A stretch of DNA of 63,966 nt, counting the filler, from Pelomyxa schiedti (lineage: Eukaryota; Protista; Evosea): NCBI GenBank assembly GCA_020536535.1. It is 11 parts of 11 records of this genome, joined end to end, with 100 filler letters (N's around TTAATTAATTAA, not from the genome) between each part and the next. Parts side by side here need not be neighbours in the genome. Positions count along the whole stretch, not along the records: positions 11,427 to 41,723 come from JAHLWZ010000042.1; 10 more parts are not named here. One strand, given 5' to 3'. Each line of letters starts with the position of its first letter. Positions within the stretch are counted from its first letter, which is position 1. The translations under genes were made by a program, and so were the position numbers. This document shows positions 1 through 63,966 of this stretch, one piece after another. The notes beneath the pieces are model-generated. The model searched no databases and was not told where the DNA came from. It was given only the letters and a program-made list of their open reading frames with translations.

Positions 1-508
1 AGAAGCGCAATATTTTATGCATAAAGAAAAAAGCAACGGAGAGTGTACGGGAAGGGGCCACTGCAACACGTTGCCGTCGTGTACGTCCATTATAACACCC
101 GCGTCGTCAGTCCGTGGCACAACGTTACTGATAACCACCGTTGACGTAGATCCAACGCAACAACATCCGTACAGCACAACTACAAGCCCGGCATTAAGAC
201 CCAACAACCACCTCATGTTTGGTTGCACCTTTCTTTTCAAAACCTTCCTCAGTAGAAGTTGCTTTACGAAGACAATACAGGCCAAGGTGTGCAACAAAAC
301 ATGGTTGTTGCGTCTTGGTGAACTTCTCCTTTTTTCGGTGTTGCGACCTGAATTCTCTCTAATCAAAAAACCAAGTTGGAACGCAGAACCGGTCTCGGCG
401 ACATCGCATCACAGGGTGAAAAAAAGAAGCAAGTCGTGACTAGATGAGGATTTTTTGTAAAATGATGACGGGCAGGGTTATTGCCCTTGAGATGCACAAC
501 AACAGGTA

Positions 509-806
509 ATGGACCTTTTGGCAATGAAAAAAGTTGCAGTACCATCCTCGACGCCACAAATTCGACAGGTTCATGGTGCAACTGCACCACCACAGCTGTG
601 TGTTGAATGTGACAGCGAGCCAATATTCAAGGTGTTCCAGCCCTGTGGCTATGCTGTGTGTCGCACCGCTGTGTGTTCCAATTCTCCTAACTATTCTATA
701 TTGTAATTGCAATCGCACTCTCACTCATCGTACCCGTAGTGTGCCAACACATTCATGCCCTCAATGCCGCTCCCTCATCGTTACACGCCACGATAAATCC
801 TCTTAA
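509..806 (+). CDS. 3' part of a gene ending in a degenerate RING-like zinc finger
   Basis: CVECD...PCGYAVCRT then, after a probable intron, SCPQCR...stop at 804-806. Two canonical ligands are substituted. Upstream exons are unresolved. Confidence 0.4.
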
Positions 807-1017
807 TAATAGTGGTGGCTGACCCAATGCAACAGGATCCACACAAAGCCACAACCACGGCACCTTCATTTATTTTTGAACAGTGTTCTTCAAACGATTT
901 TTCGCTGAATCACAATGACGGGGACACAACAACCAGCCAGACTAGCAGATAAGACAGTCCTTCTTTGGGTTTTGTTTTGTTGATGGGGTGAGTATTGGCA
1001 GTCCTCTGTACTGCAAC

Positions 1018-1097
1018 NNNNNNNNNNNNNNNNNNNNNNNNNNNNNNNNNNNNNNNNNNNNTTAATTAATTAANNNNNNNNNNNNNNNNNNNNNNNN
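1018..1097. other. Scaffolding spacer N..TTAATTAATTAA..N (repeated at 11327, 41724, 47119, 48785, 54712, 57079, 59319, 61581, 62715)
   Basis: Identical palindromic six-frame-stop 12-mer embedded in N runs. Confidence 0.97.
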
Positions 1098-1118
1098 NNN
1101 NNNNNNNNNNNNNNNNNG

Positions 1119-3246
1119 ATGACGGTGCCCGAGGCGGTGGTGGCCGTGATGTCGAACCAGGTGGAGGTGGCTTACCAGGGCACCATGGCCCTAAGGGCTC
1201 TCCTCAGTCTCGAAAATAGTTACGCATTATTACCCCGCTCCCTTAACTACACCTGTTTTTTTTTTCTTATTTTGGTTATGGATTACAGGTCCTCCGATTC
1301 AAGAGGTGTTGGACTCTGGGGTTGTCCCACGGCTTATTCAATTCCTGGGATTGGTGAGTGGCGCATGGCATTTGTGTTGACTATATTGTTCACTAAAAGC
1401 CTACGTTTGGTTGACATATACCTTTTTTCAGGCCGATAACCCGAAATTTCAATACGAGGCACTGTGGGCCCTAACAAATAGTTTGTTCCACTCCCCCCCC
1501 TTGTTTTACTAATTTTCCTAGTTTGCAGTGGTAACACTAAGCAAACTCAAGCTGTTATTGACTACGGCATAATACCCCCTCTTATTTCCCTTCTATCCTC
1601 CACCGCTGTTGATGTTGTGGAGCAAGTATGTGCTTCGCTTTTCTTTGTGCAGTGCTTACCTACCCAAGACTGCTTGGGCACTGGGTAACATATGTGGGGA
1701 TAATCATTCCTTCAGAGACATTGTCTTAAATCAAGGCTTCTTCCCAGCGATACTCAAAGCGATGTGTCGCTTTCCACAGGAAATGAACTTCTTAAAGAAC
1801 GCGGTACCATATTTTAGTTTACGATATGTCACTCACACGAATGATCAGACATGGGCTCTTTCCAATGGTTGTCGAGGAAAACCTTCCCCAGACGTGCGCT
1901 TTTTTTTGCCAGGTGCTAAGATTATTTTTACAACCAAGTGATAATATTGGCCAGTTGCGGGAGAAAGTCTCCAAGTGTTTCCTACTATGGCTGCTCTTCT
2001 GAAATGTCCTGATACGGATGTAATTACTGATGCTGCATGGTAATCTCGCCTGGAGATTACTTGGAACTTACTTCCTTTTAGGGCACTTTCTTATGTGAGT
2101 GACAACTCGGCGTTCATTGGGCACCTGATAGCTGGAGGAGTTATTCCTCCCCTGATAGCAAATCTAGCTGTACGTTTCGCCGAAAAAGGATACAATGTAT
2201 TTTTTAAATGGTCTTAGAAAACTGAGCTCAATGTACAAATTCCCACTCTAAGAGCCCTGGGGAATATAGCAACAGGAAGGTTGTTTCGAATTTTTTTATG
2301 TTATTTTTTCTAAAACGCTGTAGTAATGTGGAAACCCAGGTTTGCTTTGTTCTTAAGCTGTTTATTGTTTTGCTACTAACATTTTCCGAAGTCCCTTGTT
2401 GATGCTGGGATTTTCGCAGCTGTAGGACCTTTGTAGTAACTCTTTCCTAGGTGTTCGCATCACTTACTCAAGTTTAGACTAAAAGCAAAGAAAAAGTGCT
2501 TGAGAAAAGAAGCGTGTTGGCTGGTACATTCAACTTTTTTTCTTGCGAATTTATCTTCATCGTAGCTCTCCAATATATCCAGTGGAACAAAGTATGTCAC
2601 CACGCACTTACGATGTCTAAATTGTAATTCTTAGGGATCAAGTGAGAGCTCTCTTCAACAGTGGATTGATGCCCGATGTTGTACAATGCCTCAAAGCTTC
2701 TGAAATGGATATACGAAAGGAGGCTTGCTGGGTTGTATGCAACGCACTTGAGTGTGACGATCCAGCATTAAACGGGTATGTGCTCCACTGGGGAAAACGA
2801 GCTCATCCTCAAACAGTTATTTGATTTCTTTGGGAGTGATGGCTGACTTAACACAACTTCTCGACTGCTCAGATAACAAAATTGTTACACTTATTCTAGA
2901 GGTGTCACAAAACCCCCAACAAACCAAAAAAAATCTGAACCCACTATAGGCTGTGAAAAGGATACTGGCTAGTGACAAAAGTACACCAAATAAGTACGCT
3001 AGTGATGAGCTGCTTGCTGCGTTGGACCAGTTGCAGGACAACAGCAACGAACATATATACAATACGGCAATGAGGTTACTTGAGGACTATGGAGGTGCAC
3101 GTAATGAAGATGAAGATGAAGAGGATGATGAGGATGATGAGGATGATGAGGATGAGGATGACAAACCAGCTGAGAAAAAAGACAAGAAAGACAAGGAAAA
3201 CAAACCCATATCACGCACAACCTCTGACACCATGGAAACAGAATAA
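1119..3246 (+). CDS. KPNA: Importin alpha (karyopherin alpha), multi-exon, 5' end lost in gap
   Basis: Spliced ARM-repeat motifs: PPIQEVLDSGVVPRL, AWALGNICGD, TWALSNGCRGKPSPD, ITDAAWALSYVSD, LRALGNIATG, KEACWVVCNA. Acidic C-terminal tail with stop at 3244-3246. Confidence 0.93.
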
Positions 3247-3366
3247 CAGAAAATACATAAAAAGAACATTTCATTTTCGTGTGAACGGATAGAACCGTAT
3301 CTACACTTTCTATTTACACAGTTGCACAGTCAATAATCAAGGTCATAGGTCATTGGCCCAGGCGGG

Positions 3367-6012
3367 ATGTTCCCACGACGCACCGTGAAGCTACCCCCAA
3401 TTCACAAGAAACCCTCATCATCACAACAACGCCCACAAGTACCTCCTGGTGTGTGCTTCTGTTGTTGTCCGTTATTTGGTAACTTGTAGTGTGTATAACC
3501 AGGAGGCGACGATGAGGATGTACCCAACACAGCAGCCGCGACAGCAACATCAAAAACTACAACCAAAGTAGCAACAACCACTACAACTAGTACCACAAGT
3601 TCAAAGCGAACACTACAACAACAAATGGGGCACGGTGCTGGTGACGAAAAGAATGCGGGGACCCCGGCAAACAAGTCCCCGGCAAAACCAGGTGTTGTAA
3701 GGGAGAGCACCACGCCCCCTAAGAAACCTACAAAGAGGGTGTTGACAGCTACTGCCAGCATCAAAGAGGAACCCCTGCGCGATGTTGCTGCTGGTTTGTG
3801 TCTAATAATCCTGTTATGCATTAATGTAACATAGTTAATATATTTGGGTAAATTTTCACGTTGCCTAATTCTAAAGATGATGCAGACAACGATGGTGAAG
3901 AGGGAAATGGGGAAGGCGATGACGAAATTGAATATGAGGACCCTTTTGAGGATGAATTTGAGGAGGAGGAGCAGGTTAACCAAGAGGAGGAGGAAGAAGA
4001 AGAAGAGGAGGAGGAGGAAGAAGACCCAGAAGTGGAAGGAGGTGCCGAGGATGAAAATGAAAGCACAGAAGCCACTGCAGAAACTACCCCCACAAAACGC
4101 AAAGGGGCTAGAAAAATGAAACTTGAAGAAGTGACTGCTGCAATCGAACCCGAGGAAGATGCAGAAGATGACGACGACGACGAGGGTGGTGAAGATGATG
4201 GCGGTGCGGATGAAGATGAAAATGGCAGTGGCGAAGATGATGACGAAGAGGAGGAACTCAATGTTTTTCCCTTTCCCTCCTTAGTCATTTCGCCTTAGAG
4301 TACTTAGGTCTTTCGGCCAGATACGTACAACCTTGAGAAGGGAGAAGTCCTTGGTTTCTATTAAACGACACTCTTCAAGATTCTAACTTGGGAAAAGAAC
4401 CAGACAACTCAGCCTACACCATGCTTCATCAGATGACAACCTATTGGCCGTGCTTAAGCATGGACTTTTTACCAGATATTATTGGAGCTACAAGACATGT
4501 AAATAATGATCTTATTGAATAACCCTGACACTTTGAACTATAAGTGGCCACATACAATGTACGTTGCTGCAGGAACACAGGCCACTCAGGCGTCAGATAA
4601 TTCACTCATGTTGCTAAAAATATCGAAGTTGCACAAAACCAACCGCGACGATTTGGAGTCAGATGAAGATTTGCCCGGTTACAATTCCCACTAAAATGTG
4701 ACCTTTTCCTTTGGTTGTTCATTTTGGTGCAGGTGAGTCCTCTGAAGATGAAGAAGACAGAGATGAAGATGTTGATGAAGATGCCGTGTTAGAACAGAAA
4801 GACATCAAGCACATTGGGGCAATCAATAGACTTAAAGTTTCCTTAAGAACTGCCGCCTCTTATCTAATATAGTGTAAACCAGTGCATGAAACAACAGCCG
4901 TCCACAATAGCAACTTGGAGTGAGACGAAACAAGTTCACATCTGGACACTGCGAGATCAACTAAATGCACTTGATGACCCTAGATATACAACAGCAGCAA
5001 ATACTATTCCACTGCAAACGCTAAACCACAAAGCGGAAGGGTTTGCAATGGATTGGTCACCTATATCAAAGGGATGGTGAGTATCTACTTTTGTCACACC
5101 GTGTATTGAGAGATGGCCAGGTTTCTGACTGGTGATTGTCTTCGTAACATTTATTGTTGGAAACCTGCTGAACCGTAATTGTGAGTTTATTCACCTAACA
5201 CAAACACTTACCCCAGGGCATGGATTGGAGAAGGGCCGTATTCGGGACATAAATCGTCAGTGGAGGACCTGCAGTGGTCACCAACTGAATCCACTGTATG
5301 ACGAACCCATTAACAGTACACCTCAGGGGTATTTCTAGTGGCTTAATTGGGTTTTCCATGTGTCTAGGTTTTTGCGTCTTGTTCTTCGGATCAAACTATA
5401 AGAATTTGGGATCACAGAACAAAAAAACAGCCGCAGTTGACTGTAAAAGCTCATTCCTGTGACGTAAATGTTATATCCTGGAACAAGTGAGACGCTTTTT
5501 CCCCGTTTCCTTTACTTGACAAATCATAGGCTCGTTCCGCACTTGATGGTATCAGGTGCCGATGACGGTACATTTAACATCTGGGACCTTCGAACCTTCT
5601 CTTCCGGCACTCCGATTTCCCAGTTTATATATCACACCAAGCAAATCACTTCAGTGGAGTGGTCTCCGTGGGAGGATTCAGTCTTGGCCGTAGCGGGTGC
5701 CGATGATCAGGTAACCATTCCTTTCGAAAACTTCAACCCTAATAAACAACAAAGGTGACTATCTGGGATTTATCACTTGAGGATGATCCTGAAGAACAAA
5801 TTGCCAAGCGGAAGACTCCGGCCGATCCTGTGCCTCCTCAATTAACCTTTGTACACATGGTAACTCACAACAAACACCTAAACAACGATTCTAATTCCAT
5901 TCCACAGGGTGTCCGTGATGTCAAAGAGGTACACTGGCACCCACAAATCAAGAACACATTGGGTTGCAACTCCCTCAGTGGATTACAGTTCTTCCTTCCT
6001 GCAAATCTGTGA
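3367..6012 (+). CDS. GRWD1: Glutamate-rich WD40 protein GRWD1/Rrb1 (ribosome assembly), multi-exon
   Basis: Long acidic N-terminus, then [107 protein letters not shown]. Start codon is uncertain. Confidence 0.9.
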
Positions 6013-6277
6013 GCCACCTACACAAAAAAGAAACCAGATGACATTAATTATGCGAACTGGTGATCACTGTTCATTTTCTCCCTCCAATGGGCTGCAAAAA
6101 CACTGATTTCCTTTCTCCATAACAGACACACAAGACACTGTGGTGCACTGAGGTGTTTTATGTGCAGGAAACAGACTGGCACCCCCAAAATCACAATTTA
6201 CTGGTGAGGAAACTGTTTTTTTTTGATAACACCGAAGTGCATCCGTGGTTTTGTTGACGCAGTAAATTCTGAGTGAG

Positions 6278-7286
6278 ATGGTGTTTTTCTTTGTTGGACG
6301 AAGTAACACAGTGATCTACATGGGTGTTGACAAGTTCGAAAACGACGAGCTCATACGGTACTCGTTCCCCGATGACGTATGGTACGTAACTCTGTTCGGT
6401 TTTTTTTAAAAAAAGGTTAAATGTTACGCCCGCTGTAATACGGTTTTTGTTGTATTTGAGAAGTAAATGAAGCTGCGGTTTATTTGAACAGGCTATATGG
6501 GTTTTTTTTTTATTATTATTAGGTTCCACGTTGGGGGGAACATGTCTAGTGCGCATGTGTATCTTCGTTTGCTGCCTGGGATGACGATTGATACTATTCC
6601 TCCTGATGTGCTTGAAGACTGTTTCCAACTCGTCAAGGCTAACAGTAGAGACGGTACTTATACTCATTCCTATTGACTCTATTCACCAAGAATCGCTTCC
6701 TGTTTTGTCTGTGCACAGGACGGAAAACGGATAGAGTAACTATTGACTACACTGCCGTTTCTAACCTGAGGAAAGCTAAGTCAATGGACGTTGGTCAGGT
6801 TGGATTTGTTGACGACAGACAGGTTTGCATAATACACTTTTAGTGTTATCTACTTAAACTTGGTAAAGGTCCGATATGGTCAAGTTCCCGCTAAAATAAA
6901 CGCAATCATCAATAGACTCAACAAAACCCGAACAGAGAGATCAGTCTTAGAAATGAAAGGTGTGTGCTGAGCAGTTTGACTTTATTGTGAGCCTAATTCC
7001 AAAGTTCCTTTTGCATTTCACTAATGAAACATAGCCGAAAGAGAGCACCGGGATGAGGAACTTCGTGACAGAAGAAAGCTAGAACTACAAGCCCAAGTAC
7101 CCCCTTTTTTTTTTAGGAAACCTTACAAACTCCTTGTTACAGGCCAGAGCTATTGAGGAGGAAAAACGCCGCAGAAAAGCAGAGGAGGACCTTCGGTGTT
7201 ACAAATCAGTGATGAAGCCGGAAGTCATGCAATCCAATACAACCCAAACAAGCTCTGCTGCTGAGTATGAAGAGGACTTCATGTGA
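6278..7286 (+). CDS. CCDC25: CCDC25/Jlp2-like NFACT-R domain protein
   Basis: [23 protein letters not shown]|[33 protein letters not shown], coiled-coil tail ending YEEDFM-stop. Confidence 0.9.
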
Positions 7287-7406
7287 AGTGGTTTTGGTTC
7301 CTATTGTTTAGGTCCACGATATTGGAGGGAATAAAACAACCTCATTGTGAAAAAAGTTTTTTTTTTCCTTTTCTGGAATACAATGTTGTTTGGAATGGTT
7401 TTTATT

Positions 7407-8773
7407 TTACTCGTCAAAGAGAACAAGAGAAAATCCGAACTTTTGTGTGCCACGGGTGATATCATCAACAGCTGCAACAAACTTGGCTGTCTGTTTTTGT
7501 ATTAGTCCGATCAGATGTTGAGGGTCTTTATTTGTGCATACCGGGGACAGTTTATGAATGTAGGCACATCCCACAGTGCCGTTGGTGGCCACTTTTGTTT
7601 TGAGACTAACATCGGGGATGGGTGAGTATTCAACTCCAACAATGATATTGGCAGGATTTGCGGCTTCGCCGGTCTCAGCTCTTGTGTTGCGTTACAAAAT
7701 AGTAGAGGATGTGAGGAAATACGGTTTATTTGGGTGCTTCAGAGCCTCAAAACCAACTGTAAGTTTGTTGGTAACACGCTGAAGATAAGAGAGACCGCAA
7801 ACCCGGGAGGACTTAGAAAAGTGCCTGGAGAAGGTAACTAAATTGCCCATAAACGGGAAAAAGTGTATACGCATAGGACTGGAAGGTTGGCGTCGTGTAA
7901 CCAGCAAAGAATATGGCATCATGTACCAATGGTTCCTCTCTGAAAAGCGATTATTTTGGCAGTTTTCGAAGAGCTATAATTACTGGATAACAGCTGCAGT
8001 CGCTGTAGAGGAAGTGACCGGTACAACTGCTCGGTTTTTCAGATGGTACTCCATACTTGCACCGCCCAAGAATCCTGTTTTACTGTGGTTTGCCAATAGG
8101 CTGGTTGCAACCATAACTACCTTGATGAGCGAGAACAGCCGCTGCACCAAGAGTTTTCATCCAATCAAGACTGGTAGAAAGGCTAAAGAACTTGTTTCTA
8201 GTTGAGTAAGCGGTATTGAAGGGATAACGAATCGTCTAATCATACTGAAACTTGAGGCAGCTCTTCAAGTTGTCTCTGGTGGCCTCAAATTGTACAGTGG
8301 TGCCAGGGAGAGTGTCTTTTACTTCAACGGCCGCCTTATCTGGATGTGAGTTGTAATGTCGGGCTCATTGGAACGCAACCTTGGCATTTGGAGCCGCAGT
8401 AGAAAGATTGAGATCCAGCTTTGCAGTGGAGAATTTGAAAGTTGGAGCCAGAGCGCAACTAACAGACCCGTCTTCCTTGCGCGTCAAGGACACATTTCCT
8501 GTCTTTTTTTATTTTATTTTAGTTTTCAGCGTGTTAAAAAATATAAGAGGTAGAAATAGATAAGCAAAGAGGTACTTACTAAATAGGGTGATTGTGATGG
8601 AATATGAGCCTCCGCTTTTACTTGGTCCGTGAAGTCCTTGTACAAAAAGTCTTTTTTTTTGTTTTTTTGTGTTTGTTTGGCGTTAGAATATGACACAATA
8701 CGAAGAGTGTGTCAACGGCGACGATACCGCGTGTGTCCTTGCCCAGATCTTCAAACAAAGGTGCGCACGACAT
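7407..8773 (-). CDS. VDAC: VDAC-like eukaryotic porin, multi-exon
   Basis: Spliced N-terminus MSCAPLFEDLGKDTR|DFLYKDF resembles the VDAC N-helix (PPxYxDLGKxARD). C-terminal strands IVGVEYSPIPDVSLKTKVATNGTVGCAYIHKL...KFGFSLVL resemble the VDAC end. Not visible as a single ORF. Confidence 0.82.
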
Positions 8774-9112
8774 GCTGTCTCTGTCTCTTCGTCAACCTAA
8801 AGTTTTCTGTTATTTAGTATCTAATTTCTCACCAAAAGCAAACACTGTCGCCCTCTTTGGTATCACGTTGTGGTGGTGGTTGTGGATTCTTTCTCAGGTA
8901 GAGCTGAGTGGCTCCGGAGAGAGGAAAAGATCTTTTCTCAGATGGGAGCATCTCCAACTTAGGTGAAGCGAAACTGTTTCTGGGCGTATCGTGGAAGCAC
9001 CGAAACGCACCCACAGCGTCATCATCCACAACGAATCATCCACCCAACAAATAACTTAACTCTTGCAACCGCATACCAAAGTTCTGTAGAAAACAACTAC
9101 CGTCTCACACAA

Positions 9113-11326
9113 ATGAGCAACCACACCCATAATAACAACGTTGGTGTACGCCACTTGGCCCTAGCCTCTTCGTCATCCTCCGTCTCGCCGGCAACTACAA
9201 CAACACACACGAGTAGTGGTGCTGCGAATGGGAAGGGCAGGGATGGGGATTATGGGCACCACGGCGCCGTAGTGCGGGGCGTGTCGCCATCACCATCTCC
9301 GTCTACGTCAGTTGCTATTCTATCCGCCGCCGCCCATTTCTATGCTATCAGTGGTGGTTCCACTTCCACTTCCACTTCCACTTCCGCTTCCACTTCCGCT
9401 TCTTCTACTTCTACTTCTACTTCTGTTACATCTGCTTCTGGTGGTGTTAGTGTGAAGGGCACCACGAGTTCTTCTTCGGCACCACCTCCGCAGCGCGAAA
9501 GAAAGCACAGGAGGGGATCCAGTGACCTGAATGATAGGGCGGCCAAGCCTTCATCATCACACGCGGATTCCGGTCACCACATCGCGGAGACCGCTCATGT
9601 TTCCAAAGGTAAATCTCCTTTGCTTTCTTCCCCCTTTCTCAGAGTAAGGATTGTTGTAACTAAATCGGGGAAAAAAGCTCAGGTTGGAAGAGAAGATTTC
9701 GTTATAATAAGGCAACTTGGAAAAGGACATGTTGGAAAAGTGTATGCGACCATTTAATCTTTCACTCAGGCTTAAACAAAAAAGATATCTTGTAAGACAC
9801 AAGGAAACAAACAGACTCTACGCCATGAAAGTTTATTCAAAGGAAGCAATGATAAGAGAAGGAAAAGTAGCTTTGCTATTTGTTTGGGTGCCATTTAACA
9901 CTGTGCAGATAAAACGCTGCCAAACTGAACGCGAAATATTGTCACAATCAAATCATCCTTTAGTTATGACCCTCTATTGGTCTTTCCAGGTAAAACTAGG
10001 TTAGACACCTCTGAGTTTAAACCACATCCAGTCTCCGAACTGTTTGTACTTCGTCATGGAATATTGCGCTGGAGGTGAATTCTTCAAGACTCTGTCAAAG
10101 CAGCCAAATGGATGTCTTTCTGGTTTCTCTTTTGCACCTATAGTTCTTGCTGACCTGTACAAAAAAAAGAGGAGGGTGCAAAATTTTACGGTGCCGAAGT
10201 TTTGATAGCCCTAGAGTATCTTCATTACATGGGGTAAGCTGCAGTAAGTCCTTTTATAGACTAATTGTAACTATAAAAGGTTTATTTACCGTGACCTCAA
10301 GGTATGATATCATATTGACTTTTTTGTGTCTTATGATTTTTTTGGTGCTATTTGTTTGGAAATTTCCAGCCTGAAAGTGCGACTCACTGTCACTGCCAAT
10401 TATATCTAACGAAAGCACAGATATCCTACTTCGTGCATCTGGTCATATTGTACTGACTGATTTGTATGTTTTCAGCCTGAAATCCTTTTTTTTTCCTAAT
10501 ATTAGCTTTGCGTAGTGACCTGTCCAAAGGTGCTGCCTCTTCCACAATGAGAGTAATGCACCACTGACCTCAGACAAATTTATAACTTGTATCAAAAGAT
10601 TGTAGATACCTGGAACACCCAGGTTCTCTCAATAAAATCGGAACTTGCAACAAGATCTTTTGTTGGGACAGAGGTTCGTCCTCCATAAGAGCGTTTTAAC
10701 CAATATCCCCATAGGAGTACATAGCTCCGGAGGTAATAAAAGGAACCGTGCAAACTGGAGCTGTGGATTGGTGGACTTTTGGTACTTCCCTTTCTTTCTC
10801 TATGGTGAGCTAACCATGCAAGGTATACTGCTGTATGAAATGATGGTATGAAAGCAAGTGGCTTGGCTTGTTCAAATCACATTCGCAGTTTGGGATCACT
10901 CCGTTCAAAGGCAGTACACAAATAATTACATTTCAGAATATCATGACAGGCGCAATTGCCTTTCCAGATAAGCCCTCTGTATGTTGTTCCCATTTATTTC
11001 CCTCAAAGAATGGCCGTATCTGACATTATCAGGTCTCGAAATATGCCAAGGACATTATCAAAAAGCTGCTTGTACGTGAGGCTCCACGTCGACTTGGTTC
11101 CGAAAATGGAGCCGACGATTTAAGAAATCATCCCTTCTTCAAAGCAGTGAAATGGCAAAGTACTACCCCTCTTTTAAACTCTCTTCTTACCATTTCATAG
11201 TGATCCGGGACCAAAAGCCACCAATAGTGCCTGTGTTGACGGGACCCGATGATACCAGTTACTTCCCCCCAGTGAAGGATGATAGTTCCCTTGAGTCGTT
11301 AGAATCCAGAGCCCCACCTGAAACCA
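9113..11326 (+). CDS. AGC-family Ser/Thr kinase (Nrc-2/Fpk1/phototropin-kinase-like), 3' end runs into gap
   Basis: LGKGHVGKVY, YAMK, FVMEYCAGGEFF, IYRDLKPENILL, LTDFDLSK, SFVGTEEYIAPE, VDWWTFGILLYEM, RRLGSENGA..HPFF. The DFD (not DFG) motif and GEFF are typical of this subfamily. Confidence 0.92.
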
Positions 11327-11426
11327 NNNNNNNNNNNNNNNNNNNNNNNNNNNNNNNNNNNNNNNNNNNNTTAATTAATTAANNNNNNNNNNNNNNNNNN
11401 NNNNNNNNNNNNNNNNNNNNNNNNNN

Positions 11427-12728
11427 CCTTGGAATTTATTAGTGGAATCGAGGACAACAAAAAAACAGCCACCTTCTTTTGTACTCGTAAGTTCTGCCTT
11501 AGCTGCCTCGACTGCTTCATTTTTACTGTGCAAGTCTACTCTAGTTGCTTGCAACTCCGCGAGGACTCTGTCAAGGCGAATACGCAAGTCTAGAATTTCG
11601 TTCTGCAGAATGCTCTTTTCTTCATCTATGTGAGAGATGAGAAAAGAGTGACTTTCACACCAACACTTAAATGAAACTACGCACTTAATACTCGTACAGC
11701 TTCCTTCTTGGCGTTCCATCTGGTGACTATGAAATCATATTGTGCATCAAGTTCTCTATCCAAATCAGAGAGACGTGGATTTGCCATTTGAACAGAAGCA
11801 GAAGCTGAAGATGAGGATGGAGCTGGAGCTGGAGCTGGGGCAGAGGCAGAGGCCGGGACTGCACTTGCAGTTCCCGTCGTGATCGCTGAGGTCTGCTGGA
11901 AATTAATTGATATAAGCATCGCAGAAAATCACGAAATTGCGAGGCAGATAGAGCAGAAACAGATACCCCAAAAACGTGCTCCGTTGGATTCATCGTGATA
12001 ATTACACCGTCGGTCTTGCAAGCTTGGTCACGAGCAACTTTCTCCTGCCGGTCCACTGCCTGATCCCAGTGAACCACAACAGATGCCTTGAATCCAGCAT
12101 TCACAAGGAAGTCAATATTCCCGCCGNNNNNNNNNNNNNNNNNNNNNNNNNNNNNNNNNNNNNNNNNNNNNNNNNNNNNNNNNNNNNNNNNNNNNNNNNN
12201 NNNNNNNNNNNNNNNNNNNNNNNNNNACCGTCGGTCTTGCAAGCTTGGTCACGAGCAACTTTCTCCTGCCGGTCCACTGCCTGATCCCAGTGAACCACAA
12301 CAGATGCCTTGAATCCAGCATTCACAAGGAAGTCAATATTCCCGCCGGGTGTTGTGCAAACAACTGCTTTTCCATTGATAGCTGCTGTGTGCCTAAGAAA
12401 TTCATCCTTCTTCCGCAGATGTAAGTCGAAAACAATCAGCCACGCCATCACTGCACACATTCACTGCAATTGATACTGACGTAACTTCCGCAATTCCTCG
12501 CCACACAAGTGCCTTGGCCACGTGCTGACACTCGTCCCACTTTGTGCAGTACACTACAATCAAACCCCTCTTCACCAAGGCCACAGTTGCTGCCAACCTG
12601 GCATAAAAGTTTACCAACAACATCCTTCAAACAACCGCACAATCACTGTCACTATCCCATACCATGTGATCTTGTCCTCTGCACAAAAAATAAAGAAACT
12701 CACTGGTTTTTTGTGCAAAAATTTTCAT
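11427..12728 (-). CDS. Hypothetical protein: degenerate SF2 helicase C-terminal (RecA2)-like domain plus coiled coil
   Basis: MKIFAQKT|KDKITW..LIVVYCTKWDECQHVAKAL resembles helicase motif IV context. Ala/Pro linker and coiled coil follow. No Walker A/DEAD region seen. Interrupted by gaps. Confidence 0.4.
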
Positions 12729-12840
12729 TGTTACTGTATTAACGACAAGTGAATCTGTTGAGATTCTCCGGGGGCGAACCGAGCGATGCGTCAGGTTTAC
12801 TTTGTTGGCTATTTGGACACACTGGTCATTTATTGATGGA

Positions 12841-14501
12841 ATGAGTAGGTTCTTTGCCAACGAGTTGGCCGTGAAGGACCGTGTGATTACTCCGGAAATA
12901 GCAAAGTTATTCAGCAAAAAGAGCGAGGAATTCACAAAGAGGGTTGTCGACTCAGATGATGTTAAAAAGTATGTAATTATTACTTGTGGTACATATATCT
13001 ACCTGTTCTGCCTTTTTCTCTCGCAGTGAGTATGGTGCATACGAGGGAGCTGCGGGTATTGCGGCATTGTGGGTTCATGTTTGGGAAGCAACAGGAAATC
13101 CAAAGTATATCAAAATGGCTGTGAAGTTCTCTGAGTATGCATTAGAAACATTGTCAAGAGCAAGCACAGGGTGTGTTTGGAGTACTTGGAGTCTTGTTTT
13201 CAAGTAACTTATGTCAGTATGCATGAACCCGGGTTTATCATTGGTGCCTCAGGCGTGTATGGGATTGCTGCTGTAGCTTACTTCCACCAGGGTAACACGG
13301 AACAAAGGTTACCTAAATTGTAGAACTGGAAAGAAGTAGTAACCGTTGGGGAAAAAGTATGTACTGTTTGAACGAGTTCCTGCAACAGTTGGACCCCATT
13401 AGAGCTAGTCATCATGATGAATTTCTATATGGGAAAGCAGGTTCCTCCGGCAGATTTCTTCTGAGGACTAAATTCAACATTTGCAGGGTACCTCTTTGGA
13501 ATGTTGTACATAAGGAAACATATGGGTGAGAATATTGTTCCAACAGAGGCTATTTCTCGGATTGTAAACTCCATTATAGACTCTGGACAAAAGTATGTTT
13601 ATTATCAATCAAGTTAAACTTAAAGAAAATTAGAAAGTCAAAGTCCGGAGACCCACCTCTGATGTTTGATTTCCACGGGAAAAATTACTTGGGAGCTGCT
13701 CATGGGATGGCCGGTATGTCGTCTTTGTAACGTGGCCTGCTGAATTTGACTCCAGGGATTCTCTACGTATTGATGTTGTGCCAGGAAGCCATGGGAGATG
13801 GGAAAGTAAAAGCCCTTGTAAAATCTTCTCTGGATTGGGTTCTTTCACAGCAATTCGAAAGTGGAAATTTCCCCTCTTCAGGTATTTTTCCCACAACTTG
13901 GCAAAGACTAAATAGAAGCCAGTGAGAGAAAACAAAGCCCAAGTTGATGAACTTGTTCAATGGTGCCATGGAGGACCCGGTTTCATTTTCACACTATGTG
14001 CCGCATACAAGCAGTATGGAGACAAGAAGTTCCTCAATGCCGCTATCCGTTCAGCCAATGATGTGTGGGATCGAGGTTTGCTTCGCAAGGGTCTTGGTCT
14101 TTGCCACGGTAACTGCCACTCATATCATACAAACAGCATACTGAGCTTATATAATATCAACCCGCACCAACACCCATTTCGCCTCTTAATATTCCACCCA
14201 TCCAAAGCACCCCACACCCATAATCGCCATTACCCCATATAATTCTCATTCATCAGGGACTTCCGGTAACGCCTACGCACTCCTCGCGATGTACCGCACA
14301 ACAGGCGACGACAAGTACATCAAGCAGGCAATCAGCATGGCCGAGTTCTCGTGCGGGCCGGCCTCTGATCACTTCACGTGCAGCAATTCACAAGAGAACC
14401 TCTGGAACGGCGTGGGTGCCGCTGTGTCATTGTTCGCCGACTTATTGGCCCACGCCGAGAACAAGTCCCACGTGCCTCAGTTCCCATTATTCGAATTGTG
14501 A
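12841..14501 (+). CDS. LANCL: LanC-like protein (LANCL family)
   Basis: DEFLYGKAGYL, YLGAAHGMAG, GNFPSS, LVQWCHGGPG, VWDRGLLRKGLGLCHG|TSGNAY. The Zn-ligand Cys/Cys/His motifs are intact. Confidence 0.93.
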
Positions 14502-14641
14502 TGACCCACTTGTGAGTGCCTTTTATTTCCCTGGCGTGATCCTCGAGCTTCAGTGGTTCCTGTTGGAAAAAAATTTGCCTCAAAACAAACTTGTTTTTTT
14601 TGATCAATTCATGTAAGAGATGGTGAATTGTTGGGTATTCT

Positions 14642-17044
14642 CTAGACAAAGTAGACTTCGAGTTCAGCTCCTTCGTGGAGGACACGGAGGAGGTCGGCGT
14701 CGTTTGTGAGTTTGTTGGTGCGGTTGGCCGCGGTGGTTATTTCCCACACGTCGGTGTTTGGTGGGTGTGGTAGGAACTGAGTGAGCCGGCTGACTAGGGT
14801 CGGGTAGGTAAAATCACTCAGGGGCATGTGGAGTTTGTAGAACCAGAAGGTTCCGCGGCTACGGGCCTTGAATCCTGTGTGTGAGGTGAGGTGGGTGTCG
14901 GGAATTACTAGAAGTGGGTGTGGGAGATACTCAGGTAGTCTCTTTCACTGGGGACTGTGTCTAGGTCTAGGTAGCTTTTGTACTTGGAAGGAATTTGTGG
15001 TTCGCCGTACATAGCCCTTTGGTTGTCGGCGATTTTGATGCACAACCTGCAGCTCGAATGAACCTGATGGGGAATGAATATCAACACCCGAAATCAAAAG
15101 TCGGATTATACATTGGCAATGTCAACTAAAGCCTTGAATTCCTTGGAGTAACCTTTCACTTTCCAAGACAAGTACTCCTGATACATTGTATCATTCTTAT
15201 CAAGCATCTTCAAGTATGCAGCAAGGCTTTGAGGAGATCTAGTCTTTCAAGTGAGAAAGGCAGGGAAGCACTAGCTCGGAGATATTTATATAGACTGTAT
15301 TTTTAGGATGGGCACACGAAATCATGCACAGAAATGATTGAGTGTGGAGATGGCCCAAATCGGTGAACATCCTCAATTCCCATGTGAACTGAAATGGAGA
15401 GGGAGGAATGGGGAAAAGGAGATATTATTGGAAAAATCTGTTGTAAAATGGTTATACTTGGAACAGCTCCCGCAACAAATGTCGCGAAGAGCTTTTCAGT
15501 GACGTAGTCTTTGGTGTTGGAGTTCTCAAATGCAATGGCAAACTTATAGTTTCGGGTCAAGGCGATTTTTTCATCGAAGTAGTTACCAGTGTGCAGGGTG
15601 GAAGGAAACTCCGCGTTCTTTAGGCAAGATCCAAATGAATCAACCGTCACTCCAGCATCCATAAGTGCAGATAGATACTGAAGTCGATTGTTCATTGCAT
15701 GGCAATTGGAAATGAGTGCAACTGCCATTGATTTTGCAGTCTGTAATTATTGATAAGTAGGTGGATTTCTGACGGGAGAGTTGGACCTTGGGGACTACTG
15801 GTGACATGAAGTCGTACTCTGCCCAACTAAAATATGGTGCTGGTACATCAGAGTCTAGGTCATAGGTAGCAACAATATCAAAATTTCTCCTGGCTGATTC
15901 TACTATGCCACATCAGCGGCAGAGTATGTAACACAGAGATAACACACATTCGCATATTGGGTATTGAACAGCACTCTCCATTGAGAAGATAATCTTCTGA
16001 ACATGATCACAACTTTCAGGTGAGTGAGCAGGATTGGAACCCGGTAAACGAGTCATGGTACCATCAATGTACCCAAATACTTTGGCTTCAGAAACAATGA
16101 TGCAGGGGATATCGCATGCGGACTAAGTTGGAAATACTTTGGTAAAGTGGTAAAATCACAAAAGATTGCTTACCATGTTAATTTGTTGCTGACTTATGCC
16201 CTTCTGGAACACCACAGGTTGTTTGTAGTAATTTCGTCCTGCACTGTGGGGGCAAGAAAGTGAAGTCTTAGCAGGTTTTTCTTCAGGAGTTTCTTCAGGA
16301 GGTTGTTGCTCTTTTTCTTCTTCTGTGTCAGGTTGCTCCTCTTTTGCAGGAGGCTCTTGCTTAGAACTTGGAGGTGTCACTTGTGGGTGCTCCTGGGTTT
16401 TTACTTGTTCATCCATCTGCTTTCTAATTTCTTCATCAATGTCGTCTTTAACATTGTCCTCAGCCTGAAGATTACTTGACTCCACCTTTCCGACATCCTT
16501 GTTCTCATTTCGCACTGGAGTCTTGTCGGGCACATTGACGACAGGTGCAACCCGGATGTCAGGTTTCTTCACAGGCCTTTAAAGAAGAATTAATACAGCA
16601 CAGGAAGAAGATAGCGGGTGAAAAAAAAAAGGCGAGGAAAGCAACTCACGTGGTGTCCTTTGGAGACCTTATAGCCATAGTGAACACCAGAAACATAACC
16701 GAGCACAACACGATGAGTCCCAGAAACAGCGTTTTCCACGTGACCCTGGGCTCGCCGCCGTGAGTTTTGTGCGACCCCGCGGCGCCCTTGCCGGATCTGC
16801 GACCTCCGCCGTGGCTGCCGCCCGCCGCCGCACCCGCCGCCCCCGCCCGCTTCTTTTTTCTTGTGGATCTGCGCCCCGACGAGTAGTAGTCGGCCCGATG
16901 GGCGCTGGCCGCCGCCGCAGCAGATCCGCTAGGAATTGTGGCCGCGGTCTCGTCCACCAGGCCGGACTCGAGGTCGTCGTCGGCGAGTCCGCTGCCGCTG
17001 CCGCTGCCGTCCTCGTCACTCCCGTGGCGCGCCGCGTGGCTCAT
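14642..17044 (-). CDS. GT10 alpha-1,3-fucosyltransferase, type II membrane protein
   Basis: N-terminal TM segment (TLFLGLIVLCSVMFLVFTMAI), stem, then ALISNC, VDSFGSCL, YKFAIAFENSNTKDYVTEKLF, GAVP. C-terminus ends ELEVYFV-stop. Confidence 0.88.
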
Positions 17045-17210
17045 CGCTCCCCAGGTCCAAGGTGTTCGATTTTGTGGATTTTATTGATTTCTTTTCGGCG
17101 GCTATTTTGGCCGTTGCGCGAAGACCCAAACTTCGGCGGTAGTGTTTCCTTCATCGAATCCTCAGATGGTTGCTCTGTTCCGAGGTCTCCTATGCCCCAG
17201 CTGTTGAGCA

Positions 17211-17276
17211 TCAACTATGTTCGCTCTCACTCTCACTCTCGCTCCCACTCCGGCTGCGGCTTCGGCTTCTGCTTCT

Positions 17277-17314
<38 letters not shown>

Positions 17315-20300
17315 TTCGGCTACGGCTTCGGCTTCTGCTTCTGCTCCGGCTCCGGCTCCGGCTTCGGCTACGGCTTCGGCTTCGGCTTCGGCTCCTGTCG
17401 CTGTCGCTGCTGCTACCGCGCTCTCTCTCGTGGTCGTGCTCACTGGCAACAGACCCTGACACGTTCCACTGATACAGAGAGCATCCCACATGCACATAGA
17501 ACGGCTCCTCACACTCTTCACAGCCGTAGTAAGATTCAGTGAGGGGTTTGTGGCAGCGATTGCATTTCTTGTGCCGTGTCAGGTCACTGTCTTTTGGCTC
17601 TGTGAGTGTCATACTGTACCCGTGCATCGCCAGCTTCAACGAATCGGGCAGCTTGTGCGCCCCTTTTAGTTCCGAAGGCAAGAAATCATGTGCAGAGCGG
17701 CCATGAATCTTTAACTGTCTCTCGGAATGATATACCCAGCCAGTTGGTCTGTATAGACCGTGAAAATTGGGGGCCTCAGCATACACCAGCTGAAGTGGTA
17801 TTTCAAGCCCATGAAACATACTCCAGGAAAATATTTTATTGGGTGGAGCCTGAACCTGCCGGTATTTCCGGTACTGCTTGATGCGAACTTGGTATGCACA
17901 TTTTTGGCAGTGATATTCTGGAGTTGAAGTCTTTCGGTCTAACAACTGGAGTGGGTGCTCATGATATTGGTACAAAATCCATTCAGGCAATTCACGGCGA
18001 CTACCGGTGCACATCGGATGAAAGTCTTGATTATCAATATGGCAGTGGTAAGCCCATCCTGATCCATTGAGTGAACATTTTGCACAAACAAAGACAGGGG
18101 TTTCCTGCAACTCCAGGAGGTGTTCATGTAACTCAAACATAACCCACCTGACGCATTCAACAGACCAGGGAAATTCAAGTAGGGGGAAATCATTGATGAG
18201 ACTAGAAACTGAGTGCTTGGAAACAATCTCCCCTTGTTGACTCAGGATCACTAATGTGGGTTCGGCTGCATATGTGCCATGTTAGGGAGGAAAGGAAACA
18301 ACTAAAAGAAGAATACCTGCAGTGACATCAAACATGTCTATGAGAGTCTCCTCCAGTTCCCTTTCCTCAAAGGGAAGACGCAACCAGGCATAAGTTTCTC
18401 GTCCCTTGGTGTTGAGTACTTTTGTAGAGTGATTACAGGAAATTTCAATCAGGAGAAAGTTGCTCTTTTGTTCTCCTGTGAGAGCACCATATTTTTTTGT
18501 AAGCTCTGCAGTGCACAGTTTGGTCCTTGGATTTGAATAGTTTGAAAAGAACAGTCCGAAGTACTTATAACTTTGTTTAATGTAGACAACCTTTGAAAGC
18601 AGTATGCTGAGTTGTGCCAGAACCATATTTGCGTCCAGTTTCCTGTCGTATTTGCTTGCCCCAATCACAGCCCGGGATTTCAACAGAAGTTTTTTTTCCA
18701 CACCCAGACCTTTGACTTTTTGTACATTTGCCTGAGTAGCAACAAGAGGTTGGGTGGTGTGACCAAATCGCTGCACTAAGGTGACCACAATTCCACCATC
18801 AGCCTTTCTTTCCACGCGGAGGAAGTGAGTTTCCCTGCCGGCAACAACTACAAGTAAATTGTCCCCAGCAGCATTCAATGAGAATATGCGTCCGGCAAAT
18901 GGACCAAATGTGAGCAGGGACTTCATTGGGGGTCTCAAAGACCACAGTAAAATTGTAGACTGCGTTGTGGCAACAGCAGCAATTTCAGTAGCCAACAACA
19001 GGCACCAGGGTCCACCATTCACACTGGTACCCAGCTTTTGAGATTGTACACCCCCTTGCTCAGGTGCTTCCAGCAACAAAGCGTCAACATCATCGTTGTC
19101 AAGGCCACTGGAGGACCTCTTTTCCGCCAGGTAAATGCTCATATTGACATCGTTAATGTAGAAAGTGTCACCGATCACGTGAAACTGAATTCTTTCCTCA
19201 CTACTAGGAACACGCTCATGTATTACTTGCAAGTCCCCCCTAAGAAAGTCAAAAGCTCCACCAGTATATTTGAAATATTCAGAGACCTGTTCTGAGAAAC
19301 AGAAAGCTGGTGGGAAAGCGAGAGGGGTAAATGGCCCAACAGTGAGTTTGAGGAGGTCAAGGTCAATCATTACCAGTATGTCACTATCAGTATTCCAGAT
19401 AAACACTGTTCTCCAGGTCGGTGACGCGACCACTGTGCTCCAATCCACACTTTTCAGTGGAAGATCTATGGGGTTCTCTGGGATCAACTTGGTTGGTTGC
19501 GCATAAGCATTTAAAACACAAAATAGGTTTTGAGGGTCCTCGCGATCGACGATTTTGTCAATCAAAATGCCTGGGAGACCTGCAGCGCCAGTCGAAGGGT
19601 TTTCTGCTGCTTTCGTCAGGGCAACGCCCAAAGGAGTAGTAATGGAATCTTCCCTACTGGGGAAGAAGGACCATGCCTTGCATTCATAGCCAGAGGCTGT
19701 GTTACTTTTGGCCATGTCCCCACTCTCCAAGTCCCACACAAACACAGTGGTGGGATCACATCCAGCCAAAAACCTCCCATTAGAAGACAAGCAGCAACGC
19801 TTTTTGAACTTGTTTGCTTTGGATTGAAAATCCTTTGGGAGTGGCAATCTTTTGAGGCCATCAGTTGACCACATCTCGCACACCAATATGGACTTAGCTA
19901 TTTTTTTAACTGTCCGTTCTCCTGCTGGTTCACAACCCTCAGATGTATCACTTCTGGCAGCAGAACTTGTATCCAACTCGCATTCATCTGGCATGATCTG
20001 TCTCTTTGTAGCAATCAACACTTTAGATTTGCAAGTTGATATACAGCGGCAAGGCCAACTCTCAGTGGCCTGCATGCTCCCAGAAACTTTGACTTCATAA
20101 ACCCGTGAGTCTCCCAGGTACCCAATGGTATCTTCCCCTGTGAAGAAGCTCTGCTGTGCTACGTAACAGTGAATACTTTGTGACTGGACGTGCATCAGCT
20201 GTGTACCAGCCAGCAGCCAAGTGCTTTTTGGAGAGAATGAGAGGGCAGTAATGTCACTTGGGTAGTTGACTTGGTTCTCAAAGAGCACACTCAAAGATGA

Positions 20301-23300
20301 CAAGTCTTTGTTAAAAAGGTCCCAAACAGTAAGCCTGCCTGATTGCTGAGAGAACCCAGCCAATTTATCCCTTGCTGGGGATATTGCAAACAAGGAAATA
20401 TCAGGCCCAAGGTTGGTTGCAGGGTGTGGTGAGCAAATCAGGTTCCCTGTAGTTTCTGCTGGGGACATCTCAAAGAAGGTGGATGTCCGAGACACAGTTC
20501 CCAACAGAGATGACTTGATGAAGAAATGACCAAGACACCCAATAATGGAAAACGATGGTTCAAGGACTGTTCTTGTTTCTCGTGATGAAGAAGGCTTGGG
20601 GGAAGGAAGAGAAAAAATATCTGTTTCACAAACCTCGGTTCCTTCCACCTCCTTTGATATTGCAAGAATAGTGGCATCCCCAGAGAAACATATATTTTTA
20701 ATACTACAGACTGGTGTTCCTCCAGTGGGTTTTGGGAATCTAAGATTGAGAGTGGTATTTGTGGGGATGTCCAAAACCAGAAGAGGAATATCTCCACTGA
20801 CAACCAGGCATATCTTTTCTCCATTTGGAGAGAATTTAGATTGGCTGCCCTGTACTTTAGGACCAATTTCAAGTAGTTCTTGGTCCTCTGAAGTGAGATA
20901 ACATAATAATGGGGAGGCTTTGTTGTGTGGGCAAGCACACAACCGCTTTCCATCTACAGTCACATCAACACAAGCAAGCCTCACACCAAAATCAAAGACA
21001 ACCCTCTCATTAAAGGTCACGCCTGTCATGTTAGCATATGACAGGTCGGCTCCGCATATCCACACCTGTGGCATTTTGCAGTCACTGAGGTCAGCCTTCC
21101 CCAGGTTGGCGGCTCCAAATATGCCACCCGTGAGGTCAGCACCGTTGATGTGAATGTACCGCAAATCAGCATTTGAGAAGTTGTGTTTGCCCTTGACCAG
21201 TAGCATCATTGCTGTGGTGGCAGCCCTGTCAGCTCTATGTGATTCAGTCGCGCCTGCCGCGTCACGGCTTGTCCTCTTGGAGTTCTCAATGAGGAGAAGG
21301 AGTGCCTTTCGTAGACTGAATGTGTCTTTATTATTGCCATGTTGTGCTTGAACAGATTCATCCCTAAACATCATCTCCAGCAAAAAGCTTACAACATCAG
21401 GAACTTTGACAAGAGTGGACTGATTAAGAACAAGATCACAGGGAGATTTCACAACCTTTGTTCTTTGTTCATTCTCTTTGGCAGCTTGCATTTTCCTCAG
21501 CCGTCGTCGAAGGTGAATCACAACACCCAGACTTGGCCTGAAGTTGCTTTTGGTTATTGTGCTTTCAATCTCTTCTTTTTCTTCATCTAGTCCAAGTAGT
21601 TTAGTGACAAGTGCACAATGGAGGACTGTAGCGGAAGCCTCTTTCGCGCTCTGCCTCTGTGATTCCATGATATGCAGAATATCTTCAGTTACTTTGTCCT
21701 TGTCAATCATGCAGTGCTGATGGCAGTGAGCCTCCTGGATTTTTGTAATGAGGTCAGCAAGATGCCTCCTTCCATTTGTGACGGAGAGTATTTTATCCAG
21801 TAGCTCCCTAAGTCTCTCAAAATTTTTCTCTCCTAACCAAGAAACAGAGGTATGTGTCAGTGCCTCACTGACAATTTCGCACTTAGGATCCAAGTCCAGA
21901 GCACACTTATTGCACAGGTTGAAGTTGCATATGTAACAATGCCAACCATCATCTTTAGGATTCCCACAGCAACCTACCTTTCGACAGGAATCACACTGCC
22001 AGTGATACAAACGTGCCTTCTTCCAGTCAAGGTGAAATGGGGCAAGGTGTTCCAGCGTGTGCTTATGGACAACAACATTGGCAAGTTCCAGAGGAGGAAG
22101 GCGCATTGCAAGGAGTTCCCTCTTGTGCTCCTGGAAGACCTTCCACATTTCTGCAAAGTCACTTTCATTATCAGCGATAAGTGGACCAATCATGGTTTTG
22201 AAAAACTTAGTGGGTTCATCATCTTTTCCACTTGACAAACGACTGGGCTGATATTTGGCACTTATTTCCTCAATAATTGCACATACAAATTGATGTGTAG
22301 GGCTATGATAGCGCCTCTGTGTGAGCTTAATTGTCTCCCTGCACTTCACTTTGGGGAAGTTTGAAAACGGCATGCTGACACAGAGCTGTACCTCCTTGTA
22401 AATCTTGTAGGCAATGAAATATTCCTGAAGGGACTTGTGCAAGAACATGAAAGTGTTGCCACCCTTTCTCTGGATTGGGCAGCCAGAGAGCACCAGCTGC
22501 GTGCTCCGATTCGTTGGGCTGAAGAACCTCTCAAGTGGGTTGGTTTGGTCAATCACCTCGACACCCTGGCTGTTTGTGGTCCAAACAGGACTGTACTGGA
22601 CCGCTGTCACCCCCTTGCCAAACATGAAGATGGAAAGATTCTCAGAGAAGGTTCTGAAGTCCTCAACGATGTCCCCACCAACCTGGAAGTTGAACTTGAC
22701 TTGCTCCGCATCGTCGGTAATGTGCTGTGCTGTGGTGCATTGGGCCATCCTCTCAGGTGTGATTTTGGACTTTTGCCTCTGGAACCACTGTTCCACAAAC
22801 CTGTCATAAAGCTCAAGCCTCGTCAGTTTGCTGTCATCAAACCTCCTCTTCGTTTTATCCGGCTCCAGCCGGTCAACAAGTGTTGGGAGAATCTCCATGA
22901 ACATCTTTAATATCAGTGGGGTCCTCACTAGATCCTCTACCCCTTTCAGAAGTTCCTTGTGCTGATAGAACAGTTCTGCACTCCATTCACCTCCAAACTG
23001 AGCATACTTCTTGACATATGCCTTTATCTTCTGCCGAGTGAAGGGCTCAATGTACCAACACAGCACCTCTGGAGCTGCTTCCGCCTCAGCGATACCTCCC
23101 CATTCAGCTGATGGCTGTGTCTGCACCCCCTTTTTCATTGACTTCCCAATTTTTCCCTGAGCACCAGGGAGGCAACAGAAGTTTTGGAAGTAATCTGACC
23201 CGATTTTCTCAGGCCTGCTGGATACCAGCACCTGTGCATACCTCCATTCCTCGAGTTTGTTTGCCCGACAGATGTTGACACCAACCTCGAGGGTGACTTC

Positions 23301-26105
23301 GTCATATCCATCAAGAATGAACAGGACCCGCTTGCTTGCCTTGATTTCATCAATGTTGTTCTGGGAGAACCCAAGCCCAACGAAAGTCTTCTCGAAAATG
23401 TTTTTTCCTGGATTCTTGATGGTTGCGAGTGAGATGAACATTGGGATCACCTTGCAACTCTCATAGGACTCCCACAGAACCTTCTCCAAGAAGTGCCCAA
23501 ACGTGGACTTTCCTGTTCCACCAGACCCAACAAGCACCAGAGTCTTGGTTGAAGGGAAAGGCACCGCTGAAGTGGAGGACAGTGCGGTTGTTGAGGAGGA
23601 TGTGTGGGAGCTGCCACATTGTGCAGCTGTCATATTGAGTTCAAGATTCAAGAATTTCCGGAGCAGAATCTCCTTCAACGGCTGTGCCACTTTGTCAAGG
23701 GTACTCTCCCGGCAATCAGGTTCAACATATGTCTTGAACAGAGTTTCAAGCTGTGGATCTTCCAATGTACGATTCCTGAGGTCCATAACTTGATCATCAA
23801 CCGAGTCATTGAGGGTTGTCAAAATCTCGGCCTTGGATTTGATGAATAGCTCGGCAGTGCTCAAAGTCTCTTCCACTGGTGTGGTCTGTGGCTTTGTCAG
23901 TGGGAGCAACATCTTGAACTGTAAAATCGGGTGGATGTTGGCAATATCTCCAGGTGCCAAGGGGCCAGCAGGGACTGGATTTTTTCGCATGTAAATGAGG
24001 AAGTTAGTTTTAAAAGGATTCAGGAGCCCAATGGCCTCAGCAGAGAAATTTGCCTTGCTCAAATTCAGCTTGTCATCAAAGCAAGAGATGACATCGGCTG
24101 TCGGTTGTTCCTTCTGAGTCTGCAGAGGGGGAAGAGTTGAAATGTCAATGAAATCTGGCGCTCCAGAGGGCCTGGGCACCACATACAACCAGAGCTCCTG
24201 ATTGGAGATGTAAGCCAGAGTTGGTCGGACCATTTCGGGAGTGGCTCTGTCCAACTTACGTCTCTGTGGGAAACTGGCAGTTCCAAAGTTGATCCTGTGT
24301 TTGAGGTCTCTGTTTCTCTGGCTTTTTGCCTCTTCTCCCTGAATGAACTTCATCACTTCACCCAAAATTTGCCATGCAGTGTTTCCAATTGGAGCCGGCA
24401 TCGTGGAATATTCTCGCAGTTTTCTGATGACCACCATCATCAGCCCGACTTCCGAGTTGAAGAAATTCATCAGTGCACTGTCACGGTGATCTTCTCCAAT
24501 CAGAATTCCCTTGAGCTGAGCCAGTGCCCATTTTTTCATCTCAATATTCTCAGGTGGCTCTGATCTGATCACGTTGTCAAGGAGATTGACATATCCCAGG
24601 CTGAAATCATGCTCTCCTTCCAACACTGCATTGAGTTGGCCTTTGAGCTCAACAGCTTTCCTTTTTCTCCTCTCTGCGACATTGGAAACTCCCTCCTTTG
24701 GATCCAGCAAATCAAGTTTTTCGGCTGTGGCACCAGAGGTGGCTTTGGAATGAGAAGCTGCTTTCTCTTCCTCTGCTGCCAAGTCGGCGTCCTTGCTCAA
24801 AGAATCAGCGTGACGGAGACCGAATTTCCTGGACTCAGAGTATATCTGTTGAATGGTGTCCTTCAGTCTCTCCTGTTCCTCCGGTTCCAACGCTTTCATC
24901 TCCTTCGCGCCGACAGTGAGCTGCCAGAGCATCAAGTCAATGAAAAACAGCAAGTCCATCCACAATTCATTGTGAATGTCAGCGAAGCACTCCTTGAGCT
25001 CGGAGAAGTAGTTGAATACCTCTCGTGTATCGTATTGCATGGCAATATTGGCCATCGCACCGACTGCCATGTATGCATGCCCGAGTCGAACAACAACTTC
25101 CTTCAGAGGATAGCCGTTGTCTTGAATTCGTTGTACATTCTGCTTGGCAACTTCTGCCTCGGCGGCGACGTAACACTCGAGGCTCTTGTAGTTGGCGTAT
25201 CTGTCTTTCAGAGCCTGAAGTGTTCCAAGTGACTTCTTCTTGATCTGTTCACTAAGGCCCTTGACACCTGATGCCCACATCGCACGGAGAAACTTATTGA
25301 CAACCCTGAGTATCTGGAACACCCTCTCTGCACTTTGCTGCTGTGCCTGCAAAATCTCGAGCTTCCCAATGAGCATCCGATAAGTCGAAACCAGGTCTTC
25401 AACTGGAATGTGACGGGAAGAGCACTGGAACAGAACCTCAGCCAGGCCCTCAATCATAGGCACATCAAAGAACGTGTTCTGGTCGATTGTGTTGACAAGT
25501 CCCGACACGAGCATCTGAACCACTTCGCTGTCGTCAACCCTTGCAAGCTGCACGATTTCATCGATCAGGGCAGGAGTCTTGCTCGGCGTTGACATGAAGT
25601 TGTCGATCATCTTGATTGCCAGGCTCTGAAGAACCCGTTGACCGGCTTTGTCCGTGAAAATGAGAGGGCACCTGAAGTGGCGGTCTGCATCGGCGTCGTC
25701 CAGAGTGGCTTTTGAGCCTTGAATTGCCACAGAAGTCGACTCTGGAAGGTACTCTGAGCAGAACGCCTTTGTGGAATCTGCGATTCTTTGGAGCAGTCTT
25801 CTTCCCTGGGGCGCCCTTTCTGCAGTTGCAACAGGTGATGCACCTGTTGTCAACTTGTGCTGAGGAGTCATGAAAGTCTGGAGCTTCTCCAATCTGTCCC
25901 TCACGAGCGCTTCCTTGTCGTAGGAGAGCATCGCCACGAGTTGAGCTCCAGTGTTTACGTTTTGAACTCGCTTTGCGCGAGACTCCTGAAGCGCAACTGG
26001 AACTGCCGTGCTGGGCATGGCCTGTGCGCTCTCATCATTGTGGGATGATGTGGATTCACTGGTGTGATGATTACGATGACTCGAGGCGTCGGCTGTGGGC
26101 ATCAT
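17211..26105 (-). CDS. Giant NLR-like STAND protein (about 2950 aa): ARM-like, NACHT NTPase, DC1-like insert, pentapeptide repeats, degenerate WD40/propeller, DC1 zinc fingers, RS tail
   Basis: Walker A GSGGTGKST (about 23502-23528), Walker B ILDGYDE (about 23300-23320), VSSRPE, TPLILK, FLHKSLQEYF, ADLRYIHINGADLTGGIFGAANLGKADLSD. A predicted 51-nt intron at 18266-18316 joins ORF 18282-26183 in frame to ORF 17211-18251. First ATG is 26105. Confidence 0.88.
17246..17400 (-). repeat. Hexanucleotide repeat encoding an (RS)n tract
   Basis: Minus-strand AGC-(CGA/CGG/CGT/AGA) units. The variation is synonymous only in the Ser-Arg frame. Confidence 0.85.
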
Positions 26106-26303
26106 CGTTTTGCTTCTCTTTGGTTGTTCTTTGAAACGACAACTCTGTGATCGGACCAACTTTTTCTCACTCTTTCGTAACAAGTTTCTCGAAAAAACAA
26201 TCTCGGGATTTCGCTTTAGTGGGATGTAAACACAACAAATGGAATACGTAAGTTGTAGGTGGGAACGTTTGGGAGAGAGCTGACCATGAGTGATATTGAG
26301 TCA

Positions 26304-26470
26304 TGTTGTACAACACACAGCTCCAACGCACCCGACATACGGTTTTTTCGGCCAGAGGCAGGAATCGCACCGATTTCGCCAAAGCAGATTATGTTGGGTC
26401 TGTGGACCCACAATTAGTCATCATCACCTCAGCAGGAGAGTGACAAAGTTGGTTTTGGGCATGAAGGACT
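26304..26470 (-). pseudogene. Orphan upstream region and first codons of a TRIM-like paralog (MSGALELC..., ATG 26338)
   Basis: Shares CCTTCATGCCCAAAACCAACTTT, TAATCTGCT.TGGCGAAAT and AAAAAACCGTATGTCGGGT.CGTTGGAGCTGTG with 28695-28810. Homology ends near 26304. Confidence 0.75.
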
Positions 26471-26502
26471 TTTACACAGTGTTTTGGCTTTTTTTTTGTT
26501 CG

Positions 26503-27037
26503 TTAATTGGTTGTGACTGTGAGCAGACCATAAATCTCGAATCCAGCTATCAAGAGGTAGTTGCAGTTACTTGAGTCGAGACCAGTCATCACCACACGAA
26601 ACACACTGAACGACGAGGTTGGAGTGGGTGGAGCAGCATCCCACGACCCAACTCCATGTGATCCAACTATTGTCTTGTCATTTGAATGCCTCGTGATGGT
26701 TGTCCATGTTGTGCCGTCGTTTGATCCCCTCAGCTCCCAGTTCCGAATGTAGTCACTGTCGTTGCCGTCGTGCCTGATTGAGTACTTTGACGGCCTCACT
26801 GACCCGCCACATGGTCTCAGGTCCACCTGCCACCAACTGTTCGCCACGTTGGTGGTGTTGTTGCCGCCGTTGTGGTCACGTTCGAGTGCGTTCTGTGGTG
26901 CCCCTTCGTTGGAACAGGACCACGAGGCGATGACGAGGCCCGAGTTGTGGGGGTTGACATAATTGGGAGTGTGGTTGCCGGGGTTGTGCCTTGGATCGGG
27001 AGTGGTTCCCAACCACCACATGACACCTTGATGGTCC
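26503..27037 (-). CDS. C-terminal discoidin/F5-8C-like (HECTD1-type galactose-binding fold) exon of a TRIM-like paralog; 5' part in gap
   Basis: GVMWWLGT...NSWWQVDL...PSKYSIRH...IRNWELRGSNDG..WTTITRH...FRVVMTG...IAGFEIYG. About 90% aa identity to 28855-29373. Confidence 0.8.
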
Positions 27038-27137
27038 NNNNNNNNNNNNNNNNNNNNNNNNNNNNNNNNNNNNNNNNNNNNNNNNNNNNNNNNNNNNNNN
27101 NNNNNNNNNNNNNNNNNNNNNNNNNNNNNNNNNNNNN

Positions 27138-28727
27138 GGTCCCAAGCCACCACATGATTCCTTGTTGGTCCCAGTTGCTGCTGAATGTGAACTCACGTGT
27201 GACAACTGGCGGTCAATTGTTAGTTAGGGCTGAAATAACCAAAATAAAAATACAGAGTGACACTGACTCGGGAGGACAAAAGAAAAACATAGTACACAGA
27301 CACACTGACATACTGATTGGAGTCGAGAGAGTAGCGAATGGGGAGCTCCTTCCGTGGATTCCGTTCGATTCTGCCCTCACGCTCACCATGTATGTGGTTC
27401 CCATTGACAGGCCTCCAACTGTGATCCTGGGGTCACTCCCGCAATGGAGCTCCTGTTGCTCTTGTTGTTGTTTCCTGGACACAAAAACAGTGTATCCTGT
27501 CAGGATGGCTGCCTTTGTTGGTGGAGGATCCCATGAGAGAATGAGGGACGTTGCTGTTGATTGGCACAAGCGTGGCTGCCCCGGTCTCCCAATCGCTTCC
27601 TCTATTTTGTGGTTTGTTTTTATGTTTCATGGCGGCGAGTCGGCGATACCCACCAGGAGGGAGAATGACACCCAGTGATGATATTGCTTTAAGGCATGCG
27701 GTTTTGTCAAGAATTGTGAAAACTCCATCATTTTCGCACGGCCGGAGCTTCTCTGAGTTGTACAGAGCACCCTCTACTATCTTTGTTTTGATTTGTGAGT
27801 TGTGGGGTTTTTGTTGAAGAGTAAACAAACCAACCTGCAGTGTTTCTGAGGACTGTTTTCGAGCTCTCATCACAGATTCGTTCGAGGAAGAGTTCATGGC
27901 AGCCAATGAATATGAGCAAGCACCCTCAAGACGTTCGGAGATTGTTGTCAACACGGATTTCTGTTGATTCAGTCTTTCAACTGGAGTTATAATGATTTGT
28001 TGGCACAATCATCTTTAGGTTATCTTTCACCTGTTTTTGCACAAATATTTGAAGACTGTTGGTTCAGTAAGTCAATCCTGTTTCTCAAGAGATTCTGCAA
28101 CTCTGCTCCAACCTTGTTCACTTCCGCCTGAAATGGGGCACGTTTCTGATAGTTGTGGGTAACAAAGAAATTGAGACTTAAAGATTTTGAGAAAGTGTGC
28201 CATTCAACCTGTTCAACAGATGCAATGAGGTTCTCCAGCTGTTGCACTGCCACATCAACCTTGCTCTTTTGGTCGAGGCACCTCTTGGACAAAGCTGCAA
28301 TCTGGTCTGTAGATGCCACAGAGTCGGAACCTAGGGGCCTGTTGGTCTCCATAGTTCCTTTCCACACTGTGATACTGCCACCTGTGTAACGGCCGAGCAC
28401 TTGGCGCACTTCACTTCAACTGTGTCTGGAAGCTGCAGACGAAAACTCACCTGGGTAACACAGAGTGACCAAAAAAAAAAAACATCGAACGTAGAACGCA
28501 CAGCTGCTTCATCACTTCCCTGTTTCAACAGTGCCAAAGAATACTGCTTTGCCACGCAACTTACAACACATTCGCGACAAATCCGGTCTCCACACTTCAT
28601 TGAGTCAGTCCGTGAAGTGAAAAAACAGATGCAAAAAAACGAAGGGAACAGGCAAACGGACCACAGGAGGATCCTTGAAATCACAGAGACAACATGTTGT
28701 ACAGCACAGCTCCAACGTACCCGACAT
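27138..28727 (-). pseudogene. TRIM-like paralog lacking B-boxes (RING, coiled coil, FN3, start of discoidin domain), apparent frameshift
   Basis: MSGTLELCCTTC..CGDRICREC..VKCAKC. The reading frame shifts near 28350 relative to the paralog (ETNR lies in another frame). Coiled coil and FN3 (LSWDPP..GYTV..YMVSVRAES) follow. Confidence 0.6.
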
Positions 28728-28854
28728 ACGGTTTTTTTTTGGGAAGGCAGGAAATTTCGCCACAGCAGATTAGTAATCAAAAAAGTTGGTTTTGGGCATG
28801 AAGGCGGACCAACCTCGGACGGAACTGGCACAACACACATAACTTTTTTGTTCA

Positions 28855-31646
28855 TTAATTGGTTGTGACTGTGAGCAAACCATAAATCTCGAATCCGGCT
28901 ATCAAGAGGTTGTTGCTTTTACTTGAGTCGAGACCAGTCATCACCACACGAAACACACTGAACGACGAGGTTGGAGTGGGTGGAGCAGCATCCCACGACC
29001 CAACTCCGAATTTTGCATCGATTGTCTGGTCATTTGCATGCCTCGTGATGGTTGTCCATGTTGTGCCATCGTTTGATCCCCTCAGCTCCCAGTTCCGAAT
29101 GTAGTCAGTGCCGTTGCTGTCGTGCCTGATTGAGTACTTTGACGGCCTCACTGACCCGCCACATGGTCTCAGGTCCACCTGCCACCAACTGTTCGCCTCA
29201 TTGGTGGTGTAGTTGCCGCCGTTGTGGTCACGTTCGAGTGCGTTCTGTGGTGCCCCACAGTTGGTACTGGACCACGAGGCGATGACGAGGCCGGAGCTGT
29301 GGGGGTTGACATAATTGGGAGTGTGGTTGCCGGGGTTGTGCCTTGGATCGGGAGTGGTTCCCAACCACCACATGACACCTTGATGGTCCCAGTTGCTGCT
29401 GAACGTGAACTCGAGCCTGGTTTCTGTGGGCCAATTTTAGTTTGATGCACAATGCCACGATGAAGAAAGCCATCTCATTGCAAAAAAAAAAAAAAAAAAA
29501 GAAGTTGATGAGCGATGAATAACAAACAACAGTCACACATAACACATACAACACACTCACCGTTTGTGGTTGAGAGCGCCTTGAAGGGGGAGTTCCTTCC
29601 ATGGATCCCATTTGACTCGGCCCTCACACTCACCATGTATGTGGTTCCCTTCGTCAGCCCACCAACTGTGATCCTGGGGTCACTCCCGCATTGGTGTTGT
29701 TGTGGTTCTTCTTCTTGTTGGTTGTTGTTGTTGCGTTGTTCTTCCTGCTGCTGTTGCCTGGACACAAACACCGTGTATCCTGTCACTCTGTTTCTTGTTG
29801 CTTTTGTTGGTGGTGGTGGAGGAGGAGGGTCCCATGAGAGAGTGAGGGATGTTGGGCTCGCTTGGCATATCTTAGGTTGCCCTGGTGCACCGATTGCTTC
29901 TTCTGTCGGCATTATGTCAGTGTTTGTTTGGTGGAATGCAGTCTTTCTTTGATCGCGTGGTGAGTGAACACACACCAGGAGGGAGAATGACACCCAGTGA
30001 TGATATTGCTTCACGGCATGCTGTTTTGTCAAGGATTGAGAAAATTTCGTCACGTTCACACGGCTCGAGGTTCTCTGAATTGGATGACACACGCTCCACT
30101 GTCTTTGTGTTTTGCAGGGTTGTGGTTTTTTTGTTTCATTCGAGTGTAAAAGGCAACTTACCTGCAGTGTTTCTGAGGAATGTTTTTGGGCACTGATCAC
30201 ATAAACGTTGGAAGAAGAGTTCAATGCAGACAACGAACAGGAGGAAGCACCCTCAAGATGCTCAGAAATTGTTGTCAACATGGATTTCTGACGATTCAGT
30301 CTTTCAACTGGACATTGTTGTGTGTTTTATTTTATTTTATTTTGTTTTGTTTTGTTAGTTCGGAGCACCCACCACCCTCTCTTTCAGTTTCAAACCTGTT
30401 TTTTCGCAAATATTCGAAGACTGTTGGTTCAGGAAGTCAATCCTGTTTCTCAAGAGATCCTGCAACTCTGCTCCAACCTTGTTCACTTCAGCTTGAAATG
30501 CTGTGTGTTTCTGACCAATGAAAATGGGTGGGTAATTAAATGGTTTGTGTTTACGGTTTGTGTGGAATATAAATAAATGTTCAGGCTTCCAAAATGGCTT
30601 CAACCTGTGTGACAGATGCGATTACGTTCTCCAACTGTCGCACTGCCGCATCGACCTTGTTCTTTTGGTTCCGGCATCTCTTGGACAAGTTTTGCAAGTC
30701 TGATTTGCTGGCAGCAATTTGGTCTGAAAGTTCAAGCAGTTTATGTCCCTGTATCACAACCAGTGGTGAGAGGTTTAAACAGCCAAAGAAGTTTCACCTG
30801 ATGTGAAGTGACCGCGCAGACGGAGCACATTAAGGTTGTGCAGTTCACACAGTACAACTCGATTTCTTTCTTGGGGTGTTTGGGACAATTGCCTGTTTTG
30901 AGATTATGATGAGCAGCTCAAAACCTTTTGAAGGGGTGTGCCTACTGAGCACTTCCGGAATTGCTTGCGTCAAAGGAAGCTTTGGATGAGTTGCAAAAAT
31001 CGGTCTTCTGTGAGCTCCAACCCAACATGTGTCACACAGAGACCCACAGACAGAACAGTGAGCAGTAGCCGGCTGCCCACAGTCCACACACACCACTGAA
31101 CCCCCTGTTTTATGTGTTAGGTGTGGTGGATACACTTCGCAATTTCGGAAAAAAACCAGTGGCATGTTCCCTCTGATGGAGAATTTCAACAAGGTGCCGG
31201 TTGGTCTCGAGAGCCTTGGCGCCTCGTGACACCGACGCTGGTGTCACCATTGAGCACTTGACACACTTCACTTCAACTGTGTCTGGAGGCTGCTGCATAC
31301 AGAACAAAAAAAAAAAAAAAAAAAGAGAGGGAATTGATGGTACTCAGTAAAAAATAAATGCCCGAAAGAGGAGTGTTTTTCGTGTTGTCACTCACCAAAA
31401 CAGATTTGTCATCACCCAATTTCGACAGGGCGAGAGCACATTGAGTTGCCATGCAACTGACAACGCACCCACGACACATGCTGTCCCCGCACTATTTATT
31501 GGTCGTTGGTCAAACAAACCCCGGACGTGGGAGAAGAAAAAAGCAAGAAACACCTTTAAAACCACGGGATCAACGAAAACGTTGAGACAGTAAGGGCAGC
31601 ACAGTCCCGTCGACTCACTCAACGACGTCGCCGTAGAACCTGCCAT
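28855..31646 (-). CDS. TRIM/RBCC-like E3 ligase: RING, B-box1, B-box2, coiled coil, FN3, discoidin/F5-8C-like domain; complete, multi-exon
   Basis: RING CPYC..CGDSMCRGC..CVKC. B-box1 CVDC..AHCSVC..LCDTCWVGAH..H. B-box2 CPKH..LYCVNC..MCSVC...H|GH. Then coiled coil, FN3 and discoidin exon. Splice sites are consistent in phase where checked. Confidence 0.85.
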
Positions 31647-32224
31647 GCAAAAAATAACAGAAAAACAACGAAAAACAACAAGTCGAATTTGGCGTTAGAA
31701 AGTTTTAGCGATCCGGAGCGGAAAGCCATGGCCGCTTAGAGAGAGAATAGGGAACAATAGAGTAGAGAGAAAAGAGGGTGATTTTACGTGCCCTTGTGAG
31801 ACATGAGGAGGTTTGTAGGCCGTTTCAGAACCCACATCCAGCAGACCTAAATCACACCCACCCAAACCGGACCAGATCGGCGAAAGTTCTATCATCAGTC
31901 GCAGTGACACACACTGGACAGAACTATCCTAAAGGATTAGAAGTTATAGAAATAAGAGAGAACACTTTTGTTCGCTTGCCGACTTTCGTTTCGGACATCT
32001 ACGAGGGCTTGTCTTACAGGTTTAGTCTCGAAATCATCTTTGAGAGGAAAACGGGTCGATTCGAGTAGATTTTTGTGCCGTGATGGTGCCTCGCTTTGTT
32101 TTGGTTTTTTCCACTTTGAGTTTTAATCTCGACTGGCAACTGTAAGGTTGAAAGAAAACAATTGGATAAGTCACAATGTGAGGGTTTTCCCTGCATGATG
32201 GGGGTTCCATACAACTCTGAAATT

Positions 32225-32988
32225 TTAGAACTTTTTATGCTTTTTGTGCACGTGTTTGGTGACGGAAATCTAGACTGGGTGTTAAACGAACGTCTCCAGG
32301 AAGCAACATACCTCATCATCTACAAGCTTGTAAGAATAAGTTGTCAGTACAGTGCCTTCAACTGAAAGAACCATAAAAGTTGGTACAGCGTCCCTAGTTT
32401 ATTTGACTCTACAATTTAATAGGGTTTTTCTACCTGTTCGTTTCATTGGAAGTGCCAGTAGCAGTACCGGGGTTTAGGAACAGTTTTCCACTCTTCTCAA
32501 TTAAATGCGTTTGTGTATGTCCTTTGCGGTTTCAGTAAAAAAACGAAATATTGAACAGCAAGCAGAATTGGACAGAAACCTGTTATTACAACATCAGAGT
32601 CTGTCATCCTCTGTATATACTCCAAAGCCTCAGTGCCCCTATATTCGTCCTGGTGAGCATGGCAAATGCCAACTGTGAATTTCTCAATATCCACAACTTT
32701 GACGTCCGGGTAACCACTTTGCAGCTACTTGACACTTAATTCCACCACAAAAAGAAATCAAGATAAAAAACAAAAAAAGAGGAAAAGTACATCGTCGCAG
32801 TCACCTCCAACAATGTCTACACGCTCTGCGAGAGTTCGAAAATACTCCTCTACTTCTTTCGAGCACAGATTGCCAGTGCATATCACCCATTGCATTTTAT
32901 TGGGAGTCAAAAGATCCAGGAACTTCTTGGGCAACGACGCAGCTCGCGTCGGAATGTAAAGGTCTCCAATGACCAACACCAACACCAT
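32225..32988 (-). CDS. VPS29: Retromer subunit VPS29 (metallophosphoesterase fold)
   Basis: MVLVLVIGDLYIPTRAASLPKKFLDLLTPNKMQWVICTGNLC, ICHAHQ, LFLNPGTATG, PTFMVL, TYSYKLVDDE. Confidence 0.87.
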
Positions 32989-33164
32989 CGTTTCGGCAGT
33001 TAAAATTATTGATCTCGAGGATAACGGTTCGGTTCCAGTGTTGAGGTCGAGTTGGCGTCCAACCATAAGGCCACGTACACTGCAATCGGACTCGAACTCT
33101 TGAGCAGTTTTTTGCTTGAGACCCTCACAGATAGTTGAGATTGTAAATTATTACAGCAAGGAAG

Positions 33165-36100
33165 ATGGCTCACGATGGTACGAGGAGGGCGGTGTTACAG
33201 GGCGAGGAAGGGCAACCCATAATGGAGACCTGTGCCGCCGGCGCCCCTCCGTCGACGCCGCCGCACCACACGCCGCAACAGCAAGGGACGACACAGGACA
33301 GCTCCGCCGACTACGACGACAACGACGGCGGGACCATGGACCGCGGGGAACAAGGCGGCTCCGACGAGGACAGCGACTGCGTGATCGTCGGCGTCGCGGT
33401 TCCCCTGCCCGCCCCGGGCGACGGCGACGCCGACGAAGCAGACGATGAGGCGGACGGCGCCGCGCCAACCGCAGGCGGCGGCATAAGAAGATCGAGGGGG
33501 CGCAGGAGGCCCGGGGCACATGTTAAAAGGGAGCCGCGGGAGGAGGACGTGGAGCGGGAGAACCAGGGCAGCGGGGAGGAAGAGGAAGCCGAAGAAAGCG
33601 AGGTGGCGGCGGGGGAGGGGGAGGCAGAAGCAGAGGGAGAGGGAGAGGGGGGGAAGGAGCCCAGCGAGGAGGAACAGGGGGACGAGCAGGGAATACAGCG
33701 GGACGAGGATGACGGTACTGGCGGTGGTGACCAAGCGGAGACAGAGGTGATCGAGGTGGACGACGACGACGCCGGTGTCGGTGGTGGTGATAATGGCGAC
33801 GAGGAGGGAGCGAATGGCTGTGATGAGGATGAGGATGGGGATGGGGATGGGGATGACGGAGTGGCGAAAATCGATTGTGGGAATGGAGAGGATGATGATA
33901 CCACGGGAACGGGAACGAGAGGAAGGGGTGACGATGACGGAGAGAACGATGACTATGAAGATCAAAGGAAACACCGGACCGAAAAGAGGAGAAGAACCCC
34001 TGAGAAGCCGTCGAATGAAGGTTCTGGCCCTTGCTCTACATCCACTACTGCGTCCACTTGCATAAGGAACCAGAAAAATAAACCGGTGGAAGAGGAATCT
34101 GGCATTACAAAACTTTTGGCACTTTTTGATCAAGAGAGGGAGAAAAATGAGATGAAATTACTGCTAAAGGAAGTTGTCAAATTAAAGCAGAAGCTCAAAA
34201 TGAAGAAATTGGAAGAGAAAAAGAAAGTTTGTTCATGTGGTCATGCTACAACATGTGCATTAGAATCACAGTCCGTTCATAATGAGACATCCACTTCCCA
34301 CAAAAAGCCAAACCGCACAGCTTTCACACTTGAAGAAGATCTTTGCATTCTCAAGTTCGTTGAAGACAACCCAAACATGGGGACTCGAGGAAATGCAATG
34401 TGGAGACAGCTTGCAACTCAAGTTTATTTTTTATCTTTTGTCCTTTTTCCCTACTCCCACTGATATTGTATTTTGTCTTGTCGATTGTCATATGACTTGT
34501 TTTGTGGTTCCATCTTTTTTTTTTTTGTTCAGTCTGCCTCAGGTTACCACACATACATGGCAGAGCTTGCGTAGTCGCTATTTGCACATTAAGGACAAAA
34601 CAGAAGCGGATTTGAGGAAAGATCATACCCCAATTGCAAAGCTCCCCAACTGTTTAAATATGAGACCAATAGAGTCATTCCTTCATGATCCTCAGAATTC
34701 ATCTATACAAGATAGGAACTCATTTTTCCCAACAAATCAACATTTTCTGCATACCCCTGCTATCGACGTCGATGATTCGTGTTTTCCCAATGTACCTTCG
34801 GCCCCACCCTCACCTACCACAGCAACATCTTCAGTGCGAACTCAAACTCCAGTACGTGCTCACCTTTTCCCAGGTCAATCTCAAATGTCACATCCCTATC
34901 CACAGTTGCCTGTGAGCCAACAGCATCCACTATACCACATTGCACAGTGTGACCGACGCACTGCCCCAACGCCAGTACTTCAGCCCCAAATGCAATCAAC
35001 CAAACCTCAAAATATGGATGCACCACAACTTCATTTATCACGTCCCCCAGAAATACCACTATCACAGCAGCAGGTGGCAGTGGACCCTCAGCCTCCACCA
35101 GTACCTCAATTACAACCTCCACCGCCACTCCATCCACCATCACAGGTGCAGTCGCCGCCGTACCCACGGCCTGCATCACAACAGCAGTCCCCGATACAAG
35201 GGTCACCACAACCTCAGCCACCCCCAATGCAACAACAACAAGCACAGTTGCTGTCACGACCTCCACAGTCCCAACCATACTTACAACCCGTACCACAATT
35301 ACAGCAACCACCTCAACTGCCACGGTTGTTGCAACCCTCATCACAGCCGCAACAAACGCCACAGACTGAACCACTGCCACAAATAGAGCGACAACACAAG
35401 ACACATATATCACAACAACTTCCGCAACCCCGAACACATCTAGAACAACAATCACGGCCACCGCAACCAGCAGAGCCACAACAAATTGATTTACCCCTCA
35501 CCTCTCCAGAGACAGTTCAATACATTCCTTCTAATCCACACCTACCGTCACTACTACAAGAGCCTGTTGCACAACAGCCAGAGCCTATTTCTTCAACAAC
35601 ATCATGTACAAATACCTACTCCCAGACTGAAACTTCAAATTTACCCAAATCTGTACATAAGGGACGAACACAGCAAAACCAAATTACTCCCTTGAAAAGC
35701 AAAGAAATTCCGCAACCAAAGCCACCAAAGCTCACAAATCCCAACAAATCCTCTGCAACCAAAAGGCCGGCTACACAAACGACAGCTGCAGCAGTAGGTA
35801 TTGTCACATCCCCTGGCAAAGTCAAGTCAGAGCAGGCTACTACACACAGCCGAAGTTCGGGTTTTACATCCAATGCCCTGAGCCAAGTCATCAACGGCAC
35901 GGACAAGGATTTAAAAGAAGTTGCAGGGGCACTTCTGGCAACCGGTTCAGTGCATGGAGCAATAACATTACTGAATGGAGAAGGTTTCCTTTCACTCCCC
36001 TACCTACCACTTGAAACTAACCGGCCCCAACAGACCCTGGTGTAAAAGTATGGAAATCTTCCGAGAACGTATGTTCTAATTTTCTTTCCCCCTTCCGTTT

Positions 36101-36289
36101 TTCACGCACTGAACTCTCCTAATACAGAGGGCCCTGCTCAAGAGAGACCTACCTCGAAGTGAAGAAATTTTCAAAGCTGTGGGTGTTGCTGCATTCCGTG
36201 CACGGCTTGACTTCCTCAGAATTCCAGTCAAAGATTTCCCGTTCCTGCAGGACCAAGTACCCCCAGCAGAAGTCATCTCATTACTTTAG
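33165..36289 (+). CDS. RAP1: RAP1/TERF2IP-like protein (Rap1-type Myb domain plus RCT-like C-terminus)
   Basis: RTAFTLEEDLCILKFV..RGNAMWRQLATQ|VTTHTWQSLRSRYL. C-terminal ALLATGSVHGAITLL..VWKSSE|..ALL...GVAAFRARLDFL. Long acidic and Q/P-rich linkers. Confidence 0.72.
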
Positions 36290-36573
36290 TGCACAACAAC
36301 CCAACCTGGGGTTTTTTTTCTCAAGCACTGTTCTGTGCCGAAGGACTGTACAATTGGCAAAAAAAGAGTTAAACAACTCTAATCTGAGTTGGCACTAATT
36401 ACCTGCACATCATTTATAAGCTTTTGCTGGCCACACCAGTCAATATTCAAATAAAAAAGATAGAAGTTCTTGTGGAGTATGTTTTTTTGCTTGTAGTCCC
36501 TTGCCACCATCACATCTGATGGCTCAAGGGAACTGGCAATCCATCCTCCTATTTATGAATTCCCAAACGAACG

Positions 36574-37869
36574 ATGGCTGGCGCTTCAGCCCCTCTGAAC
36601 AGGGTAGACGTGTGCAGCCCGCTTACTCACGGAGATATTGACAGCAGAACGGTACCAGCATCCGCGACGGTTTGTGCGGTGACGTTGGACCAATCAATAG
36701 TATCTGCTCAACGGGTATGTATTTACCCTCTCCATAGCAAACAAACATTAGGGCACCCACTGCCCACGACACACTCCCCACTCCAACTAATTATTGTTGT
36801 AGGAATGTGCGTCGTTTATTGCTGAAGCGGACAATGTGGAGAGAAAATTACAGGCTCAACTGAGAACCAGAATCGAGCTGCTGAAAAAAGAAGCACAGAA
36901 TATTTGTACTGAGACAGGTTTCGTAGCATCTCATATAACGACAACCTAACTCACAAATACCTCATCTCCAGTTGAAAGACTCAATAGACAGAAATTCATA
37001 TCCGAAACACTTTCGGATCAAGATTCCTCCTGCATACAGTCTGCAATGAATTCTGCATTAGATTCTTATGGAAATGCTCAAAGCCAGAACATAGATTCAC
37101 TTCAAGTACACAAATATCTCCAACTCCTTTTAGTATTCACAGGAAAATCAGACACGGGACACAGAGAATCTCAAGGCGTGCGAGTACGGTTTATTACTCC
37201 TCAACAGCACTGCATGTCACCGCGCAATTTCATCTCTGAGTTGCGGTGTGAAAAAAGAAAATCATCCTCCATCATGTTTCTAAACCAAGAACAGGAGTCA
37301 CACGGGAATTCACATGCAACTGCAACTGGGACCGGCGAGGAATCATGTGGTGGTTGGGAACCACCCCGGACCCAAGGCATCACCCTTTACAACACACCCC
37401 GAATCACATCAACCCGCACACATCCGGCCTCGTCATCGCTTCATGGTCCGGAACATGCAGCGGTTCACCTCAAAGCACACTTGATCGCGACTGCAACATC
37501 CCCAATTACACTGCACACGAGCCGAACAGTTGGTGGCAGGTGGACCTGAGGCCATGTGGAGGATCAGTGAGACCATCAAAGTACTCAATCAGGCACAGCA
37601 GGAACACGGGCAACTTTTTGAGGAACTGGGAGCTGAGGGGATCAAACGACGGCACAGCTTGGACAACCCTCACAAGACACACAAACGATCAAACAATCAA
37701 CAGACCACTTGGAGTTGGCACATGGAATGTCCCCCAGACATCAACACCATCAACTGAACCATCGTTCAGTATCTTTCGTGTGATAATGACTGGACCCTGC
37801 TCAAGTGGCTGCCTTCACCTTGTAATTGCGGGCTTTGAAATTTATGGTTTGCTCACAATCGCGCTGTAA
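36574..37869 (+). CDS. TRIM-family paralog reduced to coiled coil plus discoidin-like domain (no RING, B-box or FN3 seen)
   Basis: VERLNRQKF..AMNS..LQ and ENLKACE..TACHRAISSL align with the coiled coil of the minus-strand copies. The last exon runs directly into VTREFT..GIMWWLGT...IAGFEIYG. Confidence 0.7.
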
Positions 37870-37923
37870 ATATAGCAGTAAAAAAATCAAATCGTCAAAA
37901 ACAACTCCTTTTATTCCTACATA

Positions 37924-39784
37924 TTACAGCCTTAGAGGATAGGGAAGACTGAAGTGGAATGCAAGTTCTATGATGAATTGAAGTGTAGGTAGTGGTATGA
38001 TGCTGAATACACCACCCTTCTTCCATGAGAGGAACAACGGCTTTAGTTGCCTGAAAGTAGGGAACCTTCCCTTGATGAAGAAGACAGTCTGGGCCTTTTC
38101 ACAATCCACAACATAAACATCACCTCTCGGCGTCATCCATAGACCCATTGGGGTTACAAGGGATGGGTGGGTGAAAAACTCGGTTGCTTTGGTGGCTGTT
38201 GTGTTTCAGTGAGGGGTTTGTGTGTCTTGAATTGGGATTTGTACCTCTGTTGAAAGACATAACAACGGAGTACTTTGGGTCGGTGAGGAAAAACATGTTT
38301 CCGGAGCTATCTACTTTGATTCCTGTGGGCAACATTGGATGGGAGTTGCATTCGAAGCGTGTTATGGTAGAGACCATTCCTGGAAAGATAGTTAGCTTAG
38401 TGAAAGTTCTTTATTGGTAAACCGTCTTTAATTCTCCTTATGCTTGATGAAATAGAATCGGCAACATAAATCGCCCCCGTCGAGTCAACGCAAACGCCGC
38501 GAGGAAGATTGAACTGAGCACTGGAGCACTCGCCATCCTGGGAGCCAGCCTTGCTGCTGCCAGCAATGGTTGTCACAGTGCCTTTTAGGAAGCTAAATCA
38601 GTAACAAAATGGAAACTGCCTCACAAGAGAGATACCATCCAGAGTAACTCTTCGTATTCTGTGATTTTCAGAATCAGACACTACAAGTGTCCTAGTCGAC
38701 TTGTCAAATACAATTCCCCACGGGCCTCTGAATAATGCCTTGGGGCCTCTCCCATCAGCATAGCCACCCGAAGGTGAACCAGCAAGTACAGTCACATTCC
38801 CTTTTTAAATATCCTCAGAAACAAAAAAACCCCAGCGAAGCACAAATCAAAATAGACACATGAACACCAACTCAGCAACCAAGTATTTGACTTGACACAT
38901 AACCTACAAGGCACACACACTGCCCACACACCTTCCATAGACACTCTCCTTACACGGGACGATCCCTGCTCCGTCACATAAACAATCCCCTCAGGGTCCA
39001 CAGCCAAAGCAATGGGGTTCCAGAAGGACGCGTCGTGCGGGCCGCCGTCCGACGTCCCCTCCATGGCCCCGACCGCGGCGCCGACGCCGCCCCACCGCGT
39101 CGCGGTCATCTCGCCCCCGCGCATGGACGCCCGCATGGCCTCGGTCAGCATCACCGGGCCCATCCACAGCACCGCGTGCATCGCCCAGTCGACCACCAGC
39201 ACGCGGCCGGGCTGCCCCTGGTCCGCGCCTCCGCCGCCGCCGCCGCCGCCGCCGGGGCCGCGCGGCTCGTCCAGGCACAGGTCGTAGGGCTGCACCAGGC
39301 ACGTGGGGCTGTAGTACCTGTGGAACACGTGGGGCGCCGCCGACATGACGTAGTCGACCTGGCGCCCGCCGCGCCGCATGGGCTCCCTGTCGGCGCCGTC
39401 GTCGTCGTCGTCGATCTCCATGCTGGACCCCGAGTGGTCCGCCGCGGCGCCGCCCCACGTAGTCACCACCGGCGCCGTGGGTGTTATTGTGGCGGCGACG
39501 GAAGTACTAGCAGTTGTGGTGGTGGTTGCTGATGCTGCTGCTGTTGATGGAGGTGGTGTGGATGCTGCCGGGGCCGAGGGGGAGGCCAGGGTCTCGATGA
39601 CGTGGACGGAGCCGTCGTCGGCCGTCACGGTCACGGTGGCTGTCGGGGGCGGGGACGGCGTCCGCTTGCGTGGGGACGTCTTGCTGGCCGGGGGCGGCGA
39701 CGGCGTGCGGTTGCGCGGCGACGTCTTGCCCGACGACGAGGTCGGCTTGGACGAGAACATGAACGCAGCGAGCCTGCCCCTCAT
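37924..39784 (-). CDS. NHL-repeat beta-propeller protein
   Basis: DGGPHDASFWNPIALAVDPEGIVYVTEQGSSRVRRV, LAGSPSGGYADGRGPKALFRGPWGIVFD, DSENHRIRRV, AQFNLPRGVCVD. Confidence 0.82.
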
Positions 39785-39916
39785 TTTTTTTTGTTCGACG
39801 ATGTCACTGTTCTAGAACTACAACAACGGTTTATGTTCCAAAAGAAACAACAAGTCAGTTTTTTTAGTGGAACTCGCTGAACGAACTTCAGGAGGGTTGT
39901 TGGGTGTACTGAAGGT

Positions 39917-40153
39917 TTAAAGTAGATGGTTGGTTGCTGGAGAGAGTCGTTCGGAGAGTTGTTCAAAATGTCCAGTCACTGTTTTGATGGTCGACAAGCA
40001 GGCTTGTGAAGTTAGTGGAAACGAGCAAATCAAAAAAAAAGTCTACCGGCTTTCGTCATCGCCAGTTCTCCCTTTGTGGTAGCAAGCTCTTCCTTTGTTC
40101 TTTCATGTGCCTCTTTTTCCTTTTGCAATTCGGTCCTAGTGTATTCCAACACG
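39917..40153 (-). CDS. 3' fragment of a coiled-coil protein (5' in gap)
   Basis: ELQKEKEAHERTKEELATTKGELAMTKA, intron, short last exon to TAA at 39917-39919. Confidence 0.4.
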
Positions 40154-40253
40154 NNNNNNNNNNNNNNNNNNNNNNNNNNNNNNNNNNNNNNNNNNNNNNN
40201 NNNNNNNNNNNNNNNNNNNNNNNNNNNNNNNNNNNNNNNNNNNNNNNNNNNNN

Positions 40254-41723
40254 CCTGGTTTCTGTGGGCCAATTTTAGTTCGATGACAATGAAGCAAGCA
40301 TCTCATTGCAAAAAAAAAAAAAAAAAAAGTTGATGAGCAATGAATAACAAACAACAGTCACACATAACACATACAACACAACACACTCACCGTTTGGGGT
40401 TGAGAGCGCCTTGAAGGGGGAGTTCCTTCCGTGGATTCCATTTGACTCTGCCCTCACACTCACCATGTATGTGGTTCCCTTCGTCAGCCCACCAACTGTG
40501 ATCCTGGGGTCACTCCCGCATTGGTGTTGTTGTTGCTGTTGTGCTTCTTCTTGTTGGTTGTTGTTGTGGTCGTGTTGTTCTTCCTGCTGTTGTTGCCTGG
40601 ACACAAACACTGTGTATCCTGTCACTCTGTTTATTGTTGCTTTTGTTGGTGGAGGAGCAGGAGGGTCCCAGGAGAGAGTGAGGGATGTTGGGCTCGCTTG
40701 GCATATCTTAGGTTGCCCTGGTGTACCGATTGCTTCTTCTGTCGGCATTATGTCAGTGTTTGTTTGGTGGAATGCAGTCTTTCTTTGATTGCATGGTGAG
40801 TGAACACACACCAGGAGGGAGAATGACACCCAGTGATGATATTGCTTCACGGCATGCTGTTTTGTCAAGGATTGTGAAAATTTCGTCACGTTCACACGGC
40901 TCGAGGTTCTCTGAATTGGATGAAACACGCTCCACTGTCTTTGTGTTTTGTGGGGTTGTGGTTTTTTGTTTCATTCAAGTGTAAAAAGCAACTTACCTGC
41001 AGTGTTTCTGAGGAATGTTTTTGGGCACTGATCACATAAACGTTGGAAGAAGAGTTCATTGCAGATAACGAACAGGAGGAAGCACCCTCAAGATGCTCAG
41101 AAATTGTTGTCAACATGGATTTCTGCCGATTCAGTCTTTCAACTGGACATTGTTGTGTGTTTTATTTTATTTTATTTTGTTTTGTTAGTTCGGAGCACCC
41201 ACCACCCTCTCTTTCAGTTTCAAACCTGTTTTTTCGCAAATATTCGAAGACTGTTGGTTCAGGAAGTCAATCCTGTTTCTCAAGAGATTCTGCAACTCTG
41301 CTCCAACCTTGTTCACTTCAGCTTGGAATGCTGTGTGTTTCTGACAATGGGTGGGTAATCAATGGTTTGTTTCCGGTTTGTGGAATATAAATGTTCAGGC
41401 TTCCAAAATGGCTTCAACCTGTGTGACAGATGCAATTACATTCTCCAACTGTTGCACTGCCACATCGACCTTGTTCTTTTGGTTCCGGCATCTCTTGGAC
41501 AAGTTTTGCAAGTCTGATTTGCTGGCAGCAATTTGGTCCGAAAGTTCAAGCAGTTTATGTCCCTGTATCACAACCAGTGGTGAGAGGTTTAAACAGCCAA
41601 AGAGTTTCACCTGATGTGAAGTGACCGCGCAGACGGAGCACATTAAGGTTGTGCAGTTCACACAGTACAACTCGATTTCTTTCTTGGGGTGTTTGGGACA
41701 ATTGCCTGTTTTGAGATTATGAT
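40254..41723 (-). CDS. TRIM-like paralog, partial (B-box2, coiled coil, FN3), both ends in gaps
   Basis: Near-identical to 29408-30910 including introns. Ends at the acceptor of the discoidin exon (CCCACAG|AAACCAGG). Confidence 0.8.
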
Positions 41724-41823
41724 NNNNNNNNNNNNNNNNNNNNNNNNNNNNNNNNNNNNNNNNNNNNTTAATTAATTAANNNNNNNNNNNNNNNNNNNNN
41801 NNNNNNNNNNNNNNNNNNNNNNN

Positions 41824-43327
41824 TGCCTCGTCACATTTACTTGGTGTTTTGTGGGTCGTTCAACCCTCCTCACTACGCTCACATGAGATGCCTTGGTAGT
41901 CCCTCATATTACATTATATTGTATTATATTACTCATACAATATATTATATACATACACAATATATATTGTGCACAAATTCAGGCCACGTGTATTGCCTGG
42001 TTACCCGTTTTTTGTTTTGTTTTTTTCGGTTTCATCAATAAACGGGTTTAATAACAATCAAAAACTCAAAAGGGGTTACAAATAATCTACAAAAGATTTA
42101 TGTTTTGGGTATTAAATAGAAAATGATGGATACTTAATGGATGAAAACCAAAAATGGGTAGTAAATACGTAGCTGCTAATGTGACTTGTTTCTTTACTTT
42201 GCACTTACAATTATGGTCTCTGTCATTTCAAGAAAATGCAAGGGACTACTGTGTAGCACATGGAGCCAATGTTGTTGGTGGATGTCTTTCCCCAACAAAT
42301 GATGCTTACGCCAAACCAGTACCAAATTTCTTTCTGTAACTTGTNNNNNNNNNNNNNNNNNNNNNNNNNNNNNNNNNNNNNNNNNNNNNNNNNNNNNNNN
42401 NNNNNNNNNNNNNNNNNNNNNNNNNNNNNNNNNNNNNNNNNNNNCATTTCAAGAAAATGCAAGGGACTACTGTGTAGCACATGGAGCCAATGTTGTTGGT
42501 GGATGTCTTTCCCCAACAAATGATGCTTACGCCAAACCAGTACCAAATTTCTTTCTGTAACTTGTTCTAACTGTGAAAAAAGGGACTTCTAAAGGGCAAA
42601 CACCGCTTGGCTATGTGCAAAATGATGTGTGAGGGATCCAAGTGGACAGCAGATGGATGGGAAATGTCCAAGCACACTGTATGATTCTAGTGTTTACCGA
42701 TTTTAGCGTTAAATATCTTTATTTAGTTTATCAACACCGTTATGGTTTTACGGAAATTAGACATTGAGGTGGACTTGAATGTGGGTTTGGATGTGACCCC
42801 AATGCTGGTGTGTGGTGCCGATCTTCTTGACTCATTCAACAGGCCCGGCTGTTGGCCAGAAGCTCACGTAATTTATCAATCGTATTTCTCCAAACTAATT
42901 TAACAAAGATGCTGGAAATCCTGGAAAAATTCGGAGTCCTGTGTGTAGAACGCCCTGGAACTGACACAGAACGATTCTGGACCTCTCCAATACTTGGCCC
43001 GCATAAAGTATTTCTCGAATTTCGGATATACAGTAAACGGAAATAAATAATTGACTTAATTCCGGTTTTTTCCTTTCAATAGGCCAACATTCATATCATA
43101 CATCAACCAATTACCGACGCTCTAAGCTCCACATTAGTCCGGCATGTCCCCCTATCCTCATACATGTCTATCTTCTATTATTATAAGCGTAATAGTAAAA
43201 TTCAAAACTCAAATTTCACTGACCGTTCCTCAATAGAGATAATGTCAAGAAAGGGCACTCCAACAAGTACCTTGTGCCTGATTCCGTCATCAAGTACATT
43301 GCTGACAACAACCTCTTCAAGTCATGA
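41824..43327 (+). CDS. NMNAT: Nicotinamide/nicotinate mononucleotide adenylyltransferase
   Basis: CGSFNPPHYAH, GGCLSPTNDAYAK, HRLAMC, LVCGADLLDSF, LSSTLVR, KYLVPDSVIKYI..NLF. Confidence 0.92.
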
Positions 43328-43495
43328 GGTGCTCAGACAATCCTCAGTGAACAATCTAAATGTGCTGGATGTTTGCAAGAGTAGTTGGGACAAAAACAAT
43401 TTCTCAGTCCTACTAGGGTCCCTGAATGTATCTCCGTTGATCATTGTCCCTAGAAAATTTTCATTCAGCAGATTTGTCCTTTAAACAAAACGAAA

Positions 43496-44808
43496 ATGAA
43501 GAAAGGTGCCGCGCCAACGACTAAGAAGGAGAATGAACACAAGGAGATCGTCGTTAGTACGCACAATTAACAAATTACAACCACTCTCCAATTCGGTTTT
43601 TCCTTTTTTTTTTCCCCTCTGGTTTTTTTTGTGGTTGGTTTCTGAGCTGTACTTAAACATTAACATTTTTTAATGAAATAATTGTGCTCCTAAACTTTAC
43701 ACAATAATAAACACACTTATTTTGATGTATCCAAACAGAGAAAACTCCGTCCTTGTCACAGAAGGTGTATCGGGCGAGCTTACAAGGCGCCGTTGGTGCT
43801 GTAGTTGCTGCGGGAATTGCAGCGTTCACGGACCCTGTTGTAAACCGCGTGCTGGTGCAGCGCGTTGGCGTGGTGCAAGCAATCAAGCAGACAAACATGA
43901 AGCACGTGTCAAAGTACTTCCGCACTACGCTTACTACAAATATGCTCAAGTTCCCGATGTACGAAGTTCTGAGTTTGGTGTGTGCAACAATCGGGAAACA
44001 TAATCGTTTTGAAGTATTAATATGTTATAAAAATATAAGTTGAATTCGAAAAGCCACTAACAGTAATGTTCAGCTCTCTGATTCTGTTCCTGTTCCTCCA
44101 TCTGTGAGGGGACTTGCAACTGGTGCCCTGTTCACAACGGCAACCCTTCCAATTACCAACTACCGCTATAGCAAGTCAGTTGGAGAACCTATTTCTTTCT
44201 CTTCCCTTTACAAAGCGTGTGTTCCTCCAATCCTTTTCTCCAATATTTAATCACCATTTAGTTATCCACCCACACTTGTCCGGGATATGATTTATGGAGT
44301 GGCCCGCACAAAGGCTAACCAAATGGTGAATTTAATACCAATGACCTACTGTTACTTACTAAGTCTTCAGATTGCCAAAAAGTGGCCAACTATGAAGGAG
44401 ACACCCCGTGGCCAATTCTGGGGAATGTTTGGTGCTGTTATGGCCGCATGCGTTGCCAGTGCTCCTGGAAATGAACTCAGGGGATACTATCTTCAACCAA
44501 AGAATAAGCGTTTACCAGTGAAGGACTTCTTCCAGGTTCGTTTTTTTCTATATTTGCTATATTTTTAATAGAATTATTAACTAATTAGACCAAAGTTTGT
44601 TAACACCATTCTAATAATCACACATCAAATTCAGGTTGGGAGGTTTGCCCGTTCCACATCACTTGGTGCTATTGTAATGGCTCTATCTCTTGGTGCTGGT
44701 GTTGTTATCAGCAAGCCACTGCACAACCAGCTCACGTGTGCCGCCAACAAGGTTATGCCCAAGAAGCAACACCAACCAATCACACCCCCAACACCCAAAA
44801 AGAACTGA
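43496..44808 (+). CDS. Polytopic membrane protein, degenerate mitochondrial-carrier-like
   Basis: Hydrophobic helices ending in Pro-containing motifs DPVVNR, LPITNYR and APGNELR. The last two follow Px[x]xxR spacing. First exon (MKKGAAP..) is inferred. Confidence 0.45.
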
Positions 44809-45040
44809 AAGAACTTTTTTAAAAAGAAAAATGCAAGTCCTTATTTACCACTCAGGCTGTAAAAAAAAAATCAAAAAGTAACACTGGGCCCATGGCCTCC
44901 GCNNNNNNNNNNNNNNNNNNNNNNNNNNNNNNNNNNNNNNNNNNNNNNNNNNNNNNNNNNNNNNNNNNNNNNNNNNNNNNNNNNNNNNNNNNNNNNNNNN
45001 NNCCCTGTTCCCGCTGGTCCCGCGGGCCTGCCGCGCCGCC

Positions 45041-47118
45041 ATGTCGATGGAGTCGGTGAACTCGGACGAGGACTTTGACATGCAGCAGCTGTTCACGTCT
45101 CGGTACTTAGCGTTGAAGTGCGCTGGGCGAGCAGGGAGCGCGAGGTGCGTGAGGTGGATTGTGGGAACAACAACAAAGGCACCAAAGAGGAGACACAATA
45201 ACGGTAGAGATTGCCTCACCGTGCTCAGGGGACTGTGTTATGGTGTGTAACTTCCAGGCTAGGGAGAAACGTTATAAAATACATACCAGTGTTCTGTCAA
45301 CTCAGTTATGTTATAATAATACATGTAATAATACTCCGTTATTATATTATAATACTCAGTTATTATATTATTATGAATGTGAATCAACTACCTTTGGCTA
45401 CATTCTTATAATATTTTCAGGAGGTCACATTGGGATGGCACAAGAGCTTGTTCAACATCGTGGGGGCGATGCACCACCATCATCATCAGGTGACACCACC
45501 GCCACCACGACCACTTCGTGTTGTTGGAAGGGAGTCCCTCTGTCTTGGCCAGCCGACGACCCTGACGTGATGGACGAAATCAGGGATGCAACTGGGATGA
45601 CGACCCCAAGCCTGCTGTGGGATGCGTGCAGAGGCGGCCACGTGGAGGCTGTCAAGTGGGTGATGTCGACGTTTGTTGGTGTTGGGAGCGAGCCGTGGGA
45701 GCTCGTGGAGCCATTCCACGGTGCTGTGAGGGGAGGCCATTCTGATGTGCTGAAGTGGCTGGCATCGAACACTGATGCTGTTGCTGCCTGCAGAACGGCA
45801 GCGCGCATGGAAAGGTGGTCCGTTGGAGATTTCTTTCAGACACCAAGTCTGGAAGTTGTGAAGCTGTGTGTTGGGTGGTTGTGTGGGGAGGAAAGGGATC
45901 CCATCGAAGGAGAAGACATCCTGTCATCATTCATCATGCATTCTTCTTCATCATGTGGTGGGAAAGAAGTGGAGGAAGGCTGTAAGTGGATCAAAGAATC
46001 ATTTTCAGTGACAACTGCACCAAATTTACTGGATTGCATTAACAATGAGGAGGCTTTACAGTGGGTGATCAAAAGTTTCAACATCACAGCTGAAAATGAT
46101 CTGTGGTATCTATTAAAATACTCAAAGAGTGTAAAGCTCCTCCTGTGGCTGCCAACACTCATCAACATTTACAATAACCCCAACACGTTCATTGAAGAAG
46201 CATGTTGCAATCCACAAGACAGTGTGTCAGTTGTGGAGGCCCTGTTCTCTGCAGTGTTGCCCCGCCCCTCAACACTCCCAATACAACAACTCCAAGAGTT
46301 CCTCAAGCACTCCCTTGACCACGGCAACACGCACATTTCTGATTGGTTGGAGAACACCTTCCACGTAATGGGTGGTGTGAATGCAGATCACAGTGTTGCA
46401 GTTTCCATGTTCCCAAAAATCAGTTCATTCGGTGGTATTCAGTGGTTCGTTTCACATGCAACCAGAGAAACACTCCACATCCTCAGTGAAAGTTCAGCCG
46501 TCACTGAAGCACTGAAAAACAATATACTTTCTGGCCTGTGCAGCTCTTTATTGCTGTTGCTTGACACCTTCAAAATCTCAGTTCCACCGCAAATCAGGCC
46601 AGTGGTTGTTGAGCAAGTTGTTTCAACTGGAAATATTTCACAGGCCAAGCAAATTCTGATGTTCCACGGCAACTTCTCATCAGATGAAGTTGCTGAAGGA
46701 CTCACAGACTCTGGCCACCATGTGCGATCAGGAAAGGTGGTGAAGTGGTTGATTAAAAAGTTTCACTTGGATGAGGAGCAAGTCAGGTTGCATGACAACC
46801 ACCTATTGAAAGACCTGCTTTGGAAGCAAAAGACAAACTGTGCTGAGTGGTTGATCCACAAGTTCAATTTCACCTTGGACGAGGTATGTGTGCAGTAGTG
46901 TCCTCCAAGAGCTCTTCTGTCTCTAACACACCAATCCAAAAGATTCCTGCCATTGTGGAGCAGCTTTCAGAAGCCATGATGTCCCTGAGAACGTGGAAGA
47001 TGCTACTTCGTGTGTTTGCTGAGGACTTGACACCCCAATTTGTCCAGGAGAGCCTGATGGACCTTGCCATGAGCTCACCGCTTCACATACAAGCCACAGT
47101 CAGTGCCGTCGAGGGACT
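45041..47118 (+). CDS. Lineage-specific ankyrin-like helical repeat protein, 3' end in gap
   Basis: Repeated units LCYG|GHIGMAQELV, ACRGGHVEAVKWVM, AVRGGHSDVLKWL, SLDHGNTHISDWL. 579-codon open frame. Confidence 0.7.
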
Positions 47119-47559
47119 NNNNNNNNNNNNNNNNNNNNNNNNNNNNNNNNNNNNNNNNNNNNTTAATTAATTAANNNNNNNNNNNNNNNNNNNNNNNNNN
47201 NNNNNNNNNNNNNNNNNNAAAAGAAAAAAAGCATGCCTGAGGTAACATGCACCGTATATAAACACCATCACGTTGTACTTCCGCAACACCCACACACATT
47301 GGCACGATGTGTCACCAGCATGGTGTCACCAACACACCCCTTATTTTTCTTTGTTTTTCTGTTTTCTCTCCCCAAGTTCCAACCGCAAAATCGCGAACCC
47401 CGCCAAGTGTAAAGAGCCCCCCAAACTCCAATTTTTTGATGGTGGTATTTTCAAAAAACGCCTCCTCAACCTGTCATTTTTAACGCCCAATTCTCCGGTC
47501 ATTTGCACACCAGTGTATGAGACTGATGTTGTTTGGTTATAGTGAGGCTGCTGAATTAT

Positions 47560-48250
47560 GTGTGTTGCTGATCAGAGGCGGTTTTGTGACGGTCCGGGTC
47601 TTTTCCCCGGTATTTATGGGGGCAGTGTATGAGATTGGGAGGGAGCACAGCTTCCGATTCAATCTTCGATGGTTGGACGACCAAGGTTCCTCCTTAACTC
47701 GAGCAGGGGTTGACATGTGGTAGTGTGAAAGTGATGACTTCCCAGATTCCTAGCGCTGGATTTAGCGGAGTTTGGGGTGTTAGGAGTGACATTCAGAGTC
47801 TTCAGGGAGTTTAACTGGAGTTCCTTGTGGATTGTGGAATTGTGGTGGCATGTGTTGAGGATGTGCTTGACCGATTCCAGGGAATTGCAGCCATGCCAGG
47901 CATGTTGAGGCAATGTGGAGGACGTGGGACATGCGGTTGTTTGGGGGCTTCATGCCGGTTGCAATTTGGAGAGCATGGTTCCGCAGGGTTGGAGGGATTC
48001 CCTTGGTGTTGAGATTCTTGACCAGGTTGATCCAGTGAGCCGGTGTTGGTTTCTCTATCATTGTGGTCCGAAGCTTGTGGTGCAGGGAAGGTGTGTCTTG
48101 GAAGTTAGTTTCTGCTCTCCAAAGCCAGTAGCAATTATATCCGAGTGTGTTGTCTCTGTGAACAACATACTGTATGGCACCAGCGCGATCCTTGCACAAA
48201 CCAATCACAGAGTGATGTGTACTGTTTGCCAGAATCTCACATTGATCTAA
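47560..48250 (-). mobile_element. Degenerate 3' fragment of a non-LTR (L1-like) retroelement ORF2
   Basis: HWINLVKNLNTKGIPPTLRNHALQIATG, then, frameshifted, CPT...GCNSLESVKHILNTC. Resembles the zf-RVT CCHC module. No introns. Confidence 0.5.
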
Positions 48251-48644
48251 TGCTTGTTGAAGTGCTTGAGATTACAAATGCAGAGAAAATAAGGGCTTAC
48301 CTGCAAGGAGTTTAAAACTGAAAGCTTACAACGTAGTACTACCTCTTGTATTGTAATTTCTTAAAAAAAATGAGAGGAACCTTGAGTACATAGTGGCAAG
48401 AACTTCAGGCATCTTACTGATACTCACAAGTAATGAAAGTTCTCTCCCAGCTACAAAAGGGAAAATCAAACCCAAGTCGGATACCAGCTTGACTTGTAAT
48501 ACCAGTTTCTTCTTCTTCTGTCTTGACAATGAGGAGCTCTACTGACTCTCAGCGTTACGCACAATGCTATTTAATTAACTTTCATTAGTGCACAACACAC
48601 CAGCAGTACATATCTGGATCAGTGGGCGGTGATTTTTTTCCCTA

Positions 48645-48716
48645 CAAAAAGTGCATCATCACCGCCCAAAATCACCACCCGGGCGGTGATTTTGGGCGGT
48701 GATGATGCACTTTTTG
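48645..48716. repeat. Perfect 32-bp inverted repeat with 8-nt spacer
   Basis: CAAAAAGTGCATCATCACCGCCCAAAATCACC-acccgggc-GGTGATTTTGGGCGGTGATGATGCACTTTTTG. Confidence 0.95.
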
Positions 48717-49301
48717 CAGTCAAATCGGATCACCGCCCCGGGTGGTGGTTGAGCACATAAGCCAGTCAGTAAAATCACCACCCANNNNNNNNNNNNNNNN
48801 NNNNNNNNNNNNNNNNNNNNNNNNNNNNTTAATTAATTAANNNNNNNNNNNNNNNNNNNNNNNNNNNNNNNNNNNNNNNNNNNNCCTCATCTTCGTCGTT
48901 GTCGTTGTCGTGTCGTGCACGTTTGTTAGGTGTTCTGTTCGTGTTTTTGTGTGTCACTGCTGCCTGTGGCTTGGTTTTTTCTTTCTTGGGGTGATTGCTG
49001 ACCTCTGCTTTCTGTGAAATCAAATCATCACTTTCACAGTGGGAGCTCAATCTCTTTGCTGCAAGCTGCCATCCAAACACCAGCGAAAGATATTACATCC
49101 TTTGCTTAATCAAGTGCAGTTGTTGTTGTGTCTGGCACAAACTCCTGAAGAACACACCTTGTCACAGTTCCCTTTAGTTGCAGGGGTTGGGAGTTGCTTT
49201 TCAGGCACGGTCTAGGAGGCACCACAAAAAAACCAAGTTCCAGAATTCTGCGACACAAGCCAGGGCTGACATCCTGCAAGATCAAAAGTAAGAAAAAATC
49301 A

Positions 49302-50063
49302 ATGCCAAAGTACGGGACCGGGAAGGGGGCGGGGTACAGGGCACAGCGACTCATCTGGCGCCATACCCACGAAGGGCTGCACAAGATGGGATGCACATAT
49401 CAGTGGCACTTCGGCGTAAGCGAGAAGGCTCTGAAAAAGTTCTACAAGGTGGTGTGGCCCGTGGCAGTAGAAGAGTGCCAACTCAACACAGAGTCTTTGG
49501 GGAAGCGATGGTGTGGACTTGGGCTCAGAACGCGAACCCCCAAACCAAGTACCATATTTGCGGGCATGAGGTTCGTCCTCACGGGGGACCTGGGTTGTGA
49601 TCACGACAAGCTGGCAGTCATGATAAGAAGCAACGGTGGGGAGTGCGTCTCTGAACTGGTATTCCCCCGCTCCGCACCCCAATCCGACTCACCAGTCTCC
49701 CTAACCTTCCCTCAAAGCCCACCCACGTGATATGCTCAAAGGAATCCTTTTACAGCAGGGCCAGAGCTACCGCAGACAGCTTGGCCTACTGGAGGCACGG
49801 CAACCTGCCAATTCTGAGTGCTAAGTGGCTCCACAAGTCGGTTAAAAGTGGTATGACCCCACTTTATGGTCCGTTTTCTTTTTAATTTCCTTTTTGTTGT
49901 GGTACATACAGGAAGGAGGATGCCGGTCAGAGATTGGATGTTAAAACCCTGTCCCACAACGTGGGCCTCCTTGCCCTCAGCCCTTGCAATATGCATTCCA
50001 TATGGAGGTTTGTGCCATTGTTATTCTTGGGGTTGGCCTTTAACAATGACGCTGTCATATTAG
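49302..50063 (+). CDS. BRCT-domain protein
   Basis: IFAGMRFVLTGDLGCDHDKLAVMIRSNGGECVSEL|..THVIC..PILSAKWLHKSVKSG. Shows BRCT G-G and W motifs. Confidence 0.68.
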
Positions 50064-51112
50064 GACTCAAGGAGGAGAACGTCCCCTGCGACAGGTTCGT
50101 GCCTGGTTGGAAGCAGCGAGGGTTTTACATCTTTGAAGAAGGGAGCACACTGTTTCAGTTCGTGATTTGCATCTCTGTGAGTCGCCGCTATCATGTTGTA
50201 CAGCTTTTAGCAAAGCCAGGCTCTTCCCACTTCCAACTGTGGCATCGAGCAACATGGGGTAAGGGGTCACACTTCTCAAAACTAGTCTCTGCTTACTTCG
50301 CGACGCAGATTTGGAAGAAAAGGGTGACACTTGGCTCCAACTACCGCAGGCACGGAAAGTTGCAATTTCTCAGTTTATGACAATGTACGTTGCAGCAAGC
50401 AAAGGCCGACACAAGTTCATCTAATTTGCACCCGTAGGTTCTTTGACTTGACGGGCGCAACCTGGTGTGAAAGGGGAACGTACCCAAGTGACAGCTGCAT
50501 CATGTTATTACAGCAGTTTCCCTCAGAGATCAGTTCTTGGCTGACACCTTGCAACCACAACAACAGCTGAGAAAAAAAAAGAGTGTTTTTTTTTCTTTTC
50601 TGCACTCACTCATTATTTTTGATTTGGCATTCCACCCAGACAAACTTGGCTGTGGCCGGGTGGGGACCCACGAATGTTTTTCTAACAGTGCTGTTTGCTG
50701 GAACATTCACTTCTTCAGGGGTGAATTGACATGTGAGTATCTGGGACTGAAAGGTTAGTAGAAAAGTTGATGGCCAGCCAGCTCGTAACTTTGACTGTAA
50801 CTGAACGTTTTGGAAATCGGTTCTGGAATTCGAAGCTCAAATGTGGCTTTCCGTCGTCGGCACGGCAGGTAGTCAGTGTGCAATCGACCATCCAGGGATC
50901 GCGAGTGCTCAGATCCGTCCATGAGGCAGGAAAACTCTGGTTTGTGGGGTACAGGGAGGCAACAATACCCAGGAACGCACAGGTGGTCCCCCCTCTGGTT
51001 GCTTCCCTGAGAATGGAATTGAGTGCTCGTGTGCAGAACGTATGAAGATACCTTTATCACGTGGTCCCACTACGTGGGGAACCCACTTCTCTAGATCATC
51101 CACACCAAGTGT

Positions 51113-51655
51113 CTACAAAACAGAGTGAGAAAGAAGATTGAGTGATAGTTGCTGCTGTACCTCGCCCCTTGCCTTAAGTAGAGCCGCGATGTTGTCAATA
51201 ACAGGAGGGACGGCGTTGGCAGGGTGAGCGGCGGAAGAGGGAGCGGCCGGAGGGTGAGCGGCGGAAGAGGGAGAGGGAGAGGGAGCAGCTGAAGAGGGAG
51301 CGGCTGAAGAGGGAGCGGCCGGAGCGTCGGCACAGGCGTGAACGGCATAAGGGGGTGGCCAGTGGACGTGCCCGCGGGGAACACGCAGGGGCTCCGGGGG
51401 TGGGGCGGGGATAACCAGGGGCGGCGGCGGAGGGCGCACAGGCCACGTGTACGACAAGGGGCAGCACTGCGTGTGGGTGCACATCCACTGACACACGTGA
51501 TCTGGTGTGTCCAGGCATATGTTCATAATGTTCGACGCCATATTCCAGGTGAGCTCGTAGGCGGGTGCCGTCTCGTAGTAGGGCTGATGCTGATGCTGCT
51601 CCGGCTCAAAATTCCGAAATTTGCTGGTGCACCGCCTCGTGTCCTGCTGCGCCAT
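51113..51655 (-). CDS. Hypothetical Pro/Ala-rich protein, first exon; further exons probably to about 50600
   Basis: GC-rich open frame MAQQDTRR...PPPPP..(AAPSS)n followed by a GT donor. No family recognised. Confidence 0.35.
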   Translation of the reverse strand: MAQQDTRRCTSKFRNFEPEQHQHQPYYETAPAYELTWNMASNIMNICLDTPDHVCQWMCTHTQCCPLSYTWPVRPPPPPLVIPAPPPEPLRVPRGHVHWPPPYAVHACADAPAAPSSAAPSSAAPSPSPSSAAHPPAAPSSAAHPANAVPPVIDNIAALLKARGEVQQQLSLNLLSHSVL

Positions 51656-52475
51656 GAGGTAGTTGACCTTTGTTGGCCCCAACAAACAAAAAATACGACA
51701 AGTTGTGGATTCGCGCAATGTTTCCCACAAATTTGACTTTTTGTGTGGGAAATTGAAGTTTCATCATCAAAATGAAAACAACCATTCTATCAAAGAGTTC
51801 AGTCTGTATTCCCACACGACAACCACCTAGTGCATTTCACGATACCTAAATGCCTCTTTCCAAGAAAAGTCCACCATTCCACCACCAATCTGCGTCAACG
51901 TTGTCGTTAGGGAATGATTGCAAACGGTTTGGCTTGACACACATTAAACGCTGCCGTCGTCATCAGGAGATATGCCCATGCGAGTCTGTTTTGCACAGTG
52001 CAGTATTTCTTGAAGTGTCCTTGAGCGGCCATGTCGTCAATCACCTAGGTTCAAGGTCAAAGAGAAAGACTGAGTGGTGGAAATGCATGCCCAGTCCAAC
52101 ACGGCGTGGTGTGCTTCTCGGTTTGGGGAAACCACGTCCCACGTGTCTCCCGCAACCCAGTGGCCGTCACCAATCCCCTTGAGAGCACCACATTGCTCCA
52201 GGGCAGCCATGTACACCTCCCAGAAGTCAGCAGGAAAACTGTTTTTGTGTGTGAGTCCTCATTTGTGTGGAAATGGCAACACACAGCCGAACTCTGTTGT
52301 AAGCCTCAGACTCATAGTCTACCAAATCGGGACAAAGGAAGGGAATGTAAGACTCCGGCTCGGCGGGAACGCGGCTCAAGTTTACGTGTAGGCTGCAATC
52401 TTCACTGCCTATGCCGTGGCATATTCTTGTTGTTGTTGTCACCGTCAGTCACAATGAAGAGATACGCAGAGAAAC

Positions 52476-53236
52476 TCACAAAATCAATGTTAGCATCACT
52501 CTTTGCCCGTGTTCTTTCGTCCAGTTCGCTTTGCTGCTCAGGAGATTTCTCTGTCTGAAGTAGATGTCGAGATTATCCCTGTCTGCTGTGCAAATGGTGT
52601 GGCGGTATCTCCATGTCTCGACATTGCGACGTAGGGCCCTCAGGTCGGCGGCTGTCACCAAGCTGGTGGCACAGGCCAGTGGTCCACTCTCTAGCTGCAC
52701 CTTGGCAAGATCGCGGTCTGTTGCATAATGAAAGCCAATCAAGACAGAATGCCTTGAGTGGGCTTGATAAGTAACGGTCACTTGAGCAACACATTAAAGC
52801 AGGCACAGTGGTAGTGGCGGCGATCAAAGTTGCAACAAGAAAAAACAAAACACCGCGACAGGTAACATTGGGGCTTTAAAAGGGGGGAGTCATACGGTGG
52901 ATCATCTACAAACTCGAACTTTTCTACTGTCAAGGGCGCTCCGTCGCCGTTTGTGCACTTGTTGATCAGCAGTGAAAACACTTCTTTGGGGCGGTAGGAC
53001 CACAGATCGTCGGGCACGCCCACGAGCAGCGTCGCGTCTGGGTCCCAGAACTTCGGTATGGCGTCCTTGGCCTTAATGAGGGCGTCGACGTCGCGCAGCT
53101 CCGTGACCCAGCGCCCGTCCACCATCTTATCCACCATTTTGGCTTGCATCCTCACGTTCACGGGGAGACTAGGGTCATGGTCGTTGATCTCATAGTACCG
53201 CCTGCGTCCTTCGTGGTACATTGCAGATAAATGCAA
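52476..53236 (-). CDS. Hypothetical protein (two long frames, probable intron near 52790-52860)
   Basis: GC-rich, codon-like frames 52778-53236 and 52476-52781. No motif recognised. Confidence 0.35.
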
Positions 53237-53602
53237 TGTCTGTTCTTACCATAATCATGGGACTGAGTTACACCCTCGAAAAAATTCGAAAAGAGGGACG
53301 CGGGTTTGTTGCTTGGCAACAAGGTTCATGTTCTGGTTGTTGGATTGAATAGAAATGACCTTTAGAGAGATCTAATAGGTTTTAGAAATTAAAACCCGGT
53401 AGGGGGAATTTTCTAGCAGTGCCACACAGGAGTTTTCACCTTGTTTTCGTAGGTGGAGGTAAACGGGTACAAACTGATGATGAGAAAATACAGCACAACG
53501 CATCTGAAGGGACACATTTTCTTCATAGTGTGGCACAGGGGGAAGTGAATTACAGTAGGGATGAGCTTGTCTCCCATGTGTGTCACCCTCCCTTCAACTC
53601 TT

Positions 53603-54265
53603 GTGTACTTTAGCAAGTACTGAGCTTTAGCTCTATGGACTGGAATAAGGCAGCAACGATCTTATGAGACACAGAACACACTAATGTGGACTGCAGTGGT
53701 GATTGATTCTAAGGTAATCTCAACTGAGAATTGGACAACAGCATGGCTCCAAAGCTAACCACACCTAACCACACCAAATTCAATTATCCTTTGAACACAT
53801 GCAACCCAAGCACGAGAACAAGCAAGAGAACCTTTACACTCATACTCTCTTTTGTTCTTTTTCCTCTGTGGGGCTTTATTCTCTTCCCACAGAAGCTAAC
53901 ACTCCTAAAGCCTGACTGGGTTGGCAAGCGCTTATTTATTATTATGTGAACTTGCTGAAGAGGAGGGGGAACGTGTGTACTTTAGCAAGTACACGAGCTT
54001 GAGCTCTATGGACACTATGCAGACTCTGTCCGAATCTCAATTCTCGAGATCCAATGCAGGCTTGATGGAATTACTGGAATAAGGCAGTGAGGATCTTATG
54101 AGACTCTGAACGCACTAATTGTGAACTGCAGCGGTGATTGATTCTAAGGTAATCTCGACTGAGAATTGGACAACAGCGTGGCTTCGAAGCTAACCACACC
54201 TAACCACACCAAAATTAATTATCCTTTGACATGCAACCCAAGCACAAGAACAAGCAAGAGAACCT
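53603..54265. repeat. Diverged direct repeat pair (53603-53833 and 53975-54265)
   Basis: Shared TGTGTACTTTAGCAAGTAC..AGCTCTATGGAC..GGTGATTGATTCTAAGGTAATCTC..AAGCTAACCACACCTAACCACACCAAA..AAGCAAGAGAACCT. Copy 2 has an insertion of about 60 nt. Confidence 0.9.
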
Positions 54266-55680
54266 GGGCTTTATTCTCTTCCCACAACCCAGTCAGGCTT
54301 TTGCCTTAATACCAGGCTTCCTGTTTGTGAGAAATACCCTTTTTTCCCAGCTTGTGGGGGGTTTCAACACCCACTGTGCTTCACATTTTTTCCTGTTTGG
54401 GGTTTTTTTTTCCTGGTTTCACTGTTGGATGTTGTGAATCATCTTGTGTTTTTGGAAGATTCTTGGGTGAGTTGCGTTGAGAGTGCCACTGCACCTTGTA
54501 AAAAAATGGCTTGCACACCAACAACCAGAGGAAAAACTGGAGACAAAATTGTGTTTTTTCTTTTCTAGACTGGCACCACAACTCTGAGAAGCAAAAAAGC
54601 CACCTTGAAGAAAAGCAGGATGCTTTTTCCTGGGGGTGTAAAACTACAAGAGGGAAAATGGAGCACTATGGGAAAAGGTTCTGAAAAAAAGACACAACAG
54701 ACACTGATGACNNNNNNNNNNNNNNNNNNNNNNNNNNNNNNNNNNNNNNNNNNNNTTAATTAATTAANNNNNNNNNNNNNNNNNNNNNNNNNNNNNNNNN
54801 NNNNNNNNNNNCCCCCCCCCCCCCCCCCCCCCCAAATATATAACTCACCTCTAGGTCCTTTTCTGCATTCACGCTGTATGCACATGGGAGTGTTGGCATC
54901 TGTGACTTTCAGAGCTCAGCCACTCACTGGTATGGTTTCTTATTTCTTCTTTTTCTCGTTTCACCTTGTACAGTTGGTGGTGGACTGGACTTGCCATGAC
55001 AGCCTGGTCACCATGGTAAATTCCCCTCTCCCTTTTCATTGTCACCCCAACCAAACTTAAACATAATAGGTATCCCTTACTGATGCCACTCAGGGGAATT
55101 GTGTGTGCAGCTCTGCTCCGCTTTTCCTCATCAGGTTTCCGCCTAAGTTTCATTGTCTCTCCCCCCCCCCCCCAAGTGTTGCCTCACCTCCAATCCCAGA
55201 TTTTTTCTTTTCCCGTGTTTGTGTGACTCCTCCTTTTTTTTCTTTTTCGATTTCTGCGGCATCCAAGCAAGGTAGAATTGAACTGCAGGTATTTCTCTGT
55301 TATTCTTTTTCGATTTCTCACACTTGAGACCAGGTGTAGCAACTTGCCGGCTGCTGTGATGAAAGCCTGTAATCTCCAAGGTAAATCCCCCTCTCTCTTT
55401 GTATGATCACCCCCACTAAACCATTCTTCTTATTTTGACTTTTTCTCCAGGCTCAAGATATTATTTAGGTGTAGGCCGACCTGCCAACTCAATCTATGAC
55501 CAAGGTACATTCCCTTTTTAACGTCACCCCACTCAACAACAACAGGACCCTGTGGGATGCCAGAAGGGCTGACGAACAGAGTGCAATGTCAGGCTTTACT
55601 TCCACCTCCACCCACTTCACCTTGGCACTAACACCCCTTGCTCTCACTCTCTCACTCTCGCTCTTGCTCTCACTCTCTCG

Positions 55681-55770
55681 CTCCCACCTCCCACTCTCAC
55701 TTGCTCTCTCACTCCCACCTCCCACTCTCACTCGCTCTCTCACTCCCACCTCCCACTCTCACTCGCTCTC
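55681..55770 (+). repeat. 31-bp tandem repeat (about 3 copies) within a (CT/CA)-rich tract
   Basis: CTCCCACCTCCCACTCTCACT(T/C)GCTCTCTCA at 55681, 55712 and 55743. Confidence 0.85.
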
Positions 55771-58559
55771 GCTCTCTCTGTCTCTGTCGCTCACTCACTC
55801 ACTCTCACTCCTACACACCCCACCACTGGGGCTCCTGCACTCCATTCCCAACGTACCCCTCTTCCTGATGTGGCCTGGCCTGAAGTTGGTTTTCGACTTC
55901 AGGCAAAAGAAAACAAATTGTTTGCTTTCAGAAAGTACATGGGGCAGGAGGGGGCTGGAACAGGGACCACCTGGGGACCACACTGTGTGTCCACATTGGG
56001 AGCTCCCACATCGAGCCCATTGTGATTTTACCTCCACTTTCTCCACTTGGGTAGTGTTTTTTCCCATTTTGAGACCACCCTTTGGGAACAGCTTGGAACC
56101 CACTCTGGGTGTGATCTGAAATCACAGTGTTTGGACAATCTTCCGTCTCATCACAGGATTAGCGCCATTCTTGGATGCTTTCTGCTGGTTTCTGGCATGC
56201 CTCTCTGCCTTTGCTGCCCTGTCTTGTATGCCAACAGTCAGATTGTCCCTCATCTGGACCAGATCTGCTCAGGTTTGTAAGTGTTTGGCTCTGTGTCTGA
56301 AAACAAGGTGAAAACTCCTGTGCAGAACTAGAAATCAATCAAGCTACTGGCAAAGCTAGGTCCTTTCTATCTCATCCCAACACATTTGGCTAAAATGGGC
56401 AAAAACCAGGGTGTAAAAGTGATCACCAGGACTGTGTGAGATATGTGTGAAACTGCAAAAAAAAATACAGAATGCCAGGGAGACAAAGGGAGAGGGGGAT
56501 TTACCTTGATGACAAGGCTGTCATCTCAGCAGTGGGCAAGTCCATAACATCCACACAACTTGGTTGTAAAGTGTGAGAAAAACAGAGAAAATACTTGCAG
56601 TTCTGGCTTAGTATGTTGCAGTCTACAGCAAAAGCAAAAGCAAAAACATTAAGTACCTGCTGGAAATGCACTGTGAGGGTGATGGGTCCACCAACTAATC
56701 ACTTCTCTTTGTAGCCAACCTTTTCTGAAATTGAGAGTGTGCAATCACTTCCGTAGTTGAAAATTCCCATTTCGGAATTCTTGTGGATGTGCAAAGAACT
56801 CGATATTGGACGACGTCAGCGAAAAGTCGTCCGGGTCGATGCGCGGAAGTACGCTTGTGAAAAACCACGACAAAGAAAAAGTACCGCTTCCTGTCTGTTG
56901 ATTAATCAGCCCGTCATGTTCCCAAAGCCTCTCGTGTGTGTCGCCAAGGGCCCTTCGCTGCGGCCAGGCCAAGAAAATTCTCAGGAGAAGCGATCGACAT
57001 CTGCACCACCTCGCCGCAGCCGCAAGATCGCACTGTGCTCGGGATTCAACGAGGACACCGACGTCTCGAAGTGGCTGCNNNNNNNNNNNNNNNNNNNNNN
57101 NNNNNNNNNNNNNNNNNNNNNNTTAATTAATTAANNNNNNNNNNNNNNNNNNNNNNNNNNNNNNNNNNNNNNNNNNNNCTCAAGAGATATCCATTCCCCA
57201 CTTTAGGCAAAATTGAGCAACGGTCTCTGCAGTTTCGTCGACACTCGCTGCACTGGCTCCCGCACAGTCGCAGTCACATGTAATTGATCACTATCATCCA
57301 TGGCTTCGGCTGTCGCTGCTTCGGCCGTTGCGGTTGTGAACGCCGTGGCGGGCTCGCTTCCAGAAGGGGGGCACTAGTGCACGTCACAGCGGGGCCGGTG
57401 GCGTACAAATGCTACCTTCAGTGCACGTGACAGCGAGGAGAGCAAAGTTGGGGACAGCAGCTCCAGCACATCAACACCCACATTCGTAAGAGGCAATGGT
57501 ATTGGAGGCAGGAGAGAAGGAGGCAAGGAGGGAGAGGGAAGTAGGAAGGGGGAGCATCCCCAACCATTGGCCGCTGCTTTTGCTTCTGCTTTTGCTTTTG
57601 CTTTTGCTTTTGCTTCTGCTTTTGCTTTTGTTTTTGTTTTTGTTTTTTGTGTATTTTCGATATGCAGTTAACTTTGTTATCTAATCTCTTTCATTATATC
57701 CAGAATGCAAGGTCCACATATACCAGGGGCATCAGTCAGTAGCACACAACCTCAACCTCAACAAATACATCATTCAGAACAGTCACAGTCCCAATCCTTA
57801 CAGCCAGGCAATTGTGGAAGCACACGTCACTGTAGCCTGTGCCAGGGCACTGACCGTGATAGACACAGATGCCCAAGGCGTACTTCCAAAAGATCACGTT
57901 CATCAACGGCTCCCCCAGTACAAGTACCAGGTATGACACACATATTCTTTGTGACAGCCAAATGGTGACCTATTTGACAGCTGTTATGTCTCAAAGTTCT
58001 CATATAAATTCTTCATCCCTCGGTATTTTTCCATCTCCAGTTTCCTACACAACCTCTTCAGCACCTCAGATATTTTCTTTCCCCTTACAGTACCAACCTA
58101 CATCTCCCTTTCCATTTCAAGTTTCTCCCTCAACTTCAGCACAACAAAGATTTTCATCATTCTCACTGGACATGCCTCCACCTTCCATACCATCATCACC
58201 ATTTAATTTCTCACCATAGTTACCTCTTGCATCTCAAAGGGATCAAGTACCTTCAACCATAACCACACAAAGTACTACAACGAGAGGAGATGATAACCTC
58301 ATCAATGATGATGATGACAACAGTGCATTTTTGAGAAGTAAGTTTGCACATGTTTAGTAGGACACTAATAAGTACACAACATTAGATCCATCTCTGGCGG
58401 ACTTATCTAGTGATGAAGAGGATTTGACTAGTATTGCTCAAAGACTTTGGATTCCTGACACTGAAATATGTATTGATGACGATTTGCGCGTCAGGTCTAG
58501 GTGGTGGAAAATGCAAAAACAACAAGAAAGCAGACAAATGTGGGCTCAACAGTTAGAAA

Positions 58560-59060
58560 ATGGTGGACAAAAAAGGTTATACTTTATGGGATCTAGACAT
58601 GAGCTCCAATCTTCAATTTATACTGTCAGCTACAGGAGCCGCTCTGAACTTCAAGAAGACAGAAGTCCTGGCATCCCACCCCCCACAGGCTAAAGATAAA
58701 ACATCATCAGTGTGGCCAGTACAGACAGTAACAAAGTACAAATACCTTGGAGTCCTTATTGACCATGATAAGGCCCAGAAAAGGGCTCTAGACATTATAC
58801 CCAAAGTCCTCAGCCTACAACAGAAAATAGTAGTCACCAACATGAACACAATACCAATGCCGTTTTGAAATCTTCTCCAAGTCAAGTCTGGCATCCATAC
58901 ATGACCAAAATTTTCCACTTAATCACTCCCTCCAGCAGGAGAACACCTGCTGGATATGGAATGTTGCAGTGGCCAGTTCAGGATATCGGAACCCCAACCG
59001 GCATAATCCTCTCATCAAAGATTCCAATACAACCCACCTTTACAAAGTCTTAACATAGGA
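58560..59060 (+). mobile_element. Degenerate non-LTR reverse transcriptase fragment
   Basis: LQFILSATGAALNFKKTEVL...VTKYKYLGVLI matches the RT C-terminal (GLxINxxKT / YKYLG) motifs. In-frame stop follows and no YADD is retained. Confidence 0.55.
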
Positions 59061-59648
59061 GGAAAGATGATTACAATAAACATCAGTTTTTTGTTTGACT
59101 GGGTGAAAGGTTTTTTCTTCAAAGACCAGAGGGTTTATGATTATAAAAAGCAGCAAAAAACCAACACATTGAAGCCCTAAAGCAGCAAGACAAGGGTACG
59201 TGCTTGGATGGTCTTACCATATGTGAGGCCTGGTATAACACACAGTGAAACAATCCCAGATTGGGGTGGTGCCTGCAAGCTGGGAAACACATCCATCTGT
59301 GATGGAATAAAGGGTGTTNNNNNNNNNNNNNNNNNNNNNNNNNNNNNNNNNNNNNNNNNNNNTTAATTAATTAANNNNNNNNNNNNNNNNNNNNNNNNNN
59401 NNNNNNNNNNNNNNNNNNTACTTCTCTTCTTCAGACCACAGAGAATGATTGCCCACAGGTTCCTTTTTCCGGAACCACTGCACACTGTACATATGCCAAA
59501 GCAAAAGAAAAGCCTCATGTCCATAAATACTACAGAAATACTTAAAGTTTCCACTTTTTTTCAAGTTAGAAAACACCAAAACCACTATTTTGCACATGAA
59601 CAAATTTTATGTAATGCCTATGACGTGGCCTGAAAAACAAGAAACAAA

Positions 59649-60680
59649 ATGGAAGAACGCAAGGTGACGGAGGCGTCGAGGCGGCACGTGGCGTGGGCGC
59701 GGGATCAATTCCTCGCAGTTGCACTGAGTCATCACCGTCGGTGTGGTCGCCGCAGTGCCGCGCGCGTGCTGCCTCACCCAGTCCTCGTTGATGTCATTGG
59801 CAGGGAGCTCGTCATGTCGCCGTGCAAAACTGTGTCAGTCGATGTCAGAGTGGTGGTATATTCACCGGTGCCCACAGCTGTGTGTGTGGGCGTGTCAATC
59901 ACTTTGGGTGTGACGTGGCTGCGGGAGAGCCAAGGACACGGCAGTTTTCTGACTTGCATCGAAGACGGTGTTTTGGAGATGCGCAGCCGTGGCAGTGACT
60001 ACGACCTGGTGATGAAAGACTGGGGAACTGGGTTGGAGCGTGTGGAATGGAGGGGTGGTGTGTTTTTATGCGAGGTGGTGAGGAATGACAAGTGGGTGCT
60101 CGTGGAATGGCAGAGGCAGACTGAGAGCCAGTTGGACCCCAACAAGAAGCCAGAGGAAAGGCTGCTCCTGCCGGTTTTGGGGGCCAATGTCCGCGGGGAG
60201 TGTCGCAGTGTGATGGCCCCGCAGGGAGTTCATTTCAAGTGGATTGCGATGCTGGACGGTGATGATGCCATTGTGTCGACTCTGCCCCTGAGCTGGAACC
60301 ATAAGCTCAAAGAAACGCTTTGGCGTGTGAATCTGAGGGAAACATACAACACCTCCCAATTTGTGCCAATTGCGGAAATTCCTGGTTACACCAGCAACAT
60401 GAATCGGCAGATTGAGATGATGTTGAACTCCCGCGAGCATGGCCTCATTGCAGCCGTGTGTGACCAGAGATATGGGTATGAAGGTAGGAATTCTTGCCAG
60501 CTGATACGATTGCGGCCAAACTCGAAATCCCGGGAATTGCTGAGAGGGGGAAGGCCCAAGCCATTCAGGGTTGATTCCGGCCACTGGTTGGAAGCAGTAT
60601 CAGATGACAGCAACCCATCCAATGTCACCCTCAGGTTGTTCTCCACAGAGGACTTGGACAATCCAATTCGTGACAAGTGA
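59649..60680 (+). CDS. Lineage-specific intronless protein with N-terminal ARDQF..SHHxRCG motif
   Basis: 343-aa ORF, paralogous to 60940-61580. Confidence 0.75.
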   Translation: MEERKVTEASRRHVAWARDQFLAVALSHHRRCGRRSAARVLPHPVLVDVIGRELVMSPCKTVSVDVRVVVYSPVPTAVCVGVSITLGVTWLRESQGHGSFLTCIEDGVLEMRSRGSDYDLVMKDWGTGLERVEWRGGVFLCEVVRNDKWVLVEWQRQTESQLDPNKKPEERLLLPVLGANVRGECRSVMAPQGVHFKWIAMLDGDDAIVSTLPLSWNHKLKETLWRVNLRETYNTSQFVPIAEIPGYTSNMNRQIEMMLNSREHGLIAAVCDQRYGYEGRNSCQLIRLRPNSKSRELLRGGRPKPFRVDSGHWLEAVSDDSNPSNVTLRLFSTEDLDNPIRDK

Positions 60681-60939
60681 GATGCAGCAACGGGTTCATT
60701 GTATTTCTTGTGCAAAGCAAGCCTTTCTGTCACATGACATTGTCAATGCACTTTCTGGCTCATGGCTCTTCCGCCACCCACTCCCGTTGGATCGTTTCGT
60801 ATATGCATCTTTTGGTAGACATGATGTCATATAATCTTAAATGTTTGTCAAAAAGGAATAAAATATTGTCCTTACCAATACATGACTGTGCGAGATATTG
60901 TAGTGTGCAGTAGAACAACAAACGCGATGAAGCAGATCA

Positions 60940-61580
60940 ATGGAGCCACAGACCGATGCATATAAACCAACACATGTAGCATGGGCACGGGATCAATTCG
61001 TCGCACTTGCACTGAGTCATCACCCTCGATGTGGCTGCTCGAGCCCTGCCCGAGTTCTGCCTCAACCTGTCCTCGTTGATGAAATTGGCAGGGAATTGGT
61101 CATGTCAGTGGAAAGAACTGTGTCAATTGGCATGAGGGTGCTGTCGGACTTTGCTACACCGTGGTTGTGTGTGAGTCTGTCAGTTACATTGGGGGTGGTG
61201 TGGTTGCGTGAGTTCAGGTGCCTGATAAAGGGTGAAAGTAGCAGTGAGTTCCTTGCTTGCTTTGACGACTGTGTGATGGAGCTGAGAAGAGAGGAAAGAG
61301 GAGATGCTGTGGTAGTGAGGACAGAGTGGAACTCTGGGTTGCAGCACATAGAGTGGACAGGGATTTGCATTTCCCGGGAGGTGAGGCGAAATAACAAATG
61401 GATGTTTCTGGGGATCACTGCAGGAACGGAATTTGTGACGTTGCTATGGCCTGTGGGGATCAATATCCGCGGGTCATGTCACAATATCGCGAGTCCAAAG
61501 GGAATCTCTTTGAGGTGGATTGCGATGTTGGAGGGTGACGAAGCTCTTGTGTCAACGCTGCCGCAGAACGGGGGACCAAA
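60940..61580 (+). CDS. Tandem paralog of the ARDQF-motif protein, 3' end in gap
   Basis: HVAWARDQFVALALSHHPRCG..ARVLPQPVLVDEIGRELVMS, and WIAMLEGDEALVSTLP, align with the preceding ORF. Confidence 0.75.
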
Positions 61581-61701
61581 NNNNNNNNNNNNNNNNNNNN
61601 NNNNNNNNNNNNNNNNNNNNNNNNTTAATTAATTAANNNNNNNNNNNNNNNNNNNNNNNNNNNNNNNNNNNNNNNNNNNNACAACTTTTATCGTTCAAAG
61701 A

Positions 61702-62714
61702 ATGGCTACCGACAACACTCGCCTACTGGATGCCGAGTCGCAGGCAACCAACTGCACATACAAAAAGATCACTACTCAAGTTATTGCCGTTGACAATAGC
61801 CTGGACTCCGAAGGTTTCCACTGCGGCGAAGTTCCTGTCCTTTCTTCATGTGTGACGACTTCGACGTGTGGGGGATACCAAATCCTGAGGGAGTGCGAGG
61901 AACAACCCGCGAATGTAGCAGGAGGCGTTTCCGTTTCGTTTAGAAACGTGCGGTACACTATAGAAACCGCGGAACGGAAGGAGAGCAACGGCGGCATGCT
62001 GGATTCGGCCATGTCGCAGCTCTCCATGTGCCGCAGGAAGCGCACCGAGACTATTTTGCACGGAGTTTCTGGCCACGTTCCTGCCGGAAAATTACTGGCC
62101 ATAATGGGTCCCTCGGGGTCTGGGAAAACGACGTTGGTGGACATTTTGGCCCTTAGGCCAAAGACTGGAAAGGCCACCGGCTACGTCGCGTGGCAAGTAC
62201 TACAGACGCCACCATCAGTGCAAATTTTGCAGTCTATGCAAACTGCAACTTCGACACTGGACATGGTGCGATACACCCCGGTGGAGTCCCATAATTTAGC
62301 TGCGTATGTAATGCAAGACGACGTATTTCTAGGTACCATATATCTATTATTACATATTACTTACCTGTTCCTAAGGTAACCTTACTGTACGAGAAACCCT
62401 ACGTTACTCTCTACGCCTTAAACAGAAGTGTGAATCTGACACGGCCAGAGAGAACAAACTTATAAATACCTGGATATCTAAAATGAAGTTGGATAAAGTA
62501 GCTGATAAACCAGTTGGCACTCCCCTAAAAAGAGGGGTATGTCTTTAAAACACCATTATGGATAGCCATTACAGAGCTACAAAGATTTCTGGGGGTGAGA
62601 GAAGACGTTTAAGCATTGCTGTTGAGATGCTTACATCACCATCTCTCCTTTTTATTGACGAAGTAACAACTGGGTTGGATGCACAAAATGCCCTGCGTGT
62701 GATGGAATCTGTGA
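61702..62714 (+). CDS. ABCG: ABCG (White-type) transporter, N-terminal NBD, 3' end in gap
   Basis: [26 protein letters not shown], signature [12 protein letters not shown], Walker [11 protein letters not shown]. Confidence 0.92.
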
Positions 62715-63468
62715 NNNNNNNNNNNNNNNNNNNNNNNNNNNNNNNNNNNNNNNNNNNNTTAATTAATTAANNNNNNNNNNNNNNNNNNNNNNNNNNNNNN
62801 NNNNNNNNNNNNNNGGCAAGTGCTACTGTGATTCTGGCGGATGCCGGCATCGGCCAGGTCCTGGTGCGACAGTATTACTAGCAGGGGGCATAGATACAGG
62901 AGGGTGCCGGTTCAGGCAAGCCAATGCAGCACTGCTGGCAGCTGGTTGGCGGTAGCTGCATGCAGGCACAAACAAAGAAGAAGCTTCTTGCCGTACTCAG
63001 CCAGTTGTTCCTGTATGTAGGTGAGCATAAAGGTAGTAGGCCCAGTGAGAGTATGCCTGCTGTGCGTTTTCATTTCTGTCAGTGCGGAGGTCAGGCTAGG
63101 TACTACAATAGGTTAGATTGCAGTGCAAAGAGAACAGGGGAAATAGACCTACAAGGTGCTACTTCACAGTGCTGGCAACTTTGAGAAACATTGGGGCTGA
63201 GACCTGCACCTCACATGAGACTGTGGAAGAAAAGGGGAGGGGTGCATGCTGGCAAAGGTTATTCTCTCGGTTTTGGGGGCCCTGTGGTGCAGGAGGTGGG
63301 TATGGTGCCTGCCACTAGCTGGCAACAGTGAAGGCATTCTACATCTCGTTGGTCTCTCAGAGTTCTTGGTTGTTTGATCACCTGTGCAAAAAATCCAAAT
63401 GGGAGAATGGAGTGTGCCTCAAAGTGGCTAAGTCCGTTACAGTGTACTGCAGGCAAGTTCAACATTAG

Positions 63469-63966
63469 GTATCTTGGAGGAATGTTGTGGGTGATACGGC
63501 ATCTTCCCAGGCCAATAGCTTGTTTCCTCGCCGGGAAGATGGGGCAGACCTACCATGCAAAAACAATGACACACGAGGATGCCAAGGTTGACAAGCAAAG
63601 TTCTTCCTGTTTGAATTTATAGAAATTCTTTCACACTAGGCTTTTATCACATACAAAGGGGAAATCTGCCACGACCTGGGAGAAAAGATTATCCCCTACG
63701 AGATTGCTAGAACACTTGTTCTCAAGGGTCCCACCAAAGTTGGTGTGATACAGTGCCCATGCCGCGCAATTAAAGAACATGGCTGCACTCCAATGGATGT
63801 AAGCTTACTTCCAAACCCTACACCCACCAAAGACCTCACTCAATTCAACCAAAACAAAACAAAAGGTGTGCATGGTTCTTGGATTCTTTGTCGAACCAAC
63901 TGCGAGGGTGAAGCCGCTTCGGTACCTAACAACCCAAGAAGCCGTGGAGCTTCTCGAGGCCGAGCA
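63469..63966 (+). CDS. Spliced gene for a prokaryote-type 4Fe-4S-binding protein, truncated by window end; 5' exons unresolved
   Basis: Exons join as QTYHAKTMTHEDAK|AFITYKGEICHDLGEKIIPYEIARTLVL...QCPCRAIKEHGCTPMD|VCMVLG...TTQEAVELLEAE. Introns at 63587-63639 and 63799-63865. Confidence 0.7.

Follow-up and report, generated by a model that had tools for sequence, protein, structure and literature searches.

The closest described counterparts of the locus reported here are the animal TRIM/RBCC E3 ligases, the cytosolic ligase systems around FBXO2 and galectin-8, and the fungal NACHT-WD40 STAND proteins. In zebrafish, expanded NACHT and TRIM families (NLR-B30.2 and finTRIM) exchange exons and co-localise (PMC4852459, PMC2657112). 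Dictyostelium has been reported to have only a TRIM37-like gene (PMC5758549).

The window (the whole stretch of DNA analysed, 63,966 nt) contains a piece of scaffold JAHLWZ010000042.1 of Pelomyxa schiedti, an anaerobic amoeba of the Archamoebae that is phagotrophic, as an earlier, sequence-only reading had assumed. That reading described an NLR-like STAND receptor beside a diversifying TRIM-like array and proposed a sensor plus ubiquitin-tagging module; its observations are partly confirmed and its interpretation is partly supported. With a probability of about one half, we favor a TRIM-like recognition family with a diversifying C-terminal domain and a separate NACHT gene that became its neighbor by array duplication. 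We infer only that an immune role is plausible.

Contigs, joins and gene content

Seven individuals supplied the pooled, amplified single cells behind the assembly, and the scaffold consists of four contigs linked by P_RNA_scaffolder, which relies on RNA-seq read pairs and leaves 100-N joins (PMC8887013). It is therefore possible that alleles are counted among the TRIM-like "copies" and that the sequence is wrongly joined at gaps 1 and 2 (listed below). At a further gap, 12126-12225, the flanks overlap by 121 identical nt, which is the SPAdes k-mer size, and the sequence is truly continuous. The flanks of gap 1 both include one ~36-nt segment of the discoidin exon, in differing versions (NWDQQGIMWWLGT versus DHQGVMWWLGT); the upstream flank is similar to copy 4 (86%) and the downstream exon to copy 2 (94.5%), and the join, of unproven continuity, is possibly a chimera. 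Gap 2 is not continuous: the upstream flank stops 8 nt into a discoidin exon, and downstream of the gap comes the tail of a coiled-coil gene that is unrelated.

As the earlier reading had it, a giant NACHT protein is encoded here, by a large minus-strand ORF (18282-26183, ATG at 26105) with NACHT motifs. This ORF continues through an in-frame 51-nt GT-AG intron (18266-18316) into a second ORF (17211-18251), so that the gene extends from 26105 to 17211. From the N-terminal to the C-terminal end, we distinguish the following parts.

17211..26105, minus strand: giant NACHT/STAND gene, two exons (26105-18317 and 18265-17211, stop included), 2,947 aa
24978..25652, minus strand: N-terminal ARM-like repeats (ARM_5, ORF residues 178-402; Pfam PF23948, 55.4 bits, cut-off 27)
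22413..23543, minus strand: NACHT module (Pfam NACHT 24.7 bits, E 2.4e-5, just under the cut-off of 26.7)
21900..22067, minus strand: C1/DC1-like zinc finger (weak C1_2 match, E 0.057; Cys/His pattern kept in the NACHT paralog)
21075..21182, minus strand: pentapeptide repeats (Pfam PF00805, 26.1 bits, cut-off 20.2)
18564..21026, minus strand: probable degenerate WD40/beta-propeller region (only faint WD40-family matches)
18200..18566, minus strand: Thioredoxin_8-like (nucleoredoxin-type) domain, interrupted by the intron (Pfam, 20 bits)
17396..18100, minus strand: DC1 (C1_2) zinc fingers in two stretches, on the second ORF (Pfam PF03107, 43.2 bits)
17248..17395, minus strand: Arg-Ser dipeptide repeat (RS) tail, also on the second ORF; a hexamer microsatellite in the DNA (period 6, 23.8 copies)

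The NACHT motifs are Walker A (GSGGTGKST), Walker B (LFILDGYDE), SSRPE, TPLILKM and a winged-helix motif (FLHKSLQEYFIA); they are common to the window protein and to homologs bearing PF05729, and the best PDB sequence matches of the module are NLRP2 and NLRP9, both weak. By these motifs the giant protein is classed as a NACHT-type STAND NTPase, so that this part of the earlier assignment stands; it does not qualify as a strict NLR, because a Pfam domain search found no LRRs in it. The same search found no death-fold, TIR or HET effector domain. The ARM-like region can also be aligned to Mortierellomycota homologs, and the C1-like finger would lie in an insertion of ~300 aa between stretches that align to fungal homologs. 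WD40-type matches are stronger in the NACHT paralog (WD40 24.3 bits, WDHD1-type 29 bits), where the Thioredoxin_8-like domain (27.7 bits) is at or above the cut-off and the DC1 fingers form seven stretches (118 bits). Read by eye, the CxxC site of the Thioredoxin_8-like domain appears to be replaced by NPRT, with loss of the active site.

The TRIM-like proteins have the order RING (C3DC4), B-box1, B-box2, coiled coil, FN3 and CBM32/discoidin-like domain (GBD). The family comprises at least nine copies or fragments on four scaffolds and one small contig, with the following representation in the window.

26302..26391, minus strand: RING first-exon relic with upstream flank, 78% identical to 28693-28772 (flank and first exon of copy 1)
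26503..27037, minus strand: terminal discoidin/CBM32-like (GBD) exon, 94.5% nt identity to the copy 2 exon
27038..27137, no strand: assembly gap 1, an RNA-seq scaffold join with homologously overlapping, non-identical flanks
27138..28726, minus strand: copy 1, with RING exons, coiled coil, FN3 and the start of the GBD exon, and without B-boxes
28855..31646, minus strand: copy 2, intact, 680 aa, 11 exons (all GT-AG), with RING (C3DC4), B-box1, B-box2, coiled coil, FN3 and GBD
36574..37869, plus strand: copy 4 (Pelo_647, 352 aa), a coiled-coil remnant and GBD only, without RING, B-box or FN3
40154..40253, no strand: assembly gap 2, flanked by different genes
40254..41723, minus strand: copy 3, partial (B-box2, coiled coil, FN3), 93.9% nt identical to copy 2

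Several RING-Bbox-CC-FN3-discoidin genes had been claimed; copy 2 alone is full-length in the window, and the others are partial or domain-reduced. Its Pfam B-box, fn3 and F5_F8_type_C matches are all at or above the cut-off. Copy 2 is 59% identical to paralog P0011 and 29.5% to a Mastigella protein, and the C3DC4 RING, with Asp as the fourth ligand, is kept in both Pelomyxa and Mastigella. The existing annotation has a 672-aa gene at copy 2. The RING-less paralog was recognized correctly (copy 4). The first-exon relic is confirmed; it now lies in the NACHT 5' region, with a short upstream ORF (MSGALELC..., reading frames checked). Copy 1 (68-70% nt identity to copies 2 and 3) is missing both B-box exons (~500 bp) relative to copy 2, but need not be a pseudogene, since in-frame canonical GT-AG splice paths remain. 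Copy 3 occupies its own 1.47-kb contig, with its 5' end cut by the edge of the piece and its GBD exon lost in gap 2. VPS29, a Rap1-Myb gene and an NHL-repeat gene break up the array.

The proposed kinship with TRIM ligases is upheld: the best solved-structure sequence matches of P0011 are TRIM72, TRIM28, TRIM3, TRIM21 and MID1, and by sequence the window genes are true TRIM/RBCC relatives. The predicted GBD structure (AF2, pLDDT 97.4) has a discoidin/CBM32 fold, with galactose-binding CBM32 modules, F-type lectins, SUN2, APC10 and the muskelin discoidin domain as top Foldseek matches. In APC10, muskelin and SUN, the ligands of this fold are proteins, so that glycan binding by the GBD is not implied. 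The earlier reading knew of no description of such a cluster, and the RBCC-FN3-GBD family appears to be undescribed in the searched literature.

Diversification of the C-terminal domain

In four near-identical GBD exons, almost all differences fall within loop patches, and dN/dS between pairs is 0.87-2.13; this supports the term "diversifying". Amino acids change at 30 codons, a further 10 codons vary only silently, and replacements are clustered (permutation p = 0.004). The framework is nearly frozen, while five loop patches (alternate inter-strand loops) outpace silent sites and the neighboring intron; outside the patches, there is 1 replacement versus 4 silent changes. The patches were set post hoc, and the numbers of changes are small. 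Divergence is 6.3% in the GBD exon versus 2.2% in the adjacent intron. For comparison, dN/dS is 0.30 for B-box2-CC-FN3 of copy 2 versus copy 3, and 0.24-0.27 for old GBD paralogs. Recent duplication and domain loss are also seen in the family.

The window genes belong to a family of cytosolic TRIM-like proteins that is expanding in tandem, and a likely mechanism can be sketched from family knowledge. The proteins would dimerise via the coiled coil, and the RING would ubiquitinate whatever is bound by the GBD, the putative specificity module. The loop-patch pattern is as would be expected if selection or patchwise gene conversion had diversified a recognition surface. The most likely use of this surface would be to recognize, in the cytosol, variable non-self or exposed ligands, whether glycans or proteins, that derive from ingested bacteria, endosymbionts or damaged vacuoles. 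The NACHT protein would be a separate ATP-driven switch, with ARM-like repeats on its N-terminal side and pentapeptide, WD-like, thioredoxin-like and DC1 parts on its C-terminal side.

The same GBD pattern could also arise without any immune role, through gene conversion in patches or through relaxed constraint on the surface loops. The proteins may then be cytoskeleton or trafficking E3 ligases like the class C-I TRIMs (RBCC-COS-FN3-SPRY), with loops shaped by relaxed constraint and gene conversion in a young tandem family, a NACHT protein acting as a signaling or redox-linked regulator, and an accidental adjacency. The shared RBCC-FN3 order, purifying selection on the old GBD paralogs, the nucleoredoxin-like C-terminus of the NACHT protein and the ordinary neighboring genes agree with this account, as does the mosaic identity at another locus, L005 (66-73% in the 5' part, 90% in the 3' part), which shows gene conversion or recombination. 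However, no COS-box match was found in the TRIM-like proteins, and recent copies change loop codons at or above the silent rate, with more divergence in exon than in intron; simple relaxation does not fit a framework so completely spared. We consider this account unlikely, although it comes next after the diversifying recognition family.

Linkage of the NACHT gene to the TRIM-like array

The NACHT gene had been placed contiguous with, and co-oriented downstream of, the TRIM-like array. This is correct for the GBD exon at 26503-27037, which directly precedes it (~400 nt, no gap) and whose own upstream partner is uncertain because of gap 1; beyond gaps 1 and 2, continuity is not shown. The junction between GBD exon and NACHT gene is found on two separately assembled contigs, in the window and at L005. 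The L005 junction is 98.8% identical to that of the window and lacks the relic segment. By sequence L005 is an allele or very recent duplicate, and its co-occurrence is therefore not independent. An older NACHT paralog (scaffold JAHLWZ010000381.1, 51-61% aa identity, same architecture) is free of TRIM-like sequence for 10 kb in both directions, and no NACHT sequence was found in the stretches examined at TRIM-like loci L002 and L004 (13-21 kb each). Two of the three TRIM-like loci outside the window are thus NACHT-free, and the third repeats the window's own junction.

These data bear on the earlier proposal of one co-regulated immune module, with the NACHT protein as sensor and the adjacent TRIM-like ligases as dedicated ubiquitin-tagging effectors. 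The proposal was drawn from adjacency, and the check for co-clustering at other loci returned only L005. The co-oriented, gap-free junction and its double occurrence speak for it, as does the precedent of TRIM-NLR interplay in teleost finTRIM and NLR-B30.2 families (PMC2657112, PMC4852459). Because a TRIM-type upstream region and first exon are present as duplicates in the NACHT 5' flank, a TRIM-type promoter could be shared. Only two or three NACHT genes were seen, and random placement would make two rare families adjacent in ~0.1-1% of cases per NACHT gene; adjacency is thus nominally unlikely by chance, which leaves some room for a real link. Against this stand the unlinked paralog and loci, the derivative nature of L005 and the housekeeping genes interspersed in the array, and we regard a dedicated module as unsupported and quite improbable. 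Under the favored array duplication, the array would have been copied up to, and partly into, the NACHT 5' flank, leaving the first-exon relic; this best explains the position of the NACHT gene and needs no conserved functional pairing.

Mis-scaffolding or amplification chimeras in a repeat family, with genes that are not true neighbors, might be suspected from the single-cell assembly with its RNA-seq joins, the contig breaks at exactly the same GBD-exon base in two scaffolds, the ~60-nt inverted segment in L005 and the flanks of gaps 1 and 2, but such an origin is highly improbable because one unbroken contig (12226-27037) holds GBD exon, relic and whole NACHT gene, a second (27138-40153) holds copies 1, 2 and 4, and non-identical sequences yielded the GBD-to-NACHT junction in two assembled contigs.

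Comparison with known systems

Unlike the zebrafish NLR-B30.2 and finTRIM families, the Pelomyxa NACHT and TRIM-like proteins share no domain, only few NACHT genes are seen, and linkage is not conserved between paralogs. The NACHT protein is more comparable to fungal NACHT-WD40 STAND proteins (NWD/HET-E type) and to ARM_5-NACHT-pentapeptide-WD40 proteins of Mortierellomycota. It shares NACHT motifs with both, and an ARM_5 N-terminus, pentapeptide region and WD-type C-terminus with the latter; the best outside homologs are from Mortierella and Entomortierella (27-29% identity over the NACHT region). It differs from the fungal proteins in its finger-bearing insertion, degenerate WD40 region, apparently inactive thioredoxin-like domain, DC1 fingers and RS tail, and in having neither LRRs nor a death-fold, TIR or HET effector domain.

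FBXO2/Fbs1 and FBXO27, which are ubiquitin ligase adaptors that sense glycans in the cytosol, and the galectin-8/TRIM16 axis have folds and E3 classes unrelated to the Pelomyxa family. The logic may nevertheless match, a cytosolic E3 with a lectin-type recognition fold; by analogy, the Pelomyxa ligase could tag glycans exposed on damaged vacuoles or bacteria, and the galactose- and fucose-binding modules among the fold matches make sugar binding a putative property.

Class C-I TRIMs (MID1, TRIM9, TRIM67) likewise have RBCC followed by one FN3 and a beta-sandwich domain for recognition. They are conserved and single-copy, with a COS box and SPRY, whereas the Pelomyxa family is expanded and variable, has a GBD instead of SPRY and no detected COS box. 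Relative to animal TRIM/RBCC ligases in general (TRIM5alpha, TRIM21, teleost finTRIMs), the Pelomyxa proteins, known from sequence alone and from an amoebozoan host, have Asp as fourth RING ligand and end in FN3 and a CBM32/discoidin-like beta-sandwich, not PRY-SPRY/B30.2. Both groups have the order RING, B-box1, B-box2, coiled coil, with significant matches to TRIM72, TRIM28, TRIM3 and TRIM21, and form multi-copy tandem families, and in both, variation centers on the loops of the C-terminal domain, with dN/dS around or above 1 (PMC2657112).

TRIM-like genes and their RBCC membership

The sequence-only reading spoke of several RBCC-FN3-discoidin genes. This was overstated, as copy 2 is the only intact full-length TRIM-like gene in the window, and copies 1, 3 and 4 are incomplete.

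TRIM-like genes, fragments and exons
31646-28855, minus strand: copy 2, 11 exons, all GT-AG, intact 680-aa model
28726-27138, minus strand: copy 1, RING exons, putative coiled coil and FN3 kept
41723-40254, minus strand: copy 3, B-box2 to FN3, on a small contig of its own, cut at both ends
36574-37869, plus strand: copy 4 (Pelo_647), coiled-coil remnant and C-terminal domain only
26503-27037: terminal exon encoding the C-terminal domain, contiguous with the NACHT gene
26302-26391: relic of a TRIM-like first exon with its upstream flank, 90 nt, within the 5' region of the NACHT gene

At copy 2, the public annotation lists a gene of 672 aa. The domains of copy 2 follow in the order RING, B-box1, B-box2, putative coiled-coil region, FN3 and a C-terminal discoidin-like domain (GBD). 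Copy 3 is 93.9% identical to copy 2. Copies 1 and 4 are without B-boxes; in copy 1, about 500 bp holding both of them are missing. The earlier mention of pseudogenised copies went too far, and copy 1 could not be upheld as a dead pseudogene: its homologous exons are all open, and in-frame GT-AG paths span the B-box deletion.

The domain calls were confirmed, with complete motifs in the NACHT protein and RING, B-box, FN3 and discoidin-like domains readable in copy 2. The RING of copy 2 (exons 1-3) reads C-x2-C-x12-C-x-D-x2-C-x2-C-x31-C-x2-C and supplies all eight ligands, with Asp at the fourth in place of the canonical His. This CGD variant is kept in Pelomyxa paralogs (P0011) and in a relative from Mastigella (P0077). 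The B-box1 exon of copy 2 scores 25.7 bits (cut-off 24.1), and B-box2 reads CPKHPKKEIELYCVNC...HQGH. In P0011, which is 59% identical to copy 2, the B-box reaches 41-47 bits and the RING 23-25 bits as Pfam zf-C3HC4_4, under the cut-off of 30. In the PDB, the P0011 RING matches TRIM31, TRIM34, TRIM21 and TRIM5, its B-box-coiled-coil region aligns by sequence to the corresponding structures of TRIM72, TRIM28 and TRIM3 (E 8e-10 to 8e-6), and the best sequence matches overall are TRIM72, TRIM28, TRIM3, TRIM31, TRIM21, TRIM5 and MID1. Because these matches are to TRIM proteins, the Pelomyxa family is, by sequence, truly RBCC, and its members are putative E2-dependent ubiquitin ligases, in which the predicted coiled coil may mediate antiparallel dimerisation as in other TRIM proteins. 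No Pfam match to a COS box was found in the coiled coil-FN3 linker. A word-indexed protein search (8,000 candidates scored, with crowding by low-complexity words) matched P0011 itself and at least two other proteins.

The discoidin-like domain and its divergence

The C-terminal domain of copy 2 matches PF00754 (F5/8 type C) marginally (30.3 bits, cut-off 28.2) and PF22633 at 30.3 bits (cut-off 27.8). An AF2 model built from a 51-sequence alignment has a pLDDT of 97.4 and a pTM of 0.92, and Foldseek returned 312 PDB matches at E <= 0.001, headed by CBM32 modules (TM about 0.58-0.77). The structural neighbours include galactose-binding CBM32 modules, F-type lectins, SUN2, APC10/DOC and the discoidin domain of muskelin. 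With model and matches in agreement, the predicted beta-sandwich jelly-roll fold is solid; the putative ligand may be a sugar or a protein. In a full HMMER scan the domain matched 2,964 proteins, a large subfamily of its own, and it is frequently found as tandem copies within giant proteins. The nearest relatives of the discoidin-like exon in the window are P. schiedti proteins, including Pelo_647. Among the best 150 of the 2,964 matches, architectures with a B-box were limited to Pelomyxa, Mastigella and one environmental cluster.

Older comparisons within the family indicate purifying selection, with dN/dS of 0.30 for B-box2-coiled coil-FN3 of copy 2 against copy 3, and of 0.24-0.27 for the GBD of copy 4 against copies 1 and 2. 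A recent set comprises four near-identical GBD exons, to which the window and L005, another P. schiedti scaffold with a TRIM-like gene, contribute two each. Pairwise dN/dS in this set is 0.87-2.13, and 30 codons vary in amino acid versus 10 that vary silently only, although some of the TRIM-like "copies" compared may be alleles from different cells. The description of the array as diversifying is thus borne out by the recent exons, where change is focused on loops. The variable patches comprise residues 52-55, 63-75, 102-107, 129-138 and 161-174. When copy 2 is compared with the NACHT-adjacent exon, the replacements form clusters (permutation p = 0.004), with about 21 replacements versus 3 silent changes inside the patches and 1 versus 4 outside, counts that are small and refer to patches defined post hoc. 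Judged from the DSSP string, the patches map to alternate inter-strand loops. In a jelly roll such loops sit at one end, which suggests that the patches share one face of the modelled domain.

Relative to copy 2, the L005 gene is 6.3% diverged in the GBD exon and 2.2% in the adjacent intron. The L005 gene (Pelo_2659, L005 488-3052) is a mosaic, its 5' part being 66-73% and its 3' part, from exon 9 through the GBD exon with introns included, about 90% identical to copy 2. This pattern points to recombination or gene conversion among paralogs.

The NACHT gene and its linkage to TRIM-like sequence

The NACHT gene lies on the minus strand (26105-17211). Its main ORF of 2,633 codons (18282-26183, first ATG at 26105) is linked in frame by a 51-nt GT-AG intron (18316-18266) to an ORF at 17211-18251, giving a product of 2,947 aa. 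The join is convincing because the splice runs through the thioredoxin_8-like domain.

Domains and regions of the NACHT protein
N-terminus: ARM-like region, PF23948, 55 bits
NACHT domain: Pfam 24.7 bits, E 2.4e-5, just below the curated cut-off of 26.7
C-terminal of the NACHT domain, before the pentapeptide repeats: C1-like finger
Pentapeptide repeats: 26 bits, exceeding the cut-off
Long, degenerate WD40-type region: faint matches only
18200-18566: Trx_8-like domain, CxxC site lost (by eye)
C-terminal part: DC1 (C1_2) fingers, 43 bits
C-terminal end: Arg-Ser repeat tail

The NACHT motifs form a complete set (GSGGTGKST, LFILDGYDE, SSRPE, TPLILKM and FLHKSLQEYFIA) conserved with PF05729-carrying homologs. 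Walker A, Walker B (hhhhDGxDE), the sensor-1 Arg and the winged-helix FxHxSxQE(F/Y) motif of STAND proteins are all present, and on sequence grounds the protein is a NACHT-clade STAND NTPase. That much of the proposed NLR-like receptor stands, but it is not an NLR in the strict sense: a Pfam scan found no LRRs, and the protein carries no known death-fold, TIR, CC or other cell-death or signalling effector domain, its N-terminus being the ARM-like PF23948 region. The best solved-structure sequence matches of the NACHT region, NLRP2 and NLRP9, are weak (E 0.12-0.4), an AF2 model of the module from a 5-sequence alignment was unusable (pLDDT 43.7), and a PADLOC scan of the whole protein gave nothing significant. 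At the position of the redox CxxC (WCPPC) motif, the Trx_8-like domain appears to have NPRT. The domain has probably lost its catalytic activity and could instead act in binding. In combination with the DC1 fingers, it is reminiscent of nucleoredoxin.

A paralog on JAHLWZ010000381.1 (L003) is 51-61% identical and has the same architecture (Trx_8 27.7 bits, C1_2 in 7 stretches). It is annotated as two genes of 917 and 2,488 aa. A frameshift between its Walker A and Walker B (L003 12780-12840) would reflect either a pseudogene or a sequencing error. Word-indexed protein searches (again 8,000 scored, with low-complexity crowding) matched at least three distant homologs of the giant ORF and at least one Pelomyxa fragment for the NACHT region; the nearest homologs outside belong to Mortierellomycota. 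The roughly 9-kb NACHT gene (17211-26105) has its single 51-nt intron, and the paralog (L003 10136-20490) also consists of long uninterrupted ORFs, against a reported P. schiedti average of 7.4 introns per gene and 10 introns in the 2.8 kb of TRIM-like copy 2. Such intron poverty hints at a retrogene or a horizontally acquired origin of the family.

One uninterrupted contig carries the GBD exon, the relic and the NACHT gene, and the physical adjacency of NACHT gene and TRIM-like exon is therefore real. The relic forms a 40-codon upstream ORF (26217-26339, minus strand, MSGALELCVVQHD...) in a frame different from that of the NACHT ORF, and stops about 110 nt ahead of the NACHT start codon; if transcribed, it could affect NACHT translation.

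The wider contiguity held in part only. The scaffold (JAHLWZ010000042.1 of assembly GCA_020536535.1, at 11427-41723) consists of four contigs: 11427-12125, 12226-27037, 27138-40153 and 40254-41723. The genome was assembled from seven micromanipulated cells with SPAdes in single-cell mode (k up to 121), and P_RNA_scaffolder linked contigs through RNA-seq read pairs (PMC8887013). The 100-N gaps are thus transcript-based joins, which are weak evidence within a repeat family.

Gaps in the scaffold
12126-12225: exact 121-nt duplicate on both flanks (12006-12347)
27038-27137: gap 1, inside the discoidin-like exon
40154-40253: gap 2, flanks not continuous

The gap at 12126-12225 is an artefact in continuous sequence, because the perfect flank duplicate equals the SPAdes k-mer size of the assembly; the duplicate is an unmerged graph overlap, with no sequence missing. 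At gap 1, the upstream flank ends in ...NWDQQGIMWWLGT and the downstream flank starts with DHQGVMWWLGT...; both cover the same homologous stretch of about 36 nt, with differing sequences. The upstream flank is nearest to copy 4 (86%), the downstream exon to copy 2 (94.5%). Gap 1 is possibly a chimeric join, and neither continuity nor frame is established across it. In L005, the contig after a 100-N gap begins at the same base (GGACCATCAAGG...) as the contig after gap 1. This shared start within the discoidin-like exon of two scaffolds (L005 3446-3560, window 27020-27140) marks a repeat boundary, at which the assembler ends contigs and the RNA-seq scaffolder then links paralogous pieces. At gap 2, the upstream flank stops 8 nt into a discoidin-like exon; the downstream flank is the final coiled-coil exon of another, unrelated gene, paralogous to the gene at the left end of the scaffold.

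Paralogous tails of this uncharacterised coiled-coil gene lie at both scaffold ends (11427-12460 and 39925-40153, both minus strand) with a shared exon-intron structure (...TKEG/gt... and ...TKAG/gt...), the 5' part of the right-hand one being lost in gap 2. VPS29 and a Rap1-Myb gene lie between copies 2 and 4, and an NHL-repeat gene lies beyond copy 4. On the side of the NACHT gene that faces away from the TRIM-like genes are genes for a fucosyltransferase and a LanC-like protein.

38792-39784, minus strand: NHL-repeat gene, with a GC-rich (59%) low-complexity N-terminal region and a 45-nt tandem repeat at 39644-39729

A TRIM-NHL gene, formed through the coiled-coil exon at gap 2, was considered and rejected, as that exon splices to a short tail ending at about 39925 and the NHL gene has no RBCC part. 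An Rfam scan of the scaffold found no RNA family.

A sensor and effector module, as proposed from the window, finds no support at the other P. schiedti loci. L005 repeats the junction, but the NACHT 5' end that lies behind its GBD exon is 98.8% identical (328/332) to that in the window, which makes L005 an allele or a very recent duplicate and not an independent locus. The relic is absent from its intergenic region. A segment of about 60 nt between GBD exon and NACHT 5' end is inverted in L005 (4088-4150) relative to the window (26385-26443), which would be a genuine structural variant or else a chimera from amplification.

At L003, the 10 kb to each side of the NACHT paralog, which is the older one, contain no TRIM-like sequence; the genes nearby encode a GHMP kinase, an LRR kinase, an EF-hand protein and a phosphodiesterase. 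At L002, an LRR kinase sits between two TRIM-like copies, L004 (JAHLWZ010000406.1) has one copy near a STAT gene, and the sequence examined at these two loci contained no NACHT match. Across L002-L004 the linkage is not kept. The STAT gene (L004 17010-19587) is of Dictyostelium type (STAT coil, Ig, EF-hand, SH2) and lies about 6 kb from the TRIM-like gene. The LRR-kinase genes are large (L002 3599-9084, between the TRIM-like genes; L003 1445-9033, just upstream of the NACHT paralog). LRR kinases are plentiful in Amoebozoa, and their proximity may be coincidence.

With random gene placement, the chance that any one NACHT gene lies next to a TRIM-like gene would be roughly 0.1-1%, so the adjacency is nominally unusual, though it was picked post hoc. 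The simplest account would be that a tandem TRIM-like array expanded by duplication as far as the NACHT 5' flank and into it.

A possible role in immunity or symbiosis

Taken as a whole, the initial observation keeps its domain calls, its amoeba host and its diversifying array, but not the number of complete genes, the pseudogenes or the unbroken contiguity. A linked sensor-effector module would matter more, but present evidence does not support it. What stands is that a free-living anaerobic amoeba has a multi-copy RBCC family, and that the loops of its putative specificity domain, of lectin fold, outpace silent sites. The endosymbionts of Pelomyxa are bacterial and archaeal, with Syntrophus and methanogens among them. 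The searchable literature yielded nothing specific on TRIM or NACHT proteins in Archamoebae, and no description of this TRIM-like family.

Pelomyxa eats bacteria and keeps prokaryotic endosymbionts (PMC10579272). Because of this host biology and the loop pattern, an immune or symbiont-related role of the TRIM-like family is a reasonable hypothesis, and the locus offers a concrete gene set in an organism that does both. A far bolder reading, which we consider unlikely (probability about 0.15), is that Archamoebae, independently of animals, possess a germline-diversified repertoire of cytosolic TRIM-type E3 ligases whose hypervariable lectin-fold loops recognise surface ligands of microbes or symbionts. 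This repertoire would police intracellular prokaryotes in Pelomyxa and, at one locus, would be transcriptionally coupled to a NACHT switch via a duplicated TRIM promoter and first exon.

With its ARM-like, pentapeptide/WD and nucleoredoxin-like/DC1 parts, the NACHT gene extends the sparse protist NACHT record by an unusual STAND architecture. The closest known architecture is that of Mortierellomycota ARM_5-NACHT-pentapeptide-WD40 proteins, with 27-29% identity over the NACHT region. Expanded TRIM families whose recognition domains evolve fast are regarded as an animal, mostly vertebrate, immune innovation. Amoebozoa have been cited as having one TRIM37-like gene (PMC5758549). The Pelomyxa TRIM-like family would be an instance of ligase-based recognition diversity that arose by convergence.

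Follow-up and report, generated by a model that had tools for sequence, protein, structure and literature searches.

A giant NACHT-class NTPase gene in the anaerobic amoeba Pelomyxa schiedti with its closest relatives in bacteria

How did an anaerobic amoeba come to carry a giant NLR-like gene, and what might that gene do there? The window, the whole stretch of 63,966 nucleotides (filler included) of Pelomyxa schiedti DNA analysed here, holds such a gene at 17211..26105 on the minus strand. A preliminary description of these positions pointed to the ARM-like/NACHT/pentapeptide/WD40 architecture of Mortierellaceae fungi and Mycoavidus endobacteria, and suggested a patchy distribution and possible horizontal transfer. 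Open reading frame lists, translations and splice-site reading agree that the span is one gene, running from a first ATG at 26105 to the end of the stop codon at 17211, with exon 1 at 26105..18317 and exon 2 at 18265..17211 (coding to 17214, stop codon 17211-17213). The spliced coding sequence of 8,844 nt is in frame, has one stop, which is terminal, and yields a product of 2,947 aa. The exons are separated by a 51-nt GT..AG intron (18266..18316), which lies within a thioredoxin-like domain.

This intron is spliced in RNA. In one RNA run, a contig places 18265 directly next to 18317, and the 51 nt left out have CT..AC ends on the plus strand; contigs of three other runs from the same study read straight through this stretch and contain 77%–97% of the gene's words. 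RNA contigs span just ~1.2 kb of the 5.9 kb examinable, so further in-frame introns in exon 1 are possible. Two paralogues (C381+ and C663) share a break at the intron position. The GC content is 47.6%, compared to 47.5% for the contig, and the flanking genes are multi-exon and eukaryotic (an F5/8-C plus fn3 gene, a GT10 fucosyltransferase, and a Myb-like gene). Given the intron spliced in RNA, these neighbors, and the matching GC content, the gene is genuinely eukaryotic and part of the nuclear genome of P. schiedti, a member of the Archamoebae. Proteins deposited in GenBank for P. schiedti match loci of this genome with 100% identity; the host, described beforehand as amoebozoan-like, is thus an amoebozoan.

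The product is a giant STAND-class (NACHT) NTPase of the ARM_5-NACHT-pentapeptide-WD40 family, the same family that is expanded in Mortierellaceae and Mycoavidus/Glomeribacter, as the preliminary description had supposed from its motifs. All of the motifs it quoted are found in the minus-strand translation. From N- to C-terminus the protein comprises an ARM_5 α-solenoid, NACHT, a DC1-like zinc finger, a pentapeptide β-helix, two degenerate WD40-type propellers, a thioredoxin-like domain without CxxC, three DC1 fingers, and an RS tail. The ARM_5 core (PF23948; 24978..25652, aa 152-376; Pfam E 6e-15) encloses the quoted N-terminal strings (aa 180-245) and is present in 111 family members by local jackhmmer; the solenoid is predicted to extend to about aa 602 (nt 24300). 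Proteins of Linnemannia, Mortierella, and Glomeribacter reach 188–265 bits with the same model, so that the N-terminal domain does resemble the Mortierella-type one. Structure prediction, which had been proposed for this region, gave an all-α AlphaFold2 model for aa 1-830 (pLDDT 76.5, pTM 0.69) with Foldseek matches to generic ARM/HEAT solenoids only; no recognizable effector chemistry and no death or enzymatic fold were seen in the predicted structure.

The NACHT NTPase and winged-helix module (22356..23582, aa 842-1250; Pfam and six-frame scan) retains intact NTPase motifs: Walker A GSGGTGKST (23502-23528, aa 860-868), Walker B FILDGYDE (23298-23321, aa 929-936), and the SSRPE sensor-1 region (23208-23225). 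It also contains TPLILK (aa 1062-1067), LTRLELYDRFVEQWF (aa 1094-1108), and FLHKSLQEYF (22416-22445, aa 1221-1230). Its Pfam score of 24.7 bits is slightly below the 26.7 cut-off, and the six-frame scan gives 29 bits. The NACHT G/K/D/E/R/H positions vary little or not at all across our alignment, and the profile built on it matches NLRC4, NLRP9, and NLRP1 in the PDB (E about 1e-4), the sole solved structures detectable by sequence. The GenBank label of paralogues, "NB-ARC domain protein," is imprecise, as Pfam gives NACHT and not NB-ARC.

Beyond the NACHT module, a ~280-aa insertion (aa about 1250-1550) carries the DC1-like zinc finger (21900..22067, aa 1347-1402; C1_2 E 0.03, positions 3-48 of 48). 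BLAST colinearity gaps show that neither the bacterial and fungal relatives nor paralogues P0002-4 have this insertion. The pentapeptide-repeat β-helix follows (20991..21197, aa 1637-1705; PF00805 26.1 bits, cut-off 20.2), with AATTAMMLLVKG and FSNADLRYIHINGADL at aa 1628-1658, and is modeled with a strand at every fifth residue (pLDDT 80–88). The next region (18666..20978, aa about 1710-2480) has a weak WD40 Pfam signal of 16–17 bits; its AlphaFold2 model consists mostly of β strands, with pLDDT of 55–83 in the first propeller and low values past it, and is matched by Foldseek to double-propeller proteins such as Pwp2 and Aip1 (E 2e-17, probability 1.0). We assign it to two sequence-degenerate WD40-type propellers because the predicted fold matches tandem WD40 propellers, the sequence signal being weak.

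The C-terminal tail has another source. It begins with a Thioredoxin_8-like domain lacking the redox site (18189..18566, aa 2514-2622; Pfam and C802 alignment), which is split by the intron, and continues with three C1_2/DC1 zinc fingers (17457..18188; PF03107 E 5e-11 in three stretches, the top-scoring finger at 17481-17624). Full-length copies of this DC1 module occur in this genome only in four NLR paralogues, with a short 52-aa match on contig C2264. An Arg-Ser dipeptide tail, read from the translation and encoded by a (CGGCTT)x24 microsatellite found by Tandem Repeats Finder (17251..17393), ends the protein; paralogue alignments stop at aa 2862, short of it. The intron, the internal finger, and this tail went unmentioned in the preliminary description, while lying within the span that it covered. 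The Thioredoxin_8-like domain and first DC1 align as a single unit to the last Trx_8 and DC1 of a native nucleoredoxin-like gene on C802 (29.6% identity over 186 aa, E 3e-15); native copies of this kind, on C802 and C68, consist of Trx_8 repeats with a C-terminal C1_2/DC1. The tail is therefore homologous to the end of native Pelomyxa genes and of host origin. The native genes retain WCGPC, whereas all four NLR paralogues carry SNYSNPR where the native genes have HWCGPC, and in the NLR there are three DC1 copies, in a module that is joined to a STAND ATPase.

Pelomyxa has at least seven loci of this family, and the paralogues are deeply diverged, at about 31%–35% identity over most of their length. 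ARM_5, NACHT, and the linker plus pentapeptide region are colinearly homologous between the Pelomyxa gene and bacterial and fungal members. The top non-Pelomyxa relatives of the NACHT module are bacterial, Mycoavidus, and Mortierellaceae proteins, and no other amoebozoan homologue was found in protein databases, where Archamoebae are thinly sampled; a vertically inherited amoebozoan NACHT family is thus not what the searches recovered. The closest NACHT sequences outside Pelomyxa are three proteins, P0028, P0005, and P0050 (28%–30% identity, E 1e-40 to 1e-52), each recovered from a metagenome or from an assembly of environmental reads. P0028 (2,934 aa) has ARM_5 and pentapeptide in the order of the Pelomyxa gene and is nearly equal in length; P0005 is a 2,232-aa uncultured bacterial protein. 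Unlike the Pelomyxa gene, all three are intron-free and without the Trx, DC1, and RS parts. Gene neighbors of P0005 and P0028 are bacterial (IS66, Abi_2, HigBA-like; RNase R, SLT). The surroundings of P0028 are gammaproteobacterial: the adjoining RNase R shares 69% identity with a protein of a Gammaproteobacteria MAG and 59% with Coxiella burnetii. P0050 has no informative neighbors.

In an unrooted tree (IQ-TREE, LG+C20 PMSF, 90 rows), the Pelomyxa copies, with five or more paralogues sampled, are monophyletic (100/100) and sister to (P0028,(P0005,P0050)) (100/99), with weak backbone support (25%–67%) directly above this grouping; Mortierellaceae nest inside endobacterial sequences. With groups set after the tree was seen, AU tests reject both a Pelomyxa plus Mortierellaceae grouping (delta lnL 212, p 2e-65) and a grouping of Pelomyxa with the whole Mortierellaceae/endobacteria clade (p 0.008). 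Hence the proposed link to Mortierellaceae and their endosymbionts stands as far as the shared family goes, but not as a close relationship. Pelomyxa pairs instead with three other sequences, of which at least two are bacterial, so its exchange would be separate from that between Mycoavidus and Mortierellaceae.

We therefore favor, with a probability of roughly 0.65, the reading that a STAND sensor passed from a bacterium to the amoeba independently and not recently, and that it was then duplicated and fused with domains of the host, with non-self or symbiont sensing a likely role. The Pelomyxa clade most likely derives from one bacterial gene, whose donor may have been an uncultured gammaproteobacterium. 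After acquisition the gene would have duplicated, and one subfamily (C42, C381+, C381-, C663) would have gained the internal DC1-like finger and, at the C-terminus, a copy of the terminal part (last Trx_8 plus DC1) of a nucleoredoxin-like gene of the host. The copy would have carried in the gene's only intron, and it would have lost its CxxC site and had its DC1 multiplied. Prokaryote-to-eukaryote NACHT transfers have occurred repeatedly, often from intracellular bacteria (Kibby et al., bioRxiv 10.1101/2022.07.19.500537), and the NACHT-PPR-WD40 receptors of Mortierellomycota were derived from Mycoavidus (Ciach et al. 2024, PMC11291939).

Co-amplified bacterial or fungal DNA might be suspected, as the assembly was made from amplified single cells of a prokaryote-filled amoeba and the long uninterrupted ORF is bacterial in look, yet the spliced transcript effectively refutes such an artefact; the intron-rich eukaryotic flanks, the seven or more paralogous loci, the part derived from a native gene, and the presence of the gene on 53–154 kb contigs from three further runs of the same sample also speak against it. 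An ancient eukaryotic NLR retained in Pelomyxa and Mortierellaceae could account for a domain order common to an amoebozoan and a fungal lineage and for the deep divergence of the Pelomyxa paralogues. Vertical descent is strongly disfavored, however, by the AU rejection and the nesting of Mortierellaceae within endobacteria; it would require very many losses, and a single intron over 8.8 kb, where genes of this genome have 7.43 on average, speaks against an old eukaryotic gene. The same scarcity of introns weighs against the reverse direction, in which the family was born in amoebae or fungi, the Pelomyxa copy is native, and bacteria living within or alongside hosts took up a "eukaryote-like" gene, perhaps for use as effectors. 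Domains such as ARM, WD40, and NACHT typically count as "eukaryote-like"; the biggest expansions are in 2–3 Mb genomes (at least 41 copies in Mycoavidus, at least 26 and 9 in two Gammaproteobacteria MAGs), and small-genome host-associated bacteria with 9–41 copies also fit uptake of a eukaryotic gene. Coxiellaceae and Legionellales MAGs carry family members, and a Legionellales symbiont of an anaerobic amoeba has been reported with NACHT/WD40 predicted effectors. Nevertheless, we consider this direction unlikely: eukaryotic members are polyphyletic, each group adjoining bacteria in the tree; further members come from Myxococcota, Chloroflexota, Acidobacteriota, Planctomycetota, Actinomycetota, and an archaeon; every one of the nearest language-model clusters is a bacterial NACHT family; and the database searches gave no further amoebozoan homologue.

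A gene of the same origin could also serve nuclear or redox-linked housekeeping, its product being a regulated scaffold or ATPase whose RS tail, DC1 fingers, and nucleoredoxin-like fold would target it to RNA-processing or redox partners. The RS dipeptides resemble SR-protein domains, a nucleoredoxin-like gene is the source of the Trx-DC1 module, neither a death fold nor an enzymatic one is seen in the N-terminal domain, and no PADLOC defense model matches the protein. This seems doubtful to us, as the RS tail is a microsatellite product not recovered in paralogue alignments and none of the four paralogues keeps a working thioredoxin site. Multiple copies with fast-diverging sensor regions are the usual signature of recognition receptors; here, in a same-copy comparison, identity is about 44%–53% over sensor and tail versus 71%–72% in the NACHT region. 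Intracellular non-self sensing or symbiont surveillance is the likely role. Judged by how domains work together in NLRs of solved structure and in bacterial NACHT proteins, ligand would bind to the pentapeptide and double-propeller region, possibly with the Trx/DC1 tail, and so free the NACHT module for nucleotide exchange and oligomerization, and the ARM-like solenoids, brought together, would form a platform for downstream partners.

Animal NLRs (NLRC4, NLRP1, NLRP9) and bNACHT antiphage proteins share with the Pelomyxa protein a central NACHT, Walker A/B, the winged-helix His, and a tripartite effector-NOD-sensor plan; the Pelomyxa protein differs in having no LRR, CARD, PYD, or SNaCT, in its pentapeptide plus WD40 sensor, and in its N-terminal solenoid. 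The NACHT-PPR-WD40 proteins of Mortierellomycota, Mycoavidus, and Glomeribacter have the same module order (ARM_5 solenoid, NACHT, short linker, pentapeptide, WD40 propellers), and both sets are multi-copy, with a distribution shared by a eukaryote and bacteria. The N-terminal helical domain of the Mortierellomycota receptors, named "NLR_Helical" (Wojciechowski et al. 2022, PMC9815663), is probably the domain that Pfam models as ARM_5. Those receptors are about 1,600–1,900 aa long; the Pelomyxa protein differs from them by a 400-aa helical extension specific to Pelomyxa, by the internal DC1-like finger, and by degenerate WD40 repeats, and its dead-Trx/DC1x3/RS tail is in no fungal or bacterial member. 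The closest relatives of this gene of an anaerobic amoeba are bacterial, not amoebal, and if the transfer took the direction favored here, the gene would add a protist case to the known bacteria-to-eukaryote transfers of immune-type receptors.

The NLR gene (minus strand, 17211-26105; locus C42) occupies two frames of the 30.3-kb piece at window positions 11427-41723: an open frame of 2,633 codons (18282..26183), whose first ATG lies at 26105, followed by one of 346 codons (17211..18251). They are separated by a 51-nt intron (18316..18266, minus strand) with canonical GT..AG ends, and its removal produces the junction ...FDVTA|AEPTLVILSQQGEIV..., restores the end of a thioredoxin-like fold and gives a spliced CDS of 8,844 nt that encodes 2,947 aa and has a single, terminal stop. 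A contig from public single-cell RNA-seq joins 18265 to 18317, and the missing sequence is exactly these 51 nt (CT..AC at its ends on the plus strand). Three more RNA contigs (17469-18089, 20759-20987, and 21154-21304) are colinear with the genome; hence the gene is transcribed and spliced, and contamination as its source is ruled out by the spliced RNA. Three other runs from the same study, whose kind is not on record and which hold 77%–97% of the gene's words, gave contigs continuous across 18266..18316. Other runs of the sample also show scattered differences from the assembly at 17834-22550 (in one run 25 in 3.5 kb, ~0.7%), which suggests allelic or between-cell polymorphism in the gene.

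The gene matches its contig in base composition (47.6% GC versus 47.5%), and its neighbors are eukaryotic genes in many short ORF pieces. These include two F5/8 type C domains with an fn3 domain (26503-30281, minus), a GT10 fucosyltransferase fragment (15303-15728, minus), and Myb-like and NHL-like genes. Such fragmentation is usual in P. schiedti, whose genome is rich in introns (7.43 per gene in the published single-cell assembly; PMC8887013), and stands in sharp contrast to the NLR gene with its one exon of 7.8 kb. On the same piece, a weak NHL-repeat match falls in a 330-aa ORF (38792-39784, minus) with a composition unlike the rest (GC 0.67, GC3 0.81, versus 0.475 for the contig), and weak Myb_Rap1 matches fall in two overlapping long ORFs (33165-36045, plus) with strong purine skew (GC skew +0.34, then -0.39), which may be low-complexity coding sequence.

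The domain architecture was assigned from Pfam and two AlphaFold2 models. After a disordered stretch (aa 1-150, low pLDDT) comes an all-alpha solenoid (aa about 150-600; pLDDT 76.5, pTM 0.69), whose core at aa 152-376 matches ARM_5 (PF23948) with 55.4 bits (E 6e-15, cut-off 27). The ARM-like N-terminal domain proposed in the preliminary description is thus borne out by both the profile match and the predicted alpha-solenoid fold, and each of the motifs quoted there was found at its expected position. A small alpha/beta unit (aa about 605-655) and more helices, to about aa 830, follow in the model. In a Foldseek search of PDB, the solenoid model matched only generic ARM/HEAT solenoids (importin-13, SF3B1, and CAND1, E above 1e-3) and no enzymatic or pore-forming fold, and a fold search of the ESM Atlas gave TM scores all below 0.25, which are not meaningful.

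The NACHT and winged-helix module (aa 842-1250), delimited by Pfam and motifs, carries Walker A GSGGTGKST, Walker B LDGYDE, the SSRPE sensor-1 region, TPLILK, and the FLHKSLQEYF histidine motif, at positions with little or no variation among family members (alignment A1). The Pfam NACHT profile scores 24.7 bits in the whole-protein scan (cut-off 26.7) and 29.2 bits in the genome scan; phmmer matches of the region to family members have E-values of 1e-46 to 1e-67. No LRR or NB-ARC match was found by Pfam at E ≤ 0.1, and PADLOC returned no defense-model match for this protein or for its environmental relatives P0005 and P0028.

Next comes an insertion (aa about 1250-1550) with a DC1-like zinc finger (aa 1347-1402; C1_2, E 0.03). 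Pentapeptide repeats (aa 1637-1705; PF00805, 26.1 bits against a cut-off of 20.2) are modeled as a beta-helix with pLDDT 80-88. NCBIfam matches to Qnr, PipB, and HetL lie far under their cut-offs and reflect the shared pentapeptide repeat only; we take no homology of function from them. The beta-rich region beyond (aa about 1710-2480) would seem to hold two WD40-type propellers. Its WD40 sequence score is weak (16-17 bits, under the cut-off of 27), and Foldseek matches its model to tandem double WD40 propellers (Pwp2, Utp proteins, Aip1, and a Nostoc propeller) at E-values of 2e-17 to 1e-13, with the caveat that the model is of low confidence (mean pLDDT 57.7, better over the first 370 residues, the second half being poorly modeled).

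A word-indexed search with the NACHT region returned four P. schiedti proteins first (41%–64% identity), followed by proteins of Glomeribacter, Mycoavidus, Linnemannia, and Mortierella (24%–32%). HMMER, run exhaustively against 1.84 billion representatives, yielded 1,471 matches at E ≤ 1e-3, the best outside Pelomyxa being the metagenomic protein P0023, Modicella reniformis, Mycoavidus cysteinexigens, several Mortierella and Linnemannia proteins, and P0028. Colinear homology by BLAST extends over ARM_5, NACHT, the linker, and the pentapeptide region; the ARM_5 core was found by local jackhmmer in 111 family members, and members from Linnemannia, Mortierella, and Glomeribacter reach 188-265 bits with the ARM_5 model. 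A long helical N-terminal domain that Mycoavidus shares has been reported (Wojciechowski et al. 2022, PMC9815663). The likeness to the family of Mortierellaceae and their endobacteria, proposed at the outset, therefore holds: homologous ARM_5, NACHT, and pentapeptides occur in Mycoavidus, Glomeribacter, and Mortierellaceae, in agreement with the literature (Ciach et al., PMC11291939; Wojciechowski et al. 2022).

The family is broader than these taxa. With one genome scanned per prokaryotic species, it appears, among the matches listed, mostly in Mycoavidus MAGs, and also in Coxiellaceae, Legionellales, other Gammaproteobacteria, Myxococcota, Chloroflexota, Acidobacteriota, Planctomycetota, Actinomycetota, and one archaeon. 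Certain small bacterial genomes carry it in extreme numbers: a Mycoavidus of 2.6 Mb (BRE-AD073, G005) has at least 41 copies, the 3.0-Mb Gammaproteobacteria MAG OZ257148 (G003) has at least 26, ~16 of them in one tandem array (C2:1142000-1218000), and a 2.2-Mb MAG has nine. The origin of metagenomic relatives was judged by neighboring genes for P0005, P0023, and P0028. P0023 has a bacterial gene neighborhood. P0028 (2,934 aa) adjoins a lytic transglycosylase and an RNase R; this RNase R has its best matches in proteins from Gammaproteobacteria MAGs (69%), and the cultured organism with the most similar one is Coxiella burnetii (59%). P0005, on a contig of 2.4 Mb, has as neighbors an IS66 transposase, Abi_2, an HTH/M78 pair, and a HigBA-like pair. 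P0023 (L027; GCA_016307145.1, JADMIO010814478.1) has two NACHT modules within one protein and adjoins a cassette of prophage lysis genes (holin, lysozyme) as well as two further members of the family. The NLR protein is a member of this broad ARM_5-NACHT-pentapeptide-WD40 family of bacteria, Mortierellaceae, and Pelomyxa, and stands apart from every sampled member in its size, in its insertion, and in a tail composed of a dead nucleoredoxin, DC1 fingers, and an RS stretch.

Whether the closest ties are to the fungal and endobacterial branch was addressed with NACHT trees (a 222-row FastTree and a 90-row IQ-TREE under LG+C20+F+G4 PMSF), which agree. The five Pelomyxa paralogues sampled form a single clade (100/100), sister to (P0028,(P0005,P0050)), all environmental sequences, with a support of 100/99 for the union. 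The next neighbor, weakly supported, includes a Coxiellaceae MAG sequence. Mortierellaceae nest within Mycoavidus/Glomeribacter sequences in a separate clade, which excludes Pelomyxa in all three trees (FastTree support 100; quick IQ-TREE 99 SH-aLRT). AU tests, for groups named once the tree had been seen, reject a Pelomyxa plus Mortierellaceae clade (delta lnL 212, p 2e-65) and a clade that joins Pelomyxa to the complete Mortierellaceae/endobacteria set (delta lnL 20, p 0.008); the tree has no root, and its deep backbone is weak. On these alignments, the NLR protein is placed outside the Mortierellaceae/Mycoavidus clade. The present Pelomyxa symbionts (Syntrophus, Vesiculincola, and Methanoregula) lie outside the group of nearest relatives, and we do not put them forward as donors.

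In P. schiedti, members of the ARM_5/NACHT family are found at seven or more loci, the NLR gene and six on other contigs (C381+, C381-, C663, C424, C1031, and C231), plus fragments. The GenBank paralogues P0001-P0004, named "NB-ARC domain protein" or "hypothetical protein," have 100% identical counterparts on other contigs of the assembly. Four loci (C42, C381+, C381-, and C663) form a subfamily with 44%–58% pairwise identity over most of their length and about 71%–72% in the NACHT region, and the internal insertion and Trx-DC1 tail are confined to them; in this subfamily the insertion, of ~280 aa, sets the pentapeptides apart from the NOD module. C381(-) consists of two overlapping frames (932 and 1,891 aa), split near the equivalent of aa about 903 (G000:C381:51200-51203; L008, L014, L132) by either a frameshift or an assembly error, and because of this split the GenBank model P0001 (Pelo_4669) contains neither ARM_5 nor the portion of NACHT with Walker A. 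Outside the family there are at least seven more NACHT loci (two on C682, and C951, C231:3276-3743, C820, C185, and C387), all with uninterrupted frames of 1,000-1,700 aa. The C185 locus groups with a different bacterial or metagenomic clade, a placement that hints at more than one NACHT acquisition by Pelomyxa.

The tail begins with a Thioredoxin_8-like domain (aa 2514-2622), which the intron splits, and continues in exon 2 with three C1_2/DC1 fingers (Pfam, E 5e-11) and a C-terminal Arg-Ser stretch encoded by a hexanucleotide microsatellite, (CGGCTT)x24 (17251-17393). Alignments to the paralogues end at aa 2862, ahead of the Arg-Ser stretch, which may therefore be a recent, length-variable addition; PRP38_assoc and MSCRAMM/Ser-rich matches in exon 2 are low-complexity matches to it. 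The genome's best Thioredoxin_8 and C1_2 matches are native nucleoredoxin-like genes on contigs C802 and C68, each with three Trx_8 repeats and then one DC1, and a single continuous alignment links the NLR tail to the last Trx_8 and DC1 of C802 (29.6% identity over 186 aa, E 3e-15). At the redox site, the native genes have HWCGPC, whereas all four NLR paralogues have a conserved GLFFSNYSNPR, in which SNPR replaces the CxxC of the nucleoredoxin WCxPC; the fold and DC1 are kept. From these residues and the alignment we conclude that the module comes from a nucleoredoxin and is no redox enzyme. The only detected intron of the NLR gene falls within this host-derived module, and C381+ and C663 have a break at the same position.

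With one intron in 8.8 kb compared to 7.4 in the average gene, a host-like base composition, and only 31%–35% identity between the oldest Pelomyxa paralogues, the history would seem to be one in which an intronless bacterial gene was acquired and duplicated in Pelomyxa, and one copy was then fused with a host gene fragment. The transfer is not recent.

The predicted nucleotide binding and hydrolysis motifs are intact, and the layout of N-terminal module, NOD, and repeat sensor is that of characterized STAND/NLR proteins, including phage-sensing NACHT proteins of bacteria (Kibby et al., bioRxiv 10.1101/2022.07.19.500537). By analogy, the most likely mechanism is ligand-triggered, nucleotide-dependent oligomerization: a ligand would bind the pentapeptide/propeller region, and possibly the Trx-DC1 tail too, and lift auto-inhibition; oligomerization would come next, and the clustered solenoid N-termini would form a platform for partners. 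Since P. schiedti harbors three intracellular prokaryotes, the protein may plausibly serve to sense or police microbes within the cell. A more specific and rather unlikely proposal, to which we give a probability of roughly 0.15, is that the C42/C381/C663 subfamily is the amoebozoan counterpart of plant "integrated-decoy" NLRs, with a receptor of bacterial origin in which the captured dead host nucleoredoxin Trx-DC1, later multiplied, would serve as bait for a factor, of a pathogen or symbiont, whose target is nucleoredoxin.

Repeated entry of NACHT receptors into eukaryotes from bacteria, in many cases via intracellular ones, has been proposed (Kibby et al., bioRxiv 10.1101/2022.07.19.500537), and such movement is already established as a phenomenon. 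The documented transfers are into animals and fungi, and our search of the literature found no paper on NACHT proteins in Pelomyxa or Mastigamoeba. The NLR gene adds a protist case, in an archamoeba living in an obligate consortium with prokaryotes, and one with unusually clean markers: its transcript is spliced, it is nearly free of introns, its sister group is bacterial, and the host gene that supplied a fragment for its later fusion can be identified. The gene also makes the "Mortierella/Mycoavidus" NLR family one branch of a wider bacterial family, which alters the reading of the fungal case. If the integrated-decoy reading were true, the integrated-domain strategy would be convergent outside plants, in a protist with permanent intracellular prokaryotes.

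Follow-up and report, generated by a model that had tools for sequence, protein, structure and literature searches.

Clustered loop variation in the discoidin domain of a multi-copy TRIM-like gene family of Pelomyxa schiedti

Related ligases and recognition systems

The B30.2 domains of teleost finTRIM proteins and of primate TRIM5alpha and TRIM22 carry variable loops that are positively selected (PMC2657112, PMC3845644). The Pelomyxa genes described here share with them an RBCC scaffold with a predicted E3 role, a multi-copy clustered organization, and a conserved framework with positively selected sites in surface loops of the C-terminal, putative recognition domain. They differ in the C-terminus itself, which consists of FN3 and discoidin (F5/8 type C) domains rather than PRY/SPRY, and in the host, which is an amoebozoan and not a vertebrate. 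The first-pass annotation had drawn a parallel to the TRIM5 SPRY loops; because the organism is an amoeba and not an animal, the parallel is one of analogous mechanisms.

With the exception of the TRIM37-like subfamily, the only one documented in non-animals, TRIM-type ligases have been described as an animal family (PMC3503706), and Dictyostelium possesses just one TRIM (PMC3503706, PMC5758549). Both the TRIM37-like genes and the present family encode RBCC-type proteins in Amoebozoa, but the former are single-copy and combine one B-box with MATH, whereas the latter are multi-copy and combine two B-boxes with FN3 and discoidin. An archamoeba possesses a multi-copy TRIM-like family that combines a coiled coil with two B-boxes and FN3, and in which a discoidin barrel, not SPRY, would serve for recognition. 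A literature search found no publication on a TRIM-like family of this domain composition.

Metazoan class C-I TRIMs (MID1/2, TRIM9, TRIM36, TRIM46, TRIM67) have the order RING-B1-B2-CC-COS-FN3-SPRY and are encoded by conserved, single-copy genes for cytoskeletal regulators that are not hypervariable. The Pelomyxa family resembles them in having a RING(-like) region, two B-boxes, a coiled coil and FN3 ahead of the C-terminal domain, and the B-boxes of MID1 and MID2 are among the PDB sequence matches of gene B. It departs from them in the discoidin domain that replaces SPRY and in its hypervariable, multi-copy genes. The fungal NWD/HNWD het genes are NLR-like, and their WD repeats undergo concerted evolution with positive selection at few surface positions. 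A similar pattern is seen here, with a framework homogenized among units, a few hypervariable positions on the predicted binding surface, and variants shuffled into mosaics. The NWD/HNWD setting is non-self recognition; the Pelomyxa units are separate genes or alleles rather than repeats within one protein, and both the fold and the effector domain differ.

Gene copies and scaffold joins

The window is a 63,966-nucleotide stretch of the genome of P. schiedti, an anaerobic amoeba (Archamoebae), within which the scaffold under study spans 30,297 bp (Table 1). The assembly derives from seven MDA-amplified single cells that were co-assembled, and contigs were scaffolded with RNA-seq read pairs (PMC8887013).

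Table 1. Features of the TRIM-like and discoidin genes, in window coordinates
Feature	Position	Strand	Details
Discoidin exon, copy A	26503..27037	-	Intact ORF, stop 26503-26505; Pfam F5_F8_type_C 34.0 bits, cut-off 28.2
Patches, copy A	26545..26946	-	26944-26946, 26905-26916, 26845-26883, 26749-26766, 26656-26685, 26545-26589
Patch codons (DHQG = 1)			31; 41-44; 52-64; 91-96; 118-127; 150-164
Scaffold join, 100 N	27038..27137	.	Flanks overlap, not a simple gap; scaffolding method PMC8887013
Degraded TRIM-like gene A5 prime	27138..28727	-	RING-like exons, then frame break, stop 28331-28333
Gene B, KAH3767480.1 (P0154)	28855..31646	-	Intact, 11 exons, all introns GT-AG, 672-673 aa
Discoidin exon, gene B	28855..29423	-	Pfam, translation
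Patches, gene B	28897..29298	-	29296-29298, 29257-29268, 29197-29235, 29101-29118, 29008-29037, 28897-28941
FN3 exon, gene B	29561..29902	-	Pfam fn3 44.8 bits
Two B-box exons, gene B	30798..31104	-	31104-30946 + 30892-30798; Pfam zf-B_box 29.0, 38.1 bits
Gene C, KAH3767483.1 (P0006)	36574..37869	+	352 aa; coiled-coil remnant, discoidin exon 37300-37869
Gene D, partial	40254..41723	-	B-box2 to FN3 exons, 94% identical to B

For gene B, Pfam and the gene model give the domain order RING-like, B-box1, B-box2, coiled coil, FN3, discoidin. Its two zf-B_box matches exceed the cut-off, as TRIM/RBCC membership requires. The RING-like region has the spacing C-x2-C..C-x-D-x2-C-x2-C..C-x2-C, with Asp at the expected His ligand, and scores below the Pfam cut-offs (zf-C3HC4 18.8 vs 21; zf-C3HC4_4 21.2 vs 30); it matches the RINGs of TRIM34, TRIM21, TRIM5 and TRIM31 with E of 5e-4 to 5e-3. 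Residues 3-320 align to the TRIM28 RBCC (3-314, E 2.9e-14) and residues 158-368 to the B-box/coiled coil of TRIM3 (E 2.1e-14). By these alignments a coiled coil follows the B-boxes and the whole RBCC block is collinear; the block also aligns to TRIM72. A Pfam search of gene B for SPRY (B30.2) gave none, FN3 and discoidin standing in its place. The N-terminus, judged by eye, is unlike a signal peptide, and the protein appears to be cytosolic. The family is a multi-copy set of TRIM-like E3 ubiquitin ligase genes, the ligase activity being predicted from sequence.

The first-pass annotation had assigned the discoidin domains of this scaffold to TRIM paralogs, which holds in full for gene B alone. 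Exon A is an orphan contig end that lacks its first ~11 codons because the contig starts there, and its link to the B-box-less gene 5' of the gap is doubtful. That gene, A5 prime, is 68% identical to gene B, against 94.5% between exon A and the discoidin exon of gene B. It has no counterpart to B residues 91-199, that is, both B-boxes, and continues downstream with coiled-coil and FN3 exons, ending in 59 nt from the start of a discoidin exon of its own (27138-27196). On the minus strand, this right flank of the gap translates to ..EFTFSSNWDQQGIMWWLGT, and the left flank, from 27036, begins DHQGVMWWLGTTPD; a 34-nt exon stretch is present twice, once in each flank, with 6 mismatches between the versions. 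Because the flanks overlap and do not enclose an unsequenced interval, it is meaningless to speak of continuity or frame between them, and the join of exon A to the degraded upstream gene is unreliable. On a second scaffold, L001, another 100-N gap stops at the identical base (GGACCATCAAGG), indicating an assembly-graph breakpoint. Public gene models in these regions (e.g., KAH3765481.1 on L001) should be treated with caution, as they cross RNA-scaffolded joins between different paralogs.

Copy C is a truncated coiled coil plus discoidin, for which the Pfam scan found no RING, B-box or FN3, and its discoidin domain is 67% identical to that of B. The discoidin exon of gene D ends 8 nt past its start, at the gap 40154-40253, and the 5' end of the gene is lost at the piece edge. 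Four further near-identical discoidin exons lie on other scaffolds, giving at least six in the assembly, and the 3' flanks of the copies indicate distinct loci. Exons A and H have a common downstream flank with 98.8% identity and may consequently be allelic, very recently duplicated or chimeric products of amplification rather than separate genes. Several discoidin exons are located at contig ends, and any 5' part assigned to exon A or H would be putative.

Hypervariable patches and their place in the barrel

Exon A and gene B differ at 18 of 177 aligned residues (26503-27036 vs 28855-29388; 172 residues when counted from MWWLGT), the number originally given. All five patch pairs quoted in the first-pass annotation are exact, and one more single difference, N/S, is found at residue 31. 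Synonymous changes are few, as had been stated: 29 of 534 nt differ, corresponding to 18 nonsynonymous and 6 synonymous codons. The residue differences form 6 clusters where 12 are expected (permutation p about 1e-4), with a mean nearest-neighbor distance of 2.2 vs 5.4 expected (p = 3.5e-4). Copy C, too, differs preferentially at these patches (27/49 vs 31/128, p = 1.5e-4), in agreement with the earlier observation, and carries 31 framework differences besides.

Across the six near-identical copies there are 33 variable amino acid columns and 11 synonymous-only codons, and position 91 shows six residues among six copies. Patches defined from A and B alone forecast the variability in the other four copies (16/28 vs 14/149, Fisher p = 7e-8). 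Diversity-generating retroelement-type mutagenesis was rejected, as the variation is not confined to template adenines: variable sites including A, C, G and T number 39, 33, 32 and 33, respectively, and majority-A enrichment gives p = 0.17. Pfam scans of the larger ORFs for a reverse transcriptase found none.

Single-cell MDA, seven-cell co-assembly and RNA-seq scaffolding (PMC8887013) might have generated the variants or patch combinations by MDA chimerism, sequencing error or wrong joining of paralog reads. These genes do contain contig ends and gap flanks that overlap, and the H flank holds a 64-nt inverted piece typical of MDA chimeras. We nevertheless consider such an artefact very unlikely. 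Errors would not spare the framework, keep six ORFs intact, favor nonsynonymous changes and strike alternate loops alone. The same patches are also the most variable in divergent paralogs that are well embedded on long contigs, and the 3' flanks point to distinct loci. Furthermore, no two copies are identical over more than 120 nt in a row, which is less than the assembler k of 121, so neighboring patches are phased by single k-mers.

The discoidin (F5/8 type C) assignment was borne out by PF00754, for which gene B scores 30.2 bits; copy C, at 22.9, falls under the 28.2 cut-off but passes with PF22633 (28.2 vs 27.8). The AF2 model of the domain (pLDDT 96.7) has eight main strands, in keeping with the distorted beta-barrel of the galactose-binding-domain-like fold, and Foldseek returns a probability of 1.00 against CBM32, F-type lectin, muskelin discoidin and sialidase galactose-binding modules. 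Discoidin domains hold ligand through loops projecting from one end of the barrel (PMC8945599). In the model, 30 of 64 columns in the odd loops are variable and none of 22 in the three even loops (p = 1.6e-5). The variable codons occupy four alternate loops (b1-b2, b3-b4, b5-b6 and b7-b8), and coil accounts for 17 of the 18 selected sites. In a profile alignment with neuropilin b1, patch 52-64 corresponds to the D320 loop and patch 91-96 to the S346/T349/Y353 loop. The location of the patches at one end of the barrel, as the first-pass annotation had proposed, is supported by strand topology and this alignment, in which two patches match known ligand-binding loops. Discoidin and CBM32 domains bind ligand at the end where, by topology, the variable loops sit, and we predict that these loops do so here.

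Classical extracellular FA58C domains (factor V/VIII, neuropilin, DDR) have a disulfide that joins N- and C-terminal cysteines and belong to secreted or membrane proteins. The Pelomyxa domain shares their fold, but it begins ..EFTFSSNWD and ends ..IYGLLTVTTN, with the terminal cysteines absent, and is part of an apparently cytosolic, predicted ligase. On these cysteines and the N-terminus, the classical type was rejected. The nearest relatives by sequence form a very large family, most of it unannotated, with BTB-BACK-discoidin (BTBD9-like) proteins as well as multi-domain arrays among its members.

Selection on the loops and a candidate role

That dN/dS exceeds 1 at the patches was confirmed by codon site models and pairwise estimates on six sequences from a single species. 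The models were built for this analysis, and their M0 lnL of -1267.172 equals the IQ-TREE value. M2a improves on M1a with an LRT of 66.2 (nominal p = 4e-15), placing about 17% of sites (p2 0.17) at omega 9.5; the LRT is 66.9 for M8 vs M7 and 66.1 for M8 vs M8a. By NG86, framework dN is 0-0.003 and dS 0.02-0.07, whereas patch dN is 0.18-0.32 and patch omega exceeds 1 in 15/15 pairs. A tree-free lower bound puts omega at 5.2 or higher. Controls from the same gene give omega of 0.22 (B vs D, exons 5-10) and 0.29 (B vs E, FN3 exon). As in immune TRIMs of the TRIM5alpha and finTRIM type, individual sites in loops of the putative recognition domain thus exceed an omega of 1 in a multi-copy family. 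The loop-restricted diversifying signal is among the strongest to be expected from six sequences.

Free drift of the loops (omega = 1) on a constrained barrel is barely credible as an explanation. The loops of most proteins tolerate change, and whole-domain pairwise omega is near 1 (0.87-2.1, NG86), but M1a and M8a model exactly this situation and are both rejected with an LRT of 66. Intron 10 divergence is 2-7%, and dN in the patches exceeds both this and the synonymous divergence by a factor of 4-8. No variable residue, moreover, occurs in the three loops at the opposite end.

The copies are mosaics: of 276 informative site pairs, 148 violate the four-gamete condition. No one tree is correct for the whole exon, and nominal p-values overstate significance (5.99 is exceeded in 12.5% of null simulations). 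Even so, the LRT is at least 62.6 with all 40 random topologies, each of five segments is significant with its own tree, and in null simulations whose trees were reshuffled by segment the LRT does not exceed 9.2. Patchwork conversion from divergent paralogs, short tracts creating the patches in the absence of selection, would account for this mosaicism, for patch states such as Cys at 55 that are common to divergent paralogs, and for a patch dS (0.05-0.2) above that of the framework. It is extremely unlikely, however, as imported tracts would bring the donor omega below 1, would have to measure 1-15 codons and end exactly at loop borders in every copy, and fail to reproduce the LRT when recombination is simulated under the null. 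More likely, gene conversion is a means of shuffling selected variants and not a rival to selection. With great confidence, we attribute the patches to diversifying selection on the predicted binding surface of real gene copies.

The barrel framework stays identical at the protein level through purifying selection, and probably also gene conversion among copies; ~17% of codons change at ~9 times the synonymous rate. The discoidin domain would be the target-recognition module of the ligase, each copy recognizing a different glycan or protein that the dimeric RBCC part then ubiquitinates. The pressure for novelty may come from non-self, such as prey bacteria, prokaryotic endosymbionts or viruses, and the host-microbe arms race suggested by the first-pass annotation would be one such setting. 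A role of the loops in non-self recognition has close to an even chance, perhaps slightly less; selection on the binding surface combined with such a role is the best overall explanation and a reasonably probable one.

Selected diversification could also have a non-microbial cause, i.e., endogenous substrates partitioned among ligase paralogs or self/non-self recognition between amoebae, for which the fungal het/NWD and Dictyostelium tgr genes are examples of allorecognition. Despite their near-identical flank, exons A and H have 21 nonsynonymous and 3 synonymous differences, resembling highly divergent alleles, a pattern consistent with balancing selection at a recognition locus. In BTB-BACK proteins, relatives of this discoidin domain are substrate adaptors, and one relative in Pelomyxa carries a HECT-domain annotation. 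Still, we regard these causes as unlikely. Stable endogenous substrates would rarely go with an omega near 9 in several loops and as many as six states per site, a pattern typical of antagonistic co-evolution, and the apparently cytosolic location is awkward for cell-cell recognition.

If the loops do recognize non-self, the family offers a testable entry into cell-autonomous immunity or symbiont control in a protist with obligate prokaryotic endosymbionts, and an instance of convergent evolution of variable-loop E3 receptors. We tentatively suggest, as a rather doubtful extension, that Pelomyxa, and perhaps Archamoebae generally, may have a germline-encoded repertoire of variable cytosolic receptors. 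In this scheme, TRIM-like E3 ligases with discoidin loops selected and shuffled by gene conversion, genetically linked to a giant NACHT/ARM (NLR-like) gene, would tag prey bacteria, endosymbionts or viruses and so bring about their ubiquitin-dependent disposal or control. The TRIM5/finTRIM strategy would then have been invented independently outside animals, on another recognition fold. A related B-box/FN3/discoidin protein is present in Mastigella eilhardi.

Diversified discoidin exons and tests of selection

The discoidin exons are distinct, real copies of a recognition-type domain in which loops at one end are under strong diversifying selection and the framework is frozen. Exons A and B align without gaps and differ at 29 of 534 nucleotides, corresponding to 18 residue differences over 177 positions and six synonymous codon differences. 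The residue differences fall into 6 clusters, compared with 12 expected by chance (p = 1e-4), and both domains score above the Pfam F5/8 type C cut-off. The first-pass annotation had described hypervariable patches in the discoidin domains of TRIM paralogs and proposed a host-microbe arms race; the five motif pairs that it quoted are all exact, and the concentration of differences in patches is borne out. Copy C (67% identical), for which variation at the same patches had been claimed, does differ most there (27 of 49 patch positions vs 31 of 128 in the framework, p = 1.5e-4), but it varies in the framework as well.

Four further near-identical exons (E, H, F, and G) are found on other scaffold stretches of GCA_020536535.1, and the open reading frames of all six copies (A, B, E, F, G, H) are intact. 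Among these six, the amino acid differs in 33 columns, and a further 11 codons show synonymous changes only. Variation falls at columns 31, 41-44, 52-64, 91-96, 118-127, and 150-164 (counting from DHQG = 1), and column 91 carries a different residue in every copy. Patches defined from A and B alone foretell where the other four vary (16/28 vs 14/149, Fisher p = 7e-8).

Coordinates of the features discussed (L001-L004, other P. schiedti scaffold stretches)
Feature	Location	Strand	Remarks
Exon A	window 26503-27036		
Exon B	window 28855-29388		
Gene B	window 31646-28855	-	11 exons, 672-673 aa
RING-like finger of gene B	window 31396-31646	-	
Copy C	window 37300-37869	+	
Exon E	L001:2508-3041		
Exon H	L001:3546-4079		
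Exon F	L002:558-1091		
Exon G	L003:6848-7381		
Gene right of the gap at exon A	window 27138-28727		frame break, stop at 28331-28333
Right flank of that gap	window 27138-27196	-	discoidin exon start
Gene D	window 40254-41723		partial
Gap at gene D	window 40154-40253		
L001 gaps	591-690, 1753-1852, 3445-3544		
Full-length paralogs	L004:666-3399, 9605-12716		
First-exon remnant	window 26280-26338	-	MSGALELC..
Giant ORF	window 18285-26183	-	2,633 aa
Fucosyltransferase domain	window 15306-15728	-	
Overlapping ORF pair	window 33165-36045	+	
NHL-like ORF	window 38795-39784	-	

Pairwise NG86 estimates for the framework give dN of 0-0.003 and dS of 0.02-0.07 (omega near 0); for the patches, dN is 0.18-0.32 and dS 0.05-0.2, with omega above 1 in 15/15 pairs. 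Over the whole domain omega ranges from 0.87 to 2.1. The dN/dS analysis that had been suggested as a check was carried out with GY94/F3x4 site models written for this work, whose M0 likelihood matches that of IQ-TREE (-1267.172), and it comes out in favor of selection. Model M2a assigns omega of 9.5 to 17% of sites and 0 to 70%, and relaxed constraint is rejected in the comparisons with M1a (LRT 66.2, p = 4e-15) and M8a (M8 vs M8a, LRT 66.1); M8 vs M7 yields an LRT of 66.9. Naive empirical Bayes posteriors exceed 0.9 at 18 sites: 31, 41, 42, 44, 55, 58, 64, 91, 94, 121, 124, 126, 127, 155, 157, 158, 160, and 164. Other parts of the same genes evolve normally, with omega of 0.22 for exons 5-10 (B vs D) and 0.29 for the FN3 exon (B vs E). 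Intron 10 diverges by 2-7%.

The six-taxon tree is poorly supported and 148 of 276 informative-site pairs fail the four-gamete test, indicating that the copies are mosaics. Recombination does inflate the selection test: among 48 M1a simulations in which each segment was dealt onto a reshuffled tree, 12.5% exceed 5.99. Yet the top simulated LRT is 9.2, and recombination cannot reach the observed value of 66. It is rejected as the source of the signal by these simulations and by the analysis of five segments on their own trees, all of which are significant (p = 0.03 to 2e-4; LRT sum 63.6, df 10). The LRT is at least 62.6 across 40 random topologies, and a tree-free lower bound based on distinct states per codon places omega at 5.2 or more for the A/B-defined patches in the four held-out copies. 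The Asn-rich patches raised the idea of adenine-directed mutagenesis as in diversity-generating retroelements (DGR), which is not indicated, as no adenine bias was found among the variable sites.

Position of the variable loops and possible function

An AlphaFold2 model of the B exon was generated from a 98-member family alignment (pLDDT 96.7). Its Foldseek neighbors are CBM32 galactose/GalNAc-binding modules, F-type lectins, the muskelin discoidin domain, APC10, and SUN domains; searched against viral structures, it yields generic discoidin-fold matches only. In the model, coil holds 17 of the 18 selected sites (p = 8e-4), the other lying in an isolated bridge. Every second loop of an up-and-down barrel sits at the same end. 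The variable columns account for 30 of 64 residues in loops b1-b2, b3-b4, b5-b6, and b7-b8 and for 0 of 22 in b2-b3, b4-b5, and b6-b7 (p = 1.6e-5). The strand topology of the model thus suggests that the variable sites are confined to one barrel end.

The family profile aligns to the b1 domain of neuropilin-1. Patch 52-64 corresponds to the loop immediately preceding the conserved W-x-Q-V-D-L motif, which in neuropilin bears D320, and a hand count aligns selected site 64 with D320 itself. Patch 91-96 corresponds to the loop with S346, T349, and Y353. These two neuropilin loops make up the ligand pocket (PMC8945599).

The discoidin domain may select a glycan or protein target for a dimeric RBCC E3 ligase, with loops specific to each copy conferring targets specific to each copy. 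Gene conversion would homogenize the FN3-intron-discoidin block and could also shuffle loop variants. The weakest step is that the selective pressure would come from non-self; diversification for endogenous substrates, or allorecognition, is also possible. The earlier interpretation is supported in part: selection on a putative binding surface holds up, and an arms race between host and microbe remains a proposal. The evolutionary logic follows that of TRIM5 and finTRIM (PMC2657112, PMC3845644), but it is carried here by a discoidin fold, in an amoebozoan.

Assembly joins and the identity of the copies

P. schiedti is described as an anaerobic, free-living archamoeba (Amoebozoa) that hosts prokaryotic endosymbionts. 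Its genome was built by SPAdes co-assembly (k up to 121) of seven MDA-amplified single cells, and contigs were joined with P_RNA_scaffolder on the basis of RNA-seq read pairs (PMC8887013). No two copies share an identical stretch longer than 120 nt, which is less than k = 121, so neighboring patches are phased inside single k-mers. Since this is a draft single-cell assembly, the finding requires read-level confirmation.

The 3′ flanks diverge past ~30 nt, and hence most copies are separate loci. A and H are the exception, as the same giant ORF starts downstream of both (98.8% identity), although the H flank contains a 64-nt inverted piece and lacks ~235 nt. A and H may represent two alleles or a very recent duplication, or else a chimera produced during amplification. 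F (L002:525-1091) and G (L003:6815-7381) lie at opposite ends of one 15.9-kb scaffold, JAHLWZ010000415.1, each truncated inside or just upstream of its own FN3 exon, which is a further sign that the assembly breaks within these genes.

Exon A abuts a 100-N gap. Read on the minus strand, the right flank is a discoidin exon start with last letters ..NWDQQGIMWWLGT, and the left flank opens with DHQGVMWWLGTTPD. Both carry the same 34-nt exon stretch in two versions with 6 mismatches; since the flanks overlap, no sequence is missing between them and the question of a continuous frame does not arise. The gene to the right is ~68% identical to gene B in DNA, compared with 94.5% for exon A and the B exon. 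An exon read through the gap is therefore rejected, because the overlapping flanks belong to differently diverged genes. The contig following the third L001 gap, where H lies downstream with no 5′ gene part, opens at the very same base as the contig of exon A. Overlapping flanks and a shared contig start are explained by the co-assembly and read-pair joining. We conclude that exon A is a contig end, for which the joined upstream gene is not a reliable 5′ partner. Gene D, whose discoidin exon is lost in a gap, is one candidate partner. The second L001 gap has exon 9 sequence on either side, and the annotation of KAH3765481.1 (P0151) crosses the first two joins. In a comparison that spans an L001 scaffold gap, dS between B and E is 0.6-1.4 over exons 4-9 but 0.07 from exon 10 through intron 10 to exon 11, the block for which homogenization by gene conversion is proposed. 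P0151, old in exons 4-9 and young from FN3 on, may thus combine two paralogs in a chimera or have arisen by gene conversion.

Gene architecture, family, and neighboring genes

Gene B encodes a RING-like finger, two B-boxes, a coiled coil, FN3, and discoidin, in this order. Its database twin KAH3767480.1 (P0154) is annotated "tripartite motif-containing protein 2/3," and KAH3767483.1 (P0006) is the protein of the copy C gene; both were retrieved with sequences of the window and are encoded on one contig of P. schiedti GCA_020536535.1. The finger does not reach the Pfam cut-offs, yet a comparison with PDB sequences matches it to TRIM RINGs. It has Asp at the canonical His-ligand position (C-G-D-S-x-C), a substitution kept in the 58%-identical paralog P0008. 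Alignments to TRIM28 (residues 3-314) and TRIM3 take in the entire RBCC block (E about 1e-14). The designation of the copies as TRIM paralogs fits gene B, an intact RBCC-FN3-discoidin gene. It does not extend to C, where nothing but the discoidin domain and a remnant of the coiled coil is left, or to A with its unreliable 5′ partner; the gene right of the gap is broken and lacks both B-box exons. The introns of these genes are short and GT-AG.

Two more full-length TRIM-FN3-discoidin paralogs are present on L004, with an LRR and protein kinase gene (1,129 aa) between them. Protein homology searches with the discoidin domain and with the RBCC part returned Pelomyxa paralogs only, but a cluster-representative search (E <= 1e-3) recovered 2,964 representatives of the discoidin subtype. 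This family is almost entirely unannotated; among its members are BTB-BACK-discoidin proteins and others in which as many as 11 stretches match. Five environmental proteins (P0001-P0005) contain 4-11 stretches each; of these, P0001, P0002, and P0005 were scanned, and all three match the Sad1/UNC (SUN) profile too. The archamoeba Mastigella eilhardi has a B-box/FN3/discoidin protein. In the literature searched, TRIM37-like genes are the sole TRIMs reported outside animals (PMC3503706), and Dictyostelium has one TRIM (PMC5758549); the same literature holds no paper pairing Archamoebae with "tripartite motif."

The giant ORF is uninterrupted and starts ~320 nt downstream of exon A. It matches ARM_5 (55 bits), pentapeptide repeats, and, slightly under the cut-off of 26.7, a NACHT-like P-loop (24.7 bits); a C-terminal thioredoxin-like match is weak (20 bits vs a cut-off of 27). 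It looks like an NLR-like gene adjoining the TRIM array. Between it and the exon A stop lies a TRIM first-exon remnant (cf. MSGTLELCC.. of the gene at 28727), indicating that the tandem repeat unit formerly extended there. The remnant is missing from the corresponding flank of H.

Elsewhere in the window, a family 10 fucosyltransferase C-terminal domain (68 bits) is probably a single exon of a larger gene. Two long overlapping ORFs of low complexity, highly acidic and Pro/Gln-rich with a weak Rap1-Myb match, are probably one spliced gene. The ORF between copy C and gene D has long Ala/Gly/Pro-rich stretches and a weak match to NHL repeats, the C-terminal domain in animal TRIM2/3.

Follow-up and report, generated by a model that had tools for sequence, protein, structure and literature searches.

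A TRIM-like gene with a C-terminal discoidin-like domain in the anaerobic amoeba Pelomyxa schiedti

An 11-exon gene with a probable tripartite motif

The stretch of DNA analysed here (the window, 63,966 nucleotides, filler included) comes from Pelomyxa schiedti, an anaerobic amoeba of the Archamoebae (amoebozoans), so that the host is a protist, as the initial annotation had it. On the minus strand, at 31646..28855, lies an 11-exon gene in which every intron (49-137 nt) is bounded by GT..AG and the phases are consistent; once spliced, exons 1-11 yield 2022 nt, that is, 673 codons and a stop. The gene that had been reported at this place is real, and the deposited GenBank annotation of P. schiedti contig JAHLWZ010000042.1 contains a 672-residue gene with exactly the same span (28855..31646; in L001 coordinates 2282..5073, offset by 26573). 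A CAGCAG tandem acceptor at exon 3, where an alternative exon start lies 3 nt later, probably accounts for the difference between 673 and 672 residues. The deposited annotation was refined via PASA and EVM using transcriptome data, and it already has the Pfam matches of this gene on record. Pfam was run on single exons, and a stored full-length paralog, P0008 (703 aa), served as a proxy in full-length protein searches. This paralog is colinear with 11 of the 11 exons, with identities ranging from 42 to 84% per exon.

The first three exons, all on the minus strand like the rest of the gene, encode a probable RING. Exon 1 (31554..31646) provides the start codon and the first zinc pair (C-P-Y-C), and aligns to residues 1-38 of P0008; exon 2 (31396..31491) contains the RING core (C-G-D-S-M-C-R-G-C) and is 73% identical to P0008 residues 39-60; exon 3 (31157..31292) carries the last zinc pair (C-V-K-C), then a linker leading to the first B-box. 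Read directly across these exons, the pattern is C-x2-C-x11-C-x-D-x2-C-x2-C-x32-C-x2-C, a Cys7-Asp variant with Asp as its fourth zinc ligand, a position held by His in TRIM72. Zinc coordination by Asp is accepted for some active RINGs. This RING is otherwise unusual, with a 32-residue loop before the last Cys pair and a last Cys that is not followed by Arg or Lys. Because it is split across exons 1-3, single exons gave no Pfam RING match, and the RING of P0008 scored 26.1 bits against zf-C3HC4_4, under the threshold of 30. When P0008 was compared with PDB sequences, the best match was TRIM72 (8e-10), TRIM28 and TRIM3 were also found, and the RINGs of TRIM31, TRIM34, TRIM21, TRIM5 and TRIM72 were aligned. 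The CGDS.C motif is also present in P0074 from Mastigella and in a neighboring copy of the gene (copy B, below), and the Asp ligand is kept across Archamoebae.

Two B-boxes follow. Exon 4 (30946..31104; 69% identity to P0008 residues 146-196) encodes a type 1 B-box, matched by Pfam zf-B_box with 29.0 bits (E 1.2e-6), while exon 5 (30798..30892; 84% identity to P0008 residues 199-229) encodes a type 2 B-box, matched by the same model with 38.1 bits (E 1.7e-9), both above the threshold of 24.1. Their ligand spacings, read directly, are C-x2-C-x7-C-x2-C-x3-C-x2-C-x4-H-x7-H for the first and C-x2-H-x7-C-x2-C-x4-C-x2-C-x4-H for the second, whose final His lies in exon 6 (30605..30748), as its second residue. 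The remainder of exon 6 begins a probable coiled coil that occupies exon 7 (30396..30510) and ends in exon 8 (30162..30307), ahead of a Ser-rich linker. In HMMER alignments, residues 141-359 of P0008 correspond to TRIM28 92-316 and residues 196-359 to TRIM3 108-271, in both cases through their coiled coils, and P0008 also aligns through the coiled coil of TRIM72. An AF2 model of P0008 has an unbroken helix at residues 247-344 with low confidence (pLDDT 50-60); the full-length model, computed from a 5-sequence alignment, has a pLDDT of 49 and lends no structural support to a tripartite fold.

The C-terminal FN3 and discoidin-like domains

Exon 9 (29976..30102) encodes a helical linker (F-x-x-L-D ... 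A-I-S-S-L-G-V-I) that is conserved in P0008, P0154, P0018 and P0074, and weakly in the filamin-type proteins P0155 and P0093. It leads into an FN3 domain in exon 10 (29561..29902), recognized by Pfam fn3 (44.8 bits, E 1.4e-11, threshold 25) and containing a Q/E/N-rich low-complexity insert. Exon 11 (28855..29423) then encodes a discoidin, or F5/8C-like (galactose-binding-like), domain and the stop codon. The exon reading, the colinearity of P0008 and Pfam thus agree on the module order given by the initial annotation, namely RING, B-box1, B-box2, coiled coil and FN3, then a discoidin/F5-8C-like domain in place of PRY/SPRY; the motif string quoted for the terminal domain is present in exon 11 as well. 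PRY/SPRY (B30.2) is absent: the Pfam match in exon 11 is F5_F8_type_C, and the fold search leads to CBM32 and discoidin domains.

The order RING-B1-B2-coiled coil-FN3 is shared with animal class-I/III TRIMs (MID1/TRIM18, TRIM9/67, TRIM36 and TRIM46; TRIM42). The tandem B-boxes of P0008 align to the tandem B-box structure of MID1 (2jun, E 1.3e-3), and a comparison by language-model features places animal MID1, TRIM46, TRIM67 and TRIM42 closest among named clusters, with a score of 0.8 that we take as a lead only. The focal protein differs from these TRIMs by an F5/8C-like domain instead of PRY/SPRY, by its Asp RING ligand, by its amoebozoan host and by having no detected COS box. By eye, the exon 9 linker is COS-like. 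No match to Pfam PF18568 was obtained at E<=10, either in exon 9 or in the corresponding parts of P0008, P0154, P0074 and P0018, and a profile of the linker region gave no match at E<=10 among PDB sequences, which presumably include the MID1 COS box. The class-I likeness initially proposed therefore holds for the order through FN3 and fails at the COS box; judged on its sequence, the protein is a TRIM-like variant that falls outside class-I TRIMs.

The assignment of the exon 11 domain is supported at several levels. Its 188 residues match both F5_F8_type_C PF00754 (30.1 bits, threshold 28.2) and PF22633 (30.1 bits, threshold 27.8), and 85 of its 101 closest representatives match PF00754. The AF2 model, with a pLDDT of 97.3, is a galactose-binding-like β-sandwich (jelly-roll), for which Foldseek returned, with probability 1.0, the CBM32 structures 4a41 and 2v72, the GH92 entry 7nsn and the muskelin discoidin domain 4pqq; SUN2 and APC10 were also matched, and TM-scores by target reached 0.77. 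In the ESM Atlas, the nearest structures (TM 0.84-0.89) belong to parabasalid F5/8C proteins and to At2g30600, a BTB protein of plants. A family profile of the domain matched GH92 F5/8C-like domains (1e-14) and the b1 domain of neuropilin (neuropilin-1, 1.5e-7). The similarity to CBM32/discoidin domains (neuropilin b1, factor VIII C, and the CBM32 modules of GH92 and GH89) is thus one of fold and of sequence at the profile level. However, those are extracellular or secreted binders of glycans or lipids, whereas the focal domain belongs to a presumably cytosolic ligase, and its N-terminal extension (F-T-F-x4-D-x2-G-x3-W-L-G-T) is common only to a eukaryotic E3-associated subtype and is not found in CBM32/discoidin domains.

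Proteins with this C-terminal subtype carry it on different scaffolds. BTB and BACK partner domains were found among the closest relatives of the exon 11 domain. The BTB-BACK proteins (of the plant At2g30600 type; P0140 from Pellita; P0105 and P0135) are 34-36% identical to it over ~175 residues, and the At2g30600 cluster, with an Atlas TM of 0.84, likewise bears the domain on an E3-ligase-type scaffold; unlike the focal protein, they have BTB-BACK (a CUL3 adaptor) in place of RING, B-boxes and coiled coil, and no FN3. A second set consists of the filamin-type RBCC proteins P0155 (from an ENA metagenome) and P0093 (from a Logan run), which combine RING or B-box1 with B-box2, a coiled coil and the same C-terminal subtype, with a filamin repeat where the focal protein has FN3; P0155 has a canonical C-x-H RING and P0093 has none. 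In a tree of the domain, the archamoebal sequences, Mastigella included, form one supported group (96/81), and the filamin-type RBCC domains fall outside it in a poorly resolved part of the tree. Other relatives bear names given by their sources, 'HECTD1' for P0171 and 'HECT-domain protein' for P0018. While the galactose-binding/F5-8C fold of what had been called a 'HECTD1-type' domain is borne out, the link to HECTD1 comes solely from these source names, and PDB searches by sequence and by fold returned no HECTD1 or BTBD9 chain. Since the subtype occurs on BTB-BACK and on source-named HECTD1 proteins, it looks like a recognition module common to several classes of E3 ligases.

A locally duplicated family

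At least four copies of the family lie in the piece of the window taken from JAHLWZ010000042.1, with a handful more elsewhere in the genome. The expanded family that had been suggested is thus locally duplicated, as tblastn reveals, while being modest in size. Some copies lack B-boxes or FN3. In tandem with the focal gene (copy A) is copy B (Pelo_643, P0166; 26506..28636, minus strand), found by tblastn and interrupted by an N gap at 27038-27137, which has RING, coiled coil, FN3 and discoidin-like domain without B-boxes; it is 94.5% identical in nucleotides to the focal gene in the last exon, and 68% in the upstream part. Copy D (Pelo_647, P0006, 352 aa; 36574..37869, plus strand), known from the GenBank annotation and tblastn, is reduced to a coiled-coil remnant and the discoidin-like domain, with RING, B-box and FN3 all absent. 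The tblastn match of copy C (40365..41703, minus strand) runs from B-box2 through FN3, its upstream part cut by the edge of the piece and its downstream part by an N gap at 40154-40253. A giant NACHT-type NTPase adjoins this gene cluster.

Between the focal gene and copy D, dN/dS in the last exon is 0.23, which argues for purifying selection on this exon. The head domains of copies A and B differ by 18 nonsynonymous and 6 synonymous codon differences (omega ~0.87), and 18 of the 18 replacements lie outside regular strands and helices. We nevertheless rejected this pattern as evidence of diversifying selection on the head domain, because the same stretches also concentrate the synonymous changes, and omega is similar in coil (~0.9) and in structured parts (~0.8); patchy gene conversion or relaxed constraint fits as well as selection does.

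Beyond Pelomyxa, Trinity transcripts P0074 and P0151 of Mastigella eilhardi encode RING (CGDSVC), B-box1, B-box2, coiled coil, FN3 and the terminal domain in one ORF. A word-indexed protein search returned 3-5 proteins each for P0008, a further sequence profile and the domain region, and this insensitive method is a poor gauge of how widely the layout has spread. The ESM Atlas holds clusters of ~295 residues that combine a B-box with F5_8C/Sad1_UNC. The architecture had initially been described as unfamiliar. These clusters and the Pfam matches already in GenBank qualify that description, while a literature search on TRIM or B-box proteins yielded no relevant work for Amoebozoa, Archamoebae or Capsaspora, which is in keeping with it. 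According to Marin 2012 (PMC3503706), all TRIM subfamilies are animal-specific except the MATH-type subfamily A (TRIM37-like); this account and the blank search for Archamoebae bear out the view that TRIMs are mainly characterised in animals.

Proposed function, alternatives and origin

Taken together, these features make it likely that the locus is one genuine P. schiedti gene whose product, ~673 residues long, is a RING E3 ubiquitin ligase of TRIM-like type with a discoidin-like head that would select the target. If the protein works like the animal TRIMs whose structures are solved, the N-terminal Cys7-Asp RING would recruit a ubiquitin-loaded E2, the tandem B-boxes may modulate assembly, and the coiled coil would form an antiparallel dimer. 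The FN3 and F5-8C-like head occupies the place that PRY/SPRY has in class-I TRIMs and would therefore select the target, with the C-terminal β-sandwich recognizing a protein or a glycan.

It is also conceivable, although unlikely, that the protein has no catalytic role and serves as a TRIM-like scaffold or lectin, an oligomeric adaptor with a degenerate RING that binds its ligand via the discoidin-like domain. Ligase activity is lacking in some TRIM-like proteins of animals, and the replacement of the His zinc ligand by Asp, the last Cys without a basic residue after it and the sub-threshold Pfam score of the P0008 RING would all be in line with degeneration. Moreover, the C-terminal half can exist without the ligase half, since modules have been shed in copy B (no B-boxes), copy D (no RING, B-boxes or FN3) and P0093 (no RING). 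However, all eight metal-ligand positions of the focal RING are occupied, active TRIM RINGs can be aligned with it, and the retention of the CGDS.C variant in both Pelomyxa and Mastigella suggests constraint.

Two further readings concern the gene rather than the protein. That prediction fused an RBCC gene to an adjacent FN3-discoidin gene is very unlikely. Proteins with FN3 and the terminal domain but no RBCC do exist, namely P0018 in Pelomyxa and, in Mastigella, P0076 (278 aa, an ORF marked complete), yet the intron between exons 9 and 10 is just 73 nt long with matching phases, the same junction recurs in P0008, P0154, P0165 and the RNA-derived Mastigella transcript P0074, and the deposited annotation drew on transcriptome data (PASA, EVM). 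Contamination, or recent acquisition of the gene from an animal, is scarcely plausible, even though the P. schiedti culture is polyxenic and polyeukaryotic and the language-model lead points to animal MID1, TRIM46, TRIM67 and TRIM42. Similarity to animal TRIMs is distant, as the best PDB E-value indicates, the closest relatives are Pelomyxa genes and Mastigella transcripts sharing the Asp-RING, SPRY is absent, and the ten introns fit the density of 7.4 per gene reported for P. schiedti.

The layout read here gives an amoebozoan the complete tripartite motif, tandem B-boxes included, together with FN3, in contrast to the account of Marin 2012, in which only TRIM37-like proteins occur outside animals. 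Either the origin of the class-I/III layout must then be sought as early as the base of Amorphea, or the layout is a clean case of convergent assembly. A broader scenario, which we regard as speculative and rather doubtful, is that Archamoebae have a complete-TRIM lineage, either from a pre-animal Amorphea ancestor of class-I/III TRIMs or by convergence, and that the Pelomyxa cluster serves cell-autonomous surveillance by tagging glycan-bearing targets with ubiquitin. Pelomyxa lives with dense prokaryotic endosymbionts. The targets might then be symbionts, prey or damaged vacuoles, and a cluster that duplicates in tandem, shuffles its modules and bears a lectin-like head, beside a giant NACHT-type NTPase, would parallel the expanded TRIM families of animal immunity.

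As for the terminal domain, one eukaryotic F5/8C-like subtype is found on two E3 scaffolds, BTB-BACK and RING/TRIM, and on HECT only by source names, which nominates it as a candidate general recognition module of ubiquitin ligases. At 188 residues, easily expressed and confidently modelled, it offers a tractable handle for ligand identification.

A gene model for the RING, B-box, FN3 and discoidin-like modules

The gene lies on the minus strand of a 30,297-base piece (11427..41723; contig JAHLWZ010000042.1, assembly GCA_020536535.1) from Pelomyxa schiedti, an anaerobic archamoeba (Amoebozoa) for which 7.4 introns per gene are reported, with GT-AG in 98% of introns, and whose Augustus gene calls were refined by PASA and EVM using single-cell transcriptomes (PMC8887013). 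Using the minus-strand DNA and its three-frame translation, we built a model of 11 exons, running from an ATG at 31646 to a stop at 28855, in which all introns are GT..AG, measure 49-137 nt and have consistent phases. The coding length is 2022 nt (673 codons plus stop), while the deposited annotation holds a 672-residue gene on the same strand at exactly 28855..31646, a difference most simply explained by a CAGCAG tandem acceptor at exon 3. Pfam matches on record for the deposited gene are zf-B_box, fn3 and a weak F5_F8_type_C. Since the gene was already annotated there, without comment, the novelty is in the reading, not in the sequence.

Searches with this gene used single exons, Pfam among them. 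The zf-B_box family was matched in exons 4 (29.0 bits, E 1.2e-6) and 5 (38.1 bits, E 1.7e-9; threshold 24.1 bits for both), fn3 in exon 10 (44.8 bits, E 1.4e-11; threshold 25 bits), and F5_F8_type_C (30.1 bits, E 6.1e-7; threshold 28.2 bits) as well as F5_F8_type_C_2 (30.1 bits, E 7.6e-7; threshold 27.8 bits) in exon 11. Direct reading reveals type-1 B-box ligand spacing in exon 4 and type-2 spacing in exons 5-6. As for the RING, it is spread across exons 1-3 and is therefore invisible to Pfam in single exons; read directly, it follows C-x2-C-x11-C-x-D-x2-C-x2-C-x32-C-x2-C, with all eight metal positions occupied and an Asp where TRIM72 has a His. The exon model, the deposited annotation and the per-exon matches together confirm the gene as initially observed.

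When exon 11 was searched exhaustively with HMMER against 1.84 billion representatives, 2964 proteins came up at E<=1e-3. Among them is P0008 (KAH3743390.1, Pelo_15223, 703 aa), a Pelomyxa paralog on a different contig that is colinear with all 11 exons, in the same order, at 42-84% identity per exon; a second paralog, P0154 (Pelo_2659), is truncated at its N terminus.

The discoidin-like domain

The AF2 model of the exon-11 domain, built on a 50-sequence alignment, is of high quality (pLDDT 97.3, pTM 0.92). Foldseek against the PDB matched it, always with probability 1.0, to CBM32 modules (4a41, 2v72), a GH92 entry (7nsn), fucolectins, SUN2, APC10 and the muskelin discoidin domain, and the family profile found F5/8C-like modules of GH92 (1e-14), neuropilin b1 (1.5e-7) and factor VIII C domains among PDB sequences. 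Together with the Pfam matches, these results bear out the discoidin-like assignment. In the ESM Atlas, the domain is closest in shape (TM 0.81-0.89) to the plant BTB/POZ protein At2g30600 and to F5/8C or Sad1_UNC proteins of parabasalids, of which some also carry BACK; a language-model feature search agrees (score 0.97). Among the 101 closest representatives, all of 700 aa or less, 85 carry F5_F8_type_C, 18 Sad1_UNC, seven BACK, five BTB, four fn3, two Filamin and one zf-B_box. BTB-BACK is joined to the domain in P0105, P0135 and, from Pellita catalonica, P0140, and this domain subtype recurs on E3-ligase scaffolds. For the label "HECTD1-type", the backing consists of the source names of two Pelomyxa relatives, P0018 ("HECT-domain protein") and P0171 ("E3 ubiquitin-protein ligase HECTD1").

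A TRIM-like protein and its possible function

Searched against PDB sequences, P0008 matched TRIM72 (8e-10, spanning RING and B-box-coiled coil), TRIM28 (7e-8), TRIM3 (8e-6), the RINGs of TRIM31, TRIM34, TRIM21 and TRIM5, and the tandem B-box structure of MID1 (2jun, 1.3e-3), with TRIM alignments extending through the coiled coils. Its nearest clusters by language-model features, MID1, TRIM46, TRIM67 and TRIM42, are a lead only (score 0.8). The COS box implied by the initial comparison with class-I TRIMs was not borne out: with a cutoff as loose as E<=10, the Pfam model matched neither exon 9 nor the corresponding parts of four relatives, and a profile of the exon-9 region found nothing in the PDB. 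That region contains a stretch, F-x-x-L-D...A-I-S-S-L-G-V-I, which family members share and filamin-type relatives retain weakly; it is not taken here as a COS box. For full-length P0008, AF2 yielded a poor model (pLDDT 49) in which only a long helix (247-344) and, after it, two shorter ones can be seen. The protein has the B-boxes and FN3 of TRIMs, and probably their RING and coiled coil; because neither COS box nor SPRY was found, it is TRIM-like, not a class-I member. The initial interpretation was largely right; the exceptions are its HECTD1 label and the COS box that it implied. According to Marin 2012 (PMC3503706), TRIM subfamily A (MATH, TRIM37-like) is the only one present outside animals, and our literature search found no paper tying B-box or TRIM to Archamoebae.

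We consider the protein likely to be a TRIM-type RING E3 ligase that forms dimers, in which the RING would be catalytic and the FN3 and discoidin-like head would choose the target, its ligand being perhaps a protein, perhaps a glycan. A non-catalytic scaffold, with which the Asp-containing RING and the relatives without RING are consistent, seems rather unlikely. That the gene model fuses separate genes is very improbable: P0074 and P0151, Trinity transcripts of another archamoeba, Mastigella eilhardi, encode in a single ORF a RING that shares the CGDS.C variant, both B-box1 and B-box2, a coiled-coil region, FN3 and the C-terminal domain seen here, so RNA of a relative shows the modules in one message. 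Contamination or recent transfer from an animal is more improbable still; in the domain tree, Mastigella groups with the Pelomyxa copies at a support of 96/81, and the filamin-type proteins sit in an unresolved part.

The full layout, favored here as that of a TRIM-type ligase, turned up in Pelomyxa and Mastigella alone; a word-indexed protein search yielded almost nothing, and its blank results are no argument for absence. Related layouts occur in P0155 (ENA metagenome), with filamin where FN3 stands, and in P0093 (Logan run), a filamin-type protein without RING and with stop codons upstream of its start, while three ESM Atlas clusters (51-67 members, ~295 aa) combine B-box with F5_8C or Sad1_UNC. 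Beyond the discoidin-like domain, P0074 and P0151 continue (residues ~745-917/953) into an Arg-, Gln- and His-rich stretch of ~170-200 residues, which looks like read-through or frameshift in Trinity isoforms, not a real extension.

Local copies and neighboring genes

By tblastn, the piece holds four family copies. Besides the gene itself (copy A, 28855..31646, minus), copy B (28636..26506, minus), directly downstream, has the RING and lacks B-boxes; copy D (P0006; 36574..37869, plus) retains a coiled-coil remnant and the domain only; and copy C (41703..40365, minus) is interrupted by the piece edge and an N gap. In copy B, the match leaps from RING (P0008 residue 127) to coiled coil (residue 243) within 39 nt (28313..28352, minus), so both B-boxes are cleanly deleted, not hidden by a gap; its deposited model (P0166, 327 aa) stops early at the N gap. 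The last exons of copies A and B (28844..29389 and 26492..27037, minus) share 94.5% DNA identity, against 68% from coiled coil to FN3, which suggests gene conversion or exon exchange confined to the discoidin-like exon. These exons differ by 18 nonsynonymous and six synonymous codon changes (omega 0.87), with all replacements outside regular strands and helices; synonymous changes cluster at the same places, however, and the pattern therefore does not demonstrate diversifying selection. Between copies A and D, an omega of 0.23 indicates purifying selection on this exon.

Three runs of exactly 100 N (12127-12226, 27038-27137 and 40154-40253) are probably joins of unknown size, since the assembly was scaffolded with P_RNA_scaffolder (PMC8887013). 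One interrupts copy B, and one may conceal the final exon of copy C.

In a genome otherwise rich in introns, one ORF of 2633 aa without any (18282..26183, minus) lies about 300 bases from the cluster; its Pfam matches to ARM_5 (E 6e-15), NACHT (24.7 bits, just below the 26.7-bit threshold) and pentapeptide repeats, along with a Thioredoxin_8-like stretch at the C terminus, mark it as a STAND-type NTPase. A 346-aa ORF (17211..18251, minus) has a DC1-type Cys/His-rich C1_2 domain (E 5e-11), and its N-terminal part runs through a long SR/RS dipeptide repeat that reads as GS/GF repeats on the opposite strand. NHL repeats are another classic C-terminal module of TRIMs, and weak NHL, SGL and TEN_NHL beta-propeller matches occur in an annotated 527-aa gene between copies D and C (37924..39784, minus), which has a Pro/Ser/Thr/Ala-rich N-terminal stretch and no RBCC. 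Other neighbors are annotated with Myb_Rap1 (33165..36289, plus; 964 aa, containing low-complexity stretches that are very acidic and Pro/Gln-rich) and Metallophos_2 (32225..33066, minus; 211 aa).
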